Part shown: piece by piece, positions 1 through 64,000 of the stretch
Numbering within the stretch: the first letter of the stretch is position 1
Layout of the letters: each line of letters starts with the position of its first letter
Program-made: the position numbers and the translations under genes
Notes under the pieces: model-generated
What the model saw: the letters and a program-made list of their open reading frames with translations, nothing else
Database searches by the model: none
What the model was told of the DNA's origin: nothing
Source: Isurus oxyrinchus
Lineage: Eukaryota
Direction: 5' to 3'
Length of the DNA stretch: 64,000 nucleotides
NCBI GenBank assembly: GCA_026770705.1
Contig: JANJGN010000152.1
Location: 1-64,000 of the forward strand

Positions 1-933
1 TTTCGGATGAATGATTTTAAAAGCAAGGGAGTACATGTTAAAAATGCAGCAGATCTTGGTTAGAGCACACATGAGCTATCGTGAGCAATTCTGTACTCTT
101 CCTTACGGGAGGAATTTACAGAGGCATAGACACAATTCAGCAAGGCATTACATTGACGATGCCAGGTGTAAGAGTTAAAGAAAACACTGCACAGACTGGC
201 CTCCTTTCCTATAATAAAGAAAATACAGATGGGTAACCAAAAAGGGTTCTTTTAATAATGATGGAGTTTGAAAGGGTAGACATGGAGATGTTTCCACTTG
301 TACTTAATTCAAAACTGTGGGGTATATAAGTGACCAAAAGATCCAACATAGAGTTCAAGAGAAATTTATTTATCCAAAGGTGGGATGGAATTCGTGAATC
401 ACGAATCCGACTCCAGCAGGCGCTGAAGTGAACTGATGCATTTAAGGGACACAGAGGGTGAGTGGAATCGGAGGATATGCTGAGAGAGTGAGATAATGAT
501 GGATAGGCTCTCTGGAATTGTAAACACCGAAATATTGAGTAAGGTGCTATTTTCTGTGGTTTAGTTTGTATATCATTTTCTGTAGCATTGTTTGCGAAAT
601 TTCACCGTTAGTTCAGTTCAGTTGAACTTTTAATCTCTAATTTCTGTTTTCTTTAACCGTGTGTTCCAGATCTGAGCGATGCAGATTCTATTATTCAGCA
701 GGAATCCTCAATCTGCAGTTTGTTCTCTCGGTCGCTGCTGGAAACTGTTGGCTGACTGTCTGATTCGAGGTGAACGTGGTTTCCTCTCGGTTTGTGCTTG
801 AGCGGTTGATAGCACAGCTGAACATTGTGGTTGCATCTGCCCGGGATTCTACAAATAAACACAAATGGACAGGAGGTCCGAGTCACAGTACAAAGAGAGT
901 TTGTTCGCAGGTGTGAGACTGTTTTCCATCGTT

Positions 934-1378
934 AACAGAGAAGCAGTACACGACAGCATCAGTCAACTGCAGATCTGAATTGGATAAAATAGTGAATTTC
1001 GCGAAGGTCTGGAGCTTGACTGAGAAACGGATTTGGGCAAAACCTGTTTTATCTTCATAATCGCTCGTAGATTTCAGCAATATAAACTGGAGCTGGGCGC
1101 CTAGATGTTGCCTGTACCAGTTTAGCCAATAGCTGCTTTGTGTCAGATATTAACTGCAGCTTAAAGTCACTGCTTCCTCTTTTGCCTTTGCATCTGAGGA
1201 CAGCGGTTCTTACAGAATTTCCATGAATTAGATGTGAACAACATGCTGAAACAGAAAAAAAAAATCAGAACATTTAAAAGCTGTGTGGGAAATGAGAAAA
1301 ATAAAGATGAAATGTGCGTTGTCCAAAATTACCTGTCAGAAATGGTCCCCACACAAGCCAGATGTTGAGTAGTTGCAT
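934..1378 (-). pseudogene. TCR alpha/delta-type V pseudogene (leader 1333-1378, V exon ~934-1245)
   Basis: Leader MQLLNIWLVWGPFLT with GT donor; V reads VTLSCS*YLTQSSYWLNWYRQ...FAQIRFS...LQLTDAVVYCF; FR1 frameshift, stop, decayed RSS (AACGATG...ACAAACTCT). Confidence 0.85.
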
Positions 1379-1894
1379 TGTCGCTGTCCGCTCTGTAAAA
1401 GGGGAGTTGGATATTTAAAGACACTCGTTTTAATCCCCCAATCTCAATAATCTGCTTTCGTGTCTCCGGATGTTCTCACCTCACTTCCTTCAGTCCCCAG
1501 TGGTGCTGTGAGAGGTAGGTGGTGAGCTAGCCCTCAGTGAATGTAAACACCCAGAACTGGACTATGGTCAGTGTTTTTACAGGGGGAATGGCTCATCTTT
1601 AGAGACCGAGGGTGGTGTTCTGGCTGTCAGTGAATTTAATCACCCAGGGCGATATTTAGTGCCCCTAATGGGGGAATGGTTCTGCTTTAGGGACCAGCGT
1701 AACAGTGGCTGATTATTTAACCAGGAAACACAAGGTTGACCTGTCCGGGAGGAGAGTCAGAACAGTGACCCACTGACATTTCCCTCAAGCATCGGTTAAC
1801 TATTGAGCTAAGGACGATTCTGTGTTTTGTCTCAGTGATTTTGAGAACCGTGTTATTATAAAGGTGATAGCTATTATTAGTGAACAGGTAATTG

Positions 1895-2255
1895 AACAAA
1901 CCTAGAGAAACAATCCGAGAGGAATTCACCAAGGCTTCTTCGACAGCAATTTCCAAACCCATGACCACTACCATCTGGAAGGACAAGGGCAGTAGATAGA
2001 TGGGAATATCACCACCTAGAGATCCCCCTCCGAGTCATTGATCATTCTGACTTGGAAATATGGCACTGTTCTTTCACTGTCGCTGGATCAAAATCCTGGA
2101 ACTCTCTCCCTAACAACACAGTGGGTGTGTCTACACCATGCGGTCAGCAGCGGTTAAAGAAGGCAACTCACCACCGAATTCTCAAGGGCAATTAGGGAAG
2201 GGCAATAAATGCTGGTCCAGCCAGTGAAGTCCACATCCCGTGAATGAATAAAAAA
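1895..2255. mobile_element. Shark SINE/LINE-tail family copy
   Basis: GGGCAATTAGGGA..GGCAATAAATGCTGG..CCAGC motif also at ~4980, 12370, 43630, 49030-49210 and 57920-58370. Confidence 0.7.
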
Positions 2256-5200
2256 ACAGCTATCCCTCTATTTTAAACAATATTTCGAGCACTGATCCCT
2301 GCTGTTGTTTATGTAAACTTTTGTGTAAACCTCAGTCGTGAATTCTGTCCAGCTTTGTGCAAGTAAGGATATATTTAAACAGCCATAACTTTCAGACTTC
2401 GGGCTTGCAAATAGGGAGAAAAGAGATTATGTCACATCGACTGTCTGCAGCCAGTTACAGAAGGCAGAATGCTCCGGGCGGGTCAAAGCTCCCAGGGGGA
2501 GGTGCAGGGTGCATACTCATTAAAAAGTACTTGAAACCCACTGTGCATAACATTCCGTACTTACAACTGTCAATCAGATTAGAAAAGGAGTTGGGCAGAG
2601 AGAAACAAAATAAAACGGTTTTGAATTGTCCTTCACTCCTTTAACATCGATCCCCACCCTCGGTACAGTGAATGGCTTCAGAAATCACATCTCATCACAT
2701 ATTTCCTTCATATTTTAATATCCCTTTCCCCTTCTTCAGAAATATCACCTCAGGGTGTAATATTCCATTCCTCCTCTTCAGAAATCCCAATTCAGGTGTA
2801 TCTTTCCTTCATATTTTAATATCCCTTTCCCTATCCTCCAAACGTTTCACTCACTTGCTTTGCTCAGTGATTAACTTCAGATTTTAATCCGTCGTTATGA
2901 CTTCCTGAGGATCATTAAGGAAGAGCTGCTATTGAGGTAGAAGCAGAGATAGATTGCTGACTGTGATTGATGTACTTTGAAAATACATTGAGAATTAAAC
3001 TTGGGGTATCCGGCCCTCACCATGGACCTGTCTTAATGCAAGACAAACATGCAAAAGTTTCAATAGCTTCATTTTCCAACCTAGCCTTCTTACACCAGAA
3101 TAGTCACATGAAGATAAAAAGGTGAATGTCCCAATTGGATACGTCATATTTCAAGACAGTGGTTAGAATCATAAAATGATGGAGCGGTGACAGCACAGAG
3201 GAAGACCATTCATCCCATTTTATCCGTGCCGAACTTCTGTGAGAGCAGCTAAGCCAGAATACCTGCCTTCCACCCACAATCCTGCAAATCGTTTCAGAAA
3301 TTCCAGCAAGATCAGTTCTCTGGAAAATCTTTTCTTATTGTTGATCGATTCGCTTTTTGATCTTTTAATTTTCCAGAGTACGGCTAACGCGACTGCCTCC
3401 TATCTGTTTGTTCTCCGGCATCTAACCAGGTGGCCGACGTGTTCCTCAACAACACATCCGATAATCGGGCTGGTTGCAGTTTGCAAAGGTCAAAAGCGAT
3501 TGGTGACAAATCACTTTGGTGGCGCAGTCAGGTCCTCGCGATCTGGCCTGAAATCAAACTTCACCCACTGCTGCTCTGTGTGGAAATCTGCCCAGACAAA
3601 GTGGTTCCAGATCTACCTTTCTCGAGGAAGGTGACTGGACTGAGCAATGAGTCAGAAAGTTCACCTTTTAAGGCACTCGGGACTAGTGAATTCAAGGGAG
3701 ACGTCAGCGTTATTGCTGCCGGTGAATGGATCCACCCAGCCGAGGGGGGCGTGGGGTTGTGGGGGGGTGGGGCTGTAATACAAACAATTAATGCAGCTGA
3801 AACAAAATGTAAAATTGCCTTAATTATTGAAAAGTAAGAAGGTAGAGTAGAGAACATATAGACCTGCTGGTGTTACTATAATAACTGCAGATGAATGTGA
3901 AAGAGATCAGAGGGTCGAGCGGGTTCCGACTTGCAGGGCATGCAGTCAAGAATACCTTGCATACTGACAGTAGGAGATATCTTTTCACCATACCTTGACA
4001 TTGGCAGCGTTAAAAGGATATCATATCTGTGGTCGCTGTTCAACTGCAGCATTTACCTAGACAGCGCATGGACAAAACAAGTGTGAGAAAGTTGCTTCAA
4101 CAATAATATGCTCATTGAAAATGATATAACTCCACCTCTCCATGAGAACCATGTTAGTTCCAGGTTCACGAAATGAATTCCAATGTTGTTATATAGTTGC
4201 AAATCCCTTCACCATTGAGCTCGGGTTGAAGTATGCGGGTGAAAGCAGATTTTGGATGACCAGAAAAATCCCAACCCAATCCGAATTATAATCCATTGTC
4301 ATAGCAAATGTACTTAATTCAAAACTGTCAACTTGAGGTAACTACCTTATTTGTATTAAAGTAAGATATGAAATTTTTAGCATGATCAAAGATAGAATAT
4401 TATGAATTCAAACCGAAGGACTGAAAATATTTTATTTTGTGAATTTAGATGGAAGCAAATGCCAGTCCGCATTCTTTGGGACAACATGACCTGTGGTAGA
4501 CACAGCGACCCGGCACCGCCACCTGGTGGTCTGGTTTAAATGGTCACCTTTGAGAGGATCACAGAGACCATTGCTCACGATTTGTGTTCTTTCTGTTTCC
4601 ATTATTCGGTCTGATTCAGGATAATGAAACGGACGCTCCTCCCACCTTCCAACAAAGCTGAGCGAGAAATACTTCACTCTGTGAAGTGAAGCCCCAGAAG
4701 CCTGTTCCTAGCGGGTACAGTGTTCTTGTGTTCGTTAAGATTGATGCACAACAGCACTAACTTCTCCAGAAGCAGTTACCCTGACCTGGATCTGCCGACA
4801 ATTAATTTACCGAAGTTGATAGGACACGACATGAAGCTTAGCTTCATTTTATTGGTGGCCTCTCTGGATTTCTCACTCTATCCTCCACGTGATTGCGGCA
4901 CACAACATTAGATACAATATAACTATAATATCGTATATAGTGCAATATATATTGCCACAACATAATATATATTATTCGTTTATGGGGTGTGGGCGTCGCT
5001 GGCCGGGCCACCATTTATTACCCATCCCTCCCTAGTTGACCTTGTTCAGAGTGTATTTAAGCGTTAACCACGTTGCTGTGGGACTGGAGTCACATGTTGG
5101 CCAGACCAAATAAGGATGGCAGATTTCCTCCCCTAAAGAGTATAAATGAACCAGATGGGTTTTTACGACAACCGACAGTGGTTTCATGGTCATATTCCCA

Positions 5201-5422
5201 GATTTGTATTGAATTCAAATTTCAGGATTTGTCGGGGTTCGAATTATATATATGTATATATATGTAGATATATATAAAAATATAATTATGCTATATTCTG
5301 TTGGATTGCATTTTCCTGTATTCTATCAACATGTATTTTGTTATTTTGTATTTTATTGTTGTATGTTATAAGGAATTGCGTTATATTTTACTAATTATGT
5401 GCCATTATATCTAATGTAATTG

Positions 5423-5673
5423 GCAGTGATGGAACATGACAGTAAGCGGTTGTTGCGGAAGGGGACATTGTAACATTGACATGTTTTATCACAGTAGCAG
5501 GGCGGATCCTACAATGGTACAGACAATATCCGGACTAAACAGTGCAGCATCTGGCGAGAAGTACCAGCGATCGGAAAAGGATCAAAGTTTGGCCCAATTT
5601 AGCATAGTGAAGTGCTCTGAATGTTAGCAACACTTCAGTGACAGACGGTGCCACCTATTTCTGTTCGTTTGAG
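5423..5673 (+). pseudogene. TCR V (alpha-like) pseudogene; possible 5' part/leader at 4831-4888
   Basis: VVAEGDIVTLTCFITVAGRILQWYRQYPD*...LNVSNTSVTDGATYFCSF; several stops; no clean RSS. Confidence 0.75.
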
Positions 5674-6392
5674 ACAGAAGGTGTTACCTCGCAATAAGGA
5701 TCATAGAAAAGCCTTCTGAGGGAGAGGGTGACAATTTGTAGCCTCTGCCCTCATTAAAGAACTGGGAATTTGATAACAATCTGACTGGAAAAGGGCCCTC
5801 AGTCCCCTAATAAGTGAATACTGCCCAGATCAGAATTCACACTATAAGATCAGACCAGAAGGTTCAACATCCGTTTAATATTCATTTATGTCCTGTCAAA
5901 ATGGAAATAAGACACCATGTGCCTCCCATGTTCCTTCTGAAAATGTGTTCAGTGGGCCAGTGTTGAAATAATCATTGGGTATTTCATGTTTAAGTCTAGT
6001 CCTAAACTTTGGCGCATTCTGTGCTTTGTTACAGGCAAGAGGGAGAGAGAGAGTGAGAGTTCCTGCATCCCTCTGGGTTAACGGTCTGGAAGAAAAGATA
6101 ATGATGTTAGGCTGCAGTTACTGCATACCTGATAACTTTCTCTAGCTCTGCTGACACATTAATATTCCGGGTGAGATTCGAGGTATTTACTGAGGAGGTG
6201 TAGCTCGAAACATTGAGTTAGATCTCAATATTTCCATCCAAGCTCCCTGTTGACGTAGGAAAGGACCAAGAGAGTAATACAACAATTTGAGAAATAAACC
6301 TACCAATCTTTCTCCGTGGGCTTCCTCGGGATCAAATTCCCCACCGGTAAAAGCGCAAAAGAACACTTGACAGTGTTGTGAGTAGTCGCTCA

Positions 6393-6673
6393 GGATTTTA
6401 TACGGCGACTTGGCTGTTATCTGACGCTGTGTTTCACTGCGCCATAATAGACCGCGCTGGCCTTCATACTCAGACCGCTTTTTTTGAGGTAACCAGACTT
6501 TGTAGACCTGTCAGCAGCCACCAGATATTGTCCTGAGATTTTTGCCTTCTTTCAGCACCACTGTTCTGCTGATTATCCAGCCTGGAGGATGTGTTGGTTT
6601 CTGCTGTTACCATTGCCTGTAGTAAATATCCATGGTTTTTTATTCACAATATAACTACACCGAACCTCCATCT
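6393..6673 (-). pseudogene. TCR V pseudogene, 5'-truncated, with 23-RSS
   Basis: GGSV*LYCE*...QW*QQKPTHPPGWII...SGYL...SAVYYGAVK, then CACAGCG-23-ATAAAATCC; paralog of the V at 11.9 kb. Confidence 0.85.
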
Positions 6674-6679
6674 AATATG

Positions 6680-7328
6680 ACAATAAAAATACCTGGTAAA
6701 AATCAGCAGGTCTGACAGCATCTGCAGAGAGGAACCCAGTTAACATTTTGAGTCCGTATGACTCTTCAACAGAACTAAGGAAAAATAAAAGAGAGGTGAA
6801 ATATAAGCTCGTTTAATGGGGGGCGGGGGGGGTGTGGTGGTGGGGGGTGCGGTGGTGGAGACAAGTAGAGCTGGATAGAGGGCCAGTGATAGGTGGAGAT
6901 TTCCAGAAGATGTCATAGACAGAAGGCCACAGAGATGTTGACGGTGGTGATATTAGATAAGAAATGTGCTAATAGGTGACATTAAGGGTAGAAAGCAGGA
7001 CGAGCAAGGTACAGATAGCCCTTGTGGGGTTAGGGTGGGGGGAAGGGATCGAAATAGAGATAAAACAATGGATGGAAATACATTCAAAAGTAATGGAAAT
7101 AAGCGGGAAAAGAAAAATCTATATAAATTATTGGAAAAAAGGGGGGTCGGAAAGGGGGTGGGGATTTAGAAGACTGTTCATGATCTAAAATTGTTGAACT
7201 CAATATTCAGTCCAGAAGGCTGTAAAGTGCCTAGTCAGAAGATGAGGTGCTGTTCCTCCAGTTTGCGTTGAGCGTCACTGGAACATTGCAGCAGGCCAAG
7301 GATGGACATGTGGGCATGAGAGGGTGGA
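6680..7328 (-). mobile_element. Penelope-like retroelement 3' fragment
   Basis: Reverse-complement homolog of the 3' part of 41740-42600 (shared CAGATGCTG..AGACCTGCTG end). Confidence 0.65.
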
Positions 7329-7344
7329 CATGCATTTCAACACG

Positions 7345-7562
7345 CCACCCTGTACCGACGATGCTGATTCCTTATGCTGGTACCGGCAGTACCCAGGCAG
7401 ACAGCCCGAATTTGCAGTCCGGAGGCTCATGGGTGGCAGTTCAGTATTTAAGGCGGATTTCGCTCAGAGCCGGTTTTCTAATATAGTCCAGCAGTTGTAT
7501 CGATTGACGATCTTGGAGTTGTGGCTGTCTAACACCGCGGTCTATTGCTGTGCACTGAGTCT
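7345..7562 (+). pseudogene. TCR V (delta-like) pseudogene, 5'-truncated
   Basis: LCWYRQYPGRQPEF...ADFAQSRFS...LTILELWLSNTAVYCCALS; FR1 and leader absent. Confidence 0.8.
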
Positions 7563-8580
7563 CACTTTCTGGAGCACAGCTGCTGTCTGTTGAGGGCTGT
7601 TTATAACAGCGGGTCAGACACTGGCACGTCAATCCATTCTGTTCGAGCACAATCCACGGAATCACCATCTAAATCGCTCGCATTGAATATTGATTCAGTC
7701 TGATTACTGTATTAAATGTGGGGGGCAGAATCCTATTGCTTATTTGGGAATGTCTGAGAGATCGCCATATCCATTGAGAATACAAACACCTGAAAGTGGC
7801 CTGCGCCGATTTATGTCAGTGCACTGCTGTTCATGAAACAACTGATGGCAAAGGAACAAATGTTTCTTTTGTGTTGAAATAGCCAGTAGTGAGACATAAG
7901 GCCACTAGGTGAGGAGAATCCGAATAAATATAATGACCTGATTAAACATCTCTCGATATTAGTTGTTTCCATATATTGAAATTAAGAACCTATAAAATAA
8001 ACAGGCACAAAGAGGTTATTTTCAAGACATGATTAGAAGCTGATGAACAATGATTAATAGATTGTATAATCCACAAGGACAGGCTGCTGTGTTCTAGGCA
8101 CCGGAACAGATGACAAGGTAACCGACTGAATACTAAAGCTTTTTTTTTAAGTATCAGAAAGTTTGAGCACTGAAAGCGCTTTGGGAAATCTGAACACACT
8201 AGGTAAGGCTTTATGAAAATGCAAAGCCTTTGTCCTTTTTTGCTGCGCCTCCCTTCAGTGATATATAACTGATGCTGCATTTGTGTTGTGTGTACCCTCT
8301 GTAACGGCTGGAACATAAGCTCAACTATTTTGCTCAGCATTTCTGCCGTTTATTCTTTAATTTACAAAAATAGGATGACTTTTCTGAACACATTTTACAT
8401 TATGCTCAGGATGTATTCGATCTAAATGGAAAAATTCAAAATGCTGCACCTGTTGCTATCGGCTTGTTATTTATTTGGATTTACTTTAAATGAGCACATT
8501 CCGGTTAGATGCTTTGAAAGTCTTTGTTCCTCCCCACTCTACCCGCCATTCCGTTCAACGGGTCACGTTTCTGCAGTGTT

Positions 8581-9119
8581 CCTCTACGAGGAAGGCTCCG
8601 TCTGGTTCCTGTCACTGTGTCTCTCAGCCCGCAGTAATACACTGCGCTGTCAGGCAGCCGCAGGTCGCGGTTGGTGAAATTCTCCTCACTTCTGGAAGTG
8701 TCGAGAGATGCGGATAATTGAGTCCCCGCGCCCTCTGCGTTGAAAACAACCCCAGCGTAAGGGTTACAGGTCAATATTGTGGGGGCTTTTTCGCCTTCCT
8801 GATGGTACAGTTGCAATAAGCAGAAACCAAACGTGGTCGAATAGCTGAAAGTAATGGTCAGCGAGTCTCCTTCAAACTGTGCCCCTGCAACCGGCTCCTG
8901 TAACACCGAGTCTGCAGAAAATTCAAAGTACAGAACTTCAACTTCTTATTATCACTGTTACAATCAGGGTTATCATGTTAACGGAGCCCTTTACAAATAA
9001 AGGGAAACATAGTTAAAAGGAAGATCACTGTGCCAGTATAACCTGCAAAATGAAAATTGCGTAACTTTGCAATTTACCAGTTAAGAGAATCGCAGCTGTG
9101 AAGAATGAACAGACAACAT
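8581..9119 (-). pseudogene. TCR V gene with open V exon (8620-8911) that is non-functional
   Basis: DSVLQEP...DSAVYYCGLRD followed by CACAGTG; first Cys is Phe, Trp is Leu; nonamer TCGTAGAGG; leader-like exon near 9078-9119 has its ATG out of frame. Confidence 0.85.
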
Positions 9120-11629
9120 GTTTGCAGAGACGATGGCGGATTTGAATAGATTGATTCCAACCAGAATTGTTTTAGTGAAGAGTTAAGAAGATGTTGAGTA
9201 ATATCCGGCCCCGCGTCCGACTGGTTTATTCCTGACTGAGCTCACAGCTCTTTGTCCTTCAGTTCATCCAATCAGCTCACAGTTCCTTCAATCCGTGTCG
9301 CCAGAGAGTTCCAAATAAGCAGAGAGAGCATACGAACATATGAAACAGGAGCTGGAGTCGGGCACTCGGTCTCTCGACCCTGCAGCACCAGCTATCTCTA
9401 ATCTACCTATCTAACTCTCATCTACCTTCCTGCACTAAATCCAGGTCCCTTGTTTCCCTTCAAACCCAAAGATCTAGCAACCTCAGTCTAACATAAACTC
9501 AGCGACTACGCTCTGGAGTGTGGAATAATGAAAACTGCATTGAAGCCGATATAGTTTCTTTAAGTGGGTCAATCTTTGATGTGGAACGATGATGGGTAAT
9601 ATTTAAAGTTTTTCTCTGACCAGTGTTCGAGTCTCCCGTTAAAAAAGCTTCTCGATGACCGTGAAAAATACTCAGCCGATATAAAGAGGGATCTTACATA
9701 GAATGCCACACATTCTGCACCCCGCCAACACCACCCCATATCCCGCCCCCCCAATACCACTTTTTTCTCCCTCTCTCTTCCTCTTTCTCCTCTAGCTTTG
9801 TCTACTTGTTTCCCTCTTTTTCTCTCGATATCACTTTCTGCCTATTTTACTCTGTCTTTTCTCTCTGTGGGAATATTCGCTCCTGTTTTTTATTAAGTTG
9901 AAAAGTGAAGTAATTCTTGGAGGTAATGTGGCCCATTAATCACATATCCAGAATTAGCACAAAAGTAAGAAAGTTACTGACCTAATTCAACTGTATTTGG
10001 GTTGAAAATTCTTCATCAAATGTCCCAGTAGAGCCCTGCTGTGTCCAGGCGAAGCCTCGCACACAGCATTGGAAAAAGTCTGGTGGCACAGACCCACACA
10101 ATGGACACGCGCAGAGATTAGCACACAGAGAAATACATAAAAGCACTTGCAGGTGCACACACAGACATGCAAAATCAAACACGTACTCTGAAGTGCATCA
10201 ACTCAAGCACGCACGCACAGGCACACGAGGACAAGGAGAAGCATACATACACAGAGAGATATATGTCTATAGAGAGATCAATTAAAAATCAAACTGTCTC
10301 TCAGATGAATTAGAGAGAAAACTGTCTCCCATGATAGATTAAAGATTAAACTGTCTCTCAGATCCATTAAAGATTAAACTCTTTCCCGCCTTTTTGTGTT
10401 AATTCTAGACATATGATTAATGTGCCACATCACCTCCAGGAAGTACTTCACTTTTCAACTTAAGTCCCTCAGATCGATTAACTATCAACCTGTCAAATCA
10501 AGTAAAGATCAAACTGTCTCTGGCAAATTCGGGCATGAGGAGAGGAACAAACGGAAGCTATGGCCGAGGATACAGGAGATTGAAGACTGATCAAAGTGCG
10601 CGGCGATGAACAGCTGCAGCCGGAAGTGTTGGAGCGGAAATAGCGACGGTTGAAGCTCCAGGAGACCGTGAGCATCCTGCACCTGTTCACTCATCAAGTG
10701 ACTGAGAATAAATAGTGCGCGATGGGCAGGAAGGGAGCAGAAGCATTGTAAGTTAGGGGATGGAATGAGGACCGTATTTGTGTCTATTTGAAAGACCGAT
10801 CCCAATCGCCTTTCAGAGCCTGCATTTTCCACGTTGTTTTCCTGTTCCAAATTAGGACAATTCCGCATTGAAATTTATGATTGAAACCCCTTTCTCCAAC
10901 ATTTCAAGCATCGTATTCAAGATGGTAACATATACAATGTAATAAATAAAACAGATCTTTCCCTCAAATCTTTTCATGAAATCGAGGTGATTTGGTTATT
11001 GAATCTTCTGACAATGGAAGAAATTGAGTTCTACTCTGAATAAAGGACAATTTTTGGCACATCAATTGAATCTCTCTTCTACCTTCTTTGTTGCGAGGAT
11101 AAGCATCCACGTTTGCCTAGTCTGTTCGCATAAACGTCCACATATCTGGTGCCATTCTGATGTGAAGCGTCCGCACTTTCTCCAAAATCTTGACATTCCT
11201 TCTACTTCGTAGTGCTCAGGCTTTGGACATAGAACTCCAGCAATCATTTCTACAGATTTAACATCACGCCCGACCTAAAGATCAGCAGCCGCAATGACTG
11301 TCTGAACAGCTCCAATTCAGATTCCTGGGGAGCATTCGTTTCTTGATATGTATTTCAATAAACCCTGAGTCCATTCAACGGCCGCATCCGAACACTGATT
11401 TAACCGAAATCACCAGCGGAGGGTGCCAAATTCAAGCATGGGCGTCACTAAGTCACGTGGTGGAAACGGCAAAACCAATAGGGATGGTTTCCTGAGTGAG
11501 GTCACAATGGGCCTTGCCCCCCCGCAGTGTGCGGGAGGAACAATGAGCTGGGCAGAGCCCGGGTTCCCTCTCTCCTTCTCCATCTCTCGCTCATTCCATT
11601 CACATTCGCTGAGAGAGATTCAGTCTGAC

Positions 11630-12197
11630 ATGTTGCTGATAATACTGACGGCGCTGTTCGACAGTAAGTACTGGATTAAGTTGATCAAGGCAGATCGGTA
11701 GATTAGTGTACAGAGATTGCGATAGTTTTTAGTAGAATTCACGATCAGAAATATCCATAGTATGGATAACTAGGTAGATAGGAGGTTCTGCAAACCCAAA
11801 CAGCTACAAACAAATGGAGATCAACACTGTTTAACCGCTTGATATTTCATTCCTCTACCTCACAGGCGGACGATGCGCACATCCAGTAACTCAGTCCCCG
11901 GTCGCACTAACGGTGTCGGAAGGGGGTTTGGTGCAGTTAGATTGTGAATATACAGATCGGAATCTAAACTACATGCAATGGTATCGGCAGCAGACGGCAC
12001 AGCCACCAAGATGGATTATTACCAATGTCTTAGCACTGAAGAAAAATTAAATTTCAGGACGGTATCTGGCGGCTGCTGACATGTCTCAAAAGAACGGTTA
12101 CCTCAACATAAGCGAACTGAGTGTGGAGGACGGGGCGGTGTATTACTCTGCAATGAGGCACAGCGTTAGATCACAGCTAGAACCCCATACCTCAGCG
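11630..12197 (+). pseudogene. TCR V pseudogene (leader 11630-11663, V 11866-12158, 23-RSS)
   Basis: MLLIILTALFD|GTAAGT; PVTQSP...LDCEY...MQWYRQ...KN*ISGRY...DGAVYYSAMR; in-frame TAA, second Cys is Ser; CACAGCG with poor nonamer. Confidence 0.9.
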
Positions 12198-15100
12198 AGA
12201 ACTTACAGCTTCGATAAGCTTTCTTATGTGCTTTTGTGAATGGGAAGGGTTTCATCCTGGGTTCCTGAAAAGCAAAACAGACAGGTCTATTTACCGCAGT
12301 TTTATTGCTCTTTTTGTCCTTGTCTAAATTCACAGAGAGACAGTTTTGGGGGAAAAAATGTTTGTTCTTTCATGGGATATGGGCGTTACTGGCTAGGCCA
12401 GCATTTGTTGCCCATCCCCAAATTGCCCTTGTTCAGTGGACATTTTAGAGTTAACCACATTGCTGTGGGCCTGGAGCCACATGTAGGCCAGGCCAGGTAA
12501 GGAAGACAGATTTCCCTCCCTAAAGTACAACAGTGAACCAAATGGGTTTTTATAACAACCGTTTTATGGTCATCATTATACTTTTAAATTGAATTTAAAT
12601 TCCACTAAAGCGGGATTCGAACCGGAGCCCCCAAAGGGTTAGCCCGGATTCTTAAAGCACTATTGTAAGGATAATACCAGTACACCATCGTGTCCAAGCA
12701 AGCCAAGCTATTTCCATGCAGCTATTTGTAGCGTAACCAGTTCCGAACTTACTCGGAATATTGATTTGCCAACAGAGGTAATGAAATCTCTCAGAAGTGG
12801 AGTTCCTATAGCTGATAATTATGGGCTATTCTTACAGAACCGTTAACTCAGGTGGACCCAGGGTGGATAGGTGGTTGGGTGGACTGATCAGTTTATTCTA
12901 CCTTTTTCCACAAGCACTACATTTAGTTTTCCTTGTATATATCATTATATTAGTTTCATTTTTGTTTTGGCAGCTACTCCTTGTCACTGGGAAACAAATG
13001 CTGGTATTGGTTTATCGGGAACGCAAGGACATTCATTTTGCTTCACCATAACTCTACTTTCGCTGCAAATGAACTTACATTCTTGCACCGCCAATTCTCT
13101 AATTGCGCCCCCAGAGCATCTCTTCTCCATATTCAGTGATGAAAGATTTGAATGAAGATTTAAAGTATCTGTGGACCATGTGAAAGGCTCTACCACTCTT
13201 ACCGTTCACTCGGTTAAGTCTCAGTTGCTACGGTGTAGAACAGTGCAGTGAAACACATGGAGGTACGGAGGGGAGGAGACTGCGCTAGAACTCATTCGAC
13301 ATGGGGACTGGGGAGACAATCGGGACATGGGCTTAAGAAGCGGGAGTGATTCTGCAAAAAAAAACTGTTCATCATCCGAGCAACTGAATAAATATATTTT
13401 TTTTATTATTTCATAATAATACAGCATACAGATTAACGACCTCTATAAAAATAAATCACGCATGGAAAGGATCTTTCCTCTTGTGGGAAAAGCTAGAACT
13501 AGGGGTCACTGTTTAAAAATAAGGGGTCTCCTATTTAAATCAGAGATGAGAGGAAAATTTTCTCTCAGAAAGAGTAAGTGTTTGGAACCCCCTTCCTCAA
13601 AGGGCAGGGGAAACAGGGTCTTTGAATCTTTTCAAGGAGAGGGTGATCAATTTTTGATAAACAAGGGAGTGGAAGGTAACCGGGGTTAGGTGAGAGTTTA
13701 CAATCAAATCAGACATGACCTTATTGGACGGCGGGGTATTTGTATGCTCATATATATCTGGCATCCTGAAATTTGATTGACATCGTTCTTTGATGATTAA
13801 GGTGTTTGCAAGCATTACATTCTTCTGAAATGATCGATCACAACCTCATCAGTTACGGATTTATGAATTTATGAACAAGATGCCCCCCTATCTATGCAAA
13901 TGAACAGGTACTGTCCGAATGACGTGGGCACGTCAGAAAATTGAGTCAAATAGTCTAGGAATGAATATTAATTAGTAACGGTAGTATACGCAAAACATCG
14001 AAAAGATAGCACTTCCAGTAATAGTAAAACTAAAGCTACAAGAACCATAATCACGTGGCAGAATAGTGATCCAGCAATATCATTCAGCAATATTCGAGAA
14101 TAAATTGAGAGTCGTTGTTTTACAGGCAGGATCCCACTACATGGCGCTCCAGGACCTTATCTTTGCAGAAAACGTAGCAAGCCGTCAGTTCACGGCTCTG
14201 ACACGTGACAGTTGGGGAATACTGGAAATATTTTGGCGTTGTGAGATGTTACTGTAAACAATAGTGTATATAGGTTAAGAATCGATAGATGAATTACAGA
14301 AGATACTTAGAGGTTGAGGCCTATAAATCATTATATTTTTTGGTCCAATATAACTGCATAGTCCGAAGTAAAAGGTTATCGCATTGAGAGAGAGAGAGAG
14401 ATAGTGAGAAAAAGAGAGAGATAGAGCGAGACAGAGAGATAGAGGGCGGGACAGAGAGACAGAGACAAAGAGACAGAGAGAGAGATATAGGGAGGGAGAG
14501 ACCAGTTCATCTTTTCGTGACCGAATATTTTGGTCACTATTGGTCACAACTTCAAAATATCAGGAAAATACCGGAACATTCAAATCCCTTCACTCCACTA
14601 TAAGAGTCAGAGAGACAACCCTTTCTGGCAGAGAATCAAACATTCCCACTGCCCATTTTGTAAATAATATTACTAACATCAGAACAGCGGCTACACTGGA
14701 AAGGTACTTCGTCCGGTTGGGAAGTGCTTACTGACATCCTGCATCTGTAAGAGGCTATTTCTCTTTTCGTGTGATATTTGATTCCAGGGTTAAAATGTAA
14801 TGGCTCCCTGCTTCCAGGGGGCCAGTAAAGTTTATTTCTTTAAATTTCCTTCTCTTCATTTCAATCCTTTTTTATGGGTTATGCTGTTGAGGGGTCCCCA
14901 CGTCCTGGGATTACCAGGATTCTGTCTCCAGTCTGTTCACAGATTCTGTCCGCTCACGGGGCATGCGTAATCTGTCGGAAACAACAATCCGAGAATTTAC
15001 TGAGGAGACCCTGATGGAAACTGACTTCCCGTGCAGGAGGGCCTGTGATCGAGTCGCCGAGAGGTCACTGCACCCCATATGTTAGTCATCAGCCTGATCA

Positions 15101-18100
15101 CCACTATAAACGATTTGTATTCATTTCCTTGAAAGTGTGTATATAAACTATATACATTTGCAGAAAGGTGCACATGCATAACAATACAAAGGCCCTTCCG
15201 CCAACACTACTTGTCAGCCGAGGCTCAGTTACCCACCCTACCGCCTCTGGACAAGAAGCTTCAGGAGACATGTCCCCCAGAATCTATAACGACTCATCAC
15301 TTCAGTCCTCAGGGAAATATGCACAGTCAGAGGGGCCGGCTTTCGGATGAATAGACCACTATTTTGAAGCAGAGAAGGGAAATTGGCCTGGACAATATTT
15401 CTCCACCAATCACTGTCACTGAAATGGTCGTTGTTGTTGAAGGTCAGTCATCTCAGTTCAAGGACATCACTGCAAGAGTTCCTGTGTAGTGTCCTAGGCC
15501 CAAGCACCTTCAGCTGTTTCATCAGTGACCTTCCTTCCATCATAAAGCCAGAAGTGGGGATATTTTGCGGATAATTGCACAACGTTCAGCACCATTCGCG
15601 ACTCCTCAGATACTGAAGCAGCCCATGTCCAAATGCAGCAAGATCTAAAACTTGGGATGAGAAGGGGCAGATAACATTCAAGCAACACAAGTGCCAGGCA
15701 ATGAAAATCTTCAACAAGAGAGAATCTAACCATGGCCGTTTGACATTCAGTTGCACTACCATCACTAAATCCCCTGATATTCTTTGACTCCTTTGTCAGT
15801 CAATATCTATTTAACACAGCTTTACTAATATTCAATAACCCTGCCTCCACCACACTCTGGGGCAGAGGCTACCCAGACCCTTGAACTGCTGAGCGACAAA
15901 AATTCTCCTCAACTTAAATTGGAGATCCCTTATTTTTAAACTCTGTCCCCTAGTTCTAGTCTCCCTCAAAAGGGGGAACATATTTTCCACATCCACCCTG
16001 TGGATATAAGACATAGCGTGCTCGTCTGTGCGAAGCACATCATTATTCATGTTTACTAATGCATGCCCCTGGTTATATTGAACTAAACGCTGTCTCATTT
16101 ATTACTACAAACGGATGTGCCTTTGTTTAATTTACACACGATCATGCTTCCATTGTTATTGTCCTTGAGCACTGTTTTATTTACATAACGGAAGTCCCGG
16201 CCTCAATTATCAATGCAATGCACCGTGCCTTTGTTCATATTATATTACTTGCTGGCCCTAGTATTAATCAACTACACATTGCCTCCATCGCATTAAAGCA
16301 CATCTCCTCTTGTCAAATTAAACACTACCCCAGTGATTACGTCATGACACCTTTTATCTTTATTCATATTACATTTGAAACCGTTTTTCATTCTATCATA
16401 CCAGACCTTCCCTGTCGCTGCTCATATTACACTGGACCATGTTAACATACGCACTAGAAGCAGGAATAGGCCACTCGGCCCCTCGAGTTCGTTCCACCAT
16501 TCAATAAGGTCATGACTGATTTTATTGTAACCTCGGCCTGAGATTCCTGCCAATCCCCGATAACCTCTCGCCCCCAGAGCCACCGTGAAGTACTTTTCGG
16601 TTGGCCTGACGTCGCGAAAAGCGCAGTTTACACCCACACAGCATCGGGTGAAGCCAATCGACAACTGCATTTTGCCGGGTTTCTGAAAGAACTATTCAGT
16701 TAGCAGGAGAGGCGCCTCCAGTCGGCGAACTAGGTGATGGCCTCGGACTACAATGTCTGGAGGGACGAGTGGTAGGGAATAGGAGTGCGGGGGCAAAAAA
16801 AACTGCCAATTAAAAAATGAGCTGAAAGCCGGCCGTGATTGTATTGATGAGTAAATTGCAAATTTGTTTCGACTTTCCAACAGATGACGTTATGAAAGGA
16901 ATGGATTGAATCCATAACTCTAGCTGTATTTTCCTTTAGAATTAGTAGATAACTAGCAGTTCCTTACACTCCTCTGCTTTTTTCACCAAGTCCCCCTTTT
17001 CCAGCATTTATCCAATTCCCATTTGGAATTTATTGTTTAGTCTGGGTCCAGCTTCCTTTCGGACAGCACATTCGGGATCAAAACTCAAAAATGATTTCTC
17101 ATGTTATCAAATACTTTATTTTAAGTATCAGGGCTAAACTTAGAGATCGAGTCTCTGCAGTGTGGAGTTGGTGCTGAGAAAGAATGAATGAAAGAAGGAA
17201 AAACAATCAGGTATTTACAGAGCGTCCTTTCCGGCCTCCGGGAGCCCAAATGGCTTTACAGCCAATTAGAAATTTCCTGTTGCTTTGCAGGAAACGTGGC
17301 AGCAAAAGGTAGGCAGAGCAAGATTCCACAAAACGTAATGAGAAAAAACGAGCACAAAACTGTCTTCAGTGGTGTTAAATGAAGGATAAATAATGGCCAA
17401 GGTCACTGGGGAGAATTCTTTGCTGTTTTCTTAAATCTTTGAATAGAGACATTTCGCAATCCACCTGAGAGCGTAGCCAGAGTCCATCGTTCAGCGTCTC
17501 ATCCAGAAAGTCAGCATGTACAATCGCTCAGGATTCCTTCAGTGTAGATAACAGCAGACTGTTGGCGCTGCACTATGAGTTTTATATGCCTCCAATGTGG
17601 GAGCTTGAGCGGACAATTTATGGGTAAGGTGACAGAAAGCTCTATGCACTGAGACACTCTGGTGGAAGAGAAACACCATGAACGGGTTTTATTTTTTTTT
17701 CACCAGTTAAGGATGAAAACTTACCTGTCTGTCCGGGGTATTTTCCGGGCAGAGGCGGAGGAAAACAAGCACAGAATTCCCTGGGGGTTTCAGCGGGACC
17801 TTTGAATATGACAGTCTGCGCATACTCAGCCCAGTGATCGGCAGTTGGGAGCATTGCAGTCATCACCAAGGCGCCTGCGTGCTGGTGGTGGCTCACGAAC
17901 ACGACTACGGGACCCCGGCATGGGTATAGGTGGTGAGGAAAAAAGCCTGGTGGATATTAGCAAAAAATGGTAAAAAAAAACGGGCACTATGATGAGAGTC
18001 ACGTATTTGGGTGAATATTAGGACATTGCGGATACCCTGTTGTGCTGGAATGTCAATAAGAATATCGAATATGTTTCTGTGAAATGCAGTCGACTAGTTC

Positions 18101-19155
18101 TGTGTGACTTCCCGTCGGCCTTGCTTGTGTGCCGCACAGTCATCCATTTTTTGTGCGGCCAGACGCTATCGGGAATTTCCCGTTTCTTCCGTTATTGACA
18201 TTTCGAGGTCTGCCTGCAATATTGCACAGTCCCTTTCCCATCAACTCTGTCATGTCCTGGAGTCTTTACTCGCAGACTCTGTCACTGTTAATGATAATTC
18301 TGAATATTACAGAACTGGAAACCAATCCTCACTGAATGGAAACATCATTTTAAATGCAAAACAGAGAAGGGAAGCGTTTGTTTAAATGAGAGAGGGGGCT
18401 TGTTTTTCGCGTATGTTGTATATATCTGCCTGGATGTTGTCAATGGGCTGTATCATATTGCAAGCTGATCCTCAGAGGCTGGACTGAGGGAAGCAGCGGC
18501 GCCTCAGGCTCTCTCCTTCAGATCAGGTACTCAACCCAGATCCCGTCAACCCCTTCAGGGTGTTAATGAATTCCCGGCAGTATTGCAATGAGTGGAAGTA
18601 AGACCACACAGTAAATACACATGGAACCACCTCCCAGCTCCTTACTACAGCGTGAAGGAGGGCAGCAGCACCTACTGACAGAATCATGCCCATCTCACAC
18701 CGCCCTGTTCAACAGAGAAATGTGGAAGGGGATTTAACATCCAGCTCCAATGAAGCGAAAGATAGTCATAGGGTTCCTCATTCAGCCTGAGAGTTATTCA
18801 CGCAACACACAACCAGAGACCGTGGATCCTTGCGGCCCACCACTGATCTCGCGGATACTGCCCTCTGCAAATCAGCATTACCCCACATTAAGCAGGGCAT
18901 CCCAAACTGTGTGTCACGCGACACCCAGTGGGGTTACGAGGCCGAATTTGGGGGTCGTGAGTTCCGAAGCAGCAACAGACTGAGTGCAACAGCTCCGCCC
19001 CTTTGAACTCTCGTTTTATTTAAACGGCAGGCGTGGCCTAATTTTCGTGCCTAGAATCTTTCAGTCCAGCTCTGAGGTCCGGCCTCCCAGTGCAGTCCAG
19101 GGCTGCGGTCTCCAACTCCCCGTCATATAAACCCCCAGCTCCAGGCAGCAGAACG

Positions 19156-19659
19156 ATGGGAATCCACTTTGTTTTCACCCTGTGTGTCTGTTTACCTCGT
19201 GAGTACCGATCACACAAACAGACATTATGTGGATTTCATATAAGGCTGCCCGAGTCCATCCCAATTACAGACAGGGGGTTTAACCCGGTTCTGTGATTCG
19301 GCTCTGATGGTCCATGAAACTATCTCTGTTTAATTTCCAGGAGTTTTCAGTCAGCAGTGACACAAACCCCGGCAGCGGTGACCAGGAAGTAATGTCAGTC
19401 TCTCACCATTACCTGTGTTTTCCACGCTGGTTATTGGGATATTGTCCAAACGGTGCTTTTCATCAGACAAACCCAGACCGGAGCAGAGCGGGAGCGGATC
19501 TCCAGCGGGGGGACATTGTTTGTGTCAATGGATAAAACAGAAAAGACATTTTCGTTGGAAATTTGGGATGTGAGAGTTGAAGGCACTGCCACCTATTACT
19601 GTAAAGCTCAGTACTACGTTACACAGCGACTGGCCTCGGCTTCCCGGGATACAAACATT
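19156..19659 (+). pseudogene. NAR-TCR V (VNAR-like) pseudogene: leader 19156-19198, V 19341-19621, RSS 19622-19659
   Basis: TATAAA at 19126; leader MGIHFVFTLCVCLP; V reads AVTQTPAAVTRK*CQSLTITCVF...FIRQTQTGAERERISSGG...KTFSLEIWDVRVEGTATYYCKA, with short VNAR-type FR2/CDR2 and extra FR1 Cys; CACAGCG-22-ACAAACATT. Confidence 0.88.
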
Positions 19660-19862
19660 CTCATGCAGATTATCACAAAAACAAGTAAAAAAGCGGAGTT
19701 AATTCTGCCGTTAAACGCCCAGAGTTCAGCCTCATACCGTCTGTCCCCCAGTCTAGTTTGTAGTGAGATTGGATTATTACCGTTAACAACTTGAGTTTTA
19801 AAACTACGAAGCGTGTGCGGATGGTGAAGGCTTCCCCGGGGTTGGTGTCGGTGAAACAGTGG

Positions 19863-21940
19863 AACGTAGAAACATAGAAATAGGAGCTGGAGTAGGCCGT
19901 TCGGCCCTTCGATCTTGTTCCGCCATTCAATATTATCATGGTTGATCCTGGATCTAAACACCATACTCCCACTTAATGCCACTAATATCCAAAAATATGT
20001 CGATTTTTTTTCTTGAATATACTCAGTGACTCCATAGACTTCTTTGGTCGAGAATTCTACAGGTTGACCATCCTCAGAGTGAAGGAATCTTCCTCATTTC
20101 GGTCGCAAATGGCCTTCCCCGTATTCTGCTGTGGCCCCTGGTTCTAGACTCCCCAACCAAGGGAAACATCCTTCCTGCATCTAGTCTGTCTAGCGCTGTT
20201 AGAATTATATGTGTTTCAATCAGAACCCCTCTCATTCTTCTAAACTCTAGTGAATGCAGGCCCAGTTGAACCAATCTCTCCTCATACAACTGTCCTGCCA
20301 TCCCCAGTATCAACCTCGTGAACATTCGCTCCACTCCCTCTACGGCAAATATATCTTTTCTTGCGTAGAGAGACCAAATCTGCACGCAATGCTCCTGGTG
20401 TGTTCTCACCAAGGCCCTTTGCAACTGCAGTAAAACATCCCTACTTCTGAAATCAAATCCACTTTAAATGAAGGCCAACATATCATTTGCCTTCCCAATT
20501 GCTGCACCTGTCTGTTTAGTTTCATTGGCTGGTGTACAACGACACCCAGACTCCTTCGTACACCCATATTTCCCAATTTATCACCATTTATATAATGCTC
20601 TGACTTTCTGTTTTCACACCGAAGCGTATAACTTTATATTTATCCACGTTATACTGCACTTGCCATGTGATTGCCGACACAGAAAACTTGTCTAAATTGC
20701 CCTGAATCCCTCTTGCATGCTCCTCACATCTCACAGCCTCGTGCAGTTTTGTGTCGTCATCAAACTTGGAAATATTGCATTTGGTTTCCTCATCCAAATT
20801 ATCTATATATGTTGTGAATAACTGGGGCTCAAGCACTGATCGCTGCGGTACACCACTAGTCAAGGCCTGCCACCGGGATAAAGACCCATTATTCCCACTG
20901 TCTGTTTCTGGTCTGTCAACCAATTCTCAGTCCAAGCCAGTATATTACCTCCAATCTCATGTGCTTTACTTTTGTCCACTAGCCTCTTAGGTGGGACCTT
21001 ATTAAAATCTTCTTGAAATCCAAATACACCAGATCTAGTGGTTCTCCGTTATCTATCCTACTAAAAAACTCGAGTAGATTAGTTAAGCATGATTTCCCTT
21101 TCATAAACCGATGCTGACTTTGTCTAATCTCATTGATGCTTTCCAAGTGTTCAGTTATTTTATAACAGACACTAGCATTTTGCTCACAACTGATGTTAGG
21201 CTAACTGCTCTGTAATTATCTGTTTTTGCTCTCCTTCCTTTTTTTAAAATAATGGGGTTACATTTGCCACCCCCAATATGTAGGAACTGTTCCAGAGTCT
21301 ATAGATTTTTGGAAGGTGACCACCTATGCATCCAATATTTCCAGCGCCACCTCCTTTAGACATCTGGGATGTGGATTATCAGGCCCTGGGGATTTTCCAG
21401 ATTTTAACCCCATTAATTTCTCCACCACAATGTTTTTCACTAATGCTGATTTCCTTCAATTCCTCGCTCTCACTGGGCCCGTGGTTCCCTAACATTTCTG
21501 GGAAATTATTTGTGTTGCCTTTTCTGAAGGCAGAACCAAAATATCTCTTCAATTTTTTTGCCATTTCTTTGTTCCCAATTATCGTTTCCCCCGTTTGTGA
21601 GTGTTTGTTTACTAATCATTTTCTCTTCCGCATATTTATGGAGGCTTTTACTATCAATTTTTATGTTCCCTGCAAGTTTACTCTCGTACTACATTTTCCC
21701 CTTCTTGATCAGTCTTTTTTCCAGTTTTGCTGAATTCTAAACTACTTCCAACCCTCAGGATTGAAGCTTTTTCTGGAGATTTTTTATGTCTACTCGTTAG
21801 ATCTAATACTATCCCTAATTTCTTTTGTAATCCATGGTTGAACCATCTTTCCCATATTATTTTTGCGCCAGACGGGAATGAATAATTTTTGTAATTCATG
21901 CATACGTTCCTTAAATATTAACCATTGCCGATCCACTTTA
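19863..21940 (-). mobile_element. CR1-type LINE, 5'-truncated and decayed
   Basis: RT fragments SGVPQRSVLEPQLF...KFDDDTKL and LVRTHQEHCVQIWS; short-repeat 3' tail. Confidence 0.9.
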
Positions 21941-22193
21941 ATTTTAATTTCCACCATTCAGTTATCTTTCTTTGATATTTTTCTCGGTTTATATGAAGCG
22001 AATATCTCATTCCCAGGACCATTTACGCAGAGCTGAGGGCCTCAGAAAGAATAGTTTGAACAGATAGAGACTTTGAAACATTGAATATTGATTATTCATT
22101 TAAACCTGCTTTATAATTGTCTACTGCCTGATGATGATTTCCCGGCAGTTGAGTTGTCAATGGTTCTTGAACTGGGAGAGTGAGAGTGGTGTG

Positions 22194-22238
22194 CGAATTA
22201 TGTAGATGGATCCAGGATGGTGGTGACTGGCACAGCCG
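22194..22238 (+). pseudogene. Degenerate NAR-TCR J segment (NYVDGSRMVVTGTA)
   Basis: Resembles xxGSGTVVTVTA; donor mutated to ATAAGT; nonamer-like GGTTCTTGA at 22162; lies between NAR V and supporting V. Confidence 0.6.
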
Positions 22239-23634
22239 ATAAGTGACTCTGAAGCCCGCATGTTGCAGACTGTGCTGGATATTGTTCACAGTCAGCTTCT
22301 TGTGATCAACATCGTTTCAATCACATCGAAACTAAAAAAACGATTTCTAAGGGACCTTTTCCATTGCAGGCTTCGATTTAGGAATAGGGTATGATCGGAC
22401 AGTCGGGTCATTTACCCGCCATTTGTTTCAATTGTCTTCATATACCCAATCATTTCCTCCTTTTCCATCCTCAGATCGAAATGTGAAAGTTTGGAACTGC
22501 AGACATTTCTCTTTATTGAATGTCGATGTTTGAGAGATGGGATTGCTGTAATTTCTCTGTATCCCTGATTACTGTGAATTAAAAACGCAAAGTGCAGTGA
22601 GAGAGTGAGGATGATGCATTAATCTTATAAAGGAGAACAGGGACATAAGGAAAAAATTATAAACTGAGAGAATGTTCATTTAGAACCAGCAAGAAATAAT
22701 TCATCGAATGGGAGAGAAGGATTGGATGATCTCTGGGCTGTTCAAAGTACAATCCGAGCAAAGGGTGGTGGGCAATGTTTATGGAGAGAAGGACTCCAGT
22801 TTGGAATGCTGTGTAAAGTCTGGTATCTAACTTAGGGAAGGTTGTACATGCTTTGGAACAAATGTTCATCAGACTGATTCCTGAAGTAAAGGGATTGTCC
22901 TATGGGAAGGGATTGAGTAGACTGGACCTGTGTTCCCTGGAGTTTACAGTAATGAGGGCGATCTCATGAGAACACATGATACCTTTAAGAAGCTTGCGAG
23001 GGAAGGTTCTGGTGGGAGTTTCCTCAGGTTGGAAAGTCTATAACTGGGAGCCATAGTTTCAGCATAAGGGGTCGGCCATTAGAATGGGGAAGAGAGAAGT
23101 TTCAATCAATGCTGATTAATCACAATCACTTTCATTTCGATCATGCTTTGCACAGTGATGCTGATGCTGATTGTCCCATACAATCATTTTTTGGAAACTG
23201 ATTGCCATACTGATAATAAATGTTCCATCGGGGTGTCACTCACCAAGGAAAATAGAAGCAGAAATGTAATATACAACATAGAACCATGCCAAGAGGTAGA
23301 ATGACATTCGGCCCATCGTGGAGGTGCTATCACTTTCAAAGTGCAATCCAATTTTTACCATTTTTCCTGTTGTAGTATAGGTACATCAGCCATTTGAAAG
23401 TTCCCACTGAGTCTGTTCGCACCACCCATTCTGACCGCGCAGTGCAGATTGGAAAAATTCTCGATGCAAAAGAAAATTATCATCTCTGCACTTAATCACA
23501 TCTCAACGACGGTGAATACGGTTGGAACAGGCTTGCTTCAAGTTTAGAAAAACGAACGTTTCATGTCATTGACAAATTCTCCCAGGTAAACCATGGCTAA
23601 ACAAACAATTAATGTTCGTTTTTTTATTCTCCAG

Positions 23635-23723
23635 ATTCCAGTTCCCTGGTGTCTTAGTGCCCGCCTCTACAAACATCTGCTGTCGGTGACACCATTACTT
23701 GAAGCTGTGAATGTTCAGGGTTA
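23635..23723 (+). pseudogene. Leaderless NAR-TCR-supporting Vdelta, 5' fragment
   Basis: Acceptor TTTTATTCTCCAG|; DSSSLVS*CPPLQTSAVGDTIT*SCECSG; no leader exon seen; cut off by a tandem repeat and an assembly gap. Confidence 0.7.
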
Positions 23724-23727
23724 GATC

Positions 23728-23909
23728 ACGGAGAGAGCTGTTCAGAAACCTGAACATGGTGGGATTACAGACACATAGTGATACAGAGCACGGAGAGAGC
23801 TGTACAAAAACCTGAACATGGTGGGATTACAGACACATAGAGATACAAAGCGCGGAAAGAGCTCTATGGAAACGTGAACAAAGTGGGGATTCCAGATGCA
23901 GTGATACAG
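23728..23909 (+). repeat. ~61-bp tandem repeat (3 copies) running into an assembly gap
   Basis: CACGGAGAGAGCTG...AAACCTGAACATGGTGGGATTACAGACACATAG.GATACA repeated. Confidence 0.9.
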
Positions 23910-25129
23910 NNNNNNNNNNNNNNNNNNNNNNNNNNNNNNNNNNNNNNNNNNNNNNNNNNNNNNNNNNNNNNNNNNNNNNNNNNNNNNNNNNNNNNNNNNN
24001 NNNNNNNNNNNNNNNNNNNNNNNNNNNNNNNNNNNNNNNNNNNNNNNNNNNNNNNNNNNNNNNNNNNNNNNNNNNNNNNNNNNNNNNNNNNNNNNNNNNN
24101 NNNNNNNNNNNNNNNNNNNNNNNNNNNNNNNNNNNNNNNNNNNNNNNNNNNNNNNNNNNNNNNNNNNNNNNNNNNNNNNNNNNNNNNNNNNNNNNNNNNN
24201 NNNNNNNNNNNNNNNNNNNNNNNNNNNNNNNNNNNNNNNNNNNNNNNNNNNNNNNNNNNNNNNNNNNNNNNNNNNNNNNNNNNNNNNNNNNNNNNNNNNN
24301 NNNNNNNNNNNNNNNNNNNNTATGATAAAATAGCAGATAGAAAACGTTTTTGCCATTTAAGGACTCTTCGTTCCGGAGACAAAGGAGCAGGAAAAACAGA
24401 TTGATAGATTTTATATGATGATTGACATAGCTTCAGATATAAATGCACATGCTGACACTGACTGGGATAAAAAGCTTGTCAGAGAAGCAATTAGAATTAT
24501 AGATTGATGAATAGAAGAGAGTCGTATCAATGTTGGAATGGGCAAACAGAGCGAAAATTAAAAATGAATGAAACAATCAAATAACAATGTTGGTTGACAG
24601 CCAAAAGTGAAAACTCCATCGATATATTGGCCACATTATTTGCGCTCTGGGACCCTGCGCTTTATTTGGAGCCTCCTGTCAGTCGAGGCTTTCGGAATCA
24701 AGGTGGGGGGCAGGGGTGGGAGAGGAGGGAGGAGAATATTGAGTGGTCTTCGCCAGCATATCGGCCCCCATTGCTTCCTGCATCTATCCAAAAGCCTATG
24801 ATCATTGCCGCAGTTTGTGACAATCAGCACTGCCTGCGGTCCCGCAAGCAGTCTCCCTGAACTCTTCTGTTGTGCCCCTGATACCTGGACTTGAGAATGT
24901 GTGAGGGTTCTGTGTATTCTTGCCGGTCACTGTCTATTTCTCTCTCCCNNNNNNNNNNNNNNNNNNNNNNNNNNNNNNNNNNNNNNNNNNNNNNNNNNNN
25001 NNNNNNNNNNNNNNNNNNNNNNNNNNNNNNNNNNNNNNNNNNNNNNNNNNNNNNNNNNNNNNNNNNNNNNNNNNNNNNNNNNNATGCGTTTGCTCGCAAA
25101 AAATAAATATTTCGTGTTTAGAAAATATA

Positions 25130-27550
25130 AAAACATAGAAACATAGAAAGTAGGAGCAGGGCTATGCCATAGGCCCTTCGAGCCAGCTCCGCCATTCATC
25201 ATGATTGTGGCTGATCATCCAACTCAATAGCCTGCTCCCGCTTTCTGCCCTTACCCTTTGATCCCTTTCGCCCCAAGAGCTATATCTAACTATTTCTTGA
25301 AAGCATGTATTATTTTGGCATCAAATACTTTCGGTGGTAGCGAATTCCATAGGCTCACCACTCTCTGGGTGAAGACATTTCTTCTCATCTCAATTCTAAA
25401 TGGTCTACCCCGTATCCACAGACTGTGACCTCTGGTTCTGGACTCCCCCGCCATCGGGACCATCCTTCCTGCATCTACACTGTCTGGCCCTGTTAGAATT
25501 TTATAGTCTTCTATGAGATTCTGCTCTCATTCTTCTGAACCCAAGCGAATATAATCGTAACCAACTCAATCACTCCTCAGATGTCTGTCCTGCCATCCCA
25601 GGAATCAGTCTGATAAACGTTCGCTGCACCCCCTCTATAGCAAGAACATTCTTCCTCAGATAAGGAGCCCAAACCTGCCCATAATATTCCAGGTGTGGTC
25701 TCACCAAGGCCCTGTACAATTGCAGCAATACATCCTGCTCCTGTACTGGAATCCTCTGCTATGAAGGTCAACGTACCATTTGCCCTCTTTTGCATCTGCT
25801 GCATCTGCATGCTTACCTTCTGCGATTGGTGTACGACGACACCCAGCTCTCGTAGCACATTCCCCTCTCTGAATTTATAGCCATTCAGATAATAATCTCC
25901 CTTCCTGTTATTGCATCCAAAGTGGATAACCTCAAATTTATCCACATTATGCTTCACCTGCCATGCATTTTTCCACTCACTCAGCCTGTCCAAGTCACAC
26001 TGAAGCAGCTCTGCATCCTCCTCACAGCTCACCCTCCCACCCAGCTTTGTGTCATCTGCAAATTTAGAGGTATTACATTTAGTTCCCTAATTTAAATCAT
26101 TAATATCTATTGTTAATAGCTGGGCACGCAGCACCGATCCCTAAGGTACCCCACTTGTCACTGCCTGCCATTCGGAAAATGTCCCGTGTATTCCTCCTCT
26201 TTGTTTCATGTCTGCCAACCAGTTTTCTATCCATCTCAACACACTTTCCCCAATCCCATACGCTTTAATTTTACATGCTAATCTCTTCTGTGGGACTTTG
26301 TCGACAGCCTTCTGAAAGTCCAACTAAAACGCATCCATTGGCTCCCCCTCATCAACTCCACTAGTGACATCCTCGAAAAATTCCAATAGATTTGTCGTAA
26401 ATGCATGCTGACTGTCCGATTCTGCCAATATTTTCCAAGTGCTCAGCTATTAAATCTTTTATAATGGCCTCTAGAATTTTCCCCACTAGCGACATCAGGC
26501 TGACTGGCCTTTTATTTCCTGTTTTCTCTGCACCTCTCTTTTTCAATAGTGGGGTTACATTAGCAACCCTCCAATCTGCAGGAACTGTACCAGAGTCTAT
26601 AGGATCTAGGAAGATGATCACCAATGCATCCATTATTTCTAGTGTCATTTCCTTAAGTGCTCTGGGATGTAGATTATCAGGCCCTGGGGATTTTTCGGCC
26701 TTCCATCCCATCAATTTCCCCAACACCATTTCCCTACTAATACAAATTTCTTTCAGTTCCTCCCTCTCTCGAAACCCTGAGTTTCCCAACATTTCTGGTA
26801 TGTTATTTGTGACCTCTTTGTGAAGACTGAACCAAAGTATGTATTTACTTGGTCAGCCATTTCTTTGCTCCCCATTATAAATTCCCCTGTTTCTGACTGT
26901 AAGGGACCTACATTTGTCTTCACCAACCTTTTTCTCTTCACATACCTATAGAATCTTTTACAGTCAGGTTTTATGTTCCCTGCAAGCTTATTCTGGTACT
27001 CTATTTTCCCCTTCTTTATCAATACCTTGGTCCTCCTTTGTTGGATTCTAATCTGCTTCCAATGCTCAGGTCTTTTTTTTCCTGGCCAATTTGTATGCCT
27101 CTTCCTTGCATCTAATACTATCTCTAATTTCTCTCGTAAACCATGGTTTGGCCACGTTTGTTGTTTCACTTTTGCGCCAGGCAGGAATAACAATTGTTTC
27201 AGTTCATCCATGTGCTCTTTGAATGTTTGCCAATGCCTGTCCACCGTCATCCCTTTAAGTAACGTTTCCCAATCCATCATAGCCAACTCACGCCTCACAC
27301 CATCGTAGTTTCCTTTATTAAGGTTCAGGGCCCCAGTTTCAGAATCAACTATGTCACTCTCCATATTGATGAAGAATTCTATCATTTTATGGCCGCTCAC
27401 CCCCAAGGGGCCTGGCACATCTAGATTGCCAATTATTGCTTTCTCATCACACAATACCCAGTCAAGAATGGCCTGTTCTCTAGTTCGTTTCTCAACGCAT
27501 TGGTCCAGAAAGCCATCCCGTATACACTCCAGGAATTCTTCCTCTACAGT
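25130..27550 (-). mobile_element. CR1-type LINE ORF2 (endonuclease C-terminus plus RT), decayed
   Basis: ORFs with ILDWVL, KSPGPDNLHPRAL, DFQKAVDKVP, SGVP. Confidence 0.92.
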
Positions 27551-27819
27551 ATTTGATTTGGCCAAACTATATGCAGATGAAAGTCACCCATAATTACAGA
27601 TGTTTCTTTATTGGATACTTCTCTAATTTCCTGCTTAATTCCAGTCCCAGCTTCACCACAGCAGTTTTGGGTCTATATACAACCTCCACTAACATTTTAT
27701 GCTCCTTATACTCATCGATAAGCAGAAATCAATTTCTGGGTGTGCTTGTTAAAATGTTCTATTTTAAATGTTCCATTCAAATGTTCCATTTTAAACATTT
27801 TCAAATGGAACACAAATGG

Positions 27820-29020
27820 AATATAATTAATGCTAGGAGCGTGAGGAGCTGTGGACCCAGATATACACGAAGGGCATGATATCATAGCTATGACCAAGGC
27901 TTGGCTAAAGGATGGCCAGGATTGGCAGCTCAACCTTCCTGCTTATAGTGTGTTTGGACGAGGTGGTGAGAGGGATAGAAGAGTTGGTTTGGGGGGGGGG
28001 GGGGGGAGGTGGGGGAGGGGGGGGCGGTGGGCGGGATGGGGGAGGGGTTGCAACATAGATCAAGGAATCTTGGGGAATGATCATATTTTAGAAGGGTCAT
28101 CAAATGAAACCCCGTAGGTACAAGTAAGAAACGCCAAAAGAGCAAACACGAGATTGGGTGTGTACTATAGGCCCCCAAAAAGGCAGGTAGTGATAGAGGG
28201 CCAAAAGTGTCATCACAGGTTGTTTTCCTTGGAGCAATGAAGGCTGAAAGGGACCTGAGAGATATGTATATGATTATGAGTGGCACAGGTAGGGTGGATT
28301 GGAAGGCAATTTTTCCATTATTAGAGGAGTCAATAACCAGGGGGCAGAGATTTAAGCTAAGAGGCAGAAGACAGATTTACGTGTGAATGCGATGCGCACG
28401 GCCGCCTCCCCCATTGTTCCGTATGTTGCTGCTGTTCCCGTTTTGATGTTAGTTGGATCAGCAGTGGAGTGGGATGGGGTTTACATTTCTGCCCTGACAG
28501 AGGAATTGGGGTTTGTAGAAAAACAGGCCAGTTAGCTTAACATCTGTCATTGGGAAAATGTTGGAGTCTTTTATAAATGATGCAATAGCAAAGCCTTTAG
28601 AAGTACATAGTCTAATGAAGCAGAATCAGCATGGCTTCAAGAAGGAGAAAACGTGCCTGACAAATTAATCTTAATTCTTTGGTGAGGTAACAAGTAAGAT
28701 TGAAAAAGGAGAACCAGTAGATGTAATGTATTTCAATTTCCAAAATGCGTTCGGTAAGGTACTTCACACAAGGCTACTTAATAAGGTAACACCCCACGTT
28801 TTTGGGGGTAATATCTCAGCATGGATAAAGGATTGGCTAACTAATAGAAGACAGAGAGATGGGTTAAGGGGGCATTTTCAGGATGGCAATCCGTAACTAG
28901 CGGGGAGCCACAGGGATCAGTGTTGGGGCCTCAATTATTTATACCATATATTAATGACTTAGATGATGGAAGTGAATGTACAATCGTCAAATTTGCAGAT
29001 GACACAAAATAGGTGAGAAG
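27820..29020 (+). mobile_element. CR1 LINE fragments
   Basis: HDIIAMTKAWL (endonuclease) and [20 protein letters not shown] (RT) remnants. Confidence 0.75.
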
Positions 29021-29079
29021 ATAAGTGGCTTGAGATCAGTGCCTGATTATAAACCATTATTCGAGAATTAAGCAATACT

Positions 29080-30000
29080 CATTTATTAGTGCACTGGACT
29101 GTCACACTAAATGATATCCTAGCTATTTCTGCATTAGATTGCCTCCACTTATGTTCCACCAGGCACAATTTTTGTTATTACTAACTACAACATCTTAATG
29201 CTAACGTCTATATTACACCAGACACTGCCCCAGTCGAATTACACGAGACCACACCCACTTTATGTTGCATTCGTCCTTTTTTCTAGTTATTTGCAAGAGG
29301 ATGCATATCCTTCTGTGTTTCCCTAGGTCACATCTCAGTTATTATTGTAATAGATAATTTCCGTTAGTGTTCAGCAACATCCTGTCTCAGTGTTCCACCA
29401 GACAATATCACTCTTAATATTACAATAACCCGTGTCTCTGTTTAAGGTACATGAGACACAATCTCATTTGTTGCGGCATTTGACATGTCTCTGCTTGTAT
29501 GACACTAGGCCCTGCCTGATTTACTACTGAATGATACTCTGTCTCAGTTTATATTACAGTGGCCATTTTCTATGCTCTACTGCACTAGGACATGATTGAA
29601 TTTACATTGCACTAGGCCACGTCCCTGCTGATATTGCACTACGACAGTACTCACATTATAAAATAATAGCCTTTGGCCTTCTGTAGATTACATTAGACCA
29701 TGTCTTTGTTCATGTTAGCTGGAGACCTGTCTGATCTATTATCTCATTACCCTTGATCTGCTTATATTTCGGTAGGCCCTAACTTTGTTATTCCCGCTCG
29801 AAACCAAACTCCTGTTTACATTACACGAGACCCAATTTCTAGTTGCCTTGCTCCAGGCCTTGCTTCAGTTAATACTGAAATGGATCCTGCCTCTATTCAT
29901 GTTACGCCAGGTCGTGCCTTTGTTACTACTATTCTTGACCAAATCCCTGTTTTTGTTAACTAAGTTTATGTGCACGACACATTTATATGTGACTCTTAAC
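29080..30000 (+). repeat. Highly diverged ~30-bp periodic repeat
   Basis: Recurrent TTATATTACAC/TGCACTAGGCC-like units. Confidence 0.45.
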
Positions 30001-30116
30001 AGTGATTTACACTAATTATTATTCTCAAAGCAGCATTTTTATCACGTTAAGAAAGCTGACAGAAGTTGGCCGGACGAGCAGAAAAAAGTGTAACTTTACA
30101 TATTGCATCTCAAGTC

Positions 30117-30440
30117 ATCGGCCATGTTTGTGTGACGTACAGCCGGCCATGTTTGTGTGAAGTACTATCGGTCATGTTTGCGTGACGTACTGTCGGCCAT
30201 GTTGGTATGACAAAGCTGTCGGCCAGGTTTGTGTGACGTACAGTAGATCATCTTTGCGTGACGAAACTGTCGATCATGTTTTTGTGACGTACGGTCGGCC
30301 ATGTTTGTGTGACGTATTGTCGGCCATGTTTGCGTGACGAAACTGTCGGCCAGGTTTGTGTGATGTACTGTCGGCCATGTTTGTGTGACGTAATGTTGAT
30401 CGCGTTTTTGTGACGAATTCGGCCGTGTTTGTGTGACGTG
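30117..30440 (+). repeat. 25-bp minisatellite, ~13 copies (GTCGGCCATGTTTGTGTGACGTACT)
   Basis: Direct tandem copies visible. Confidence 0.92.
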
Positions 30441-31278
30441 CTGCGGTTCTTAATTTTCGTTTCGCCTTCTAATTGCATTTCCGTACCTGCCCGCAATGTT
30501 GAGCAGCTTTTTCCCGAACTCCGCTGTCAGCTTCGTGAAGCCTCTGACTTCGGCCTTGTCACGGGGTTTATTTGATTGAGTATTGCTGTTGCTGGTTGAG
30601 AGATAATCGTACACCATAAACAGTTTTCAGAACAGAATGTAGTGACTGTCATCTTTAAAGAGAGCACCCAAGCGCACAGCCCCCCAAGGTCTGTTGTACC
30701 CCCGAGTGCCGTTTCATTCTCAGTGACTGCAAACAGAAATTCTGAATATTCCCAATCTGGAAGTCAAATATGGCTCAAATTAAACGCCATTTTAAATGCA
30801 GAGCTGGTGCAGGAAGCATTTGGCTAAATGACTGGGAGAATCTCCGGAATATTGGAGTAAGAGTGGATTGGGGGCTTTCTCCCGGTGTCCTGGGCCCACA
30901 TTCCACCTTTAACAAACACCACCCAATACAAACACATGCACCGACCTCCCAGTTCACCACTGTGGGGAAAGGAAGGCGGCAGCACAACTGGCAGAAAGTA
31001 AAGCTCCCCTCCCCCACCCCTGTACACCAGAGTATTGTGGGAGGGGTTTTCACATCCGGATAACTATCCAAATGAAGGGTCAGAAAGTTGCAGTTTCCTT
31101 TAATAAACCTGTCTCTTATTTCCACAACACTTAGCCAGCGACCCGGGAACCATGCGGCAATAATCTCAGCGAAACTGCCCTGTGCAAATTTACTCGATCC
31201 CCCTAAAGTATTTCAATCCAGCTCTGAGATCCGGTCTCCCAGTGCAGTCCAAAGTTGCAATCTTCCAGCTCCCCGGAA

Positions 31279-31530
31279 TATAAACCCTCAGCTCCAGGCA
31301 GATGGGAATCCTCCTTCTTTTCACTGTGTGTGTCTGTTTACCCCGTGAGTACCGATCAAACAAACCGACATTGTTTGGATTTAATATAAAGCTGCCCGTA
31401 TCCATCTCTATTACAGACACTGTCCTGGGTTTTAAATCCGTTCTGTGGTTCGGTTCTGATGCTCCATTAAAATCTCTCTGTTAAATTTTCAGGCTCTTTC
31501 ACTCAGTCGGGCCTGTGACCCAGATCAGGC
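31279..31530 (+). pseudogene. Second NAR-TCR promoter, leader (31302-31344, MGILLLFTVCVCLP), intron and first codons of V (..GPVTQ)
   Basis: Clearly paralogous to 19126-19365; homology stops after VTQ. Confidence 0.8.
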
Positions 31531-32394
31531 CAACAGTTGTCCCGTTCCGCGCAAACGCAGAATCGCTAGGTTCGTAGTTGGGGGTTTGAGGCCGCCACCA
31601 GATGTTTATGAATCCTCCCCGCCCACTCAGCTGGCTCTAATCGTCTCCACCCACCCAGCGGCTCCATTACTCAACCGCACTCGATTGTTTTTCTTTTCTC
31701 CGCCGAACTCCTGCCACAACTCGCACTGCGCATGTACCAGTCAGGGATCGCGTTGCGCATGCTCAGCTTCCAGCTAGGTAGTACGCCTGCGCAGCAATCT
31801 CCCTGTCGTCTTGGTAGGACGCATTCTTCCCCGCGGAGAATGCTGGTTACCATCCAGCCATTGAGAGTCGAAATTGTTGAATCGAAACACTAAGCAGATC
31901 TGTTGTGTTTGTGGAAAGGGAGACATAGTTTCAGGTCGATGTCTTTTCATTAGAATGGCACTGGATCATTACACGGACATTGAGCCTGTTTCTTATTCTC
32001 TAGATACTGTTATGCTGAGTATTTCCTGCATTTTCTGTCTTTATCTCTGGTTAAAGAAGTTTCTCTTGAACTGCACATTAGATTCATTACTAAGTTATAT
32101 TTATTTTCGTCGTTGCACAAGTGGAAAAATCTTCCACCCGTCTAACGTGTAGAAACACTTAAGCGATTTAAATTCCCTGATCAAGTCACCGCTCACTCAG
32201 ATTTCCACATTAAACGTCTCCAGCCTGTTCAATATTTCTTGATAGGTATCACCTGTCAGTTGTAGCATTAGCGCAATAAATCTTTCATGCATCACCTCCA
32301 TCGCTCGCTTCTTGCATTGCTTCTAAATACATGTTATAGTATGGAGACCTGAGCTAACCTGAGCAGCGAACTCACCACTGTCCACAAATTGCAA

Positions 32395-33035
32395 ATGGGA
32401 TCATTGCCTTTATTAGCCTAGGCATAGAATATAAGAGCAGGGAGATTATGCTGGAACTGCATAAAATTCTGATTAGGCCATAGCTAGAGTATTGCCTGCA
32501 ATTCTGGAATCCGCATTATAGGAAGGATGTGATTGCACTTGAGAGAATGCAGAGCAGATTTACCAGTTTATTGCCTGGGCTGGAGGGTTTTAGTTATGAG
32601 GAGAAATTGGGTAGACTGGGCTTATTTTCCCTGGAGCAGAGGAGATTGAGGGGGAACTTGATTGAGGTGTAAAAAATTATAAGGGGCATAGATAGGGTAT
32701 ACAGGACGGAACCTTTCCCCTTGGTTGAGGGATCAATAACAAGGGAGCATAGATTTCAGGTAAGGGCAAAATGTTTAGAGGGGATGTGAACAAGAATTTT
32801 TTCACCCACAAGTGTGGTGGAAATCTGGAACTCCCTGCTTGACAGGGTGGTAGGGGCAGAAACCTTCATAACATTTAAGAAGTATTTGGACGTGCACTTG
32901 TGATGCCAAGGCATACAAGGCTACGGGCCTCGCCCTGGAAAATGGGATTAGAATAGTTAGGTACTTGTTTGGCTGGCGTGGACTCGATGGGCCAAAGAGC
33001 CTTTTTCTGTGCTGTAGACCTCTATGACTCTGTAA
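32395..33035 (+). mobile_element. CR1 LINE 3' end
   Basis: LEYC.QFW.PHYRKDV and [11 protein letters not shown]-like sequence plus 3' tail. Confidence 0.85.
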
Positions 33036-33744
33036 TAGAGTGTCGTGTCTTGCCCAATATTTATCCCTCAATCAATACCACAAGAACATATTATCTGGTC
33101 ATTAATGCACTGCTGTTTGTGGGGGTTTGCTCCATTTCCTACATTACAACAGCAAATATACTTCAAAAGTGCATAATTGCCTATAAAACCCTTTGCGATT
33201 CCGGTGGTAGTGAAAGGAACTTTGTAAATATGAGCATTTGTTTCTTTCTCAATCCATGTCCCTGGTTATTGATTGATCGGCTCACGGAGATCGGTCCTTT
33301 CTATCTTCTCCATCTCGATCCTTATAATTTGATATTCCTCAATTAAATGGCCTTCGCTTTCCCTGTTCAAAAAAAACAGACCCATCCTATCCAATCTTTC
33401 CTCTTCACTCATTTTGATGTGAATCAGGTTCAGCAGGAGTTTTCCAATACTCTCCCCTAATCATATAGATCTGATCTTTCTCATCTGGATTGTGTTTGAA
33501 CTGCACCCACGTCTCTCAGTTCCTCAGTAAGTGTCTATTTTAACCCTTTGACTCTGAGCAGTTTTGCTGGTAAAGCGGTTTGAATGGAAATTGCCACTTT
33601 GAATACCATTATTCATTGTACACAAGGCCATATACCTGCCGTGCTTCCGGTGAAGCTGGTGACAGTTTTAACTCATAAACCTGCAATTATGATGTGAATA
33701 ATAGCGTGCTGGAGAATGATTTACTTTGAGCCCCGTGATACCTT

Positions 33745-33808
33745 GGAGGAATGGCTCAAACCGAGGATGTTTCAAGGTCTTAAACTCCACCGACTGAGCT
33801 AACGGGAC
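33745..33808 (-). pseudogene. tRNA-Lys-like remnant
   Basis: GTCCCGTTAGCTCAGTCGGTGGAG matches the tRNA-Lys 5' end/A box; GGTTTGAGCC is B-box-like. Confidence 0.45.
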
Positions 33809-35480
33809 ATGTAGTGATGACATGTACATATCCCTTGTCACAGTGTCTGAATGCAATGGTAGAGAAGGAAATTGACCACCTGAAGCCCAAGGGTCCAATG
33901 CTTTCCCATCAATCATCAATAACATCATTCACAGCTTCTGCGTCTCAGCTGCACCTCCTTTCAAACATTGTGAGCCATTTTCCTCAGGATTTGTTCCTGG
34001 ATTTAATATGTACCTGCATTGTGACCACGTTTTGAAATCAGATACGCTTCAATCTCCAACACAAGTTGAATTGCAAATCTGATAGACAAACAATGCAAAA
34101 CCAGTCAGTGCATAACGTAAATCCCATGGTTCTCATTTCCAGATCCACCACAGTCAGCTTTTAAATCAAAGGAAAGAATTTTGTAGTGAAAATATTTAGA
34201 ACGTTGTCGTTGTTTTTATTTGTGACTCACTCATTTGGGTATTCTGTAAATGATGCTCGGAGGTATAGTGACCGGGATATAATATACCTGTGTTTTCCTG
34301 AGCCTGTGCTCGGTGTGTTGGGAGGATTAGCCCGGGTTGGAATATCTTGCGTACCAGAGATGGGCAGTAACTCACTGATTGAAGCTGCAGTCGCCGCTTT
34401 CTGCTGGCAGCAGGTGATTGGAGAGTGCGGGGCCAGAATATTGCTGCTTTTCTGCTTTTCCCTGTCCCACTCACTGTGGTGCTGGAGGAGGAGCGAGTGG
34501 GTTTGTTTGAATCCAATGACTTCATAGATTTCCAGTGGGTTAGACATAGGTACATGGTTGGTCTAATCATTTTCTCATTAAACTTGACGTGAATATACAT
34601 GACAAAAAATTGCTTGCATGGGAATTCACTAAATAACAGAAACACTTGCCTCGATTGTGAAATATTTTCTTTCAGGTAAAGTGGATCCTGATAACCCAGA
34701 GCTGTGGGGGAATGAATGCTGCTAAAGTGAAAACTCCACCCGTGGATGGATCGAACTACCAACTAATTAGCCAAATACTGAACAATTGCGCTTTAGAAAC
34801 AGTTGGCAAAGCAATCTGGCAAGGTACCCACTTAAAACTTCAGATTGTTGCTGCCACATTAGCAATTGTTCTCAAAAGTTTCCTTCTTCAAACAAAAGGG
34901 TGGAACATGCATTGTGGATACATGGAAACAGTTGATTGAGAGATAAACATTGACCAGGAAGAGGGGAGAACTCCCCTGTTCTTCTTTCAAATAGGTTCAT
35001 GGCATCTTTTACATTCTGGTGCCTAAATCCCGTCATGTATCTTCTTTCCCAACTGAATAGAAAAGGAGGGGTGTCACCAGACCTACACTGAGTCTCGATT
35101 TCCTCGCCTCCATCGTAGTTTTTCCTCTCCCTCTATTCTGAAGACCGATGCAAGGTGATTCTGCAGCAGGTCTGTCATTTCCTCAGTTTCAGTTACAGTA
35201 TCCTTGCACCTGCCTTCGGTTGCTGTAAGCCAATCTTTGAGACGGGGAGTAAATATGTTAATCTGCATCAATAATCCCTTTTTGTTGACTGCAAATCGAC
35301 CTGCCCAGTGACGGTTGAAAATGTTTAATAACTTCCAGTGGTTCGTGTGTGATGGAATGGCGGCTGTTTTTATTTTGTTGGATGTTATTCACCTTGACAA
35401 GAGGTATTAAGTGGCTGTATGATGCTGTCTTTTATAACACAAGTAAATTAGCACTTAACAAACGGCTTTTGGTAAAGCTT

Positions 35481-35553
35481 CTTTTTTGCCGAGCTTCGAA
35501 TGAGGGACTTTCTGTATGTTAGGTGCACATGATACTCACTACACCACAGAAAC
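35481..35553 (-). pseudogene. tRNA-Val(AAC) pseudogene
   Basis: GTTTCTGTGGTGTAGTGAGTATCATGTGCACCTAACATACAGAAAGTCCCTCATTCGAAGCTCGGC is colinear with vertebrate tRNA-Val-AAC. Confidence 0.7.
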
Positions 35554-36387
35554 GACACACTGCTGGGATCACAATGGACTTGTCCACAATGTTAACCTAT
35601 GCCACCATGCAGCAGCACTTTGGGTCTTTGTTTTGAATAAATGGATTCAGCTGCTATAAATAGGAATGCTGGAGTCAGACTGATTCAAAAATGTGATCAT
35701 AAGATTACACAGCACATTAGGAAACAATTCGGCCCATCGTGTCTATGACAGAATTTTACAAAGAGCTTTCCATAATCTTGGTTTTTCTCGCTTTAAAGTC
35801 ATTGTCCAGCTCCCTTTTGAAAACTCTGAGTGAAGAGAAACAATATTGAAAGAAGTGCAGGAGTTTCTGCAGTGCCCACGCGCACTGCGTGATCATTAAC
35901 AAAGTTTCCCTGACCCAATAACATCAAGAGTTGGACTCGAAAATCTCATATAGTTTTTGAACCAAAAAAATGTATTTATGCAGCTGATTTCATACCGAAC
36001 TTTCAAAAGAAGTTTACTGAGATCAAGCATGTCATCATTTTTCTCAGGCGCTCTGTACAATCTAATTCCCCTTGCTGTACAACCTGTTACAGAGACTGTT
36101 AGAGAAAAGTGGGAAAGGTTTGCTGCAGCGATACAAAGCCCTGGTTAGGTCACACTAGGAGGACTGTGGATAGTTTTGGTAAAAGCACCTGATAGAGGAT
36201 CAATATATGCCTTGAAAGTTTCAGAGGAGCCGCATTGATTCTGTTGGTGGGTTTTGGAAATTGAAAGTTGTACATCCGCAGCTTGTGGCACAATTTCCCC
36301 TCACTGTTAACTTCATGTTCATGTTGAACACACTCTATGCTGTAATTGGCTGAACAAACCTTCTGTGTTTTAACTAAAATTACTGTT

Positions 36388-36435
36388 ATTCAGCGCTCCC
36401 ACTCCTGCCGCCCGGGTTTGGCCCTCATCAGGGAA
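36388..36435 (+). pseudogene. tRNA-Glu 3' remnant
   Basis: ATTCAGCGCTCCCAC...GCCCGGGTTTG...TCAGGGAA. Confidence 0.5.
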
Positions 36436-36991
36436 TGTTGTTTTCTTGTTCTGTGTGAACTGTCACAATGAACTGATCCCGGAGTCTCTTTCCCCCAGGA
36501 TCCACAAAACCCGTCACTTCTCTTCCTTCATTCTCACTCTTTCATTCCCAGTTTGAGTCGGTTCTCCTTTCGGCACCTTCAACAAATCCATTTGGATGGA
36601 CAAGTGGCAGCTGAAATTTGATGGGAGGAACTGTGAAATGATTCATGTTGGTCGGAGAGGAGAGGAAACAGAAGATAAAGTCTACAATTTTAAAGGGGCT
36701 TCTTTGTTGCACAGCGAGTGGATCAGATCAGGAATGAATCAATTCGGTTCAGTTCCACAAGGGGGTGGACACAGTTTTACCACCACAAGCTTCATTCACA
36801 TTAGCTGTGTAGCTTCATATTAAAAAGGTTCAGAGAGAAAAAGCACGTTGGAAAGATGCAAGAGGAAATTGTTTCTTTCTGGATGTTTCTTTTTCAGTGG
36901 AGACTATTCCATTACCGAGTCCCCATATGCTACAAGGTGGAGGATGATTGAAATTTTCTGTCAAGGCAATGACAATTTCGGAATTGATCGT

Positions 36992-37074
36992 GGTGGTGAA
37001 GCTGAATGGATGAAGGTGCTGGAGTTAAGCTCCAGTTTCTATGGAGGCGTGGGGTTTGAATCCCACCACTGACA
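36992..37074 (+). pseudogene. tRNA-Leu pseudogene
   Basis: AAGGTGCTGGAGTTAAGCTCCAGTTTCTATGGAGGCGTGGGGTTTGAATCCCACCACTGACA is colinear with tRNA-Leu including the long variable arm. Confidence 0.75.
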
Positions 37075-37284
37075 GAGTTTCAGATGGTTCATATTTTCAG
37101 TCAATTTAGCCAAATCCTTCAGTGTGTGCTTGGGACAAGTATAGTTCTCCATTCTGGAGGGAAGATCGAAAAGAGGCAGGAGGAATTGCAGGGCAGCCAG
37201 GGATAGCTGGGGCCACGTCTTTATTCTCTGCAAAGCCATTCTCTGATTTTATGTACAGAGCATTAAGAGGCACATGGCGCCTGA

Positions 37285-37365
37285 GTACAGAGCTGAGTTG
37301 CTCAGGAAATGGGTTGGAAATCCTTTAGATTTCCCTGATGTAGGTTCAAATACTACCAAACTACA
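37285..37365 (+). pseudogene. tRNA-Ser pseudogene
   Basis: GCTGAGTTGCTCAGG..ATGG...GAAATCC...TTTCCC...TAGGTTCAAAT...ACTAC is colinear with tRNA-Ser. Confidence 0.55.
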
Positions 37366-37399
37366 TTTCTCACTATTCCTGTTTTAGGAATGAGTTCAC

Positions 37400-38950
37400 A
37401 GAATCACAGAATCACACAGAAGAGGCCCTTCGGCCCATCGAGTCTGCACTGACACGTGAGAAACACCGGACCTACCTACCTAATCCCATTTACCAGCATT
37501 TGGCCCATAGCCTTGAGTGTTATGATGTACCAAGTGCTCATCCAGGTACTTTTTAAAGGATGTAAGGCAACTCCACCACCCTCCCAGGCAGTGCATTCCA
37601 GACCGTCACCACCCTCTGGGTAGAAGAGTTTTTCCTCACATCCCCCCTAAACCTCCTGCCCCTCACATTGAACTTAAGCCCCCTTGTGAATGACACTTCA
37701 ACTGAGGGGAACAGCTGCTCCCTATCCACCCTGTTCATGCCTCTCATAATCTTGTACACCTCGATCAGGTCGCCCCTCAGTCTTCTCTGCTCCAGTGAAA
37801 ACAACCCAAGCCTATCCAACCTCTCTTCATAACTTAAATGTTTCATCCCAGGCAACATCCTGGTGAATCTCCTCTGTACCCCCTCCAGTGCAATCACATC
37901 TTTCCTATAATGTGGCGACCAGAACTGCACACAGTACTCCAGCTGTGGCCTCACTAAGTTCTATACAACTCCAACATGACCTCCCTACTTTTGTAACCTA
38001 TGCCTCGACTGATAAAGGCAAGTGCCCCATATGCCTTTTTCACCACCACACTAAAATGCCCCTCCACCTTCAGAGATCTATGGACACACACGCCAAAGTC
38101 CCTTTATTCCTCAGAAATTCCTGCCATTCATTGAATACTTCCTTGTCAAATTACACCTTCCAAAGTGTATCACCTCACACTTTTCAGGGTTAAATTCCAT
38201 CTGCCACTTATCTGCCCATTTGACCATCCCGCCTATGGCTTCCTGCAGCCCAAGACACTCAACCTCACTGTTAACCACCTGGCCAATCTTAGTGCCATCC
38301 GCAAACTTTCTAATCCTATCCCCACCCCCGGACCAAGCACAGATCCCTGTGGTACGCCACTGGACACTGGCTTCCAGTCACTAAAGCATCCTTCTGTCAT
38401 TACTCTCTGCTTCCTTTAGCGAAGCCAATTTTGAATCCACCTTAGCAAATTACCCTTCTTTCTAAGTCTCCCATGTGGGGCCTTGTCAAAGCCTTTGCTG
38501 AAATCCATATATACCACATCAACTGCACTACCCTCATCTACACCTGGTCACCTCTTCAAAAAATTCAATCAAATTTGTTAGGCATGACCTCCTTCTGACA
38601 AAGCCATGCTGACTATCCCTGATCAAATCTTGCCTCTCCAAGTGGAGATAGATGCTCTCCTTCAGAATTTCTCCAATAGTTTCCCTACCACTGACATAAG
38701 ACTCACCGGCCTATAGTTCCCTGGCTTCTCTCTACAACCCTTCTTAAATAGCGGAACCACATTAGCTGTGCTCCAGTCCTCTGGCACCTCCCCCGTGGCC
38801 AGAGGGGAATTAAAAATTTGGGTCAGAGCCCCTGCGATCTCCTCCCTTGCCTCCCTCAGCAGTCTGGGACACAAATCATCCGGACCTGGAGATCTGTCCA
38901 CTTTTAAGCCTGCCAACACCTCCAATACCTTGTCACTCACTGTATCAATT
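37400..38950 (-). mobile_element. CR1 LINE 3' portion
   Basis: ORF RPQLEYCVQFWSPHYRKDV...; KVDRSPGPDDLCPRLL...PGNYRPVSL. Confidence 0.92.
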
Positions 38951-39326
38951 TGCTTAAGTTACAGAATTAATTATCTATGAAATGGACTAAAGAATCTTTC
39001 AAATGATCCCGTGTGTTTTTCATTTCCGTTTATCCGCAGGCATTCACCAAATTTGCCATTGCAAATGGAACAAATATGGAGCCAATTTGGTGACATCCTT
39101 GATTTTTGGATCTTTGTCTCTCCTTCGGCCTCTGTCACTATTGGTGTCTATGTCTGTGTGTGTTCCTCGTCGTGTGTCAGTGTGGTTCTGTTCCCTGAGT
39201 GGGTAAACGCATTTTTGCCATCGCAAACATAATTCACTTTTGTTATGTATCTTCATGGTAAATGGTACAGAGATAAACATCCGGCTTAAAAGTTGCACGA
39301 CGGGATTAACATTTTTGTACATACTA

Positions 39327-39400
39327 GTGCCATTGGCATAGCCCATTAAAATACTGATTTCACAAACCAGGTGCTGTGAGTTCGGTCCTTGCTGGTGCCT
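39327..39400 (+). pseudogene. tRNA-Thr pseudogene
   Basis: ACTG...AAACCAGG..CTGTGAGTTCGGTCCTTGCTGGTGCCT matches the tRNA-Thr 3' half. Confidence 0.55.
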
Positions 39401-39589
39401 GTAGTTTAGCTGATGAAAGCAGTGGAAATGTAAGCTGTGGGGAAGGTACAGGGGAGTATGTCGGCTGAAAAGAGATTTAGGACAGATCTGGGCAACAAGG
39501 ATGGAACATGGAGTATAGCTTTGGGATGTGCGAAGGTTATGTGATTCAGAAGGTTCAAAAGAAATTTTTAAAAAGCTGAACTATTTAGG

Positions 39590-41290
39590 TAAAGCAAGTA
39601 ATTAGGAAAGCTAATAGAATGTCATAATTTAATATGAGGGGATTTGAGATAAGAAGATTATGCTTCAGTTGTACAGGACACTGGTGAGACCATATCTGGA
39701 GTATTGTGTAGATTATTGGCCTCCTTATTTAAGGAAAGGTGTAAATGCGTTAGAAGTAGTTCAGAGAAGGTTTACTGGACTAATACCAAGAATGATCAGG
39801 TTGTCTTATGAGGAAAGGCTGGACAGGCTAGGCTTGTATCTGCTGGAGTTTAGAAGGCTAAGAAGCAACTTGACCGAAATCTTTCAGATCCTGAGGGGCC
39901 TTGACAGGATGAATGTGGAGAGGATGTTTCCTCTTGTGGGATAATATAGAACTAGAGGTCACTGTTTAAAAATAAGGGATCCTTCATTGAAGACAGAGAT
40001 GAGAGAATTTTTTTTCTCTCAGAGGGTCGTGAGTCTTTGGAACTCTCTTCCTCAAAAGGCAGTGGAAGCAGAGTCTTTGAAGGTTTTGAAGGCAGAGCTA
40101 GATAGATTATTGATCATTATCAGGAGGTCGGTGGGAGGTTACAATCAGATCAGGCATGAACTTATTGAATGGCGGAAAGCAGGCTTGAATGGCCGAGTGG
40201 CCTACTCCTAGTTCATATCTTCACATATTCTTTGAATCCAGGCTGCTTGCAGTGCCTGTATGCCACAAAGTCAAGGATGATTGACATTTTCACTGAGGAA
40301 CATGTAAACAGACAGTGGATTCATTCGGTGCGATGGTATTTTCCAGTTAGATAACGATCTAGATGAAGGAACTGAGGCTAAGTTTGCAGATGATACAAAG
40401 ATATGTGGAGGAACAAGTAGTATTGAGGAGGCGGGGAGGCTGCAGAAGGAATTAGACAGGTTAGGAGAATGGGCAAAGAAGTGGCAGATGGAATACAACG
40501 TGTGAGGTCATGCACTTTGGTAGGAAGAATAGAGGCATAGACTATGTTTTAAATGGGGAGAGAATTCAGAAATCTGGAGTGCAAACGGGCTTGGGAGTTC
40601 TAGTCTACGATTCTCTTAAGGTTAACTTGCAGGTTGAGTCAGTAGTTAGGGAGGCAAATGCAATGTTTGCATTCATTTCGAGAGGACAAGAATATAAAAG
40701 CAGGGATGTGCTGCTGAGGCTTTATAAGGCTCTGGTCAGACCACGTTTAGAATATTGTGAGCAATTTTGGGCCCCGTATCTCAAGAAGGATGTGCTGGCC
40801 CTGGAGAATGTCCAGAGGAGGTTCACGAGAACGATCCTAGATAGGAAAGGCTTAACATATGAGGAATGTTTGAGGACTCTGGGTCTATACTCGATGGAGT
40901 TTAGAAGGATGAGGGGGGATCTGATTGAACCTTACAGAATACTGAAAGGCCTGGATAGAGTGGACTTGGGGAAGATGTTCCATTAGTAGGACCCGAGGGC
41001 ACAGCCTCAGAGTAAAGGGAAGACTTTTTAGAACAGAGATGAGGAGAAACTTCTTTAGCCAGAGAGTGGTGAATCTATGGAATTCATTGCCACAGAAGGC
41101 TGTGGAGGCCACGTCATTGAGCGTATTTAAGACCGAGATAGGTAGGTTCTTGATTGGTAAGGGGATCAAAGGTTACGGGGAGAAGGCAGAAAAATGGGGT
41201 TGAGAAACTTATCAACCATGATTGAATGGCGGAGCAGACTCGTTGGGCCGAATGGCCTAATTTCTGCTCCTATGTCTTATGGTCTTATGA
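39590..41290 (+). mobile_element. Two tandem CR1 LINE 3' fragments
   Basis: LYRTLVRPYLEYC and LYKALVRPRLEYC ORFs. Confidence 0.9.
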
Positions 41291-41546
41291 ATATGTGCAA
41301 TCATAGAATCAATTTCTATTTGTTGCTTTGAACCCAATATTTCTAATGGGTTGGATGTTATGCATATGTTTGATCTAATTTAACTTATTTTCTTGGAAAT
41401 AAACATTCGTAAAATTATTTGTCTGGGAAGGTACTTGGGATAACAGCAGGACTGGCAAAGTTTGGACAATATTTTTGTACCCAAAGGACACAGCGCAGAA
41501 CTCTGTCAGTAATATATGTAGAAGCAGGAATAGAGAGAATCTACTG

Positions 41547-41600
41547 GCCCTAGATGGTATCAGACCATCAATGTTTGGGTTGACAGCTGCATTCGCGAAA
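41547..41600 (-). pseudogene. Possible tRNA-Asn remnant
   Basis: CAGCTGTCAACCCAAACATTGATGGTCTGATACCATCTAGGG resembles the tRNA-Asn 3' half. Confidence 0.3.
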
Positions 41601-41617
41601 CAAGATGTTACACAAAT

Positions 41618-41675
41618 ACCCTGGTGACCTAGTGGTTTGGATTCGGGGCTTTCATCGCCCAGGTTTGATCCCCGC
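41618..41675 (+). pseudogene. tRNA-Glu(TTC) pseudogene with internal deletion
   Basis: CCCTGGTGACCTAGTGGTTTGGATTCGGGGCTTTCATCG...CCCAGGTTTGATCCCG. Confidence 0.65.
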
Positions 41676-41739
41676 TCTCACTGTTGTGTAACAATATCAC
41701 AACCAGAAATCAATTACTGATTTGAAAAAGTTACCCCCA

Positions 41740-42600
41740 AAACCTTAACCCCTTCCCATGGCACCTTCCTATATAATCGCAGGATGTGCAAAACCTGCCC
41801 CTTTACCTCCTCCCTTCTCACCGTCCAAGTCCCCAAACACTCCTTCCAGGTGAAGCAGAGATTTATTTGCACTTCTTACAACTCAGACTGTTGTATTCAC
41901 TGCTCACAATGTGGTCTCCTCTACACTAAGGAGAGTAAGCACAGACTGACTGCCCGTTTTGCCAAACACCTTCACAGCCCACAAGCTTGACCCAGGCCTG
42001 CCTGTCACCATCTTGCTCTCACGCTCACATTTCTGTCCTGGGCCTTCTACAATGTTCCAGTGAAGCCCAACGCAAACGAGGAACAGCACCTCATCTTCTC
42101 ATTAGGCACTCTACAGCCTTCTGGACTCAACATTGAGGTCAATAAGTTCACATTATGAACTCTGCCCTCCATTTTAATTTCCCTGCAGCTCCCAACCCCC
42201 CAAGAGCCAGTCTGCATCTTTTTCTCATGTTTTGCTTTCAGACAGCCCTGACCCTTTTCCTGCTATTAACACATTCTGCTATTTTGCTTCAAGTCAGTGC
42301 TGACCCTTGTTTAGATATTAACACATGCTTTAGTCTTTAATGATATCATAAACATTTCCTTTGACTTGTGTTCCATGACATTTTTGTCATTGAATCCCTC
42401 CTGACCTCCAAACAATCCCTGACCTGCTATTTTGCTCCATCTGCTCCACCCACCCTGGGCAACAGCATAACACCCATCACATTTCTACCTCCTTTCAGTT
42501 CTGAAGACATCATATTGTCCGGAAATGTTAACTCTGTTTCTGTCTCCACAGATGCTGCCTGGCCTGCTGTGAACTTCAGCGCCCCCTGTTTTTATTAGAG
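41740..42600 (+). mobile_element. Penelope-like element fragment with degenerate GIY-YIG endonuclease
   Basis: ORF 41784-41990 FQVKQRFICTS...CIHCSQCGLLYTKESKHRLTARFAKHL resembles the Penelope YIGET..RL..RF.EH motif. Confidence 0.7.
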
Positions 42601-43033
42601 CACCAATTCCTGGCTTTATTAAAACATGAAATGTATAGCAAGTCGGCCATAATCAGCGGAACGAGAAACAGAGTTAAAGCTCCACGTGGGTATTAAATAG
42701 AACTGGAAATGTCTGAGTTGGAGATTAGGAATTTAAAAATGTGACATGAAAGTGGAAGAATTTTATGTTGGTCAATTAGTTTCCGTCATGAATATCTGCC
42801 ATGTGCTGCCTTAAAAGGTTTGCAGGAACCACAGTGATTTGATTGGTGGATTTTGGAAATTGAATTTTGCATTTCACAGCTTTTGGTACTATTTCACCAA
42901 CCTGTCAATTTCATGTTGTAGCCAATGGCAATGGTTGTTTTAATTGGCTGAATAGGTCATTTTGCCTCTGGAGAAAGTGGTTTAAAGTGAAAAAAATGGC
43001 AAAAGTATTGTTTATGAAACTGCAGGGGTAACC

Positions 43034-43105
43034 TCCCTGCTGGCCTCATGGCTAGTGTTCGGAACTTGTACTGCCGCGGCTCGCGTTCAATTTCTGGTTG
43101 ATTAA
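43034..43105 (+). pseudogene. tRNA-Glu pseudogene
   Basis: TCCCTGCTGG...TGGCTAG..TTCGG...ACTGCCGCGGCTCGCGTTCAATTTCTGGT. Confidence 0.6.
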
Positions 43106-43120
43106 AGCACAGTGATAATG

Positions 43121-43170
43121 CCCCTGGTGTCCGAGTGGACAGGATTCAGCACATTGACCGCCGCGGCCTT
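43121..43170 (+). pseudogene. tRNA-Glu 5' remnant
   Basis: CCCCTGGTGTCCGAGTGGACAGGATTCAGCAC...ACCGCCGCGGCC. Confidence 0.55.
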
Positions 43171-45080
43171 GCGTGGGAATGAGGGTTCTTTGCTCATGTC
43201 CACACTGCTTAAACAGAGAGTTTATATTATTGGTAAAAAACTGAAAACGCAGTGGCGAATCAGTGGAGTGAGAGTTGAAGTTTCACATCAGAGCTGGTAT
43301 CAGAGGGTATGGAGCAGGGAGAGAAGATCCCCACGGTGATGTTCAGTGAGTTTAGGAGGTTCATATCAGAGGGAATGGAACAGCGAGAGAGGATCCCTGT
43401 GGTGATGTTGAGTGAGATCAGTTGTTTGTTGCGTCAGGCAGACCGCAGGTTCTGAGAATTTCCACGAGTTCTACTCACTGGTAATCCTGATAAACCCCAA
43501 ACTGTGGTAATAATTTGCAGGAATACTGCTCGCTAACGTGTCTTTGTCAGATCGGCCCCAGCTTCTGGGAATGAGTCTTGGGTTTGTGTCAGCTGTTTCT
43601 TCTGTCTTATATGTGTACTTTTTGTTATTCATTTATGCGATGTGGGCGTGGCTGTCTGGGCCAGCATTTATTGCACATCCCTAATTGCCTTGAGAAGATG
43701 GACTGTGATGTCTCTGCCTTGTGAGTGTTTAATTGGACAAAGTAGAGCCTGTCCAGGCGAATGCTCTGGCGGTACGGGTTCAAATCCCAACATGACAGCT
43801 GCTGGGATTTAAATTCAGTTCATAAAATCTGGGATTGAAAACTGACCTCGGTAATGGTGACCATGGCAACTATCACCGATTGTCGTAAAAACCAATCTGC
43901 TGCACTAATATCCTTTAGTGAAGGAAATCTGCCATCTTTATCCGGCCTGGCCGACATTTGATTCCAGGTCCACAGCAATGTGACTGAACTGCCCTCTGAA
44001 TTGGTCTCGGAAGCCGGGCTGTTCGGGGCGGCCTTGCCAGCGACACCCACATCTCATGAAAGGATAAAGAGAAAAAAAACCTTTACTCCCTATTTAACCC
44101 CTGCTAAACGGACCCTGGGCATGTTTAACGGGACTGTGCAAAGGAAACTTTAGTCCTCCATATGCTGTCCTCTATGGGCCTCTGATGAAGCAGACTCCTG
44201 CTGTTTACTATTGCCTGACATGTGACTGTGACAGGCCTGAGTATGAGTGAAAGCACCGAGGCTCTCCTCGCTGTACGATCATTTTGCCTCTGGGGTTTGG
44301 CATAAAAAGGCAGAAGAAAAGGTGCATTAACACCGATGGGTCGCTGGGAGACGCACTGACTCTTGCACTGAAGGACCTTGGGCTCTGAAGAAGAGTCATA
44401 AGAACTCGAAACGTTAATTCTGTTTTTTTTTGTCTCCACAGATGCTGTGAGACCTGCTGAGTTTTTCCAACATTTTCTGTTTTTGTTTCAGATCCCAGAC
44501 AGGACTGGTTAAAAATACCTGCCTGGGAAAAGGGCTAAAACAGTGTAATAGGGAAAATGGAGCGGTGTCGATGGGCCTGAGAGAAAGGAGTTCAGCAAAG
44601 TCAGTTCGTTTCACATTCATGATTTATTAACAATTTCAGGGAACATTTTACAGAAAAGTTTATTTTAAAGTTAACTGAAGTGAATATAATGACTGAGAGT
44701 CACATTGAGAACAGAGCATATTCGCTCTGAGCTGCCAACTGTGTATACAACTGTAACAGAGACCTGAAAGAGAAAACAGGAACTCAATGTAAAGGGATGG
44801 GATTAATTGTGAATGAGGGATTAGAAACGTTACTTATTTACACAGGGAATTCAAACTACTGGGAAATTATAAGCTGCTATTGCAATGCAATCATAATTAT
44901 CTCGCACATTTGAAACAGAGAAACGGAAATACCGTCCATGATTGTCTCAGTTACAAATTCGGAAACATGAACTGAAGGTATTTCATTTTTACAGTCACCG
45001 AGAGGATATATTTTAAATTCGGAATACAGAAATCTCAATAAACAGCTGAGGAAAATCTACGGTGTCCAAAATTCAACCAG

Positions 45081-45089
45081 TCACTTGAT
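45081..45089 (-). CDS. IGHM: IgM TM2 exon coding part (IK*)
   Basis: TTTTACAG|ATC AAG TGA gives cytoplasmic tail KIK (homologous to KVK). Confidence 0.85.
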   Translation of the reverse strand: MK

Positions 45090-45228
45090 CTGTAAAAGAA
45101 GATGAAATAATGAAGCAGGTTGTTTTGATCTAGGACATTTATGTTAGAGTTTTAATCAATGAAACATTGAGAGATTTTTTCAAACCGCTTCTGTCAGTTT
45201 GAAGTGTGAGTGGATTGAATCTTCTCAC

Positions 45229-45356
45229 CTTCGCCAGAGTGACGGCAGTGCTGTAGAAAATGCTCAGGAAGAACAGGATGATGAATGTGGAAGCGGTTGT
45301 CCAGATGTTGCCGTTATCATCCTCAGAGTCTTCAGTCCAGATACGGTCTGTGGAAT
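45229..45356 (-). CDS. IGHM: IgM TM1 exon (DSTDRIWTEDSEDDNGNIWTTASTFIILFFLSIFYSTAVTLAK)
   Basis: Acidic spacer plus conserved WTTASTF..LF.LS.FYS..VTL motif; AG/GT flanks; phase matches the CH4 internal donor. Confidence 0.95.
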
Positions 45357-45899
45357 CTACGGGGATATAACCGAGGAGATATAACTAGATTGATTATTAA
45401 TCTAGGATATCATTTTTAAACATTTCCTTTACTCTTTCCTAAGTTATTAATGTATTCCATGTTCAATGTATATCTCCTATTAAGTTCGTGACACTCAGTA
45501 ACCCATCTCTGTAACTATCTCCTCAGCCGTTCTCCCTTTACAATCTTTGTACAGCCCGTGTCGGAAAATATGGCAACTTTTCTCCAGTATCAGTTTATTT
45601 TCGAACAATTTCGTACGATCTATTATTGGAGAATATTATGATGGGTATCAGGAGAGATTCACTGAGCTGCTTATTTGGAAACTGTGAATGTTGCTTTTTA
45701 AAAGCTCGGATGTGAGTTCCCATCTTGTTTATCTATTTGTGATGGGAATATTTGGTGCATCATTAACTTAAATCAGTTTCTCAGTAAGAGCATTTTTTCA
45801 GTGTGTTTATCGGGTTATTATGTAAAAGAGACAATTGCCGGAGGATATGCCATTAAAAAAGTCCATTTGAATTATACTTTCTTCAATAGTCTGGCGTTT

Positions 45900-47030
45900 G
45901 CGTTGTGCTTTAGCTTTTGTATGTGTGTGCATCAGTATCTCGCGCTTTGCATTACTGTTTGTTTGTGTGTCCATAGGTGTGCATGTGTGTTAATGTGTGT
46001 GTTCATGTGCCAATGAGTGCTGATTTGTGTATTTTTGTGTCTGCATCTTTACGTATACTTTGTTTTTCTGCTAATGTGGGTGTATGCGTGTGTTATTGTG
46101 TGTGTTTATGTCTTGATTTCCAAATTTACTTATTACTATCTGTGTAAATGTGTATTTACCTGTTTAATGTGTGCCTGCTAATATGAGTGTTAATGTTTCT
46201 TTTTGTGTTCCACGTGTAAGTCAGCATATTAATGTCTGGGTCACAGCGTCTGTGTGTGTGTGTGTGTATGCGCGTGTGTGTGTGACACAGCGAGAGAGAG
46301 AGTTTTTAATATGTGCATTTGTGTGTTGATCGATATTTAGAACTATGTATCAATGTGTTTTTATGTTTTCATATGTACTAACGTGTGTTTTTTGTTTTCT
46401 AGTGTGTATGAGTATATTCATATTTGTGTCTACATGTGTGTTTGTGAATGTGTTAGTCTGTTCTTCTGTGTTTTTGTGTCTGGGTGTCATCTGCTCATAT
46501 GTGTGCATGTGTTAATGTGTGTCCATGCATTTGTTTTAATTTGTACGATAGTGTGTGTCTTTATGTCTGGATTTATGTCATTGTGAACGTGTAATACTGC
46601 ATATGCTAAAACTTACATTTGTTCTTTGTGTCCTTGTATGAGTCTGCCTGTCTGGTTTTATCTGTTTGTGTGTGTGTGATTGTGTATATGTGTGTGAGTG
46701 AGTGTGTCTGTGTGTGTATTTCTGCATGTGTGTGATTGTATGCGTGTGTATTTCTGCATGTGTGTGATTGTGTGTACGTGTGTGTCTGTGTATGTTTGTG
46801 TGTCTGCACCCATGTGTTTGTGATTGTGCGCATATGTGTGCGCGTGTGTATGCACGTGTGTCTGTATTTGTCTATGTGTGCCTGCCTGTGTCTGCCTGTG
46901 TTTGTGTGGCTGCGCATGTGTGGGTGTAAATGTGTCTGCCTGTACCTGTGTGTGTTTGTCTGTGTGTCTGTGCCTATGTGTGTGTGTACGCATGTTTGTG
47001 TCTGTCCATTTTTGTCAGCTGTGTGTGTTT
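45900..47030. repeat. TG-rich low-complexity region between CH4 and TM1
   Basis: Degenerate (TG)n. Confidence 0.9.
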
Positions 47031-47599
47031 TTACTATTTTCCCGAATTTTACCAGTACCAATGATCGAGTCTGACCTTGATGTTGAAAATTTTGGTGAAT
47101 ATTTTCAATGTTCTGTGCATAAACATGTTTTCTGTGGGATGCAAGGTGATATCAGGTGCACGAATGCAAACAATCAATCATGTGCCTCATAAAATTCAGG
47201 GACAGAACCTTGAAAAACCCAGGGAGGATTCAATCACCAGTATAGATTCGGATTGTGGGAAATTAATCTTAGCATAAGCTTAACAGGAACAAGAGTATTA
47301 AAACATCTTCAAATTATGTTGCATAAATATATGTTTTGCAACATCCTAAGCATGATGAGAGTTTAAAATCTGTGGCCAGTAAGCTGGAAGCCAACGTGGA
47401 CTGTTGGTAACTGAGTCCTGACAGTAGAGACCGTTTCCTTCCAGATTCTCTGCTCGGTGAGTGAGGGTCCAGTGAGCTAATAGTTTTGTTCTGTCTGGTT
47501 GTCTAAACAATTTCCCTTTCAGTTCTCTCTGCTGAGAAGGTGGAGACACATCGGGTTAACCAATGACGTTCCTCTTCTTTTTGTTTAGCAAGTGGAGAT

Positions 47600-48055
47600 A
47601 AGATTGGCTTAAAATTTTCCTTTCAGTTTTCTCTGTTGGGGAAGTGGAGGTACAGCGGATTATCAATTTCCCTTCCCCTCTCTCCGTTGGGAAAGTGGGA
47701 TACAGTGGCTAAACAATTCCCCCCCACCCGCTGTTGTGGAAGTGGAGGTGAAGTGGGTTAACAATGTCCCCTTCCCCTCTCTCCGTTGGGAAAGTGGGGT
47801 ACAGTGGCTAAACAATTCCCCCCCCCCCCCCCCCCCCCACCCACTGTTGTGGAAGTGGAGGTGAAGTTAGTTAACAATGTCCCCTTCCCCTCTCTCTGTT
47901 GGGGAAGTGGGGGTAAAGTAGGTTAACAATTTCCCTTCCCCTCCCTCTGTTGGGGAAGTCGGGGTACAGCGGGTTAACAACTTCCCTCCCTCATCTCTCT
48001 GTTGGGCAAGAGCGAGTACAGTGAGTTAACAATTACCCTCCCCCCTCCCTGATGG
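47600..48055 (+). repeat. ~50-bp tandem repeat (TTAACAATTTCCCTTCCCCTCTCTCTGTTGGGGAAGTGGGGTACAG..)
   Basis: About 9 diverged copies downstream of the secretory polyA site. Confidence 0.85.
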
Positions 48056-48498
48056 GCGATTGTTGGGACATGTTTCTGTGTGACTCCACTTCAGTTCCCA
48101 GTGGGTGTGGGGCAGCAGTTTAAAGCTGACGTCCATTTTAAAGGGATGGACAACAAGAGAAGCAGGAACACTGAGATCTAAATGTGCTGTGTTTGTTTGT
48201 CTGAAATGAGAATTGTCAGATTTCTCCTCAGTGGGAGGAGAGCTGGTGAAGTTATTTTACAGAATCCCTTGATGAATGAGCTTTACTCTGTCTCTAACCC
48301 TGGGTGTATCTGAGCTGCGAGCACTGGGTGTACAAGACTTGGGTATGAGCCCTGTAAATATTCGATTTTAACTAAACAGGTCTAACATCAGCAAAAGTGG
48401 AAAACAACATTGATTATACAATTGTGTATTTAAATCACGATTGGAGAAAAGGACTTTATTATTTGTTTATTGAGGTTTGAAATTAAACTGAGAAATTC

Positions 48499-48890
48499 TC
48501 ATTGACATGAATTAACGGTGTCCATCAGTGCAAGGGAAATGTTCACAAAACTCGGTTTACCGCTGGATTTATCAACAGTTCTGTTGATGATCTTCAAGGG
48601 GATCGCTTCATGTCCCACCACACAGGAGTAAGAAGCTCCGCTGGCCCACTCCTCTGCTGCAATGGATAACAGGCTGTACATGAAGAAGGAGCGATTGCCG
48701 TTCTCCGCCACTACCTCGGTGTTCTTGTAGTTTCCGGGATCCACCGGCTTGTCATTGACGGTCCACTTGACGAAAATCTCTCGTGGGGAGAAACCTCTCA
48801 CTAAGCAGCTGAGGGAGACAAATCTCTGATCGGAGACATCTTCTGCCGAGGGCAGGAGGACAGACACGGACGGTTCCCGCGGGTCTTTAA
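48499..48890 (-). CDS. IGHM: IgM CH4 exon plus secretory tailpiece (...[20 protein letters not shown])
   Basis: Acceptor CTGCAG; internal donor G/GTAAAC after 48561 for the membrane form; NIS glycan site and penultimate Cys; AATAAA shortly downstream. Confidence 0.97.
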
Positions 48891-49604
48891 CTGCAGAAAA
48901 TGTACAATAAATGTCAACAAACTGGATACTTTCGTAGATAATGAAACTGCTGGTTAGATGTGAGAGAAACGTGTTTTGTGATGAATATTAAGGTTTTTCA
49001 TTATCCACTTCTTGGAAATATATCACCGATCCTTCACTATAACTGAATCAAAATCCTGGGACTCCCTTCCTAACAGCACTGTGGGTGTATCTACACCACA
49101 TGGACTGCAGCGGTTCAAGAAGGCAGCTCACCACCACCTTGTCAAGGGCAATTAGGGATGGGCAATAACTCTGGCCCAGCCAGCGACGCCCACATCCCAT
49201 GAATTAATAAATAAAATACTTTGGGATCTGTCCGGCTTTCCAGCTCGGAGCAGAGGTGGCACAATCCTTTTCATGGAGAACTTATGGGGTTGGACGAGAA
49301 AGTTTCTCAAAGTTTACAGCACAGAAACAGGCCATTCTGCCCAACTGGTCTATGTTGGTGTTACAGCTTCGCACCAGGATCCTCCCATCTTGCTTCATCT
49401 AAACCCAATGGCACAACCTTCAATTCATCGTTCATTCATCTACTTATCAATTTCCCCTTGAAAGTCCACATGCCCAGGGCGTTTGGTTGGCGAAATTGCT
49501 CATCAGAGTAGACCATGAGTACACTGAATAGTAAATATTGATCCTTACACTTACACTGGAAATAGATTCATTGAACCACTTATTGCTTCAATCTCACTGC
49601 TCAC

Positions 49605-49916
49605 CTTGTTCCTTGTGGATGGAACTCCTTAAAGGAGTTGGCAGATCCTGATGACTCACCACGCAGTAGAACTCAGCCCCACTCAGCCAGGCTTGTGTCG
49701 AGATGTTTACGTTGCTGACCACGCTGTCGGGATCTTCTCCCGGTTGGATGGCGATCTCTGATTTCAAAGGCTTCTTCTCTTGTGTCCAGGACACGAGGAC
49801 TCCATAAGGAGCATTAGAAATGATGCAGGTTAAGGTCACGGTCGCCTCCAGTAAGACCTGTTCAATTGGCGGTGGCAATAGAGTAATTGTGGGATCGTTG
49901 TGGCAGTGGTGATCAC
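49605..49916 (-). CDS. IGHM: IgM CH3 exon
   Basis: 312 nt, AG/GT flanks, VTLTC...VSW...[13 protein letters not shown]. Confidence 0.96.
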
Positions 49917-50537
49917 CTGTGAGACAGAAATTAATATCAACCAAAGTTTCACCTTCAGAATGAGGACAGCAGCGTTCAGTCTTCATTCTCTAAAGGAGAA
50001 TAAATCACCTTGGACATATCAACCTCTAACTATCGTCTTAAATCTTCTTTACACAATGGAAAACCAGTTTGGTCTGTTTAAATCGTTCTCATAATTTAAG
50101 ACGTTTAGCCCCGGTAACATTCTGATGAATCTGCGTTGCCCCAGTCCCAATACAAATACATTATTGCTGGGCCCTGGAACGCAGTACTGAAAGCTGTTTT
50201 ATAAATAGGGTGGATGCACTTTCCAACACTCTATCTTGAAGCTGTTACCAGTGAAGGGTTCCAGACACCTGCCTCTCCAAATATGATCAGCTGACTCAGG
50301 GTAAAGCTGATGTCAACTCCACCTCACTCACTCTGTGACGTCAATGCAGAGACGTGATGTGATAAAATCCTGAATGTTGAACAAACCGAATGCAGCCATT
50401 ACGTCGGAATTAAATACCGACTACATGATAGTAAATTGGAAGTTGTTCCGTGCTTTCTACTAACACCAATAAATTCCTCATTTGATTAACATCAGAGAGC
50501 AGAATGATCTATTGCTTCCTCGGTTTGTATTTCTTAC

Positions 50538-50852
50538 CCTCACACTTGGTGGCGTTTCGACTTCGGGTGACCCCTTGGTGAGTGACCTGACAGGTATAGA
50601 CCGCGTCGGTGAACCATTCCCCAGCGGAGACTTTCAGCCGACTGGTCGCCGAGAAGTTCCCATTCACTTCAAAGGCGGGAGAGGTGACAATTCCTGAATC
50701 CATGGATTGTCCATTCTTCAGCCACTTCACGGTGATTGGCTTCGGACGGAAATCGATGATTGAACACACGGCGATTGCAAATTTGTTCATTGTGATTTCT
50801 TCCCGGGAACTCACGGTGAGGAGAACAGTTGGAGAGAAGATGTCAGGAGGAC
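50538..50852 (-). CDS. IGHM: IgM CH2 exon
   Basis: 315 nt, AG/GT flanks, VCSIIDFRP...KWLKNG...YTCQVTH. Confidence 0.96.
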
Positions 50853-51064
50853 CTTCAGAAAATACAGGTTAAACATTTCTTGCAGAATAAATTGATAACA
50901 GATACAATTAATTCCTACATTTTTATAGGTTCTTTTCCGTTAATAGACACTAACCGAGAATTTGCAGGGAGCAAATCTATGCAAAGCACTATAAATGTAT
51001 TATAACCAAGGCCCTATACAGGTCATTCCCAGCCTCTGTTTCTCACAGGTTCCCCAACACTTAC

Positions 51065-51364
51065 AATGCATTTCAATGCTCTTGTCTGAGCCGCTGTGTC
51101 GAACCTCACACTTGATTTTGCTGCATTCCCCCTCTGACTCGGTGATGGTTAACTGGCTGCTCAGGGTGTAGGTTCCCTTCTGGTTTCTCACTGACGGGTA
51201 AGTCTTAAATCCAGTGGGGATCTGCTGCCCATCTTTCTTCCAGGTCAAGCTGATGATTTCTGGGGAGTAATCCATCGCCAAACAGCCGTAGGTGACGGAG
51301 CCATCGGTGTTGTGTTGCTGACAGGAGGAGACCAGGCTGTAGAGAGTGGGCGAAGACGGTGTCG
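51065..51364 (-). CDS. IGHM: IgM CH1 exon ([15 protein letters not shown]...SIEMH)
   Basis: 300 nt, AG/GT flanks, C1-set motifs [16 protein letters not shown]. Confidence 0.96.
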
Positions 51365-51929
51365 CTGGGAAAGAATGGCCGATTGAACAAGTTAGACTCT
51401 GTGATTTGTGATCATTAAGTAACCATACAACTCAAAAATTGACAATAACTATAAATATATCCTAATATATTCCAACTAAAACCCACATCCACATTTGATC
51501 ATTTATTATTTCCATCATTTGGTGACCCTCACTTGTCGGTTCCCTCTTTAGAAACCCACACTTCTTTTCCCGCCTCTATCCCATTACTAAAAGAGAACAT
51601 TTTGGGTCATCTGAATGACGTACCTTTCATTGGATTAAAACGGAAGAGCAGAGCATCTTCCCCATTATTTCACCACCATTTATTTCTCAATCAACAGCAC
51701 TTAGTGAGAGAGAAATTCTCTCGTCATTTATATCATTGCAGTTTTGGAAATTAGCTCTGTTCAAATTGACTGATGCCCCCTCCCCTCTCCACGTCCTCCC
51801 AAAACAAAGAATATCAACGGCCCTTCGAAAATACCTTTGTAACGGTAACTATATAATGACCATAGAACTCTAAACTGAATACCAGTTACAGTAAGTACGA
51901 CGGTTTCCAATTGTATGTACATGTGAACA

Positions 51930-53310
51930 TGCGGATCAGTAGCTGGAGTAGGCCATTCGGCCTCTGGGGCCTCCTCCACCATTCACTCCGGTCATAGCTG
52001 ATATGATTGTGACGTTAACTCCACGTTCCTGCCTAATCTCCGCTAACCTTTGACTCCCTTGTTAATGAAGAATCTCTCTACCTCTGCCTTGAAATTTTAA
52101 TGACTCCTCCTCCATCCCTCTCTGGGGAAGAGAGTTCCAAAGTTTCATGACTCTTTGAGAGAAAAATAAAATCCCCTCATTTCCGTCTGAAATGGGAGAC
52201 CTCTTATTTTTAAACCGTGTTCCCTATCGTTAGTCTCTCTCACAAGAGGAAACATCCTTTCAGCATCCACCCTGTCAATTTCCCTCAGGATCTTACATGT
52301 TTCAATAAAATCAGCTCTCATTCTTCTAAACTCCAATAGATACAGGCCCAGCCTATCCAAATTTCCACATAAGATAACCGACGACACCTCCCAGTATCAT
52401 TTGAATTAACATTCTCTGAACAACTTCTAATGCTTTTATATCCTTTCTTAAATGAGACCAAATCTGTACACAGTAATTCAGACGAGGTCTCATCGACACT
52501 CTGTTAAACTGTAACATAATATCCTTCCATTTATATTCTGTTCCCCTTGTGATAAATGCCAACACTCCCTTTGCCTTCCTCATCACTAGCTGTTCCTGTA
52601 TTATAACATTTTGTGATTCATACACCAAGGGATCCACATTCCTCTGTATCTCAGGGTTCTGCAGTCTCTCTTCCTTTCAATAATATGCTGCTTTTATATT
52701 CTTCCTGCCAAAGTGGACAAGTTTATATTTTCCCACATTATACTCCATCTGTCATTTTTTGCCCACTCACTTAACCTATTGATATCCCTTTGCTGACCTT
52801 TTATCCCCTCTTCACCATTTACTTCCCTATCTGTCTTTGTGTCATCAGCAAATTTAGCAAATTCATTCAGTCCTTTCATTCAAGTCATTGATATAAATTG
52901 TAAATAGTTGAGGCTGCGGCAATGATCTCTGTGGAACTCCATTTGTCACATCTTGCCAACCTAAAATAACCAATTTATCCCTGCCGTTTCCTGTTAGCTA
53001 ACCAAACTTCTACTCATGCTGAAATGTTACTGCTGACACCATTATTTTGTGCAGTAACCTTTGATGTGCCACTTTGTCAAATGCCTTCTGGTAGCCCAAG
53101 GGCAGCACACCCACAGGTTCTCCTTTATTCATGCTCCTTGTTACTTCCTCGAAGGACCTCAAATAAGTCAGCCAAACATGATTTCCCTTTCACAAAATCA
53201 TGACGGGTTTGCATAATTGCATTTGAATTTTCTAAGTGACCCGTGATAGATTCCTGAATAATCGATTCCAGCATTTTCGCTCGGACAGATGTTAAGCTAA
53301 CTGGCCTGCA
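51930..53310 (-). mobile_element. CR1 LINE fragment in IgM J-C intron
   Basis: KFADDTK, RPRLNYCVQIW, LGLYLLEFRRMR. Confidence 0.88.
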
Positions 53311-53449
53311 GATGAGAGCCTTTCCCCGGGAACGGAAAGGATTTCAGGAGGGGGAGAGACAATGAGGGAGAGATAGAGAGAGAGTAAGAGAGAGTGGAGC
53401 CCAGGGTATCTGGTGCCTCCACTCGCAACTGCTTTTGCCCAGCTCTCCC

Positions 53450-54780
53450 CACTATAGACTGGCTCTCAGCCCTTCCCCCACCCTCCGCCTCTCTGTTCTT
53501 TCCCCTCCACCTCTCTGCCCGGTCTCCCCCGCCTCTCTGCCCTTCCTCCCCAAGCTCTCTGCCCTTTGTCCTCAGCTCTCTGCACTTACTCCACGGCTCT
53601 ATTCGCTTTTGCCCAGCTCTCTGACCCATTCCATTGGCTCACTGACCTATCCCCTGGCTCGCTGACCTTTCCCCCTCAGCCCTTTTCCGCCTTCCACCTC
53701 TCTGTCCGCTCCCCCCTCTGCCTCTCTGCCCTTACCCCTGCCTCTCTGCCCTTATCCCCCGCCTCTCTGCCCTTTCCCCAGCTCACTGTCCTTTCCATCG
53801 ACTCTCTGCCCTTTCCGTCACCTCTCTGCCCTTCCCTCTCTGCCGCTCCACTCTTACCCCCCGCCTCTATGCCCTTTCCCCCTCCGACTCTCTGCCCACC
53901 CTCCTCTCTGTCCTTCCCCCCTCTGCCTCTCTGCTCTGCCTTCTCCCTGCACCTGCCCCCTCCCGCCTCTCTACCCTGTCCCCCACCCGCCTCTCTGTCC
54001 TTTCCCCCAGCCAGCTCTCTGCCCTTCCCCCTCCCACCTCTCGGCCCTTTCTCCATCCCGCCTCTCTGCCCTTACCCCCCACCTCTCTGCCTTTACCCCC
54101 TCTCCTCTCTGCCCTTTCCCCCACCTCTCTGCACTTTCCCCCCTCTGTCTCTATGCCCTTCCCCCCTCCTCTCTGCCCTTTCCCCCTCTTCCTCTCTAAC
54201 CACCCTCCTCTCTGTCCTTCCCCCCTCTGCCTCTCTACCCTGCCTCCTCTATGCCCTTTCCCCCTCCTGCCTCTCTGCCCTTTCCCCTACCTGCCTCTCT
54301 GCCGTTACCCCCCACCTCTCTGCCCTTCCCCCCCGCCTCTCTGCCCTTTTCCCCACTCACCTCTTGGTCCTTTCCCCCTACCGCCTTTCTGCCCTCCCTC
54401 CTCTCTACCCTGTCCCTCTCCCGCCTCTCTGCCCTGTCCCTCACCCGCCTCTCTGCCCTTTCCCCCCGCCTCTCTGCCCTTTCCACCACCCACCTTCCTG
54501 CCCGTTCCACCTGCCACCTCTCTGCCATTTCCCCTTGCATCTCTGCCCATACCATCTCCCGCTTCTCTGCCCGGTCACTGCCCTTCCCCACCCCCCCACC
54601 TCTCTGCCCTTTCACTGGCTTGCTGACCTTTGCCCCATCCCAATGCATTTTCTGCTGGATCCCTGCCCTTTTCCCGGACTCTCTACCCTTCACCCGCAAC
54701 CCTCCCCGGCTCTCTGCCATTTCCCCCACCTCCCTGCCCTTTCTCCCAGGCTCTCTGTGCTTTCCAACGAAGCTCGTCGC
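53450..54780 (-). repeat. Purine/G-rich (sense strand) ~20-bp tandem repeat in J-C intron
   Basis: Plus-strand unit CCTCTCTGCCCTTTCCCC repeated over ~1.3 kb. Confidence 0.92.
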
Positions 54781-54884
54781 TCCCTTCAGCCATGCTCCAC
54801 TTTCTGGCACTACTAGGCCTCAGGCCCCGCATGCAGGTCTCTCTTTCCCGCAGTTCCCGCCCTCCCACACACCAATTTATGAAA

Positions 54885-55575
54885 AGTGATTGAGTGAGTG
54901 AGCGCGTGCATGATTGACAAAGTGAGGGTGGCTGAGTGACAGAGCAAGGGTGGGTGTCTGAGTGAGTGAGGGTGCATGGGTGAGTGAAGGTGTGAGTGAG
55001 GGTGGTGGTGAGTGGGCGTGGGTAGGTGTCTGAATGTGGGTGAGTGAGAATGGATGAGTGAGTGTGAGGGTGGGTGATTGAATGAGAGTAGCTGAGTGGC
55101 TGAGTGAGGGTTGGTGGATATGTGAGGGTGGGTATGTGAGTGAGGGTGAGTGGGTGTGTGAGGGTGGGTGGATGAGATATTGAGTGTCAGTGAAGGTAGG
55201 TGAGTGAGGACGGGAGGGTGAGTGAGGATGAGTGAGTGAGGGTGAGTGAGTGAAGGTTAAAGTAATTGATGGTGAGTGAATGAGGGTGTGTGAAGCTGGG
55301 TGAGTGGGTGAGGGTGAGTGAGGGTGGGTGAAGGAGTGAGATTGAGTGACGGTGAGTGAATGAGTGTGGGTGAGTGAGGGTGATTGAGTGATTGTGAGTG
55401 AGGGTGAGTGAGTGATGAGTGAGTGAGGGTGGGTGAGTGAGGGTGATTGAGTGATAAGTGTGAGTGAGGGTGAGTGAGTGAGTGAGGGTGAGTGAGGGTG
55501 ATTGAGTGAGTGTGAGTGAATATGAGTGAGGGTGAGTGAGTGAGTGAGGTGAGGGTGAGCGATTGTGGGTAGTGA
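54885..55575 (+). repeat. (GAGTGAGTGAGGGT)n simple repeat
   Basis: Direct inspection. Confidence 0.9.
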
Positions 55576-56325
55576 GGGTGCCAAGGTGCTGCAGGCTCAT
55601 CAAGGCAATGTTTCTCCGGATGATTTTCTGCTCAGGCTCAGCTTTCCATTGCCTGTTGTCCACAGCCGAGCTGGGGGCTCCTCCATTCGGCTCCACCACC
55701 TCCACCTCCTCCTCTTCCTCTCCATCGATCCTATCCTGATTCTCCGTATTGACCAGCTTTCAGTAACACCGGCTGTGTAAAGACAGGCAGCAGTGTAGAT
55801 CACTGGCCAGCTGCTTTAATGCCGATGCCTTTCTTTAAGAAACCCGTGTCAGTGCGCGAATAGGCAGACTGAGGGGGCTGGAGGGGAAGGGTACAGCAAA
55901 ACCAGGAAGGGCCGTGCAGGCATCTTGCACCAAGTGTGCACCAGTATTGGGGATCCAGGCGGCCGTGGTCTCAGTCACATCCCTCCACTTTTCTTGTTTC
56001 TTTGTGTTTGGTTCAACACTTGGAAATTCTCCACATATATAGTGATGTCACCTGTGTAATTTCATTTTACCCAAAAAGGCATCAGAAATGGAACAATGAA
56101 CATGCCTGCAGCTTAAAGGATCTTCTTTCTGAAATTAACATTTTCAGCCCACTTNNNNNNNNNNNNNNNNNNNNNNNNNNNNNNNNNNNNNNNNNNNNNN
56201 NNNNNNNNNNNNNNNNNNNNNNNNNNNNNNNNNNNNNNNNNNNNNNNNNNNNNNNNNNNNNNNNNNNNNNNNNNNNNNNNNNNNNNNNNNNNNNNNNNNN
56301 NNNNNNNNNNNNNNNNNNNNNNNNN

Positions 56326-57062
56326 NGCGTGAGAGTGTTTGAGATAGACAGCACATGTGTGTGAGAGAGAGAGTGAATGTGTTTGTGTATGTGTGAGAGT
56401 GTGTGTGGGGGTGTGAGTGATATGTAGTATATGTAGTATAAGTACGTGAGAGAGAGTTTGTGTGAGAGAGAGAAAGAGTGTGTGAAAGAGAGAACCAGTG
56501 TGTGTCAGAGAGAGAGTGTGTGTGCGTGAGAGAGCGAAAGAATGAGAGCGAGTGTGTGTGTGAGAGGAACAGTGTGTGTGTGTGTGTGTGTGTGTGAGGG
56601 AATGTGAATGTGTTTCTGTGTGCGTCAGAGAGAGAGAGAATGAGGATGTGTGTGTGTGTGAGAAACAGTGTTATGTGTCTGTGTGTGACAGAGGGGGAGA
56701 ATTGAAAGTATTTATGTGTGTGTGGCAGAGAGGGTGCATGTATGTGAGATATCGAGTGGGTGTGTGTAAAAGAGAGAGAGTGTGTGCATGTGTTTGTGTG
56801 AGAGAGAGAGAGTTGCATGTGTGAGAGTGCAGGTGTGAGAAAGAAAGAGTGCATGTATGTGTGTAGGAGATAGTGTGCACGTGTTAAAGGGAGTTTGTGT
56901 GGGAGAGAGTGAATGTGAGTGTGTGTGTGACAGAGAGAGAAAGATAGAGTGTGTGTCTGTCAGAGAGAGTGCATGAGAGAATGAATGTGCACTGTGTGAG
57001 AGAGAGCGTGTGTGACAGAGAGAGTGAGCGAATGAGGGTGTGTGGTAAAGAGACTGAGTGTG
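56326..57062. repeat. (GT/GA)n degenerate microsatellite next to assembly gap
   Basis: Direct inspection. Confidence 0.9.
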
Positions 57063-60000
57063 TCGAGGTAGATCAGCCACAATCTTGCTGAATGGGGGGC
57101 AGGATCGAAGGGCCTAATGTCCTCCTCATGCTCTCATTTCTGTAATTCATTCCTCTCCCTGTAGGTGGCAATCCAGTGGCTCCCCCGCAGTTGGTTATTT
57201 GTAGCGGGAGTCTGGTATTTGTCCATTTCAATCGTTTAAATAACTCTGATCAGATCAGAACAGGCACTGCTCTCTGGAGCCTCATTTTCACTCCCTGATT
57301 CTGTTCGTTCTGAAATTGTGCTCAAGTTCAGGTCACTCACATTCAATGATTTTCTGATACTCAAAATGCTTAAACATAATTAATTCATTAAAATTTATAC
57401 ATGTTCTCTGCAGAAATATTGTTAAAAACAGTTAACGTGTGTCATTTCAACCGAGCAAAGGAACAATTTATTTTCGCAGATCTGGCTCGAAAACCCACGG
57501 CCAGTTAGTTCAATGCTGATTCAGTTTGTTTGACCTCTGCAGGGAGAAGACTCCCAGGTCAGGAACAGGACACGTTAAGATATGGATTAAATTCCCCACT
57601 CCTCCCCCAGTACACTCCTGTCATCAGCTGCAAGGGTGGGATTCAACAGAAAGCCAACTCTCCACTGAACTGTCAAACACTCTGGGGCAGGTACAGCACT
57701 GGTTTGACATAAAATAAAACTCTCTCTACATTGCTCCATCAAATATAACCAGGAGAGGGTTCAATCCGGTTTTGATATAAGTGCTGTGCTGCAGGAGCCG
57801 GTCAGAGGCTGGGAATTCTGTGGCGAGTAATTCAACTCTTATTGCCCAAAGAAAACTGACCATCTACAAGGCTCAAGTCAGGACTGGGATTGAATAGTTT
57901 CCGCTTGCCTCAATGTGTGAAACTTCAAAAAACCCCAAGAAACTCCATACTATCCAGGACAAAGCAGCCCACAGAATTGGTACCCCATCCACTAACTTAA
58001 ACATTCCCTCCCTCCCCCACCAATGCACAGTGACTGCAGTGTGTGCCATATACAAGATGCACTGCAGCAACTCGCCAAGGCTCCTTCAAAACCCGCAACC
58101 TCTCCTAACTAGAAGGACAAGGGCAGCAGGTGCTTGAAACATCGCCACCTGTATGTTCCCCTCCAAGACACTGAACATCCTGACTTGGAACTATATCGCC
58201 GTTCCTTCACTGTCAATGGGTCAAAATCCTGGAACTCCTGACCTAACAGCACTGTGAGTGAACATGCAGCTATTCAAGGAGGCGGCAGTTCAACACTTCT
58301 AAGGATGGGCAATTAGGATGAGCAACAAATGCTGGCCTTGCCAGCGACCCCAACATCCTATGATAGGATTAAAAGTAAGATACAGAGTAATTTCTTCCTC
58401 CGCATTGTCCAATCAAATAGGTCAAGGACTGCGACAGCACAGATTAACATAGGATAAAACTCTCTCTGCATTGCCTAACCGATCACTCCCAAGACAGAAA
58501 CATCACTGGCTTAAAATCGACCAAATCTCCTTCGACAGTCTGTCTGTCGTTTCTGAACTGTCCTTTCTGACTGTCACAATGGGTTGGGCACCTCATTTCT
58601 GAGGCACCTGGTCAAAAAGTCAAACTTTAATATTTCTCACAAATACAAGTCTTGTGAAGAAATAAATCGAACTGCACTTCCTGAAATACAGGAGAGCGAA
58701 CCAGAAGGTTAACAACCAGCCAGGAAGATTCCTGGTCCCAGCACAGTGACCATGCCCACAGAAACAGAACAGACACAAACGGTGCAACAATCGAGTTCCC
58801 AGCAGATAGATCTGTTCAATCTGTCCATTTCATTCAAGCTGTTTGATTCCAATTGATCAACAGTCAACTTGTTACAATTATTCTATAACTTCTTTCAAAT
58901 TAAACTGATTTTCATTTCAAAACTCCCTTTGAAGTCCATTTAATTCTCCGTCTGACTCAAATCTCCAAACAATGTACGATTTAAGTTACCCTGAAAATGA
59001 GCACAGCAAATACTACAGATTCAAGATAATTAGTTGTCCGTAATAAAGACTCAATGACAGGGTAAGAATTAAACAAATCAGGAAACATTCACATTGAAAA
59101 CCGATTACATACTGATATCTTTTGATTTTAGGTATAAATATAACCAATAAAAACATCAAGACGAAACACATTATCGAGCTGAGCACAGCTGAGTAAGAAA
59201 AGTATTCTTTTCTGAATTCATTTTGGATACAATTAAAAATTCTCTCCACCCTTTGAGATTTTGCATTCACTATAATGTCCAGTACCCTATTTAATTGTTG
59301 GAGTTCATTTATGTTGAATTAATTATCACTAATATTATATTGTAAGTTAATTATCTTGTTATTGTCAATTCATTTTCTTGTTAGCTGATTTCTACTTTAT
59401 AATAAAAATAGTTTTCAATGATTGAAAATTTGTTTCTCCTTGGTACTTTGTGAAATAATTGAGGTTTATTTAAATCAACCTTACACTGAAGCAATGTTAA
59501 ACAATAAACTTCAAATTACTAGATGGTAACTTTCAGGCAAGTATATCAATTTTACTTAAATCTGATCAATATTTACCATAGTATTTTTACTTCTCCTGCT
59601 TTGTTTTAACGGACAAAATTTTAAACTATGCGTTTCTGAACAGATTGAGAAATCATAAGTTCCATCTATTCTCATCAAGCAATTCACATGACGAATTTAT
59701 GAGCTGAATATTTGAAACGCTTTTAAATCTGACCGGGGTCACATCGCATTAACGTCGATGAGGTGTAATATCATTTGTTTACTGAATTAATCTTGTCTTA
59801 ACTCCAAGCTACATGTAAACAAATCTTCCTGGCAGTTACTTATTATCAATAAAATTGCTTCCTAGATAACAATCCCTATAATTTAATTGTTAATTATATT
59901 ATTCACTGAACGAAGATCCAAATTGATCAGTATAAAACTTGATGAGAACAATTCATTCAGATCATCTGCACCACTGAAATATAACTGGCAAGTTGATTCC

Positions 60001-60428
60001 AGATTTTGTCCTTCAAGTTAATATTTAATAAGAATTAAGCATGAATCTCAGATATAATCTGTTCTTCTCCTATAATTCTATTCTGTGCACAGCACAGCAA
60101 TAGGAGACAGGATGTTGTTATTAAGTTCAAAACTAATACTAACGTTTGCAATTAAATTAACCTGTTCGAATTTCAAGCTTTTACTTGTCAATCTCTATTC
60201 AAATGCAGTCTGCACCTTCCTACAGTTCAAAAAATGTAAGAACAATTCCTTTACTGCCAGCGAATTACACCCCCCAGTAAACTGTTTAAAATTAGATTAG
60301 TGACAATTATCTCGCTACCAAAATCCCAATGACATTGAAGGAATAATATGGTTATGGCTGCACAGAAAGAATGTAATAACCGGATAGACATATTGCCAAA
60401 CAGCAATGTCAAACTCTTCTTTAAGTCA

Positions 60429-60436
60429 ATGCAAAT
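60429..60436. promoter_or_regulatory. Octamer ATGCAAAT in J-C intron, candidate enhancer site
   Basis: Perfect octamer about 1.2 kb into the intron from JH; function inferred only. Confidence 0.35.
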
Positions 60437-61661
60437 GTTATCAGGGATATAAAAAAGTAATTCAAAATCTCTTTTGAAACTGAACAATTTTGTAGTCAAT
60501 ATATTCTTACTGAAATTTTTTCAACCATAATCACAAAATATTTCCAGCCTAAAAACTTTCCCGATCATGTTAGTTGCGCGCAGAGCACAGCAGAATTGTG
60601 AAAGGCGATTCATGATCAATTAGGTTAATATGAAAGCTGTTCCGTCAATATGGAGAAATATTACCACATTATAATTGTTTGAATTTGTATTAATTTTACT
60701 CTACAATTTGAAAACTTGGTAATTATTTAGTTTCTGATTGCAGTAACGACTTATGTTCTGAATGAGCGTCATAATCCATGGTTTAGTTTAATCTGCAATT
60801 ACCACTTAAAATAAAGACAAAATGTTCTAACACATTTTAAACGCTTTTTTTCCATTTCTGAAACCTGTTTGTTTTCTGCATACAATCGCGCTTCAAGCAG
60901 ATACAAACGCGTAGGCTGCTTCAATTCAATCGCAAAACGTGTAACCGCTCAATGTCACCGAGTTTAAACAAAGCAGAAACAATGCAGAACCGCCGAACCG
61001 TTTCATAAATTCTACTTGTTCAAAGTCACCCAGACACACAATCTCCTCAGCAGAAAATACACCAAAATCACATCACTGAGGGGCTGAAACCCGTTTCATG
61101 GAGAATTCATTGTAACATTGCAAGAAAATCTCAATATCGAATCCAGACAACCGCTCGTCACCAAATGAATGAATAATTAAACTGAACAGAAATATGAAAT
61201 AATGTCAACAGCATTCTGAGTAGGCGGAACATGTTCAACAAATTAATATTAAAACTTAAGCATATTTGCTAAAATTGGGTTTGATTTCAAATCTATTTAA
61301 ACCCTTGTGCAACAGATGGTAAAACCCGCAGCCATTAGATGTCACCGAGATTAAACAATGCAGAAACGTCAAACTGTTTTCACAAACGTTAGATATTTCA
61401 AGTAGCCCGGCCACACAGTATCCTCAGCAGGTAAACACCAAATCACAACGACCAAAGTCTCAATCCATCAGCAGCACTTGTTATCAAGACACAGCGGAAT
61501 TATATAACTCAATTTCAGCAGAATCACATGAAACATTGTAAAAATTCTGCATACAGAATCCACCAAACCCAGGTTACGTTTGGCTGAATGAATTGTTAAA
61601 ATAGACAAAAATGTAAAGCAAAGATCAAATAAAAGTTACTAAATAAATGTGTGGTTCTTAC

Positions 61662-61709
61662 CGGCAGTCACTGTCATCATGGTCCCTTTCCCCCAGTAGC
61701 CCATACCGT
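61662..61709 (-). CDS. IGHJ: IgH J segment (GMGYWGKGTMMTVTA); 23-RSS at 61710-61748
   Basis: WGxG motif; CACAGTG-23-ACAATAACT on plus strand; donor GTAAG. Confidence 0.96.
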
Positions 61710-62077
61710 CACAGTGTTACATTCCCTGGGCTGTGCCATACAATAACTGTCCCTGCACGAAAAAGACAGAAATCCACCATTATTTTAAATATTCATAAGT
61801 CAGGGGCAAAAAAAGATCACGATGAATCTTCACGAAATTATATTTGCGTATGTGGATATCTTTAGCTATTTATCAATGATCATCATGTTTTATAATTCAC
61901 AGAATAACACATAAACATTTTATTGAATTCACCAACTGATGAATGCATAATTATCACAGCTTTTCCATCTTAAACCATGCTTTTTGGGCAGTGCTGGGTA
62001 GAAATAATACTTCAGTGTAAATATAGCAGGATTGTAAAAGCGAGCACTGAACCCGGCAGACTCAATTAGTGCTGAGG

Positions 62078-62146
62078 GGTTTTTGTATTCTTAGTAACTG
62101 CTGTGCCACCCAGTATATCACAGCGAGACACATCATGTGAAATACT
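62078..62146 (-). other. IGHD: IgH D2 segment ATATACTGGGTGG (62106-62118) with 12/12 RSS
   Basis: Plus strand reads GGTTTTTGT-12-TGCTGTG-[13 nt]-CACAGCG-12-TGAAATACT. Confidence 0.92.
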
Positions 62147-62456
62147 GCGGCAGACTGTTCACTGTAAATGCAGAGATTTAATTTCACTGCGCTCACAAAA
62201 ACCTGATTCCGACACGCCTAAGAGTGAATCAGTGAGATATTTCAGCTTGTGCTGGTCATTATATTTATAAATATGATTGGAGTTCTTTAAAAGCCTCTGT
62301 GAAGATTTATCGTGTCCGTAAACACAAACAAAGCAGAAGACTTTTATATATTTTTGCAAGCCAATATTACTTATACCCATTATTTTATTTAGCTCCTATT
62401 TTCTTTGACTTTTCCTGTTGTGATCGTGATCACCAATTTGAACAAACTCCTTCTGA

Positions 62457-62539
62457 GGTTTTTGTATGAGGATGTCGCTATCCACAGCACTGTGACCCAC
62501 TGCTGTAGTATCACAGTGAAATACACCCACACAAAAACT
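62457..62539 (-). other. IGHD: IgH D1 segment ATACTACAGCAGTGGGT (62495-62511) with 5' 12-RSS and 3' 22-RSS
   Basis: Plus strand reads GGTTTTTGT-22-CACTGTG-[17 nt]-CACAGTG-12-ACAAAAACT. Confidence 0.95.
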
Positions 62540-62908
62540 GCACCCACTCTCTGTTCAGTGCTGCCTCTCAATATTCACTTCAAATAGACGTTTACTCCTG
62601 ATCTAGTTTAGTATTTATGCAGCAATTTACAAAACTCAATGAACAGTGATCCACTACAAGTATTAGACATATTCAAATGAACATTATATCCAGGTTTGTA
62701 ATTGCGGAAACTGTTAACAGTAAATATGAACACAGCCGAAGTTCAGCCCATGATATCGATTGTTTTGTTAGGATTTACTGTTAAATTTGCTGTTTTACTT
62801 TGGTCAGAAGCGACTTGTTGTCGGCTTTTGATCATAACAGTTAATATTATATTTAAAACAAGTACTGACCGTCAGGTTATGATGGAAGTTGCTGAGTTTC
62901 TCTTGATC

Positions 62909-62947
62909 TGATCTTGGTCGGGTCCAGCCCTGGTTCCTCTCGCTGTG
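62909..62947 (-). other. VH 3' RSS (CACAGCG, 22/23-nt spacer, weak nonamer ACCAAGATC or CCAAGATCA)
   Basis: Heptamer at 62941-62947 directly after CARD codons. Confidence 0.85.
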
Positions 62948-63252
62948 GTCTCTTGCACAGTAATAGATGGCGGTGTCTTCAGTCTTCAGGCTCGTCATGT
63001 CCAAGGAGAAGATGTTCCTTGAAGTGTCTTTGGACGCAGTAAATCGATTTTTAATTGCTGGGGCATAGTTGTTGCTGGATGAACTATAGTAGTAAACCAG
63101 CCACTCCAGCCCCTGTCCGGGAACCTGTCGGACCCAGTACATGGTGTAGCTGCCAAGATCGAAGCCGCTGGTTTTACAGATCATTCTCAGGGAGCCTCCG
63201 GGACGTCCGGTCTCTGCCTCTGGCTGAGTCAACACAACCTCCGACTGGACAC
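62948..63252 (-). CDS. IGHV: IgM VH exon, intact ORF ([16 protein letters not shown]...YYCARD)
   Basis: Acceptor TTTTTACAG; both Cys, WVRQ, GLEWL and DTAIYYCAR motifs; no stops; followed by heptamer CACAGCG. Confidence 0.97.
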
Positions 63253-63380
63253 CTGTAAAAATATATCAAAAACCCCGAGGATTAATACTGGTGAAATGAT
63301 TCCTGACTCTGTAACATTCCAGAGAGAGATTAACTCTGAGACAGTAATAGTGAGAGACTTGGAGAATGAAAACTACTCAC

Positions 63381-63426
63381 GGGATAAGAAAGTCAGCAAC
63401 AAACTGAGAGAAATCGCCGACCTCAT
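63381..63426 (-). CDS. IGHV: IgM VH leader exon (MRSAISLSLLLTFLS)
   Basis: ATG at 63426, hydrophobic signal peptide, phase-1 donor GTGAGT; TATTTAAATA at 63516-63525 upstream. Confidence 0.95.
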
Positions 63427-64000
63427 CCTTCTGGCAATTTGGGGAAAATGGTTCTGTCCAGAACTCAGTGAACAAACCAGCTCCCGGACTGTTGGATTCC
63501 GGCCCCAGTGAGCGATATTTAAATACCCGGCAGAAGGGGGCGGGTTTCCAGGCGCCGCCTGTTGATTCCCTGGTGGAGGCGGCGACTGGATCCACGCCCC
63601 ACCTTCCATATCCCCAACAGAATGGACTCAGATATTTACAATAGGTTATTGTTAAAAGTGGATATCGGGATATTTGGCTGAATGGATTTATTGGAATGCA
63701 TCCATTGGTTCCAATGGTGAAATTCCAGTTGAACATCTGTTAATAAAAAAAACTAATTCCATTGATAATTAAGTCAATTTATTTCTACACTACCTCACAA
63801 GGGATGGAACCTAAAAAAATAAATTATATTATCAGGGAATAAAGGGAATGTCAGTCTGTTTTGCAGCAACTCCGGGTCTCTATCTCATTACCACAATAAA
63901 GTGTCATCAGTCATAGGAATTATTATTGATTTGTGTAACTAAATGCGGGGGATGAACAAGGTGATTCTATTTACAGCCAGGGTGGCTATCGCTGTACAAT

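Follow-up and report, generated by a model that had tools for sequence, protein, structure and literature searches.

The NAR-TCR is said to have been described by Criscitiello in 2006 as a doubly rearranging TCR delta of cartilaginous fish. In an intact cassette, RAG joins the NAR V, D and J segments internally and the supporting V to the Ddelta-Jdelta segments near Cdelta, and splicing then yields a delta chain with two V domains. The system is known: its V has a typical leader, a cysteine in the a-b loop and no tryptophan of the WYRK motif, and its supporting Vdelta is leaderless with a cysteine in CDR1 (PMC1845163), features also described in PMC3457774, PMC6795676 and PMC12227049. With regard to genomic setting, the portion of PMC12227049 drawn on here describes an elasmobranch antigen receptor complex in which IgH clusters linked to TCR alpha/delta have TCR-type V exons between them.

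The 64,000-nt stretch of Isurus oxyrinchus DNA analyzed here (the window) contains a cassette that, like the described NAR-TCR, comprises a leader, a NAR-type V with the a-b loop cysteine, without the WYRK tryptophan and with a 22-spacer RSS, its own J, and a fragment of a leaderless supporting Vdelta with an RSS, and that has TCR V exons and IgH clusters around it. Unlike the described system, the window copy, one of 15 likely post-mortem copies, lacks a D, a J heptamer and a J donor as well as an open V, and its supporting V is a stub of only 88 nt, on account of which it is unable to rearrange or splice. It is a member of the NAR-TCR by descent and not a working NAR-TCR gene. There is very little doubt that the cassette is a broken shark NAR-TCR delta pseudogene, devoid of its D and with lesions nested over the 15 copies, which was likely duplicated after its death. 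The NAR-TCR label was assigned from the features given in PMC1845163 and the two-V-plus-Cdelta architecture of gene models, the matches of the database searches including no named nurse shark NAR-TCR. Those examined among the 38 longer database proteins have a NAR V-J-supporting V layout, and four run on into a delta-type C. The initial annotation had proposed this arrangement, and it is borne out by the V falling in the NAR-TCR group, the lack of IgNAR C exons in the window and the confirmed 5' end of a supporting Vdelta; in its proposed order, L-V-(D)-J-supporting Vdelta, every element stands except the D, which is deleted in the window copy.

The individual segments, all on the forward strand unless stated, were compared through part-by-part alignments of the 15 dead copies with nine paralogous reference cassettes. 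A TATA-like box (19126..19131), found at the same position in the paralogs, lies upstream of an open leader exon (19156..19198; ATG at 19156, GT donor at 19199). As this exon and its donor are intact, lesions do not occur in every part, contrary to what had been claimed. The V exon (19341..19621) is a pseudogene in which a 1-nt deletion near 19354, missed in the initial annotation, puts a TGA (19358-60) into the spliced frame, followed by a TAA at 19390-92. The a-b loop cysteine, TGT at 19393-95, is the non-canonical FR1 cysteine previously noted for this VNAR-like V, and in place of the WYRK tryptophan the window V reads VLFIRQ. Its RSS (19622..19659), already recognized as having a 22-nt spacer, is of the form CACAGCG-22-ACAAACATT; this spacer length is usual in the intact paralogs, and the nonamer is more decayed than theirs.

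Downstream, a LINE-type insertion on the reverse strand (19856..21936) is present in 15/15 copies and in none of the intact paralogs; it measures about 2.5 kb in the older copies and is shorter in the window copy. An RVT_1 match at 20591-20926, in one of eight open stretches, is weak (E 0.005, below the Pfam cutoff), and a homologue search returned no homologue, hence the LINE family is left unnamed. At 21936..21937 lies the junction of a deletion of about 684 nt, confined to the seven youngest copies, which took away the D within 286 nt of cassette sequence, along with the end of the LINE. A D sought in 19660-22160 was not found, the sole RSS-like hit (20028) falling inside the LINE; a damaged D remnant persists in 8 of the 15 copies, and the D is whole in the paralogs. 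Of the J RSS, only the nonamer and spacer remain (22162..22192), a founder deletion of about 14 nt having removed the heptamer, a loss overlooked at first, and the start of the J. The J itself (22193..22238) is degenerate with a GT to AT change of the donor (22239-40), just as first reported, and this AT is found in 14/15 copies. The remaining copy, L033, has a GT where its sister copies have AT, which needs repeated change or conversion.

An intron of 1396 nt, with no match to a leader-like sequence, separates the J from an acceptor AG (23633-34), behind which lie the 5' 88 nt of the leaderless supporting Vdelta (23635..23722; stops at 23655 and 23700). The previously described acceptor-led, leaderless V with stops some 1.4 kb past the J is thus present, and the similarity to supporting Vdelta on which that description hinged at 23635-23723 was found and exceeds what chance would give: the fragment matches all six of the paralogous supporting-V exon starts tested (64-71 of 88 nt) and all five of the database two-V proteins tested (20-22 of 30 aa). 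Not recognized earlier was a deletion of about 245 nt that removed most of the supporting V together with its first heptamer, joining it to its own tandem RSS array, which is entered within the first spacer. The deleted stretch contained the codon for the CDR1 cysteine, a residue that the intact paralogs have. The array, composed of units of about 62 nt with 23-spacer RSSs (23723..23909), is also present behind the supporting V of most intact paralogs, and in the window copy it runs into N stretches (23910-24320) that mask its end; the notion of the 62-nt repeat as a foreign insertion was rejected, as it is the native RSS array of the supporting V. Two presumed-RNA runs yielded only short, low-identity pieces against the window's stretch from the J to the supporting V.

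No C exons occur in the window apart from those of an IgM-type cluster, which is oriented opposite to the cassette. For the flanking IgM C exon there are eight matches at 96-100%, and five of these, besides the window's own, have a copy of the window V about 31 kb away. One scaffold has NAR-TCR cassettes interleaved with IgM-type clusters over about 17 Mb; the presence of TCR-type V exons among IgH clusters accords with the antigen receptor complex of PMC12227049, whereas such a count of interleaving is not given in the portion of that source used here. At C26:29.90 Mb there is a delta-type C, accompanied by 11 J-like motifs and a 12/23 D; the closest of the C26 copies belonging to the window's clade is about 5.3 Mb away. 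Linkage to Ddelta-Jdelta-Cdelta holds for the C26 copies, and neither of the two C matches is on the window's scaffold, C152. The genome also has intact cassettes: the count proposed in the initial annotation gave at least 14 among the 75 NAR-TCR Vs examined on C26, with a filter that wrongly failed seven open V-D-joined cassettes with a shorter CDR1 and, in the survey of C26, mislabelled one partial joined exon as belonging to the dead family. Elsewhere in the window, a V pseudogene at 8625-8918 has no match in Pfam.

The 15 copies in the assembly (five on C26 and ten outside it) are full-length DNA matches at 86-100% and fall into three clades at 99/95/90% identity. Some of the ten may be alternate haplotypes, the copies L041 and L043 being 100.0% identical. 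The founder lesions are common to 15/15 copies, save for that of the D, which is left in eight copies only. The founder steps would have been the gain of the LINE, a 14-nt deletion at the D, a 14-nt deletion at the J, and the deletion in the supporting V together with its TGA, after which three sub-lineages would each have disrupted the V exon in their own way. The window lineage (seven copies) would then have acquired the FR1 frameshift and the TAA and lost the D entirely. This nesting of lesions across the copies suggests that the cassette was duplicated after its death, and its spread was likely passive, in large duplicated blocks along with V pseudogenes and the IgM-type cluster. The long decay earlier read from these lesions is upheld, as copies with the founder lesions diverge by up to 10.7% and another species has two of the lesions. 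These are not independent events, however, but form a nested series across the copies. In that other organism, a 1177-nt contig (two runs) spans the supporting-V deletion junction at about 89% identity, and the J contigs leave no space for a heptamer and retain a GT donor.

As for their cause, the founder deletions probably stem from ordinary decay. A competing, less likely explanation is that all three mark sites where RAG cut the signals 5' of the D, at the J and at the supporting V in germ cells, the ends being reclosed with loss on both sides as imprecise open-and-shut or hybrid joints. Each deletion indeed spans a heptamer/coding border, the signal side having lost about 4, 7 and 11 nt. 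From leader to J, a border is straddled by two of three founder deletions (p=0.002 under a uniform null); for 15 deletions under a null covering the whole cassette, the probabilities are P(>=3)=0.00025 and P(>=2)=0.007. However, this statistic is post hoc (p about 3e-4 to 7e-3), with an 11-nt window chosen so that the third deletion was taken in, and with about a dozen dead lineages available for inspection; further, one deletion may be the killing hit, which would bring the leader-to-J part to p=0.05. Border-straddling deletions number 0/34 in other cassettes, but this is a weak control, since the 34 would be expected to include only 0.87 straddles and many of the control cassettes are alive. 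That RAG acts in the germline at this locus is evident from the 34 of 75 Vs on C26 that are germline-joined and from C26:29964813, where the 12-RSS 5' of a D and the 23-RSS of a supporting V are fused exactly, head to head, in a germline signal joint.

Germline joining and hybrid joints are likewise on record for shark Ig loci (Lee et al. 2000, PMC2193156; Lewis and Wu 2000, PMC2193153). These systems share with the present one inherited changes at RSS borders, and the window's paralogs show V-D and V-D-J joins besides the one exact signal joint. Yet the products described there are clean joins in which the RSS has been excised or swapped, as opposed to the less diagnostic border-crossing deletions without joining in the window cassette. 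Additionally, RAG joints mostly leave the signal end whole, signal joints being called exact, with loss only "sometimes", by Lewis and Wu (PMC2193153), whereas the signal sides here are short by 4-11 nt; the D and J borders are also TG/G-rich repeats prone to slippage. As the nearest intact sister is only 85% identical, microhomology or added bases at the junctions are unreadable. The three border-straddling founder deletions, along with the perfect signal joint of a paralog, make germline RAG scarring plausible but unproven, and the fuller scenario, in which RAG killed the cassette in a germ cell, its breaks were resealed with deletions, and the scarred form became fixed, was passed down to more than one species and underwent amplification, is possible but doubtful. 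If it is true, shark TCR arrays would record abortive germline RAG cuts beside successful joins, and RAG would be a cause of pseudogene birth within its own target locus.

It is very improbable that the dead copies were retained as gene-conversion donors or RAG-loading sites for their neighbors: they have been amplified repeatedly and keep the leader, the V RSS and the tandem RSS units, but each of the three clades had its V exon disrupted in a separate way, the copying extended to the LINE and the introns, and the copies move within large duplicated blocks. Least credible of all is an IgNAR V with constant exons further on or lost, since, despite best PDB matches to VNARs (E 3e-9) and the single-domain V type with a short CDR2 region that it shares with IgNAR V, the window V shows 64-72% identity to six own-genome NAR-TCR Vs against 31-42% to 17 IgNAR Vs, has the a-b loop cysteine, lacks the FR2 tryptophan that IgNAR Vs retain, and is followed by a supporting V and, within the window, by no IgNAR C exon, whereas IgNAR Vs precede Ig constant exons; the genome's 11 IgNAR Vs are sited elsewhere. 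The phylogeny against IgNAR V that had been suggested places the window V on the NAR-TCR side, which is moderately supported (92/82, with a bootstrap that had yet to settle), and outside the sister clade of IgNAR V (97/95). With this placement, the identities and the separate location of the genome's IgNAR Vs, the IgNAR identity was rejected, and the association with IgNAR C exons that would have accompanied it is likewise not seen in the window.

Outside the window, leaderless germline-joined NAR-VDJ exons occur between a rearranging NAR V and a supporting V; in one example, the upstream NAR part, the joined exon and the supporting V are at C26:30061948, 30056132 and 30051922. Such stacked pre-joined exons are predicted to give TCRdelta chains with three or more V domains, in which a CDR3 cysteine of the joined exon might pair with the a-b loop cysteine of the upper V. 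Four presumed-RNA runs of another organism gave matches to one stacked cassette that were swamped by repeats, and a literature search, with the key nurse shark papers outside its reach, found no description of this architecture. The stacked architecture is likely of more importance than the window pseudogene. A single pseudogene of a known system matters little, and the value of this one is as a marker: its nested lesions show in what order a large shark TCR/IgM array underwent its duplications, and the border-crossing deletions, together with the 34 germline joins and the exact signal joint, allow RAG activity in shark germ cells to be counted, both in rate and in outcome.

The interpretation of the cassette at 19156-23909 (+) as a fossil NAR-TCR, proposed in the initial annotation, is supported by comparison of its parts with paralogs and database proteins. 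The sequence bears out a leader exon with a GT donor (19156-19198), an NAR-type V exon (19341-19621), an RSS with a 22-nt spacer at 19622, a J (22193-22238) and an acceptor-led supporting-V fragment of 88 nt (23635-23722), all on the plus strand. The stretch called as supporting Vdelta (23635-23723) does resemble one: 64-71 of 88 nt of the fragment are alike in 6/6 tested paralogous supporting-V exon starts, as are 20-22 of 30 amino acids in 5/5 tested two-V database proteins, and the intron of 1396 nt ahead of it contains no leader-like sequence. A database search with the window V recovered 38 shark proteins longer than a V; those examined run leader, NAR V, J, supporting V, and four continue into a delta-type constant region.

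An assignment to IgNAR finds no place in these comparisons. In a tree of 45 V rows whose bootstrap had not settled, the 17 IgNAR rows, from the database and from 11 IgNAR Vs of the same genome, form one clade (97/95) that leaves out the window V, which groups with another copy of the same dead cassette (98/82) on the NAR-TCR side (92/82). Its identity is 64-72% to six NAR-TCR Vs of its own genome versus 31-42% to IgNAR Vs. Further, the constant exons of the window lie only on the minus strand, belong to an IgM-type cluster and are at most 42% like IgNAR C. Among the marks by which one account defines NAR-TCR (PMC1845163), the leader, the a-b loop Cys, the absence of the WYRK Trp and the leaderless supporting V are all found, while the CDR1 Cys of the supporting V falls in a deleted part. 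Hence, the cassette is a dead member of an already known NAR-TCR system.

The claim that every part carries a lesion holds for V, J and supporting V but not for the leader, which is intact. The V exon has a TAA at 19390, with a Cys codon at 19393, and a 1-nt deletion near 19354 places a TGA in the spliced frame ahead of that TAA. The J has AT in the donor position and has lost its heptamer, and the supporting V stops after 88 nt, its end fused to spacer sequence within its own RSS. The D, listed as optional, is absent through a ~684-nt deletion that took the end of a LINE and 286 nt of cassette. The 62-nt repeats 3' of the fragment constitute a tandem 23-RSS array, which also lies behind the supporting V in 6/9 aligned paralogous cassettes. 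Such arrays, in which a 62-nt unit with a complete 23-RSS is repeated up to about six times, follow the supporting V of the window cassette (23723-23909) and most supporting Vs on scaffold C26, whereas the cassettes examined on scaffold C242 have a single RSS.

Elsewhere in the window, an apparently intact IgM-type cluster (63400-45100, -) faces the cassette, with leader, VH, two D, JH, four C exons, secretory tail and TM exon; for its second C exon, the assembly holds 8 near-identical matches. TCR V exons have been described between IgH clusters (PMC12227049), and five TCR-type V exons are present here, four visibly damaged: 946-1185 (-), 5440-5670 (+), 7378-7560 (+), 8625-8918 (-; open, first Cys absent) and 11877-12155 (+). 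A second LINE copy (~25130-27500) is ~69% alike to that inside the cassette.

At full length, the stretch from J to supporting V is matched 15 times in the assembly (86-100% identity), 5 times on C26 and 10 times over five smaller scaffolds, where some copies may be alternate haplotypes. The copies fall into three clades, of 7, 5 and 3 members, which are ~99, 95 and 90% identical to the window. Every one of the 15 has the LINE, the deletions in J and supporting V and a TGA in the supporting V, and a 14-nt D deletion is common to all 8 copies still holding the D region; the J donor change occurs in 14/15, a TAG in 12/15, and V exon lesions differ from clade to clade. Because the lesions are thus nested, we infer that the cassette died first and multiplied afterwards. 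A contig of 1177 nt, present in two runs of another organism, spans the supporting-V junction at ~89% identity; the J contigs of that organism leave too little length at this place for the heptamer, yet have a donor GT. Two founder lesions, in supporting V and J, therefore predate the species split. The adjoining IgM C exon was duplicated along with the cassette, which points to spread by passive block duplication.

With only 150 of 265 candidates scored, the assembly holds at least 151 V matches. In 722 kb taken from C26, 75 NAR V exons were annotated: 34 unjoined, 20 V-D joined, 14 V-D-J joined, 5 belonging to the dead family, one partial joined exon and one without J. The V-D joins (20/75, C26:23-40 Mb) show at least five junction types. 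A strict filter including an open supporting V passes 14 C26 cassettes (10 unjoined and 4 V-D joined, one of the latter with a partial joined exon in between), 7 more failing on the length setting alone. The assembly has two delta-type C matches; that on C26 is preceded by 11 J-like motifs and a 12/23 D. The other, C242:616927, lies near a dense tandem array of NAR-TCR cassettes spaced roughly 8-12 kb apart (C242:385000-550000, -).

In shark Ig genes, germline RAG action is already on record (PMC2193156, PMC2193153), and the 34/75 germline-joined Vs on C26, together with an exact signal joint, indicate that RAG acted in the germline at the NAR-TCR locus too. At this joint (C26:29964813; L077:1814), the single string of this kind among the loci examined, a D 5' 12-RSS heptamer is fused head to head with a supporting-V 23-RSS array, the D, J and supporting V once between them being gone. 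The three founder deletions all cross a heptamer/coding border, the place of RAG cutting, and might accordingly be scars of germline RAG breaks, an explanation we regard as plausible but less likely than ordinary decay. A uniform null gives p=0.00025 over the whole cassette (3 of 15 deletions on a border) and p=0.002 from leader to J (2 of 3), rising to p=0.05 if one deletion is counted as the killing hit; other cassettes show 0/34 border-crossing deletions, with merely 0.87 expected. However, the statistic was devised post hoc, the borders are rich in repeats, the closest intact sister is merely 85% alike, and the signal sides lost 4-11 nt whereas RAG joints mostly preserve signal ends. Separately, an independent supporting V (C26:25222356-25222440, L074) is cut after ~75 nt, at a heptamer-like site near its first Cys codon, and joined straight to an intact heptamer; this is a possible cryptic-RSS joint.

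While the window cassette itself is of modest interest, a stronger lead comes from the stacked exons on C26. There, a rearranging NAR V-D-J without supporting V is followed by 1-3 germline-joined NAR-VDJ exons and then a supporting V (C26:30061948-30051611, -; 31164868-31154546, -; 35936106-35946412, +; 37914956-37894871, -; 38769353-38750342, -; loci L145-L147). For 13 of the 14 V-D-J-joined exons, the preceding V-(D)-J unit lacks its own supporting V. The leader is visibly damaged in 13 (early stop, ATG or donor lost) and may be intact in one; V is open, with acceptor and J donor retained, in 10. All 14 have a Cys in the joined CDR3, and the same CDR3 types recur in database gene models of another shark (P0002, P0010, P0022). 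NAR-TCR, as far as the accounts in PMC3457774 and PMC6795676 go, has one extra V only. Leaderless open exons situated between NAR V-D-J and supporting V predict TCR delta chains carrying at least three V domains.

Follow-up and report, generated by a model that had tools for sequence, protein, structure and literature searches.

A structurally intact IgM mini-cluster beside probably decayed TCR-type V elements in the shark Isurus oxyrinchus

Close linkage between IgH clusters (IgM, IgW and IgNAR) and TCR alpha/delta has been described in four elasmobranchs as an "antigen receptor complex" (Flajnik et al., Sci Adv 2025; PMC12227049), with TCR-type V exons lying between the IgH clusters and a proximity that "easily supports" VH-to-TCR-delta rearrangement. 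This linkage bears on the common origin of both receptor systems from one region, as well as on the formation of VH–TCR-delta chimeras and the movement of NAR V segments between loci, and the case for its significance has already been made in print (PMC12227049). The shark IgH cluster itself consists of a single V, two or three D and a single J, together with one set of C exons (PMC6795676). Related systems against which a locus of this kind may be compared are the horned-shark-type IgM cluster (VH-D1-D2-JH-Cmu), NAR-TCR (a doubly rearranging TCR delta in which a NAR-type V sits atop a supporting V-delta) and TAILV/VH-delta (an IgH-like V resident in TCR-delta loci).

The window analyzed here (the whole 64-kb stretch of Isurus oxyrinchus DNA) shows no difference in kind from the antigen receptor complex (PMC12227049). 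An IgM mini-cluster shares one scaffold with V exons of NAR-TCR type and TCR-alpha/delta type, TCR-type V exons neighbor IgH clusters or fall between them in the paper and here, and the link that the paper draws from proximity to VH–TCR-delta rearrangement is the one at which the preliminary description of this DNA had arrived. Both the IgM/TCR-type neighborhood and the proximity-rearrangement idea are thus already known (PMC12227049), and the window contributes a base-level example of them, in which no TCR-type element beside the IgM cluster looks functional; the TCR alpha/delta C genes and PSMB5, linkage to which belongs to the complex, lie outside the 64 kb.

Element-by-element re-reading of the minus strand identifies positions 63426-45081 as a complete shark IgM mini-cluster of 18.3 kb (Table 1), made up of a split leader, VH, D1, D2, JH, four Cmu exons with secretory tail, TM1 and TM2. 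The same full set had been claimed beforehand, and each ORF, splice phase and splice site was again found intact, with canonical residues in place and phase 1 junctions throughout (the exception being TM1/TM2, in phase 0). The V exon carries the CDR1 (GFDLGSYT) and CDR2 (YYSSSSN) strings earlier given for it; against shark VH models its identity is 84-85%, and against the V of the horned shark Ig heavy chain (Heterodontus HV01), whose leader string the VH leader exon matches (..FLSRVQS), it is 79%. Alignment of Cmu4 and its tail to Ig mu chains, tailpiece included, marks the tail as mu-type; an internal donor for the membrane form follows 48561, and an AATAAA lies at 48471-48466. In a profile scan of the whole window, C-like frames appeared at the four Cmu exons only, and V-like frames at the tabulated elements only.

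Table 1. Coordinates of the IgM cluster, NAR-type and TCR-type elements and paired gaps in the 64-kb window
Feature	Positions	Strand	Details
VH leader exon	63381..63426	-	MRSAISLSLLLTFLS, phase 1; GT..AG intron next
VH exon	62948..63252	-	Open; canonical Cys22, Trp, YYCAR; Pfam V-set E 6e-18
VH RSS	62910..62947	-	CACAGCG, 22-base spacer, nonamer ACCAAGATC
D1 and RSSs	62457..62539	-	D1 = 62511-62495, ATACTACAGCAGTGGGT; 5' 12-RSS, 3' 22-RSS, both near consensus
D2 and RSSs	62078..62146	-	D2 = 62118-62106; both flanks 12-RSS
JH and 23-RSS	61662..61748	-	JH = 61709-61662, GMGYWGKGTMMTVTA; donor GTAAG
JH-Cmu intron	51365..61661	-	10,297 bases; holds gap 56155-56326
Cmu1 (CH1)	51065..51364	-	Pfam C1-set E 6e-16
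Cmu2 (CH2)	50538..50852	-	Pfam C1-set E 2e-18
Cmu3 (CH3)	49605..49916	-	Pfam C1-set E 2e-8
Cmu4 (CH4) and secretory tail (..NSCQ*)	48499..48890	-	Pfam C1-set E 2e-21
TM1 exon	45229..45356	-	Ends ..NIWTTASTFIILFFLSIFYSTAVTLAK
TM2 exon (IK*)	45081..45089	-	AATAAA at 44664-44659
NAR-type V fragment	31202..31506	+	Promoter, leader exon, intron, ~15 bases of V
Two gaps around a 628-base island	23910..25083		N runs 23910-24320 and 24949-25083
NAR-type leader, V and RSS	19157..19659	+	Pseudogene; RSS CACAGCG-22-ACAAACATT
TCR-type V relic	11835..12236	+	In-frame stop; Ser replaces second canonical Cys
V-type exon, open	8610..8906	-	Phe at first canonical Cys, Leu at canonical Trp
TCR-type V relic	7246..7590	+	In frame from WYRQ to YCC only; N-terminal third out of frame
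V relic	6393..6551	-	C-terminal part only; Gly for second Cys; 23-RSS-like site next
TCR-type V relic	5440..5675	+	Several in-frame stops
TCR-type V relic	886..1149	-	In-frame stop

This anatomy is that of the horned-shark-type IgM cluster (one V, two D, one J, four C, secretory tail, two TM exons), and the likeness extends to the recombination signals, whose layout here (V 22 / 12-D1-22 / 12-D2-12 / 23-J, compared with V23/12-D1-23/12-D2-12/23-J) allows V-D1-D2-J joining under the 12/23 rule. The differences lie in weak VH and D2 5' nonamers and in a long, repeat-rich J-C intron that contains a gap. As VH has its own D1, D2, JH and Cmu, it belongs to a full Ig cluster and is not a lone V adopted by a TCR locus; its assignment as TAILV/VH-delta, to which it bears a likeness in being an IgH-type V near TCR-type V segments, was rejected. 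Judging from the cluster anatomy, RAG would join V(22/23-RSS) to D1(12), D1(22) to D2(12) and D2(12) to JH(23) within the cluster, and the resulting VDJ exon would then be spliced to Cmu1; transcripts that keep the Cmu4 stop with its poly(A) signal would yield secreted IgM, and those in which the internal Cmu4 donor is spliced to TM1/TM2 would yield the B-cell receptor.

The NAR-type V at 19157..19659 resembles that of NAR-TCR in having its own leader and a 22/23-type RSS amid TCR-type V relics, and its best matches among solved structures are shark VNAR domains (E 6e-10). It differs from NAR-TCR by a nonsense codon (TAA at 19390-19392, a position held by Glu in intact relatives) and by a clash between its phase 1 leader and the V frame, such that no open frame runs from leader through V and an intact NAR-TCR cassette was rejected; beyond it, no D, J or leaderless supporting V-delta was recognized in 19.6-23.9 kb, up to the gap. 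A further difference is the second NAR-type copy (31202-31506, 80% identical to 19050-19354, E 6e-78), which is a leader lacking a V body, no V-like frame following it in the profile scan. The distance of this fragment from the TM2 stop was re-measured as 13,575 bases, in keeping with the ~13.5 kb first reported, and its orientation relative to the IgM cluster is convergent, as the tail-to-tail arrangement proposed for the two had implied.

Six TCR-type V relics in mixed orientation occupy 0.9-12.2 kb, each with stops, frameshifts or missing canonical residues, and are only provisionally assigned to the alpha/delta type, by motifs and an Atlas lead. None of the six has all the attributes sought in a functional TCR alpha/delta V (open V-set frame, Cys23, Trp41, Cys104, usable RSS). 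Together with the NAR-type copies this makes eight elements, seven broken or fragmentary and one open but non-canonical; no TCR D, J or C segments were detected in the 64-kb window. The IgM cluster and the TCR-type V elements are physically adjacent, and to that extent the preliminary description, which placed the cluster next to NAR-TCR and TCR alpha/delta V segments, holds, although none of the eight is clearly functional. We consider it probable that the locus is a shark IgM mini-cluster of the ordinary kind, intact in structure, in a region where IgH clusters stand interspersed with TCR alpha/delta genes and in linkage with them, and that the neighboring TCR-type elements are decayed relics. 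These would be debris of a TCR V array, whether neighboring or ancestral, that was swept along between the IgH clusters; that every TCR-type element beside an intact IgM cluster can be decayed or non-canonical favors such debris over a working shared V pool here.

The description of the cluster as "complete, apparently functional" is borne out by its open frames and splice sites, from which its function is predicted, and is weakened by its signals. The VH nonamer ACCAAGATC matches at only 6/9 positions (with G at position 6), the D2 5' 12-RSS (heptamer CGCTGTG) has a nonamer matching at 5/9, its 3' 12-RSS reading CACAGCA-12-ACAAAAACC, no octamer was found in the 574 bases upstream, and sampled words of the V exon reach at most 45% in any run. 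Such features would suit a young pseudo-cluster, open-framed but silent in recombination or transcription through degraded signals. We think this unlikely: CAC is kept in every heptamer, the signals of D1 and JH come close to consensus, and 575-odd open codons with canonical residues would not be expected of a long-dead copy; the missing octamer may carry limited weight for a shark VH promoter. Given the two weak nonamers and the missing octamer, recombination and transcription of this particular copy are predictions. At the level of the VH family, the leader intron (63380-63253) is spliced out in RNA-like contigs from runs X2 and X5; as the pieces are short and the family is multi-copy, none can be attributed to this cluster in particular. 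In a DNA run, word depth over the VH region is very high and uneven, pointing to many near-identical copies, which speaks for a possible misjoin, as does the placement of the gaps within or close to repeats. There are three of them, the N runs being exactly the two tabulated and 56155-56326, and no exon abuts any. The last splits the JH-Cmu intron, leaving 4.8 kb on the CH1 side and 5.3 kb on the JH side, so that the V-D-D-J and C exons stand on separate contigs and their linkage rests on scaffolding; the paired gaps likewise part a contig of 0-23.9 kb (NAR-type V, TCR-type V relics) from one of 25.1-56.2 kb (NAR leader fragment, Cmu and TM exons). The V-D-D-J contig might have been attached to C exons that belong to another cluster, or the relic contig misplaced beside the IgM contig. 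We hold an artefact of either sort to be improbable, as order and orientation are those of a normal cluster, and degenerate GT/GA microsatellites flank the 56.2-kb gap on both sides with the plus strand G-rich on each, as if one tract had been broken by the assembler. The intron also holds a sense-strand G-rich 21-base minisatellite (53489-54572), and a J-C intron of 10.3 kb within a span of 18.3 kb is of ordinary size for shark IgM clusters. The adjacency of the NAR leader fragment to the Cmu and TM exons needs no gap at all, 25084-56154 being free of Ns as had been stated.

The preliminary description went further, proposing a B/T receptor junction at which VH could serve a B-cell receptor and also donate in cis to TCR-delta, and at which V exchange with TCR-delta could occur. 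On this view VH would be used with its own IgM in B cells, and in T cells would join, by inversion or deletion, a TCR-delta D-J-C of the same chromosome. Rearrangement of IgM/IgW VH to TCR-delta is reported to be common in sharks and has been ascribed to close linkage (PMC12227049; PMC6795676), and TCR-type V relics flank the present cluster. TCR-delta D segments carry a 12-RSS on their 5' side, with which the 22/23-spaced VH RSS could pair under the 12/23 rule. The adjacency and the RSS compatibility stand, but neither a clearly functional TCR-type V nor any TCR D, J or C was found in the window, and the VH nonamer is weak. The RNA-derived contigs show leader–V splicing only, with no junction between VH and a TCR constant region, though such pieces could hardly show one. 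A working junction is improbable: cis donation of this VH to TCR-delta is hypothetical, and nothing in the window shows it lent to a TCR. Slighter still are the prospects of a more specific version, in which the IgM cluster, itself inverted, would be close enough to a working TCR-delta D-J-C block of the same chromosome to reach it, B cells would combine VH with Cmu and T cells, through inversional cis-rearrangement, would combine it with C-delta, and the relics would mark a block co-duplicated as IgH clusters spread from the TCR locus. If true, VH would be a single germline V gene common to the B and T lineages.

Within the relic debris that we favor as the origin of the TCR-type elements, the V-type exon at 8610..8906 stands apart in its open frame. 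It is followed by a heptamer (CACAGTG) with no recognizable nonamer, and a bamboo shark relative shows the same odd residues; the open frame and the shared residues make it less than certain that every neighboring element is dead.

At this locus an ordinary IgM cluster gives way on its 3′ side to a 13.6-kb transposon-rich spacer and, beyond it, to the debris of TCR-type V genes. We read the sequence of the cluster directly, with exon borders and frames checked by script for each exon separately (elements collected in the table below). Pfam identifies the antibody V exon (VH) as V-set and all four constant exons as C1-set, and the alignment of Cmu4 and its tail to Ig mu chains extends through the tailpiece. 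The best named relatives of VH are gene models from Scyliorhinus torazame and Chiloscyllium punctatum (84–85% identity). The Ig heavy chain V of the horned shark is 79% identical, and its leader (..FLSRVQS) confirms the leader splice as assigned. The layout of recombination signals (V 22/23, 12-D1-22, 12-D2-12, 23-J) is that of horned-shark-type clusters. A shark IgH cluster comprises a single V, two or three D, a single J and one set of C exons (PMC6795676).

Elements of the IgM cluster, in transcriptional order
Element	Position	Strand	Features
Leader	63426-63381	-	phase 1; followed by GT..AG intron
V exon	63252-62948	-	
VH recombination signal	62947-62910	-	CACAGCG, 22 bases, ACCAAGATC
D1	62511-62495	-	12- and 22-spacer signals, near-consensus
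D2	62118-62106	-	5′ heptamer CGCTGTG, weak nonamer; 3′ CACAGCA-12-ACAAAAACC
JH	61709-61662	-	23-spacer signal; GMGYWGKGTMMTVTA; GTAAG donor
Cmu1	51364-51065	-	junction phase 1
Cmu2	50852-50538	-	junction phase 1
Cmu3	49916-49605	-	junction phase 1
Cmu4	48890-48499	-	with secretory tail; AATAAA 30 bases on
TM1	45356-45229	-	entered from internal Cmu4 donor after 48561
TM2	45089-45081	-	IK*

The preliminary description had called this cluster complete and apparently functional. Completeness is borne out by the exons, frames and phases as read and by the Pfam assignments; the term “functional” is supported only as far as open frames and splice sites go, and is weakened by poor nonamers at VH (6/9) and 5′ of D2 (5/9), and by an octamer that was not found in the 574 bases searched upstream. 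Judged from this anatomy, RAG would join segments within the cluster, and alternative processing at Cmu4 would give secreted versus membrane IgM.

Three runs of N interrupt the window (23910–24320, 24949–25083 and 56155–56326), touching no coding exon and crossed by no reading frame. The first two divide a contig spanning 0–23.9 kb from one spanning 25.1–56.2 kb, and the third falls within the JH-Cmu intron, at a distance of 5.3 kb from JH and 4.8 kb from Cmu1, so that the V-D-D-J block (61.6–63.4 kb) is joined to the constant exons (45.1–51.4 kb) by scaffolding. Indirect evidence bears on this join. Order and orientation of the elements across it are those of a normal cluster, with an intron of 10,297 bases and a cluster of 18,346 bases if the join is accepted. 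Degenerate GT/GA-type microsatellites flank the gap on both sides, leaving the plus strand strongly G-rich (GC skew of +0.6 to +0.95 at 54.9–55.7 kb and +0.56 to +0.79 at 56.1–57.1 kb); these matching repeats fit a single repeat tract broken by the assembler.

Two further repeats lie in introns of the cluster. A 1.1-kb degenerate minisatellite with a 21-base unit occupies 53489–54572 of the JH-Cmu intron, beginning 2.1 kb upstream of Cmu1; on the IgM sense (minus) strand it is 54% G and 30% A, with 73 runs of at least three G per kb. In where it lies and in its strand bias this minisatellite is reminiscent of a switch region; it shows no enrichment of WGCW/AGCT motifs, and switch regions are absent from cartilaginous fish according to a review (PMC4279169). 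The Cmu4-TM1 intron carries a CA/TG-rich simple repeat of ~500 bases (46600–47200), whose translation yields long but spurious HTHT.. and CVCV.. ORFs.

Sequencing-run data point to a multi-copy family for VH. The V exon was found in none of the runs recorded as RNA, the best holders among all runs containing 45% of its words, and the four runs mapped to 61500–63600 returned only short Logan contigs of the multi-copy family. In two RNA-like runs the leader intron (63253–63380) is removed exactly as predicted, in contigs that are short and come from this family, while one DNA-like run covers most of the interval at a word depth that is high and very uneven, as for a multi-copy family. No V-D-J join, J-to-Cmu splice or junction with any TCR segment appeared among the contigs, which do not reach across the 56.2-kb gap and speak neither for nor against use of this particular cluster. 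In run X2, one contig agrees with JH and its recombination signal but departs from the window sequence beyond the nonamer on the upstream side (61753, minus strand), which could be explained by a sister cluster whose D2-JH spacer is different.

On the far side of the spacer, a leader (phase 1) at 19157 is followed by a V exon of NAR type. The stop-free part of this V has shark VNAR domains as its best solved relatives (E 6e-10), and a homologue search brought up just a handful of shark proteins, unnamed or annotated as “hypothetical”; intact shark relatives are 53–68% identical. Where these relatives read ..RKECQSLTITC.., the window reads ..RK*CQSLTITC.. (TAA at 19390–19392), and the phase of the leader clashes with the V frame at both candidate acceptors. 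The in-frame stop and the phase clash together mark the 19-kb copy as a pseudogene; its recombination signal is CACAGCG-22-ACAAACATT. Between this V and the gap no D, J or supporting V-delta was found, nor were any C1-set exons found after it, so that a complete NAR-TCR cassette is not demonstrable at 19 kb, and an IgNAR cluster is not either; membership of an IgNAR cluster was rejected as unsupported, the V having neither a D array nor succeeding C1-set exons.

A second copy at 31202–31506 retains 80% identity to the first over promoter, leader, intron and ~15 bases of V, at which point homology stops; the surroundings of the two copies have transposon fragments in common and nothing else. 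This leader fragment shares a gap-free contig with the Cmu and TM exons; it and the IgM cluster converge, with 13,575 bases between the fragment and the stop codon of TM2, in agreement with the earlier statements that ~13.5 kb separates tail-to-tail elements and that 25084–56154 is free of N.

Further V material is confined to the first part of the window. A scan of every stop-to-stop frame with purpose-built V and C profiles found additional V-like frames only at 0.9–1.1, 6.4, 7.3, 8.6–8.9 and 11.8–12.2 kb, and C-like frames only at the four Cmu exons; a motif scan added a relic at 5.4–5.7 kb. These relics point in both directions along the DNA, with in-frame stops in those at 1.0, 5.5 and 11.9 kb and the N-terminal third out of frame in that at 7.3 kb. 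Sequence motifs and one Atlas lead suggest that they are of TCR alpha/delta type; antibody chains dominate their matches to solved structures, and no TCR J motif was detected within 1–45 kb. The relics at 6393–6551 (a fragment) and 11835–12236 are of the same V type (..ISG.YL.AAD.S.K.GYL..S.L....AVYY.A..HSVR) in opposite orientations, and both have lost the second canonical Cys (to Gly and Ser, respectively).

The preliminary description had inferred a B/T receptor junction here, at which one VH could serve a B-cell receptor and also be donated in cis to TCRdelta. The adjacency of IgM and TCR-type V elements is real, but a working junction is not upheld, as the TCR-type neighbours look non-functional, and cis donation is not supported here. 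Such adjacency in sharks is already known: the antigen receptor complex of Flajnik et al. 2025 (PMC12227049) matches both the observation and the inference of that description, to which the window adds the apparently non-functional state of the TCR-type elements beside the IgM cluster.

Recurring ORF fragments (13462–13689, 15832–16098, 20074–20424, 37553–37954, 39660–39944, 40510–40986 and 52145–52637) share the motif ..LEYCVQFWSP.YRKD..ALE.VQRRFTR..LSYEERL.RLGL.SLE.RR.RGDLIE.. and occur on both strands, the JH-Cmu intron included. Nine transposon-like ORFs gave no Pfam match; such fragments appear similar to the C-terminal portion of a LINE ORF2. No RNA genes, tRNA genes included, were found in the window by ARAGORN or by Rfam at gathering thresholds; remnants of tRNA-derived SINEs may be present at 33745–43170.

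One V-type exon of the relic region is open (8610–8906, minus strand), ending in YYCGLRD and the heptamer CACAGTG, with the first canonical Cys replaced by Phe and the canonical Trp by Leu. Its sole database relative, a “hypothetical” or unnamed shark protein from Chiloscyllium punctatum (54% identity), shares both replacements and likewise reads through the heptamer; the pair may represent either a V family lacking the canonical disulphide and retained by the two sharks, or an ancient pseudogene that they have in common.
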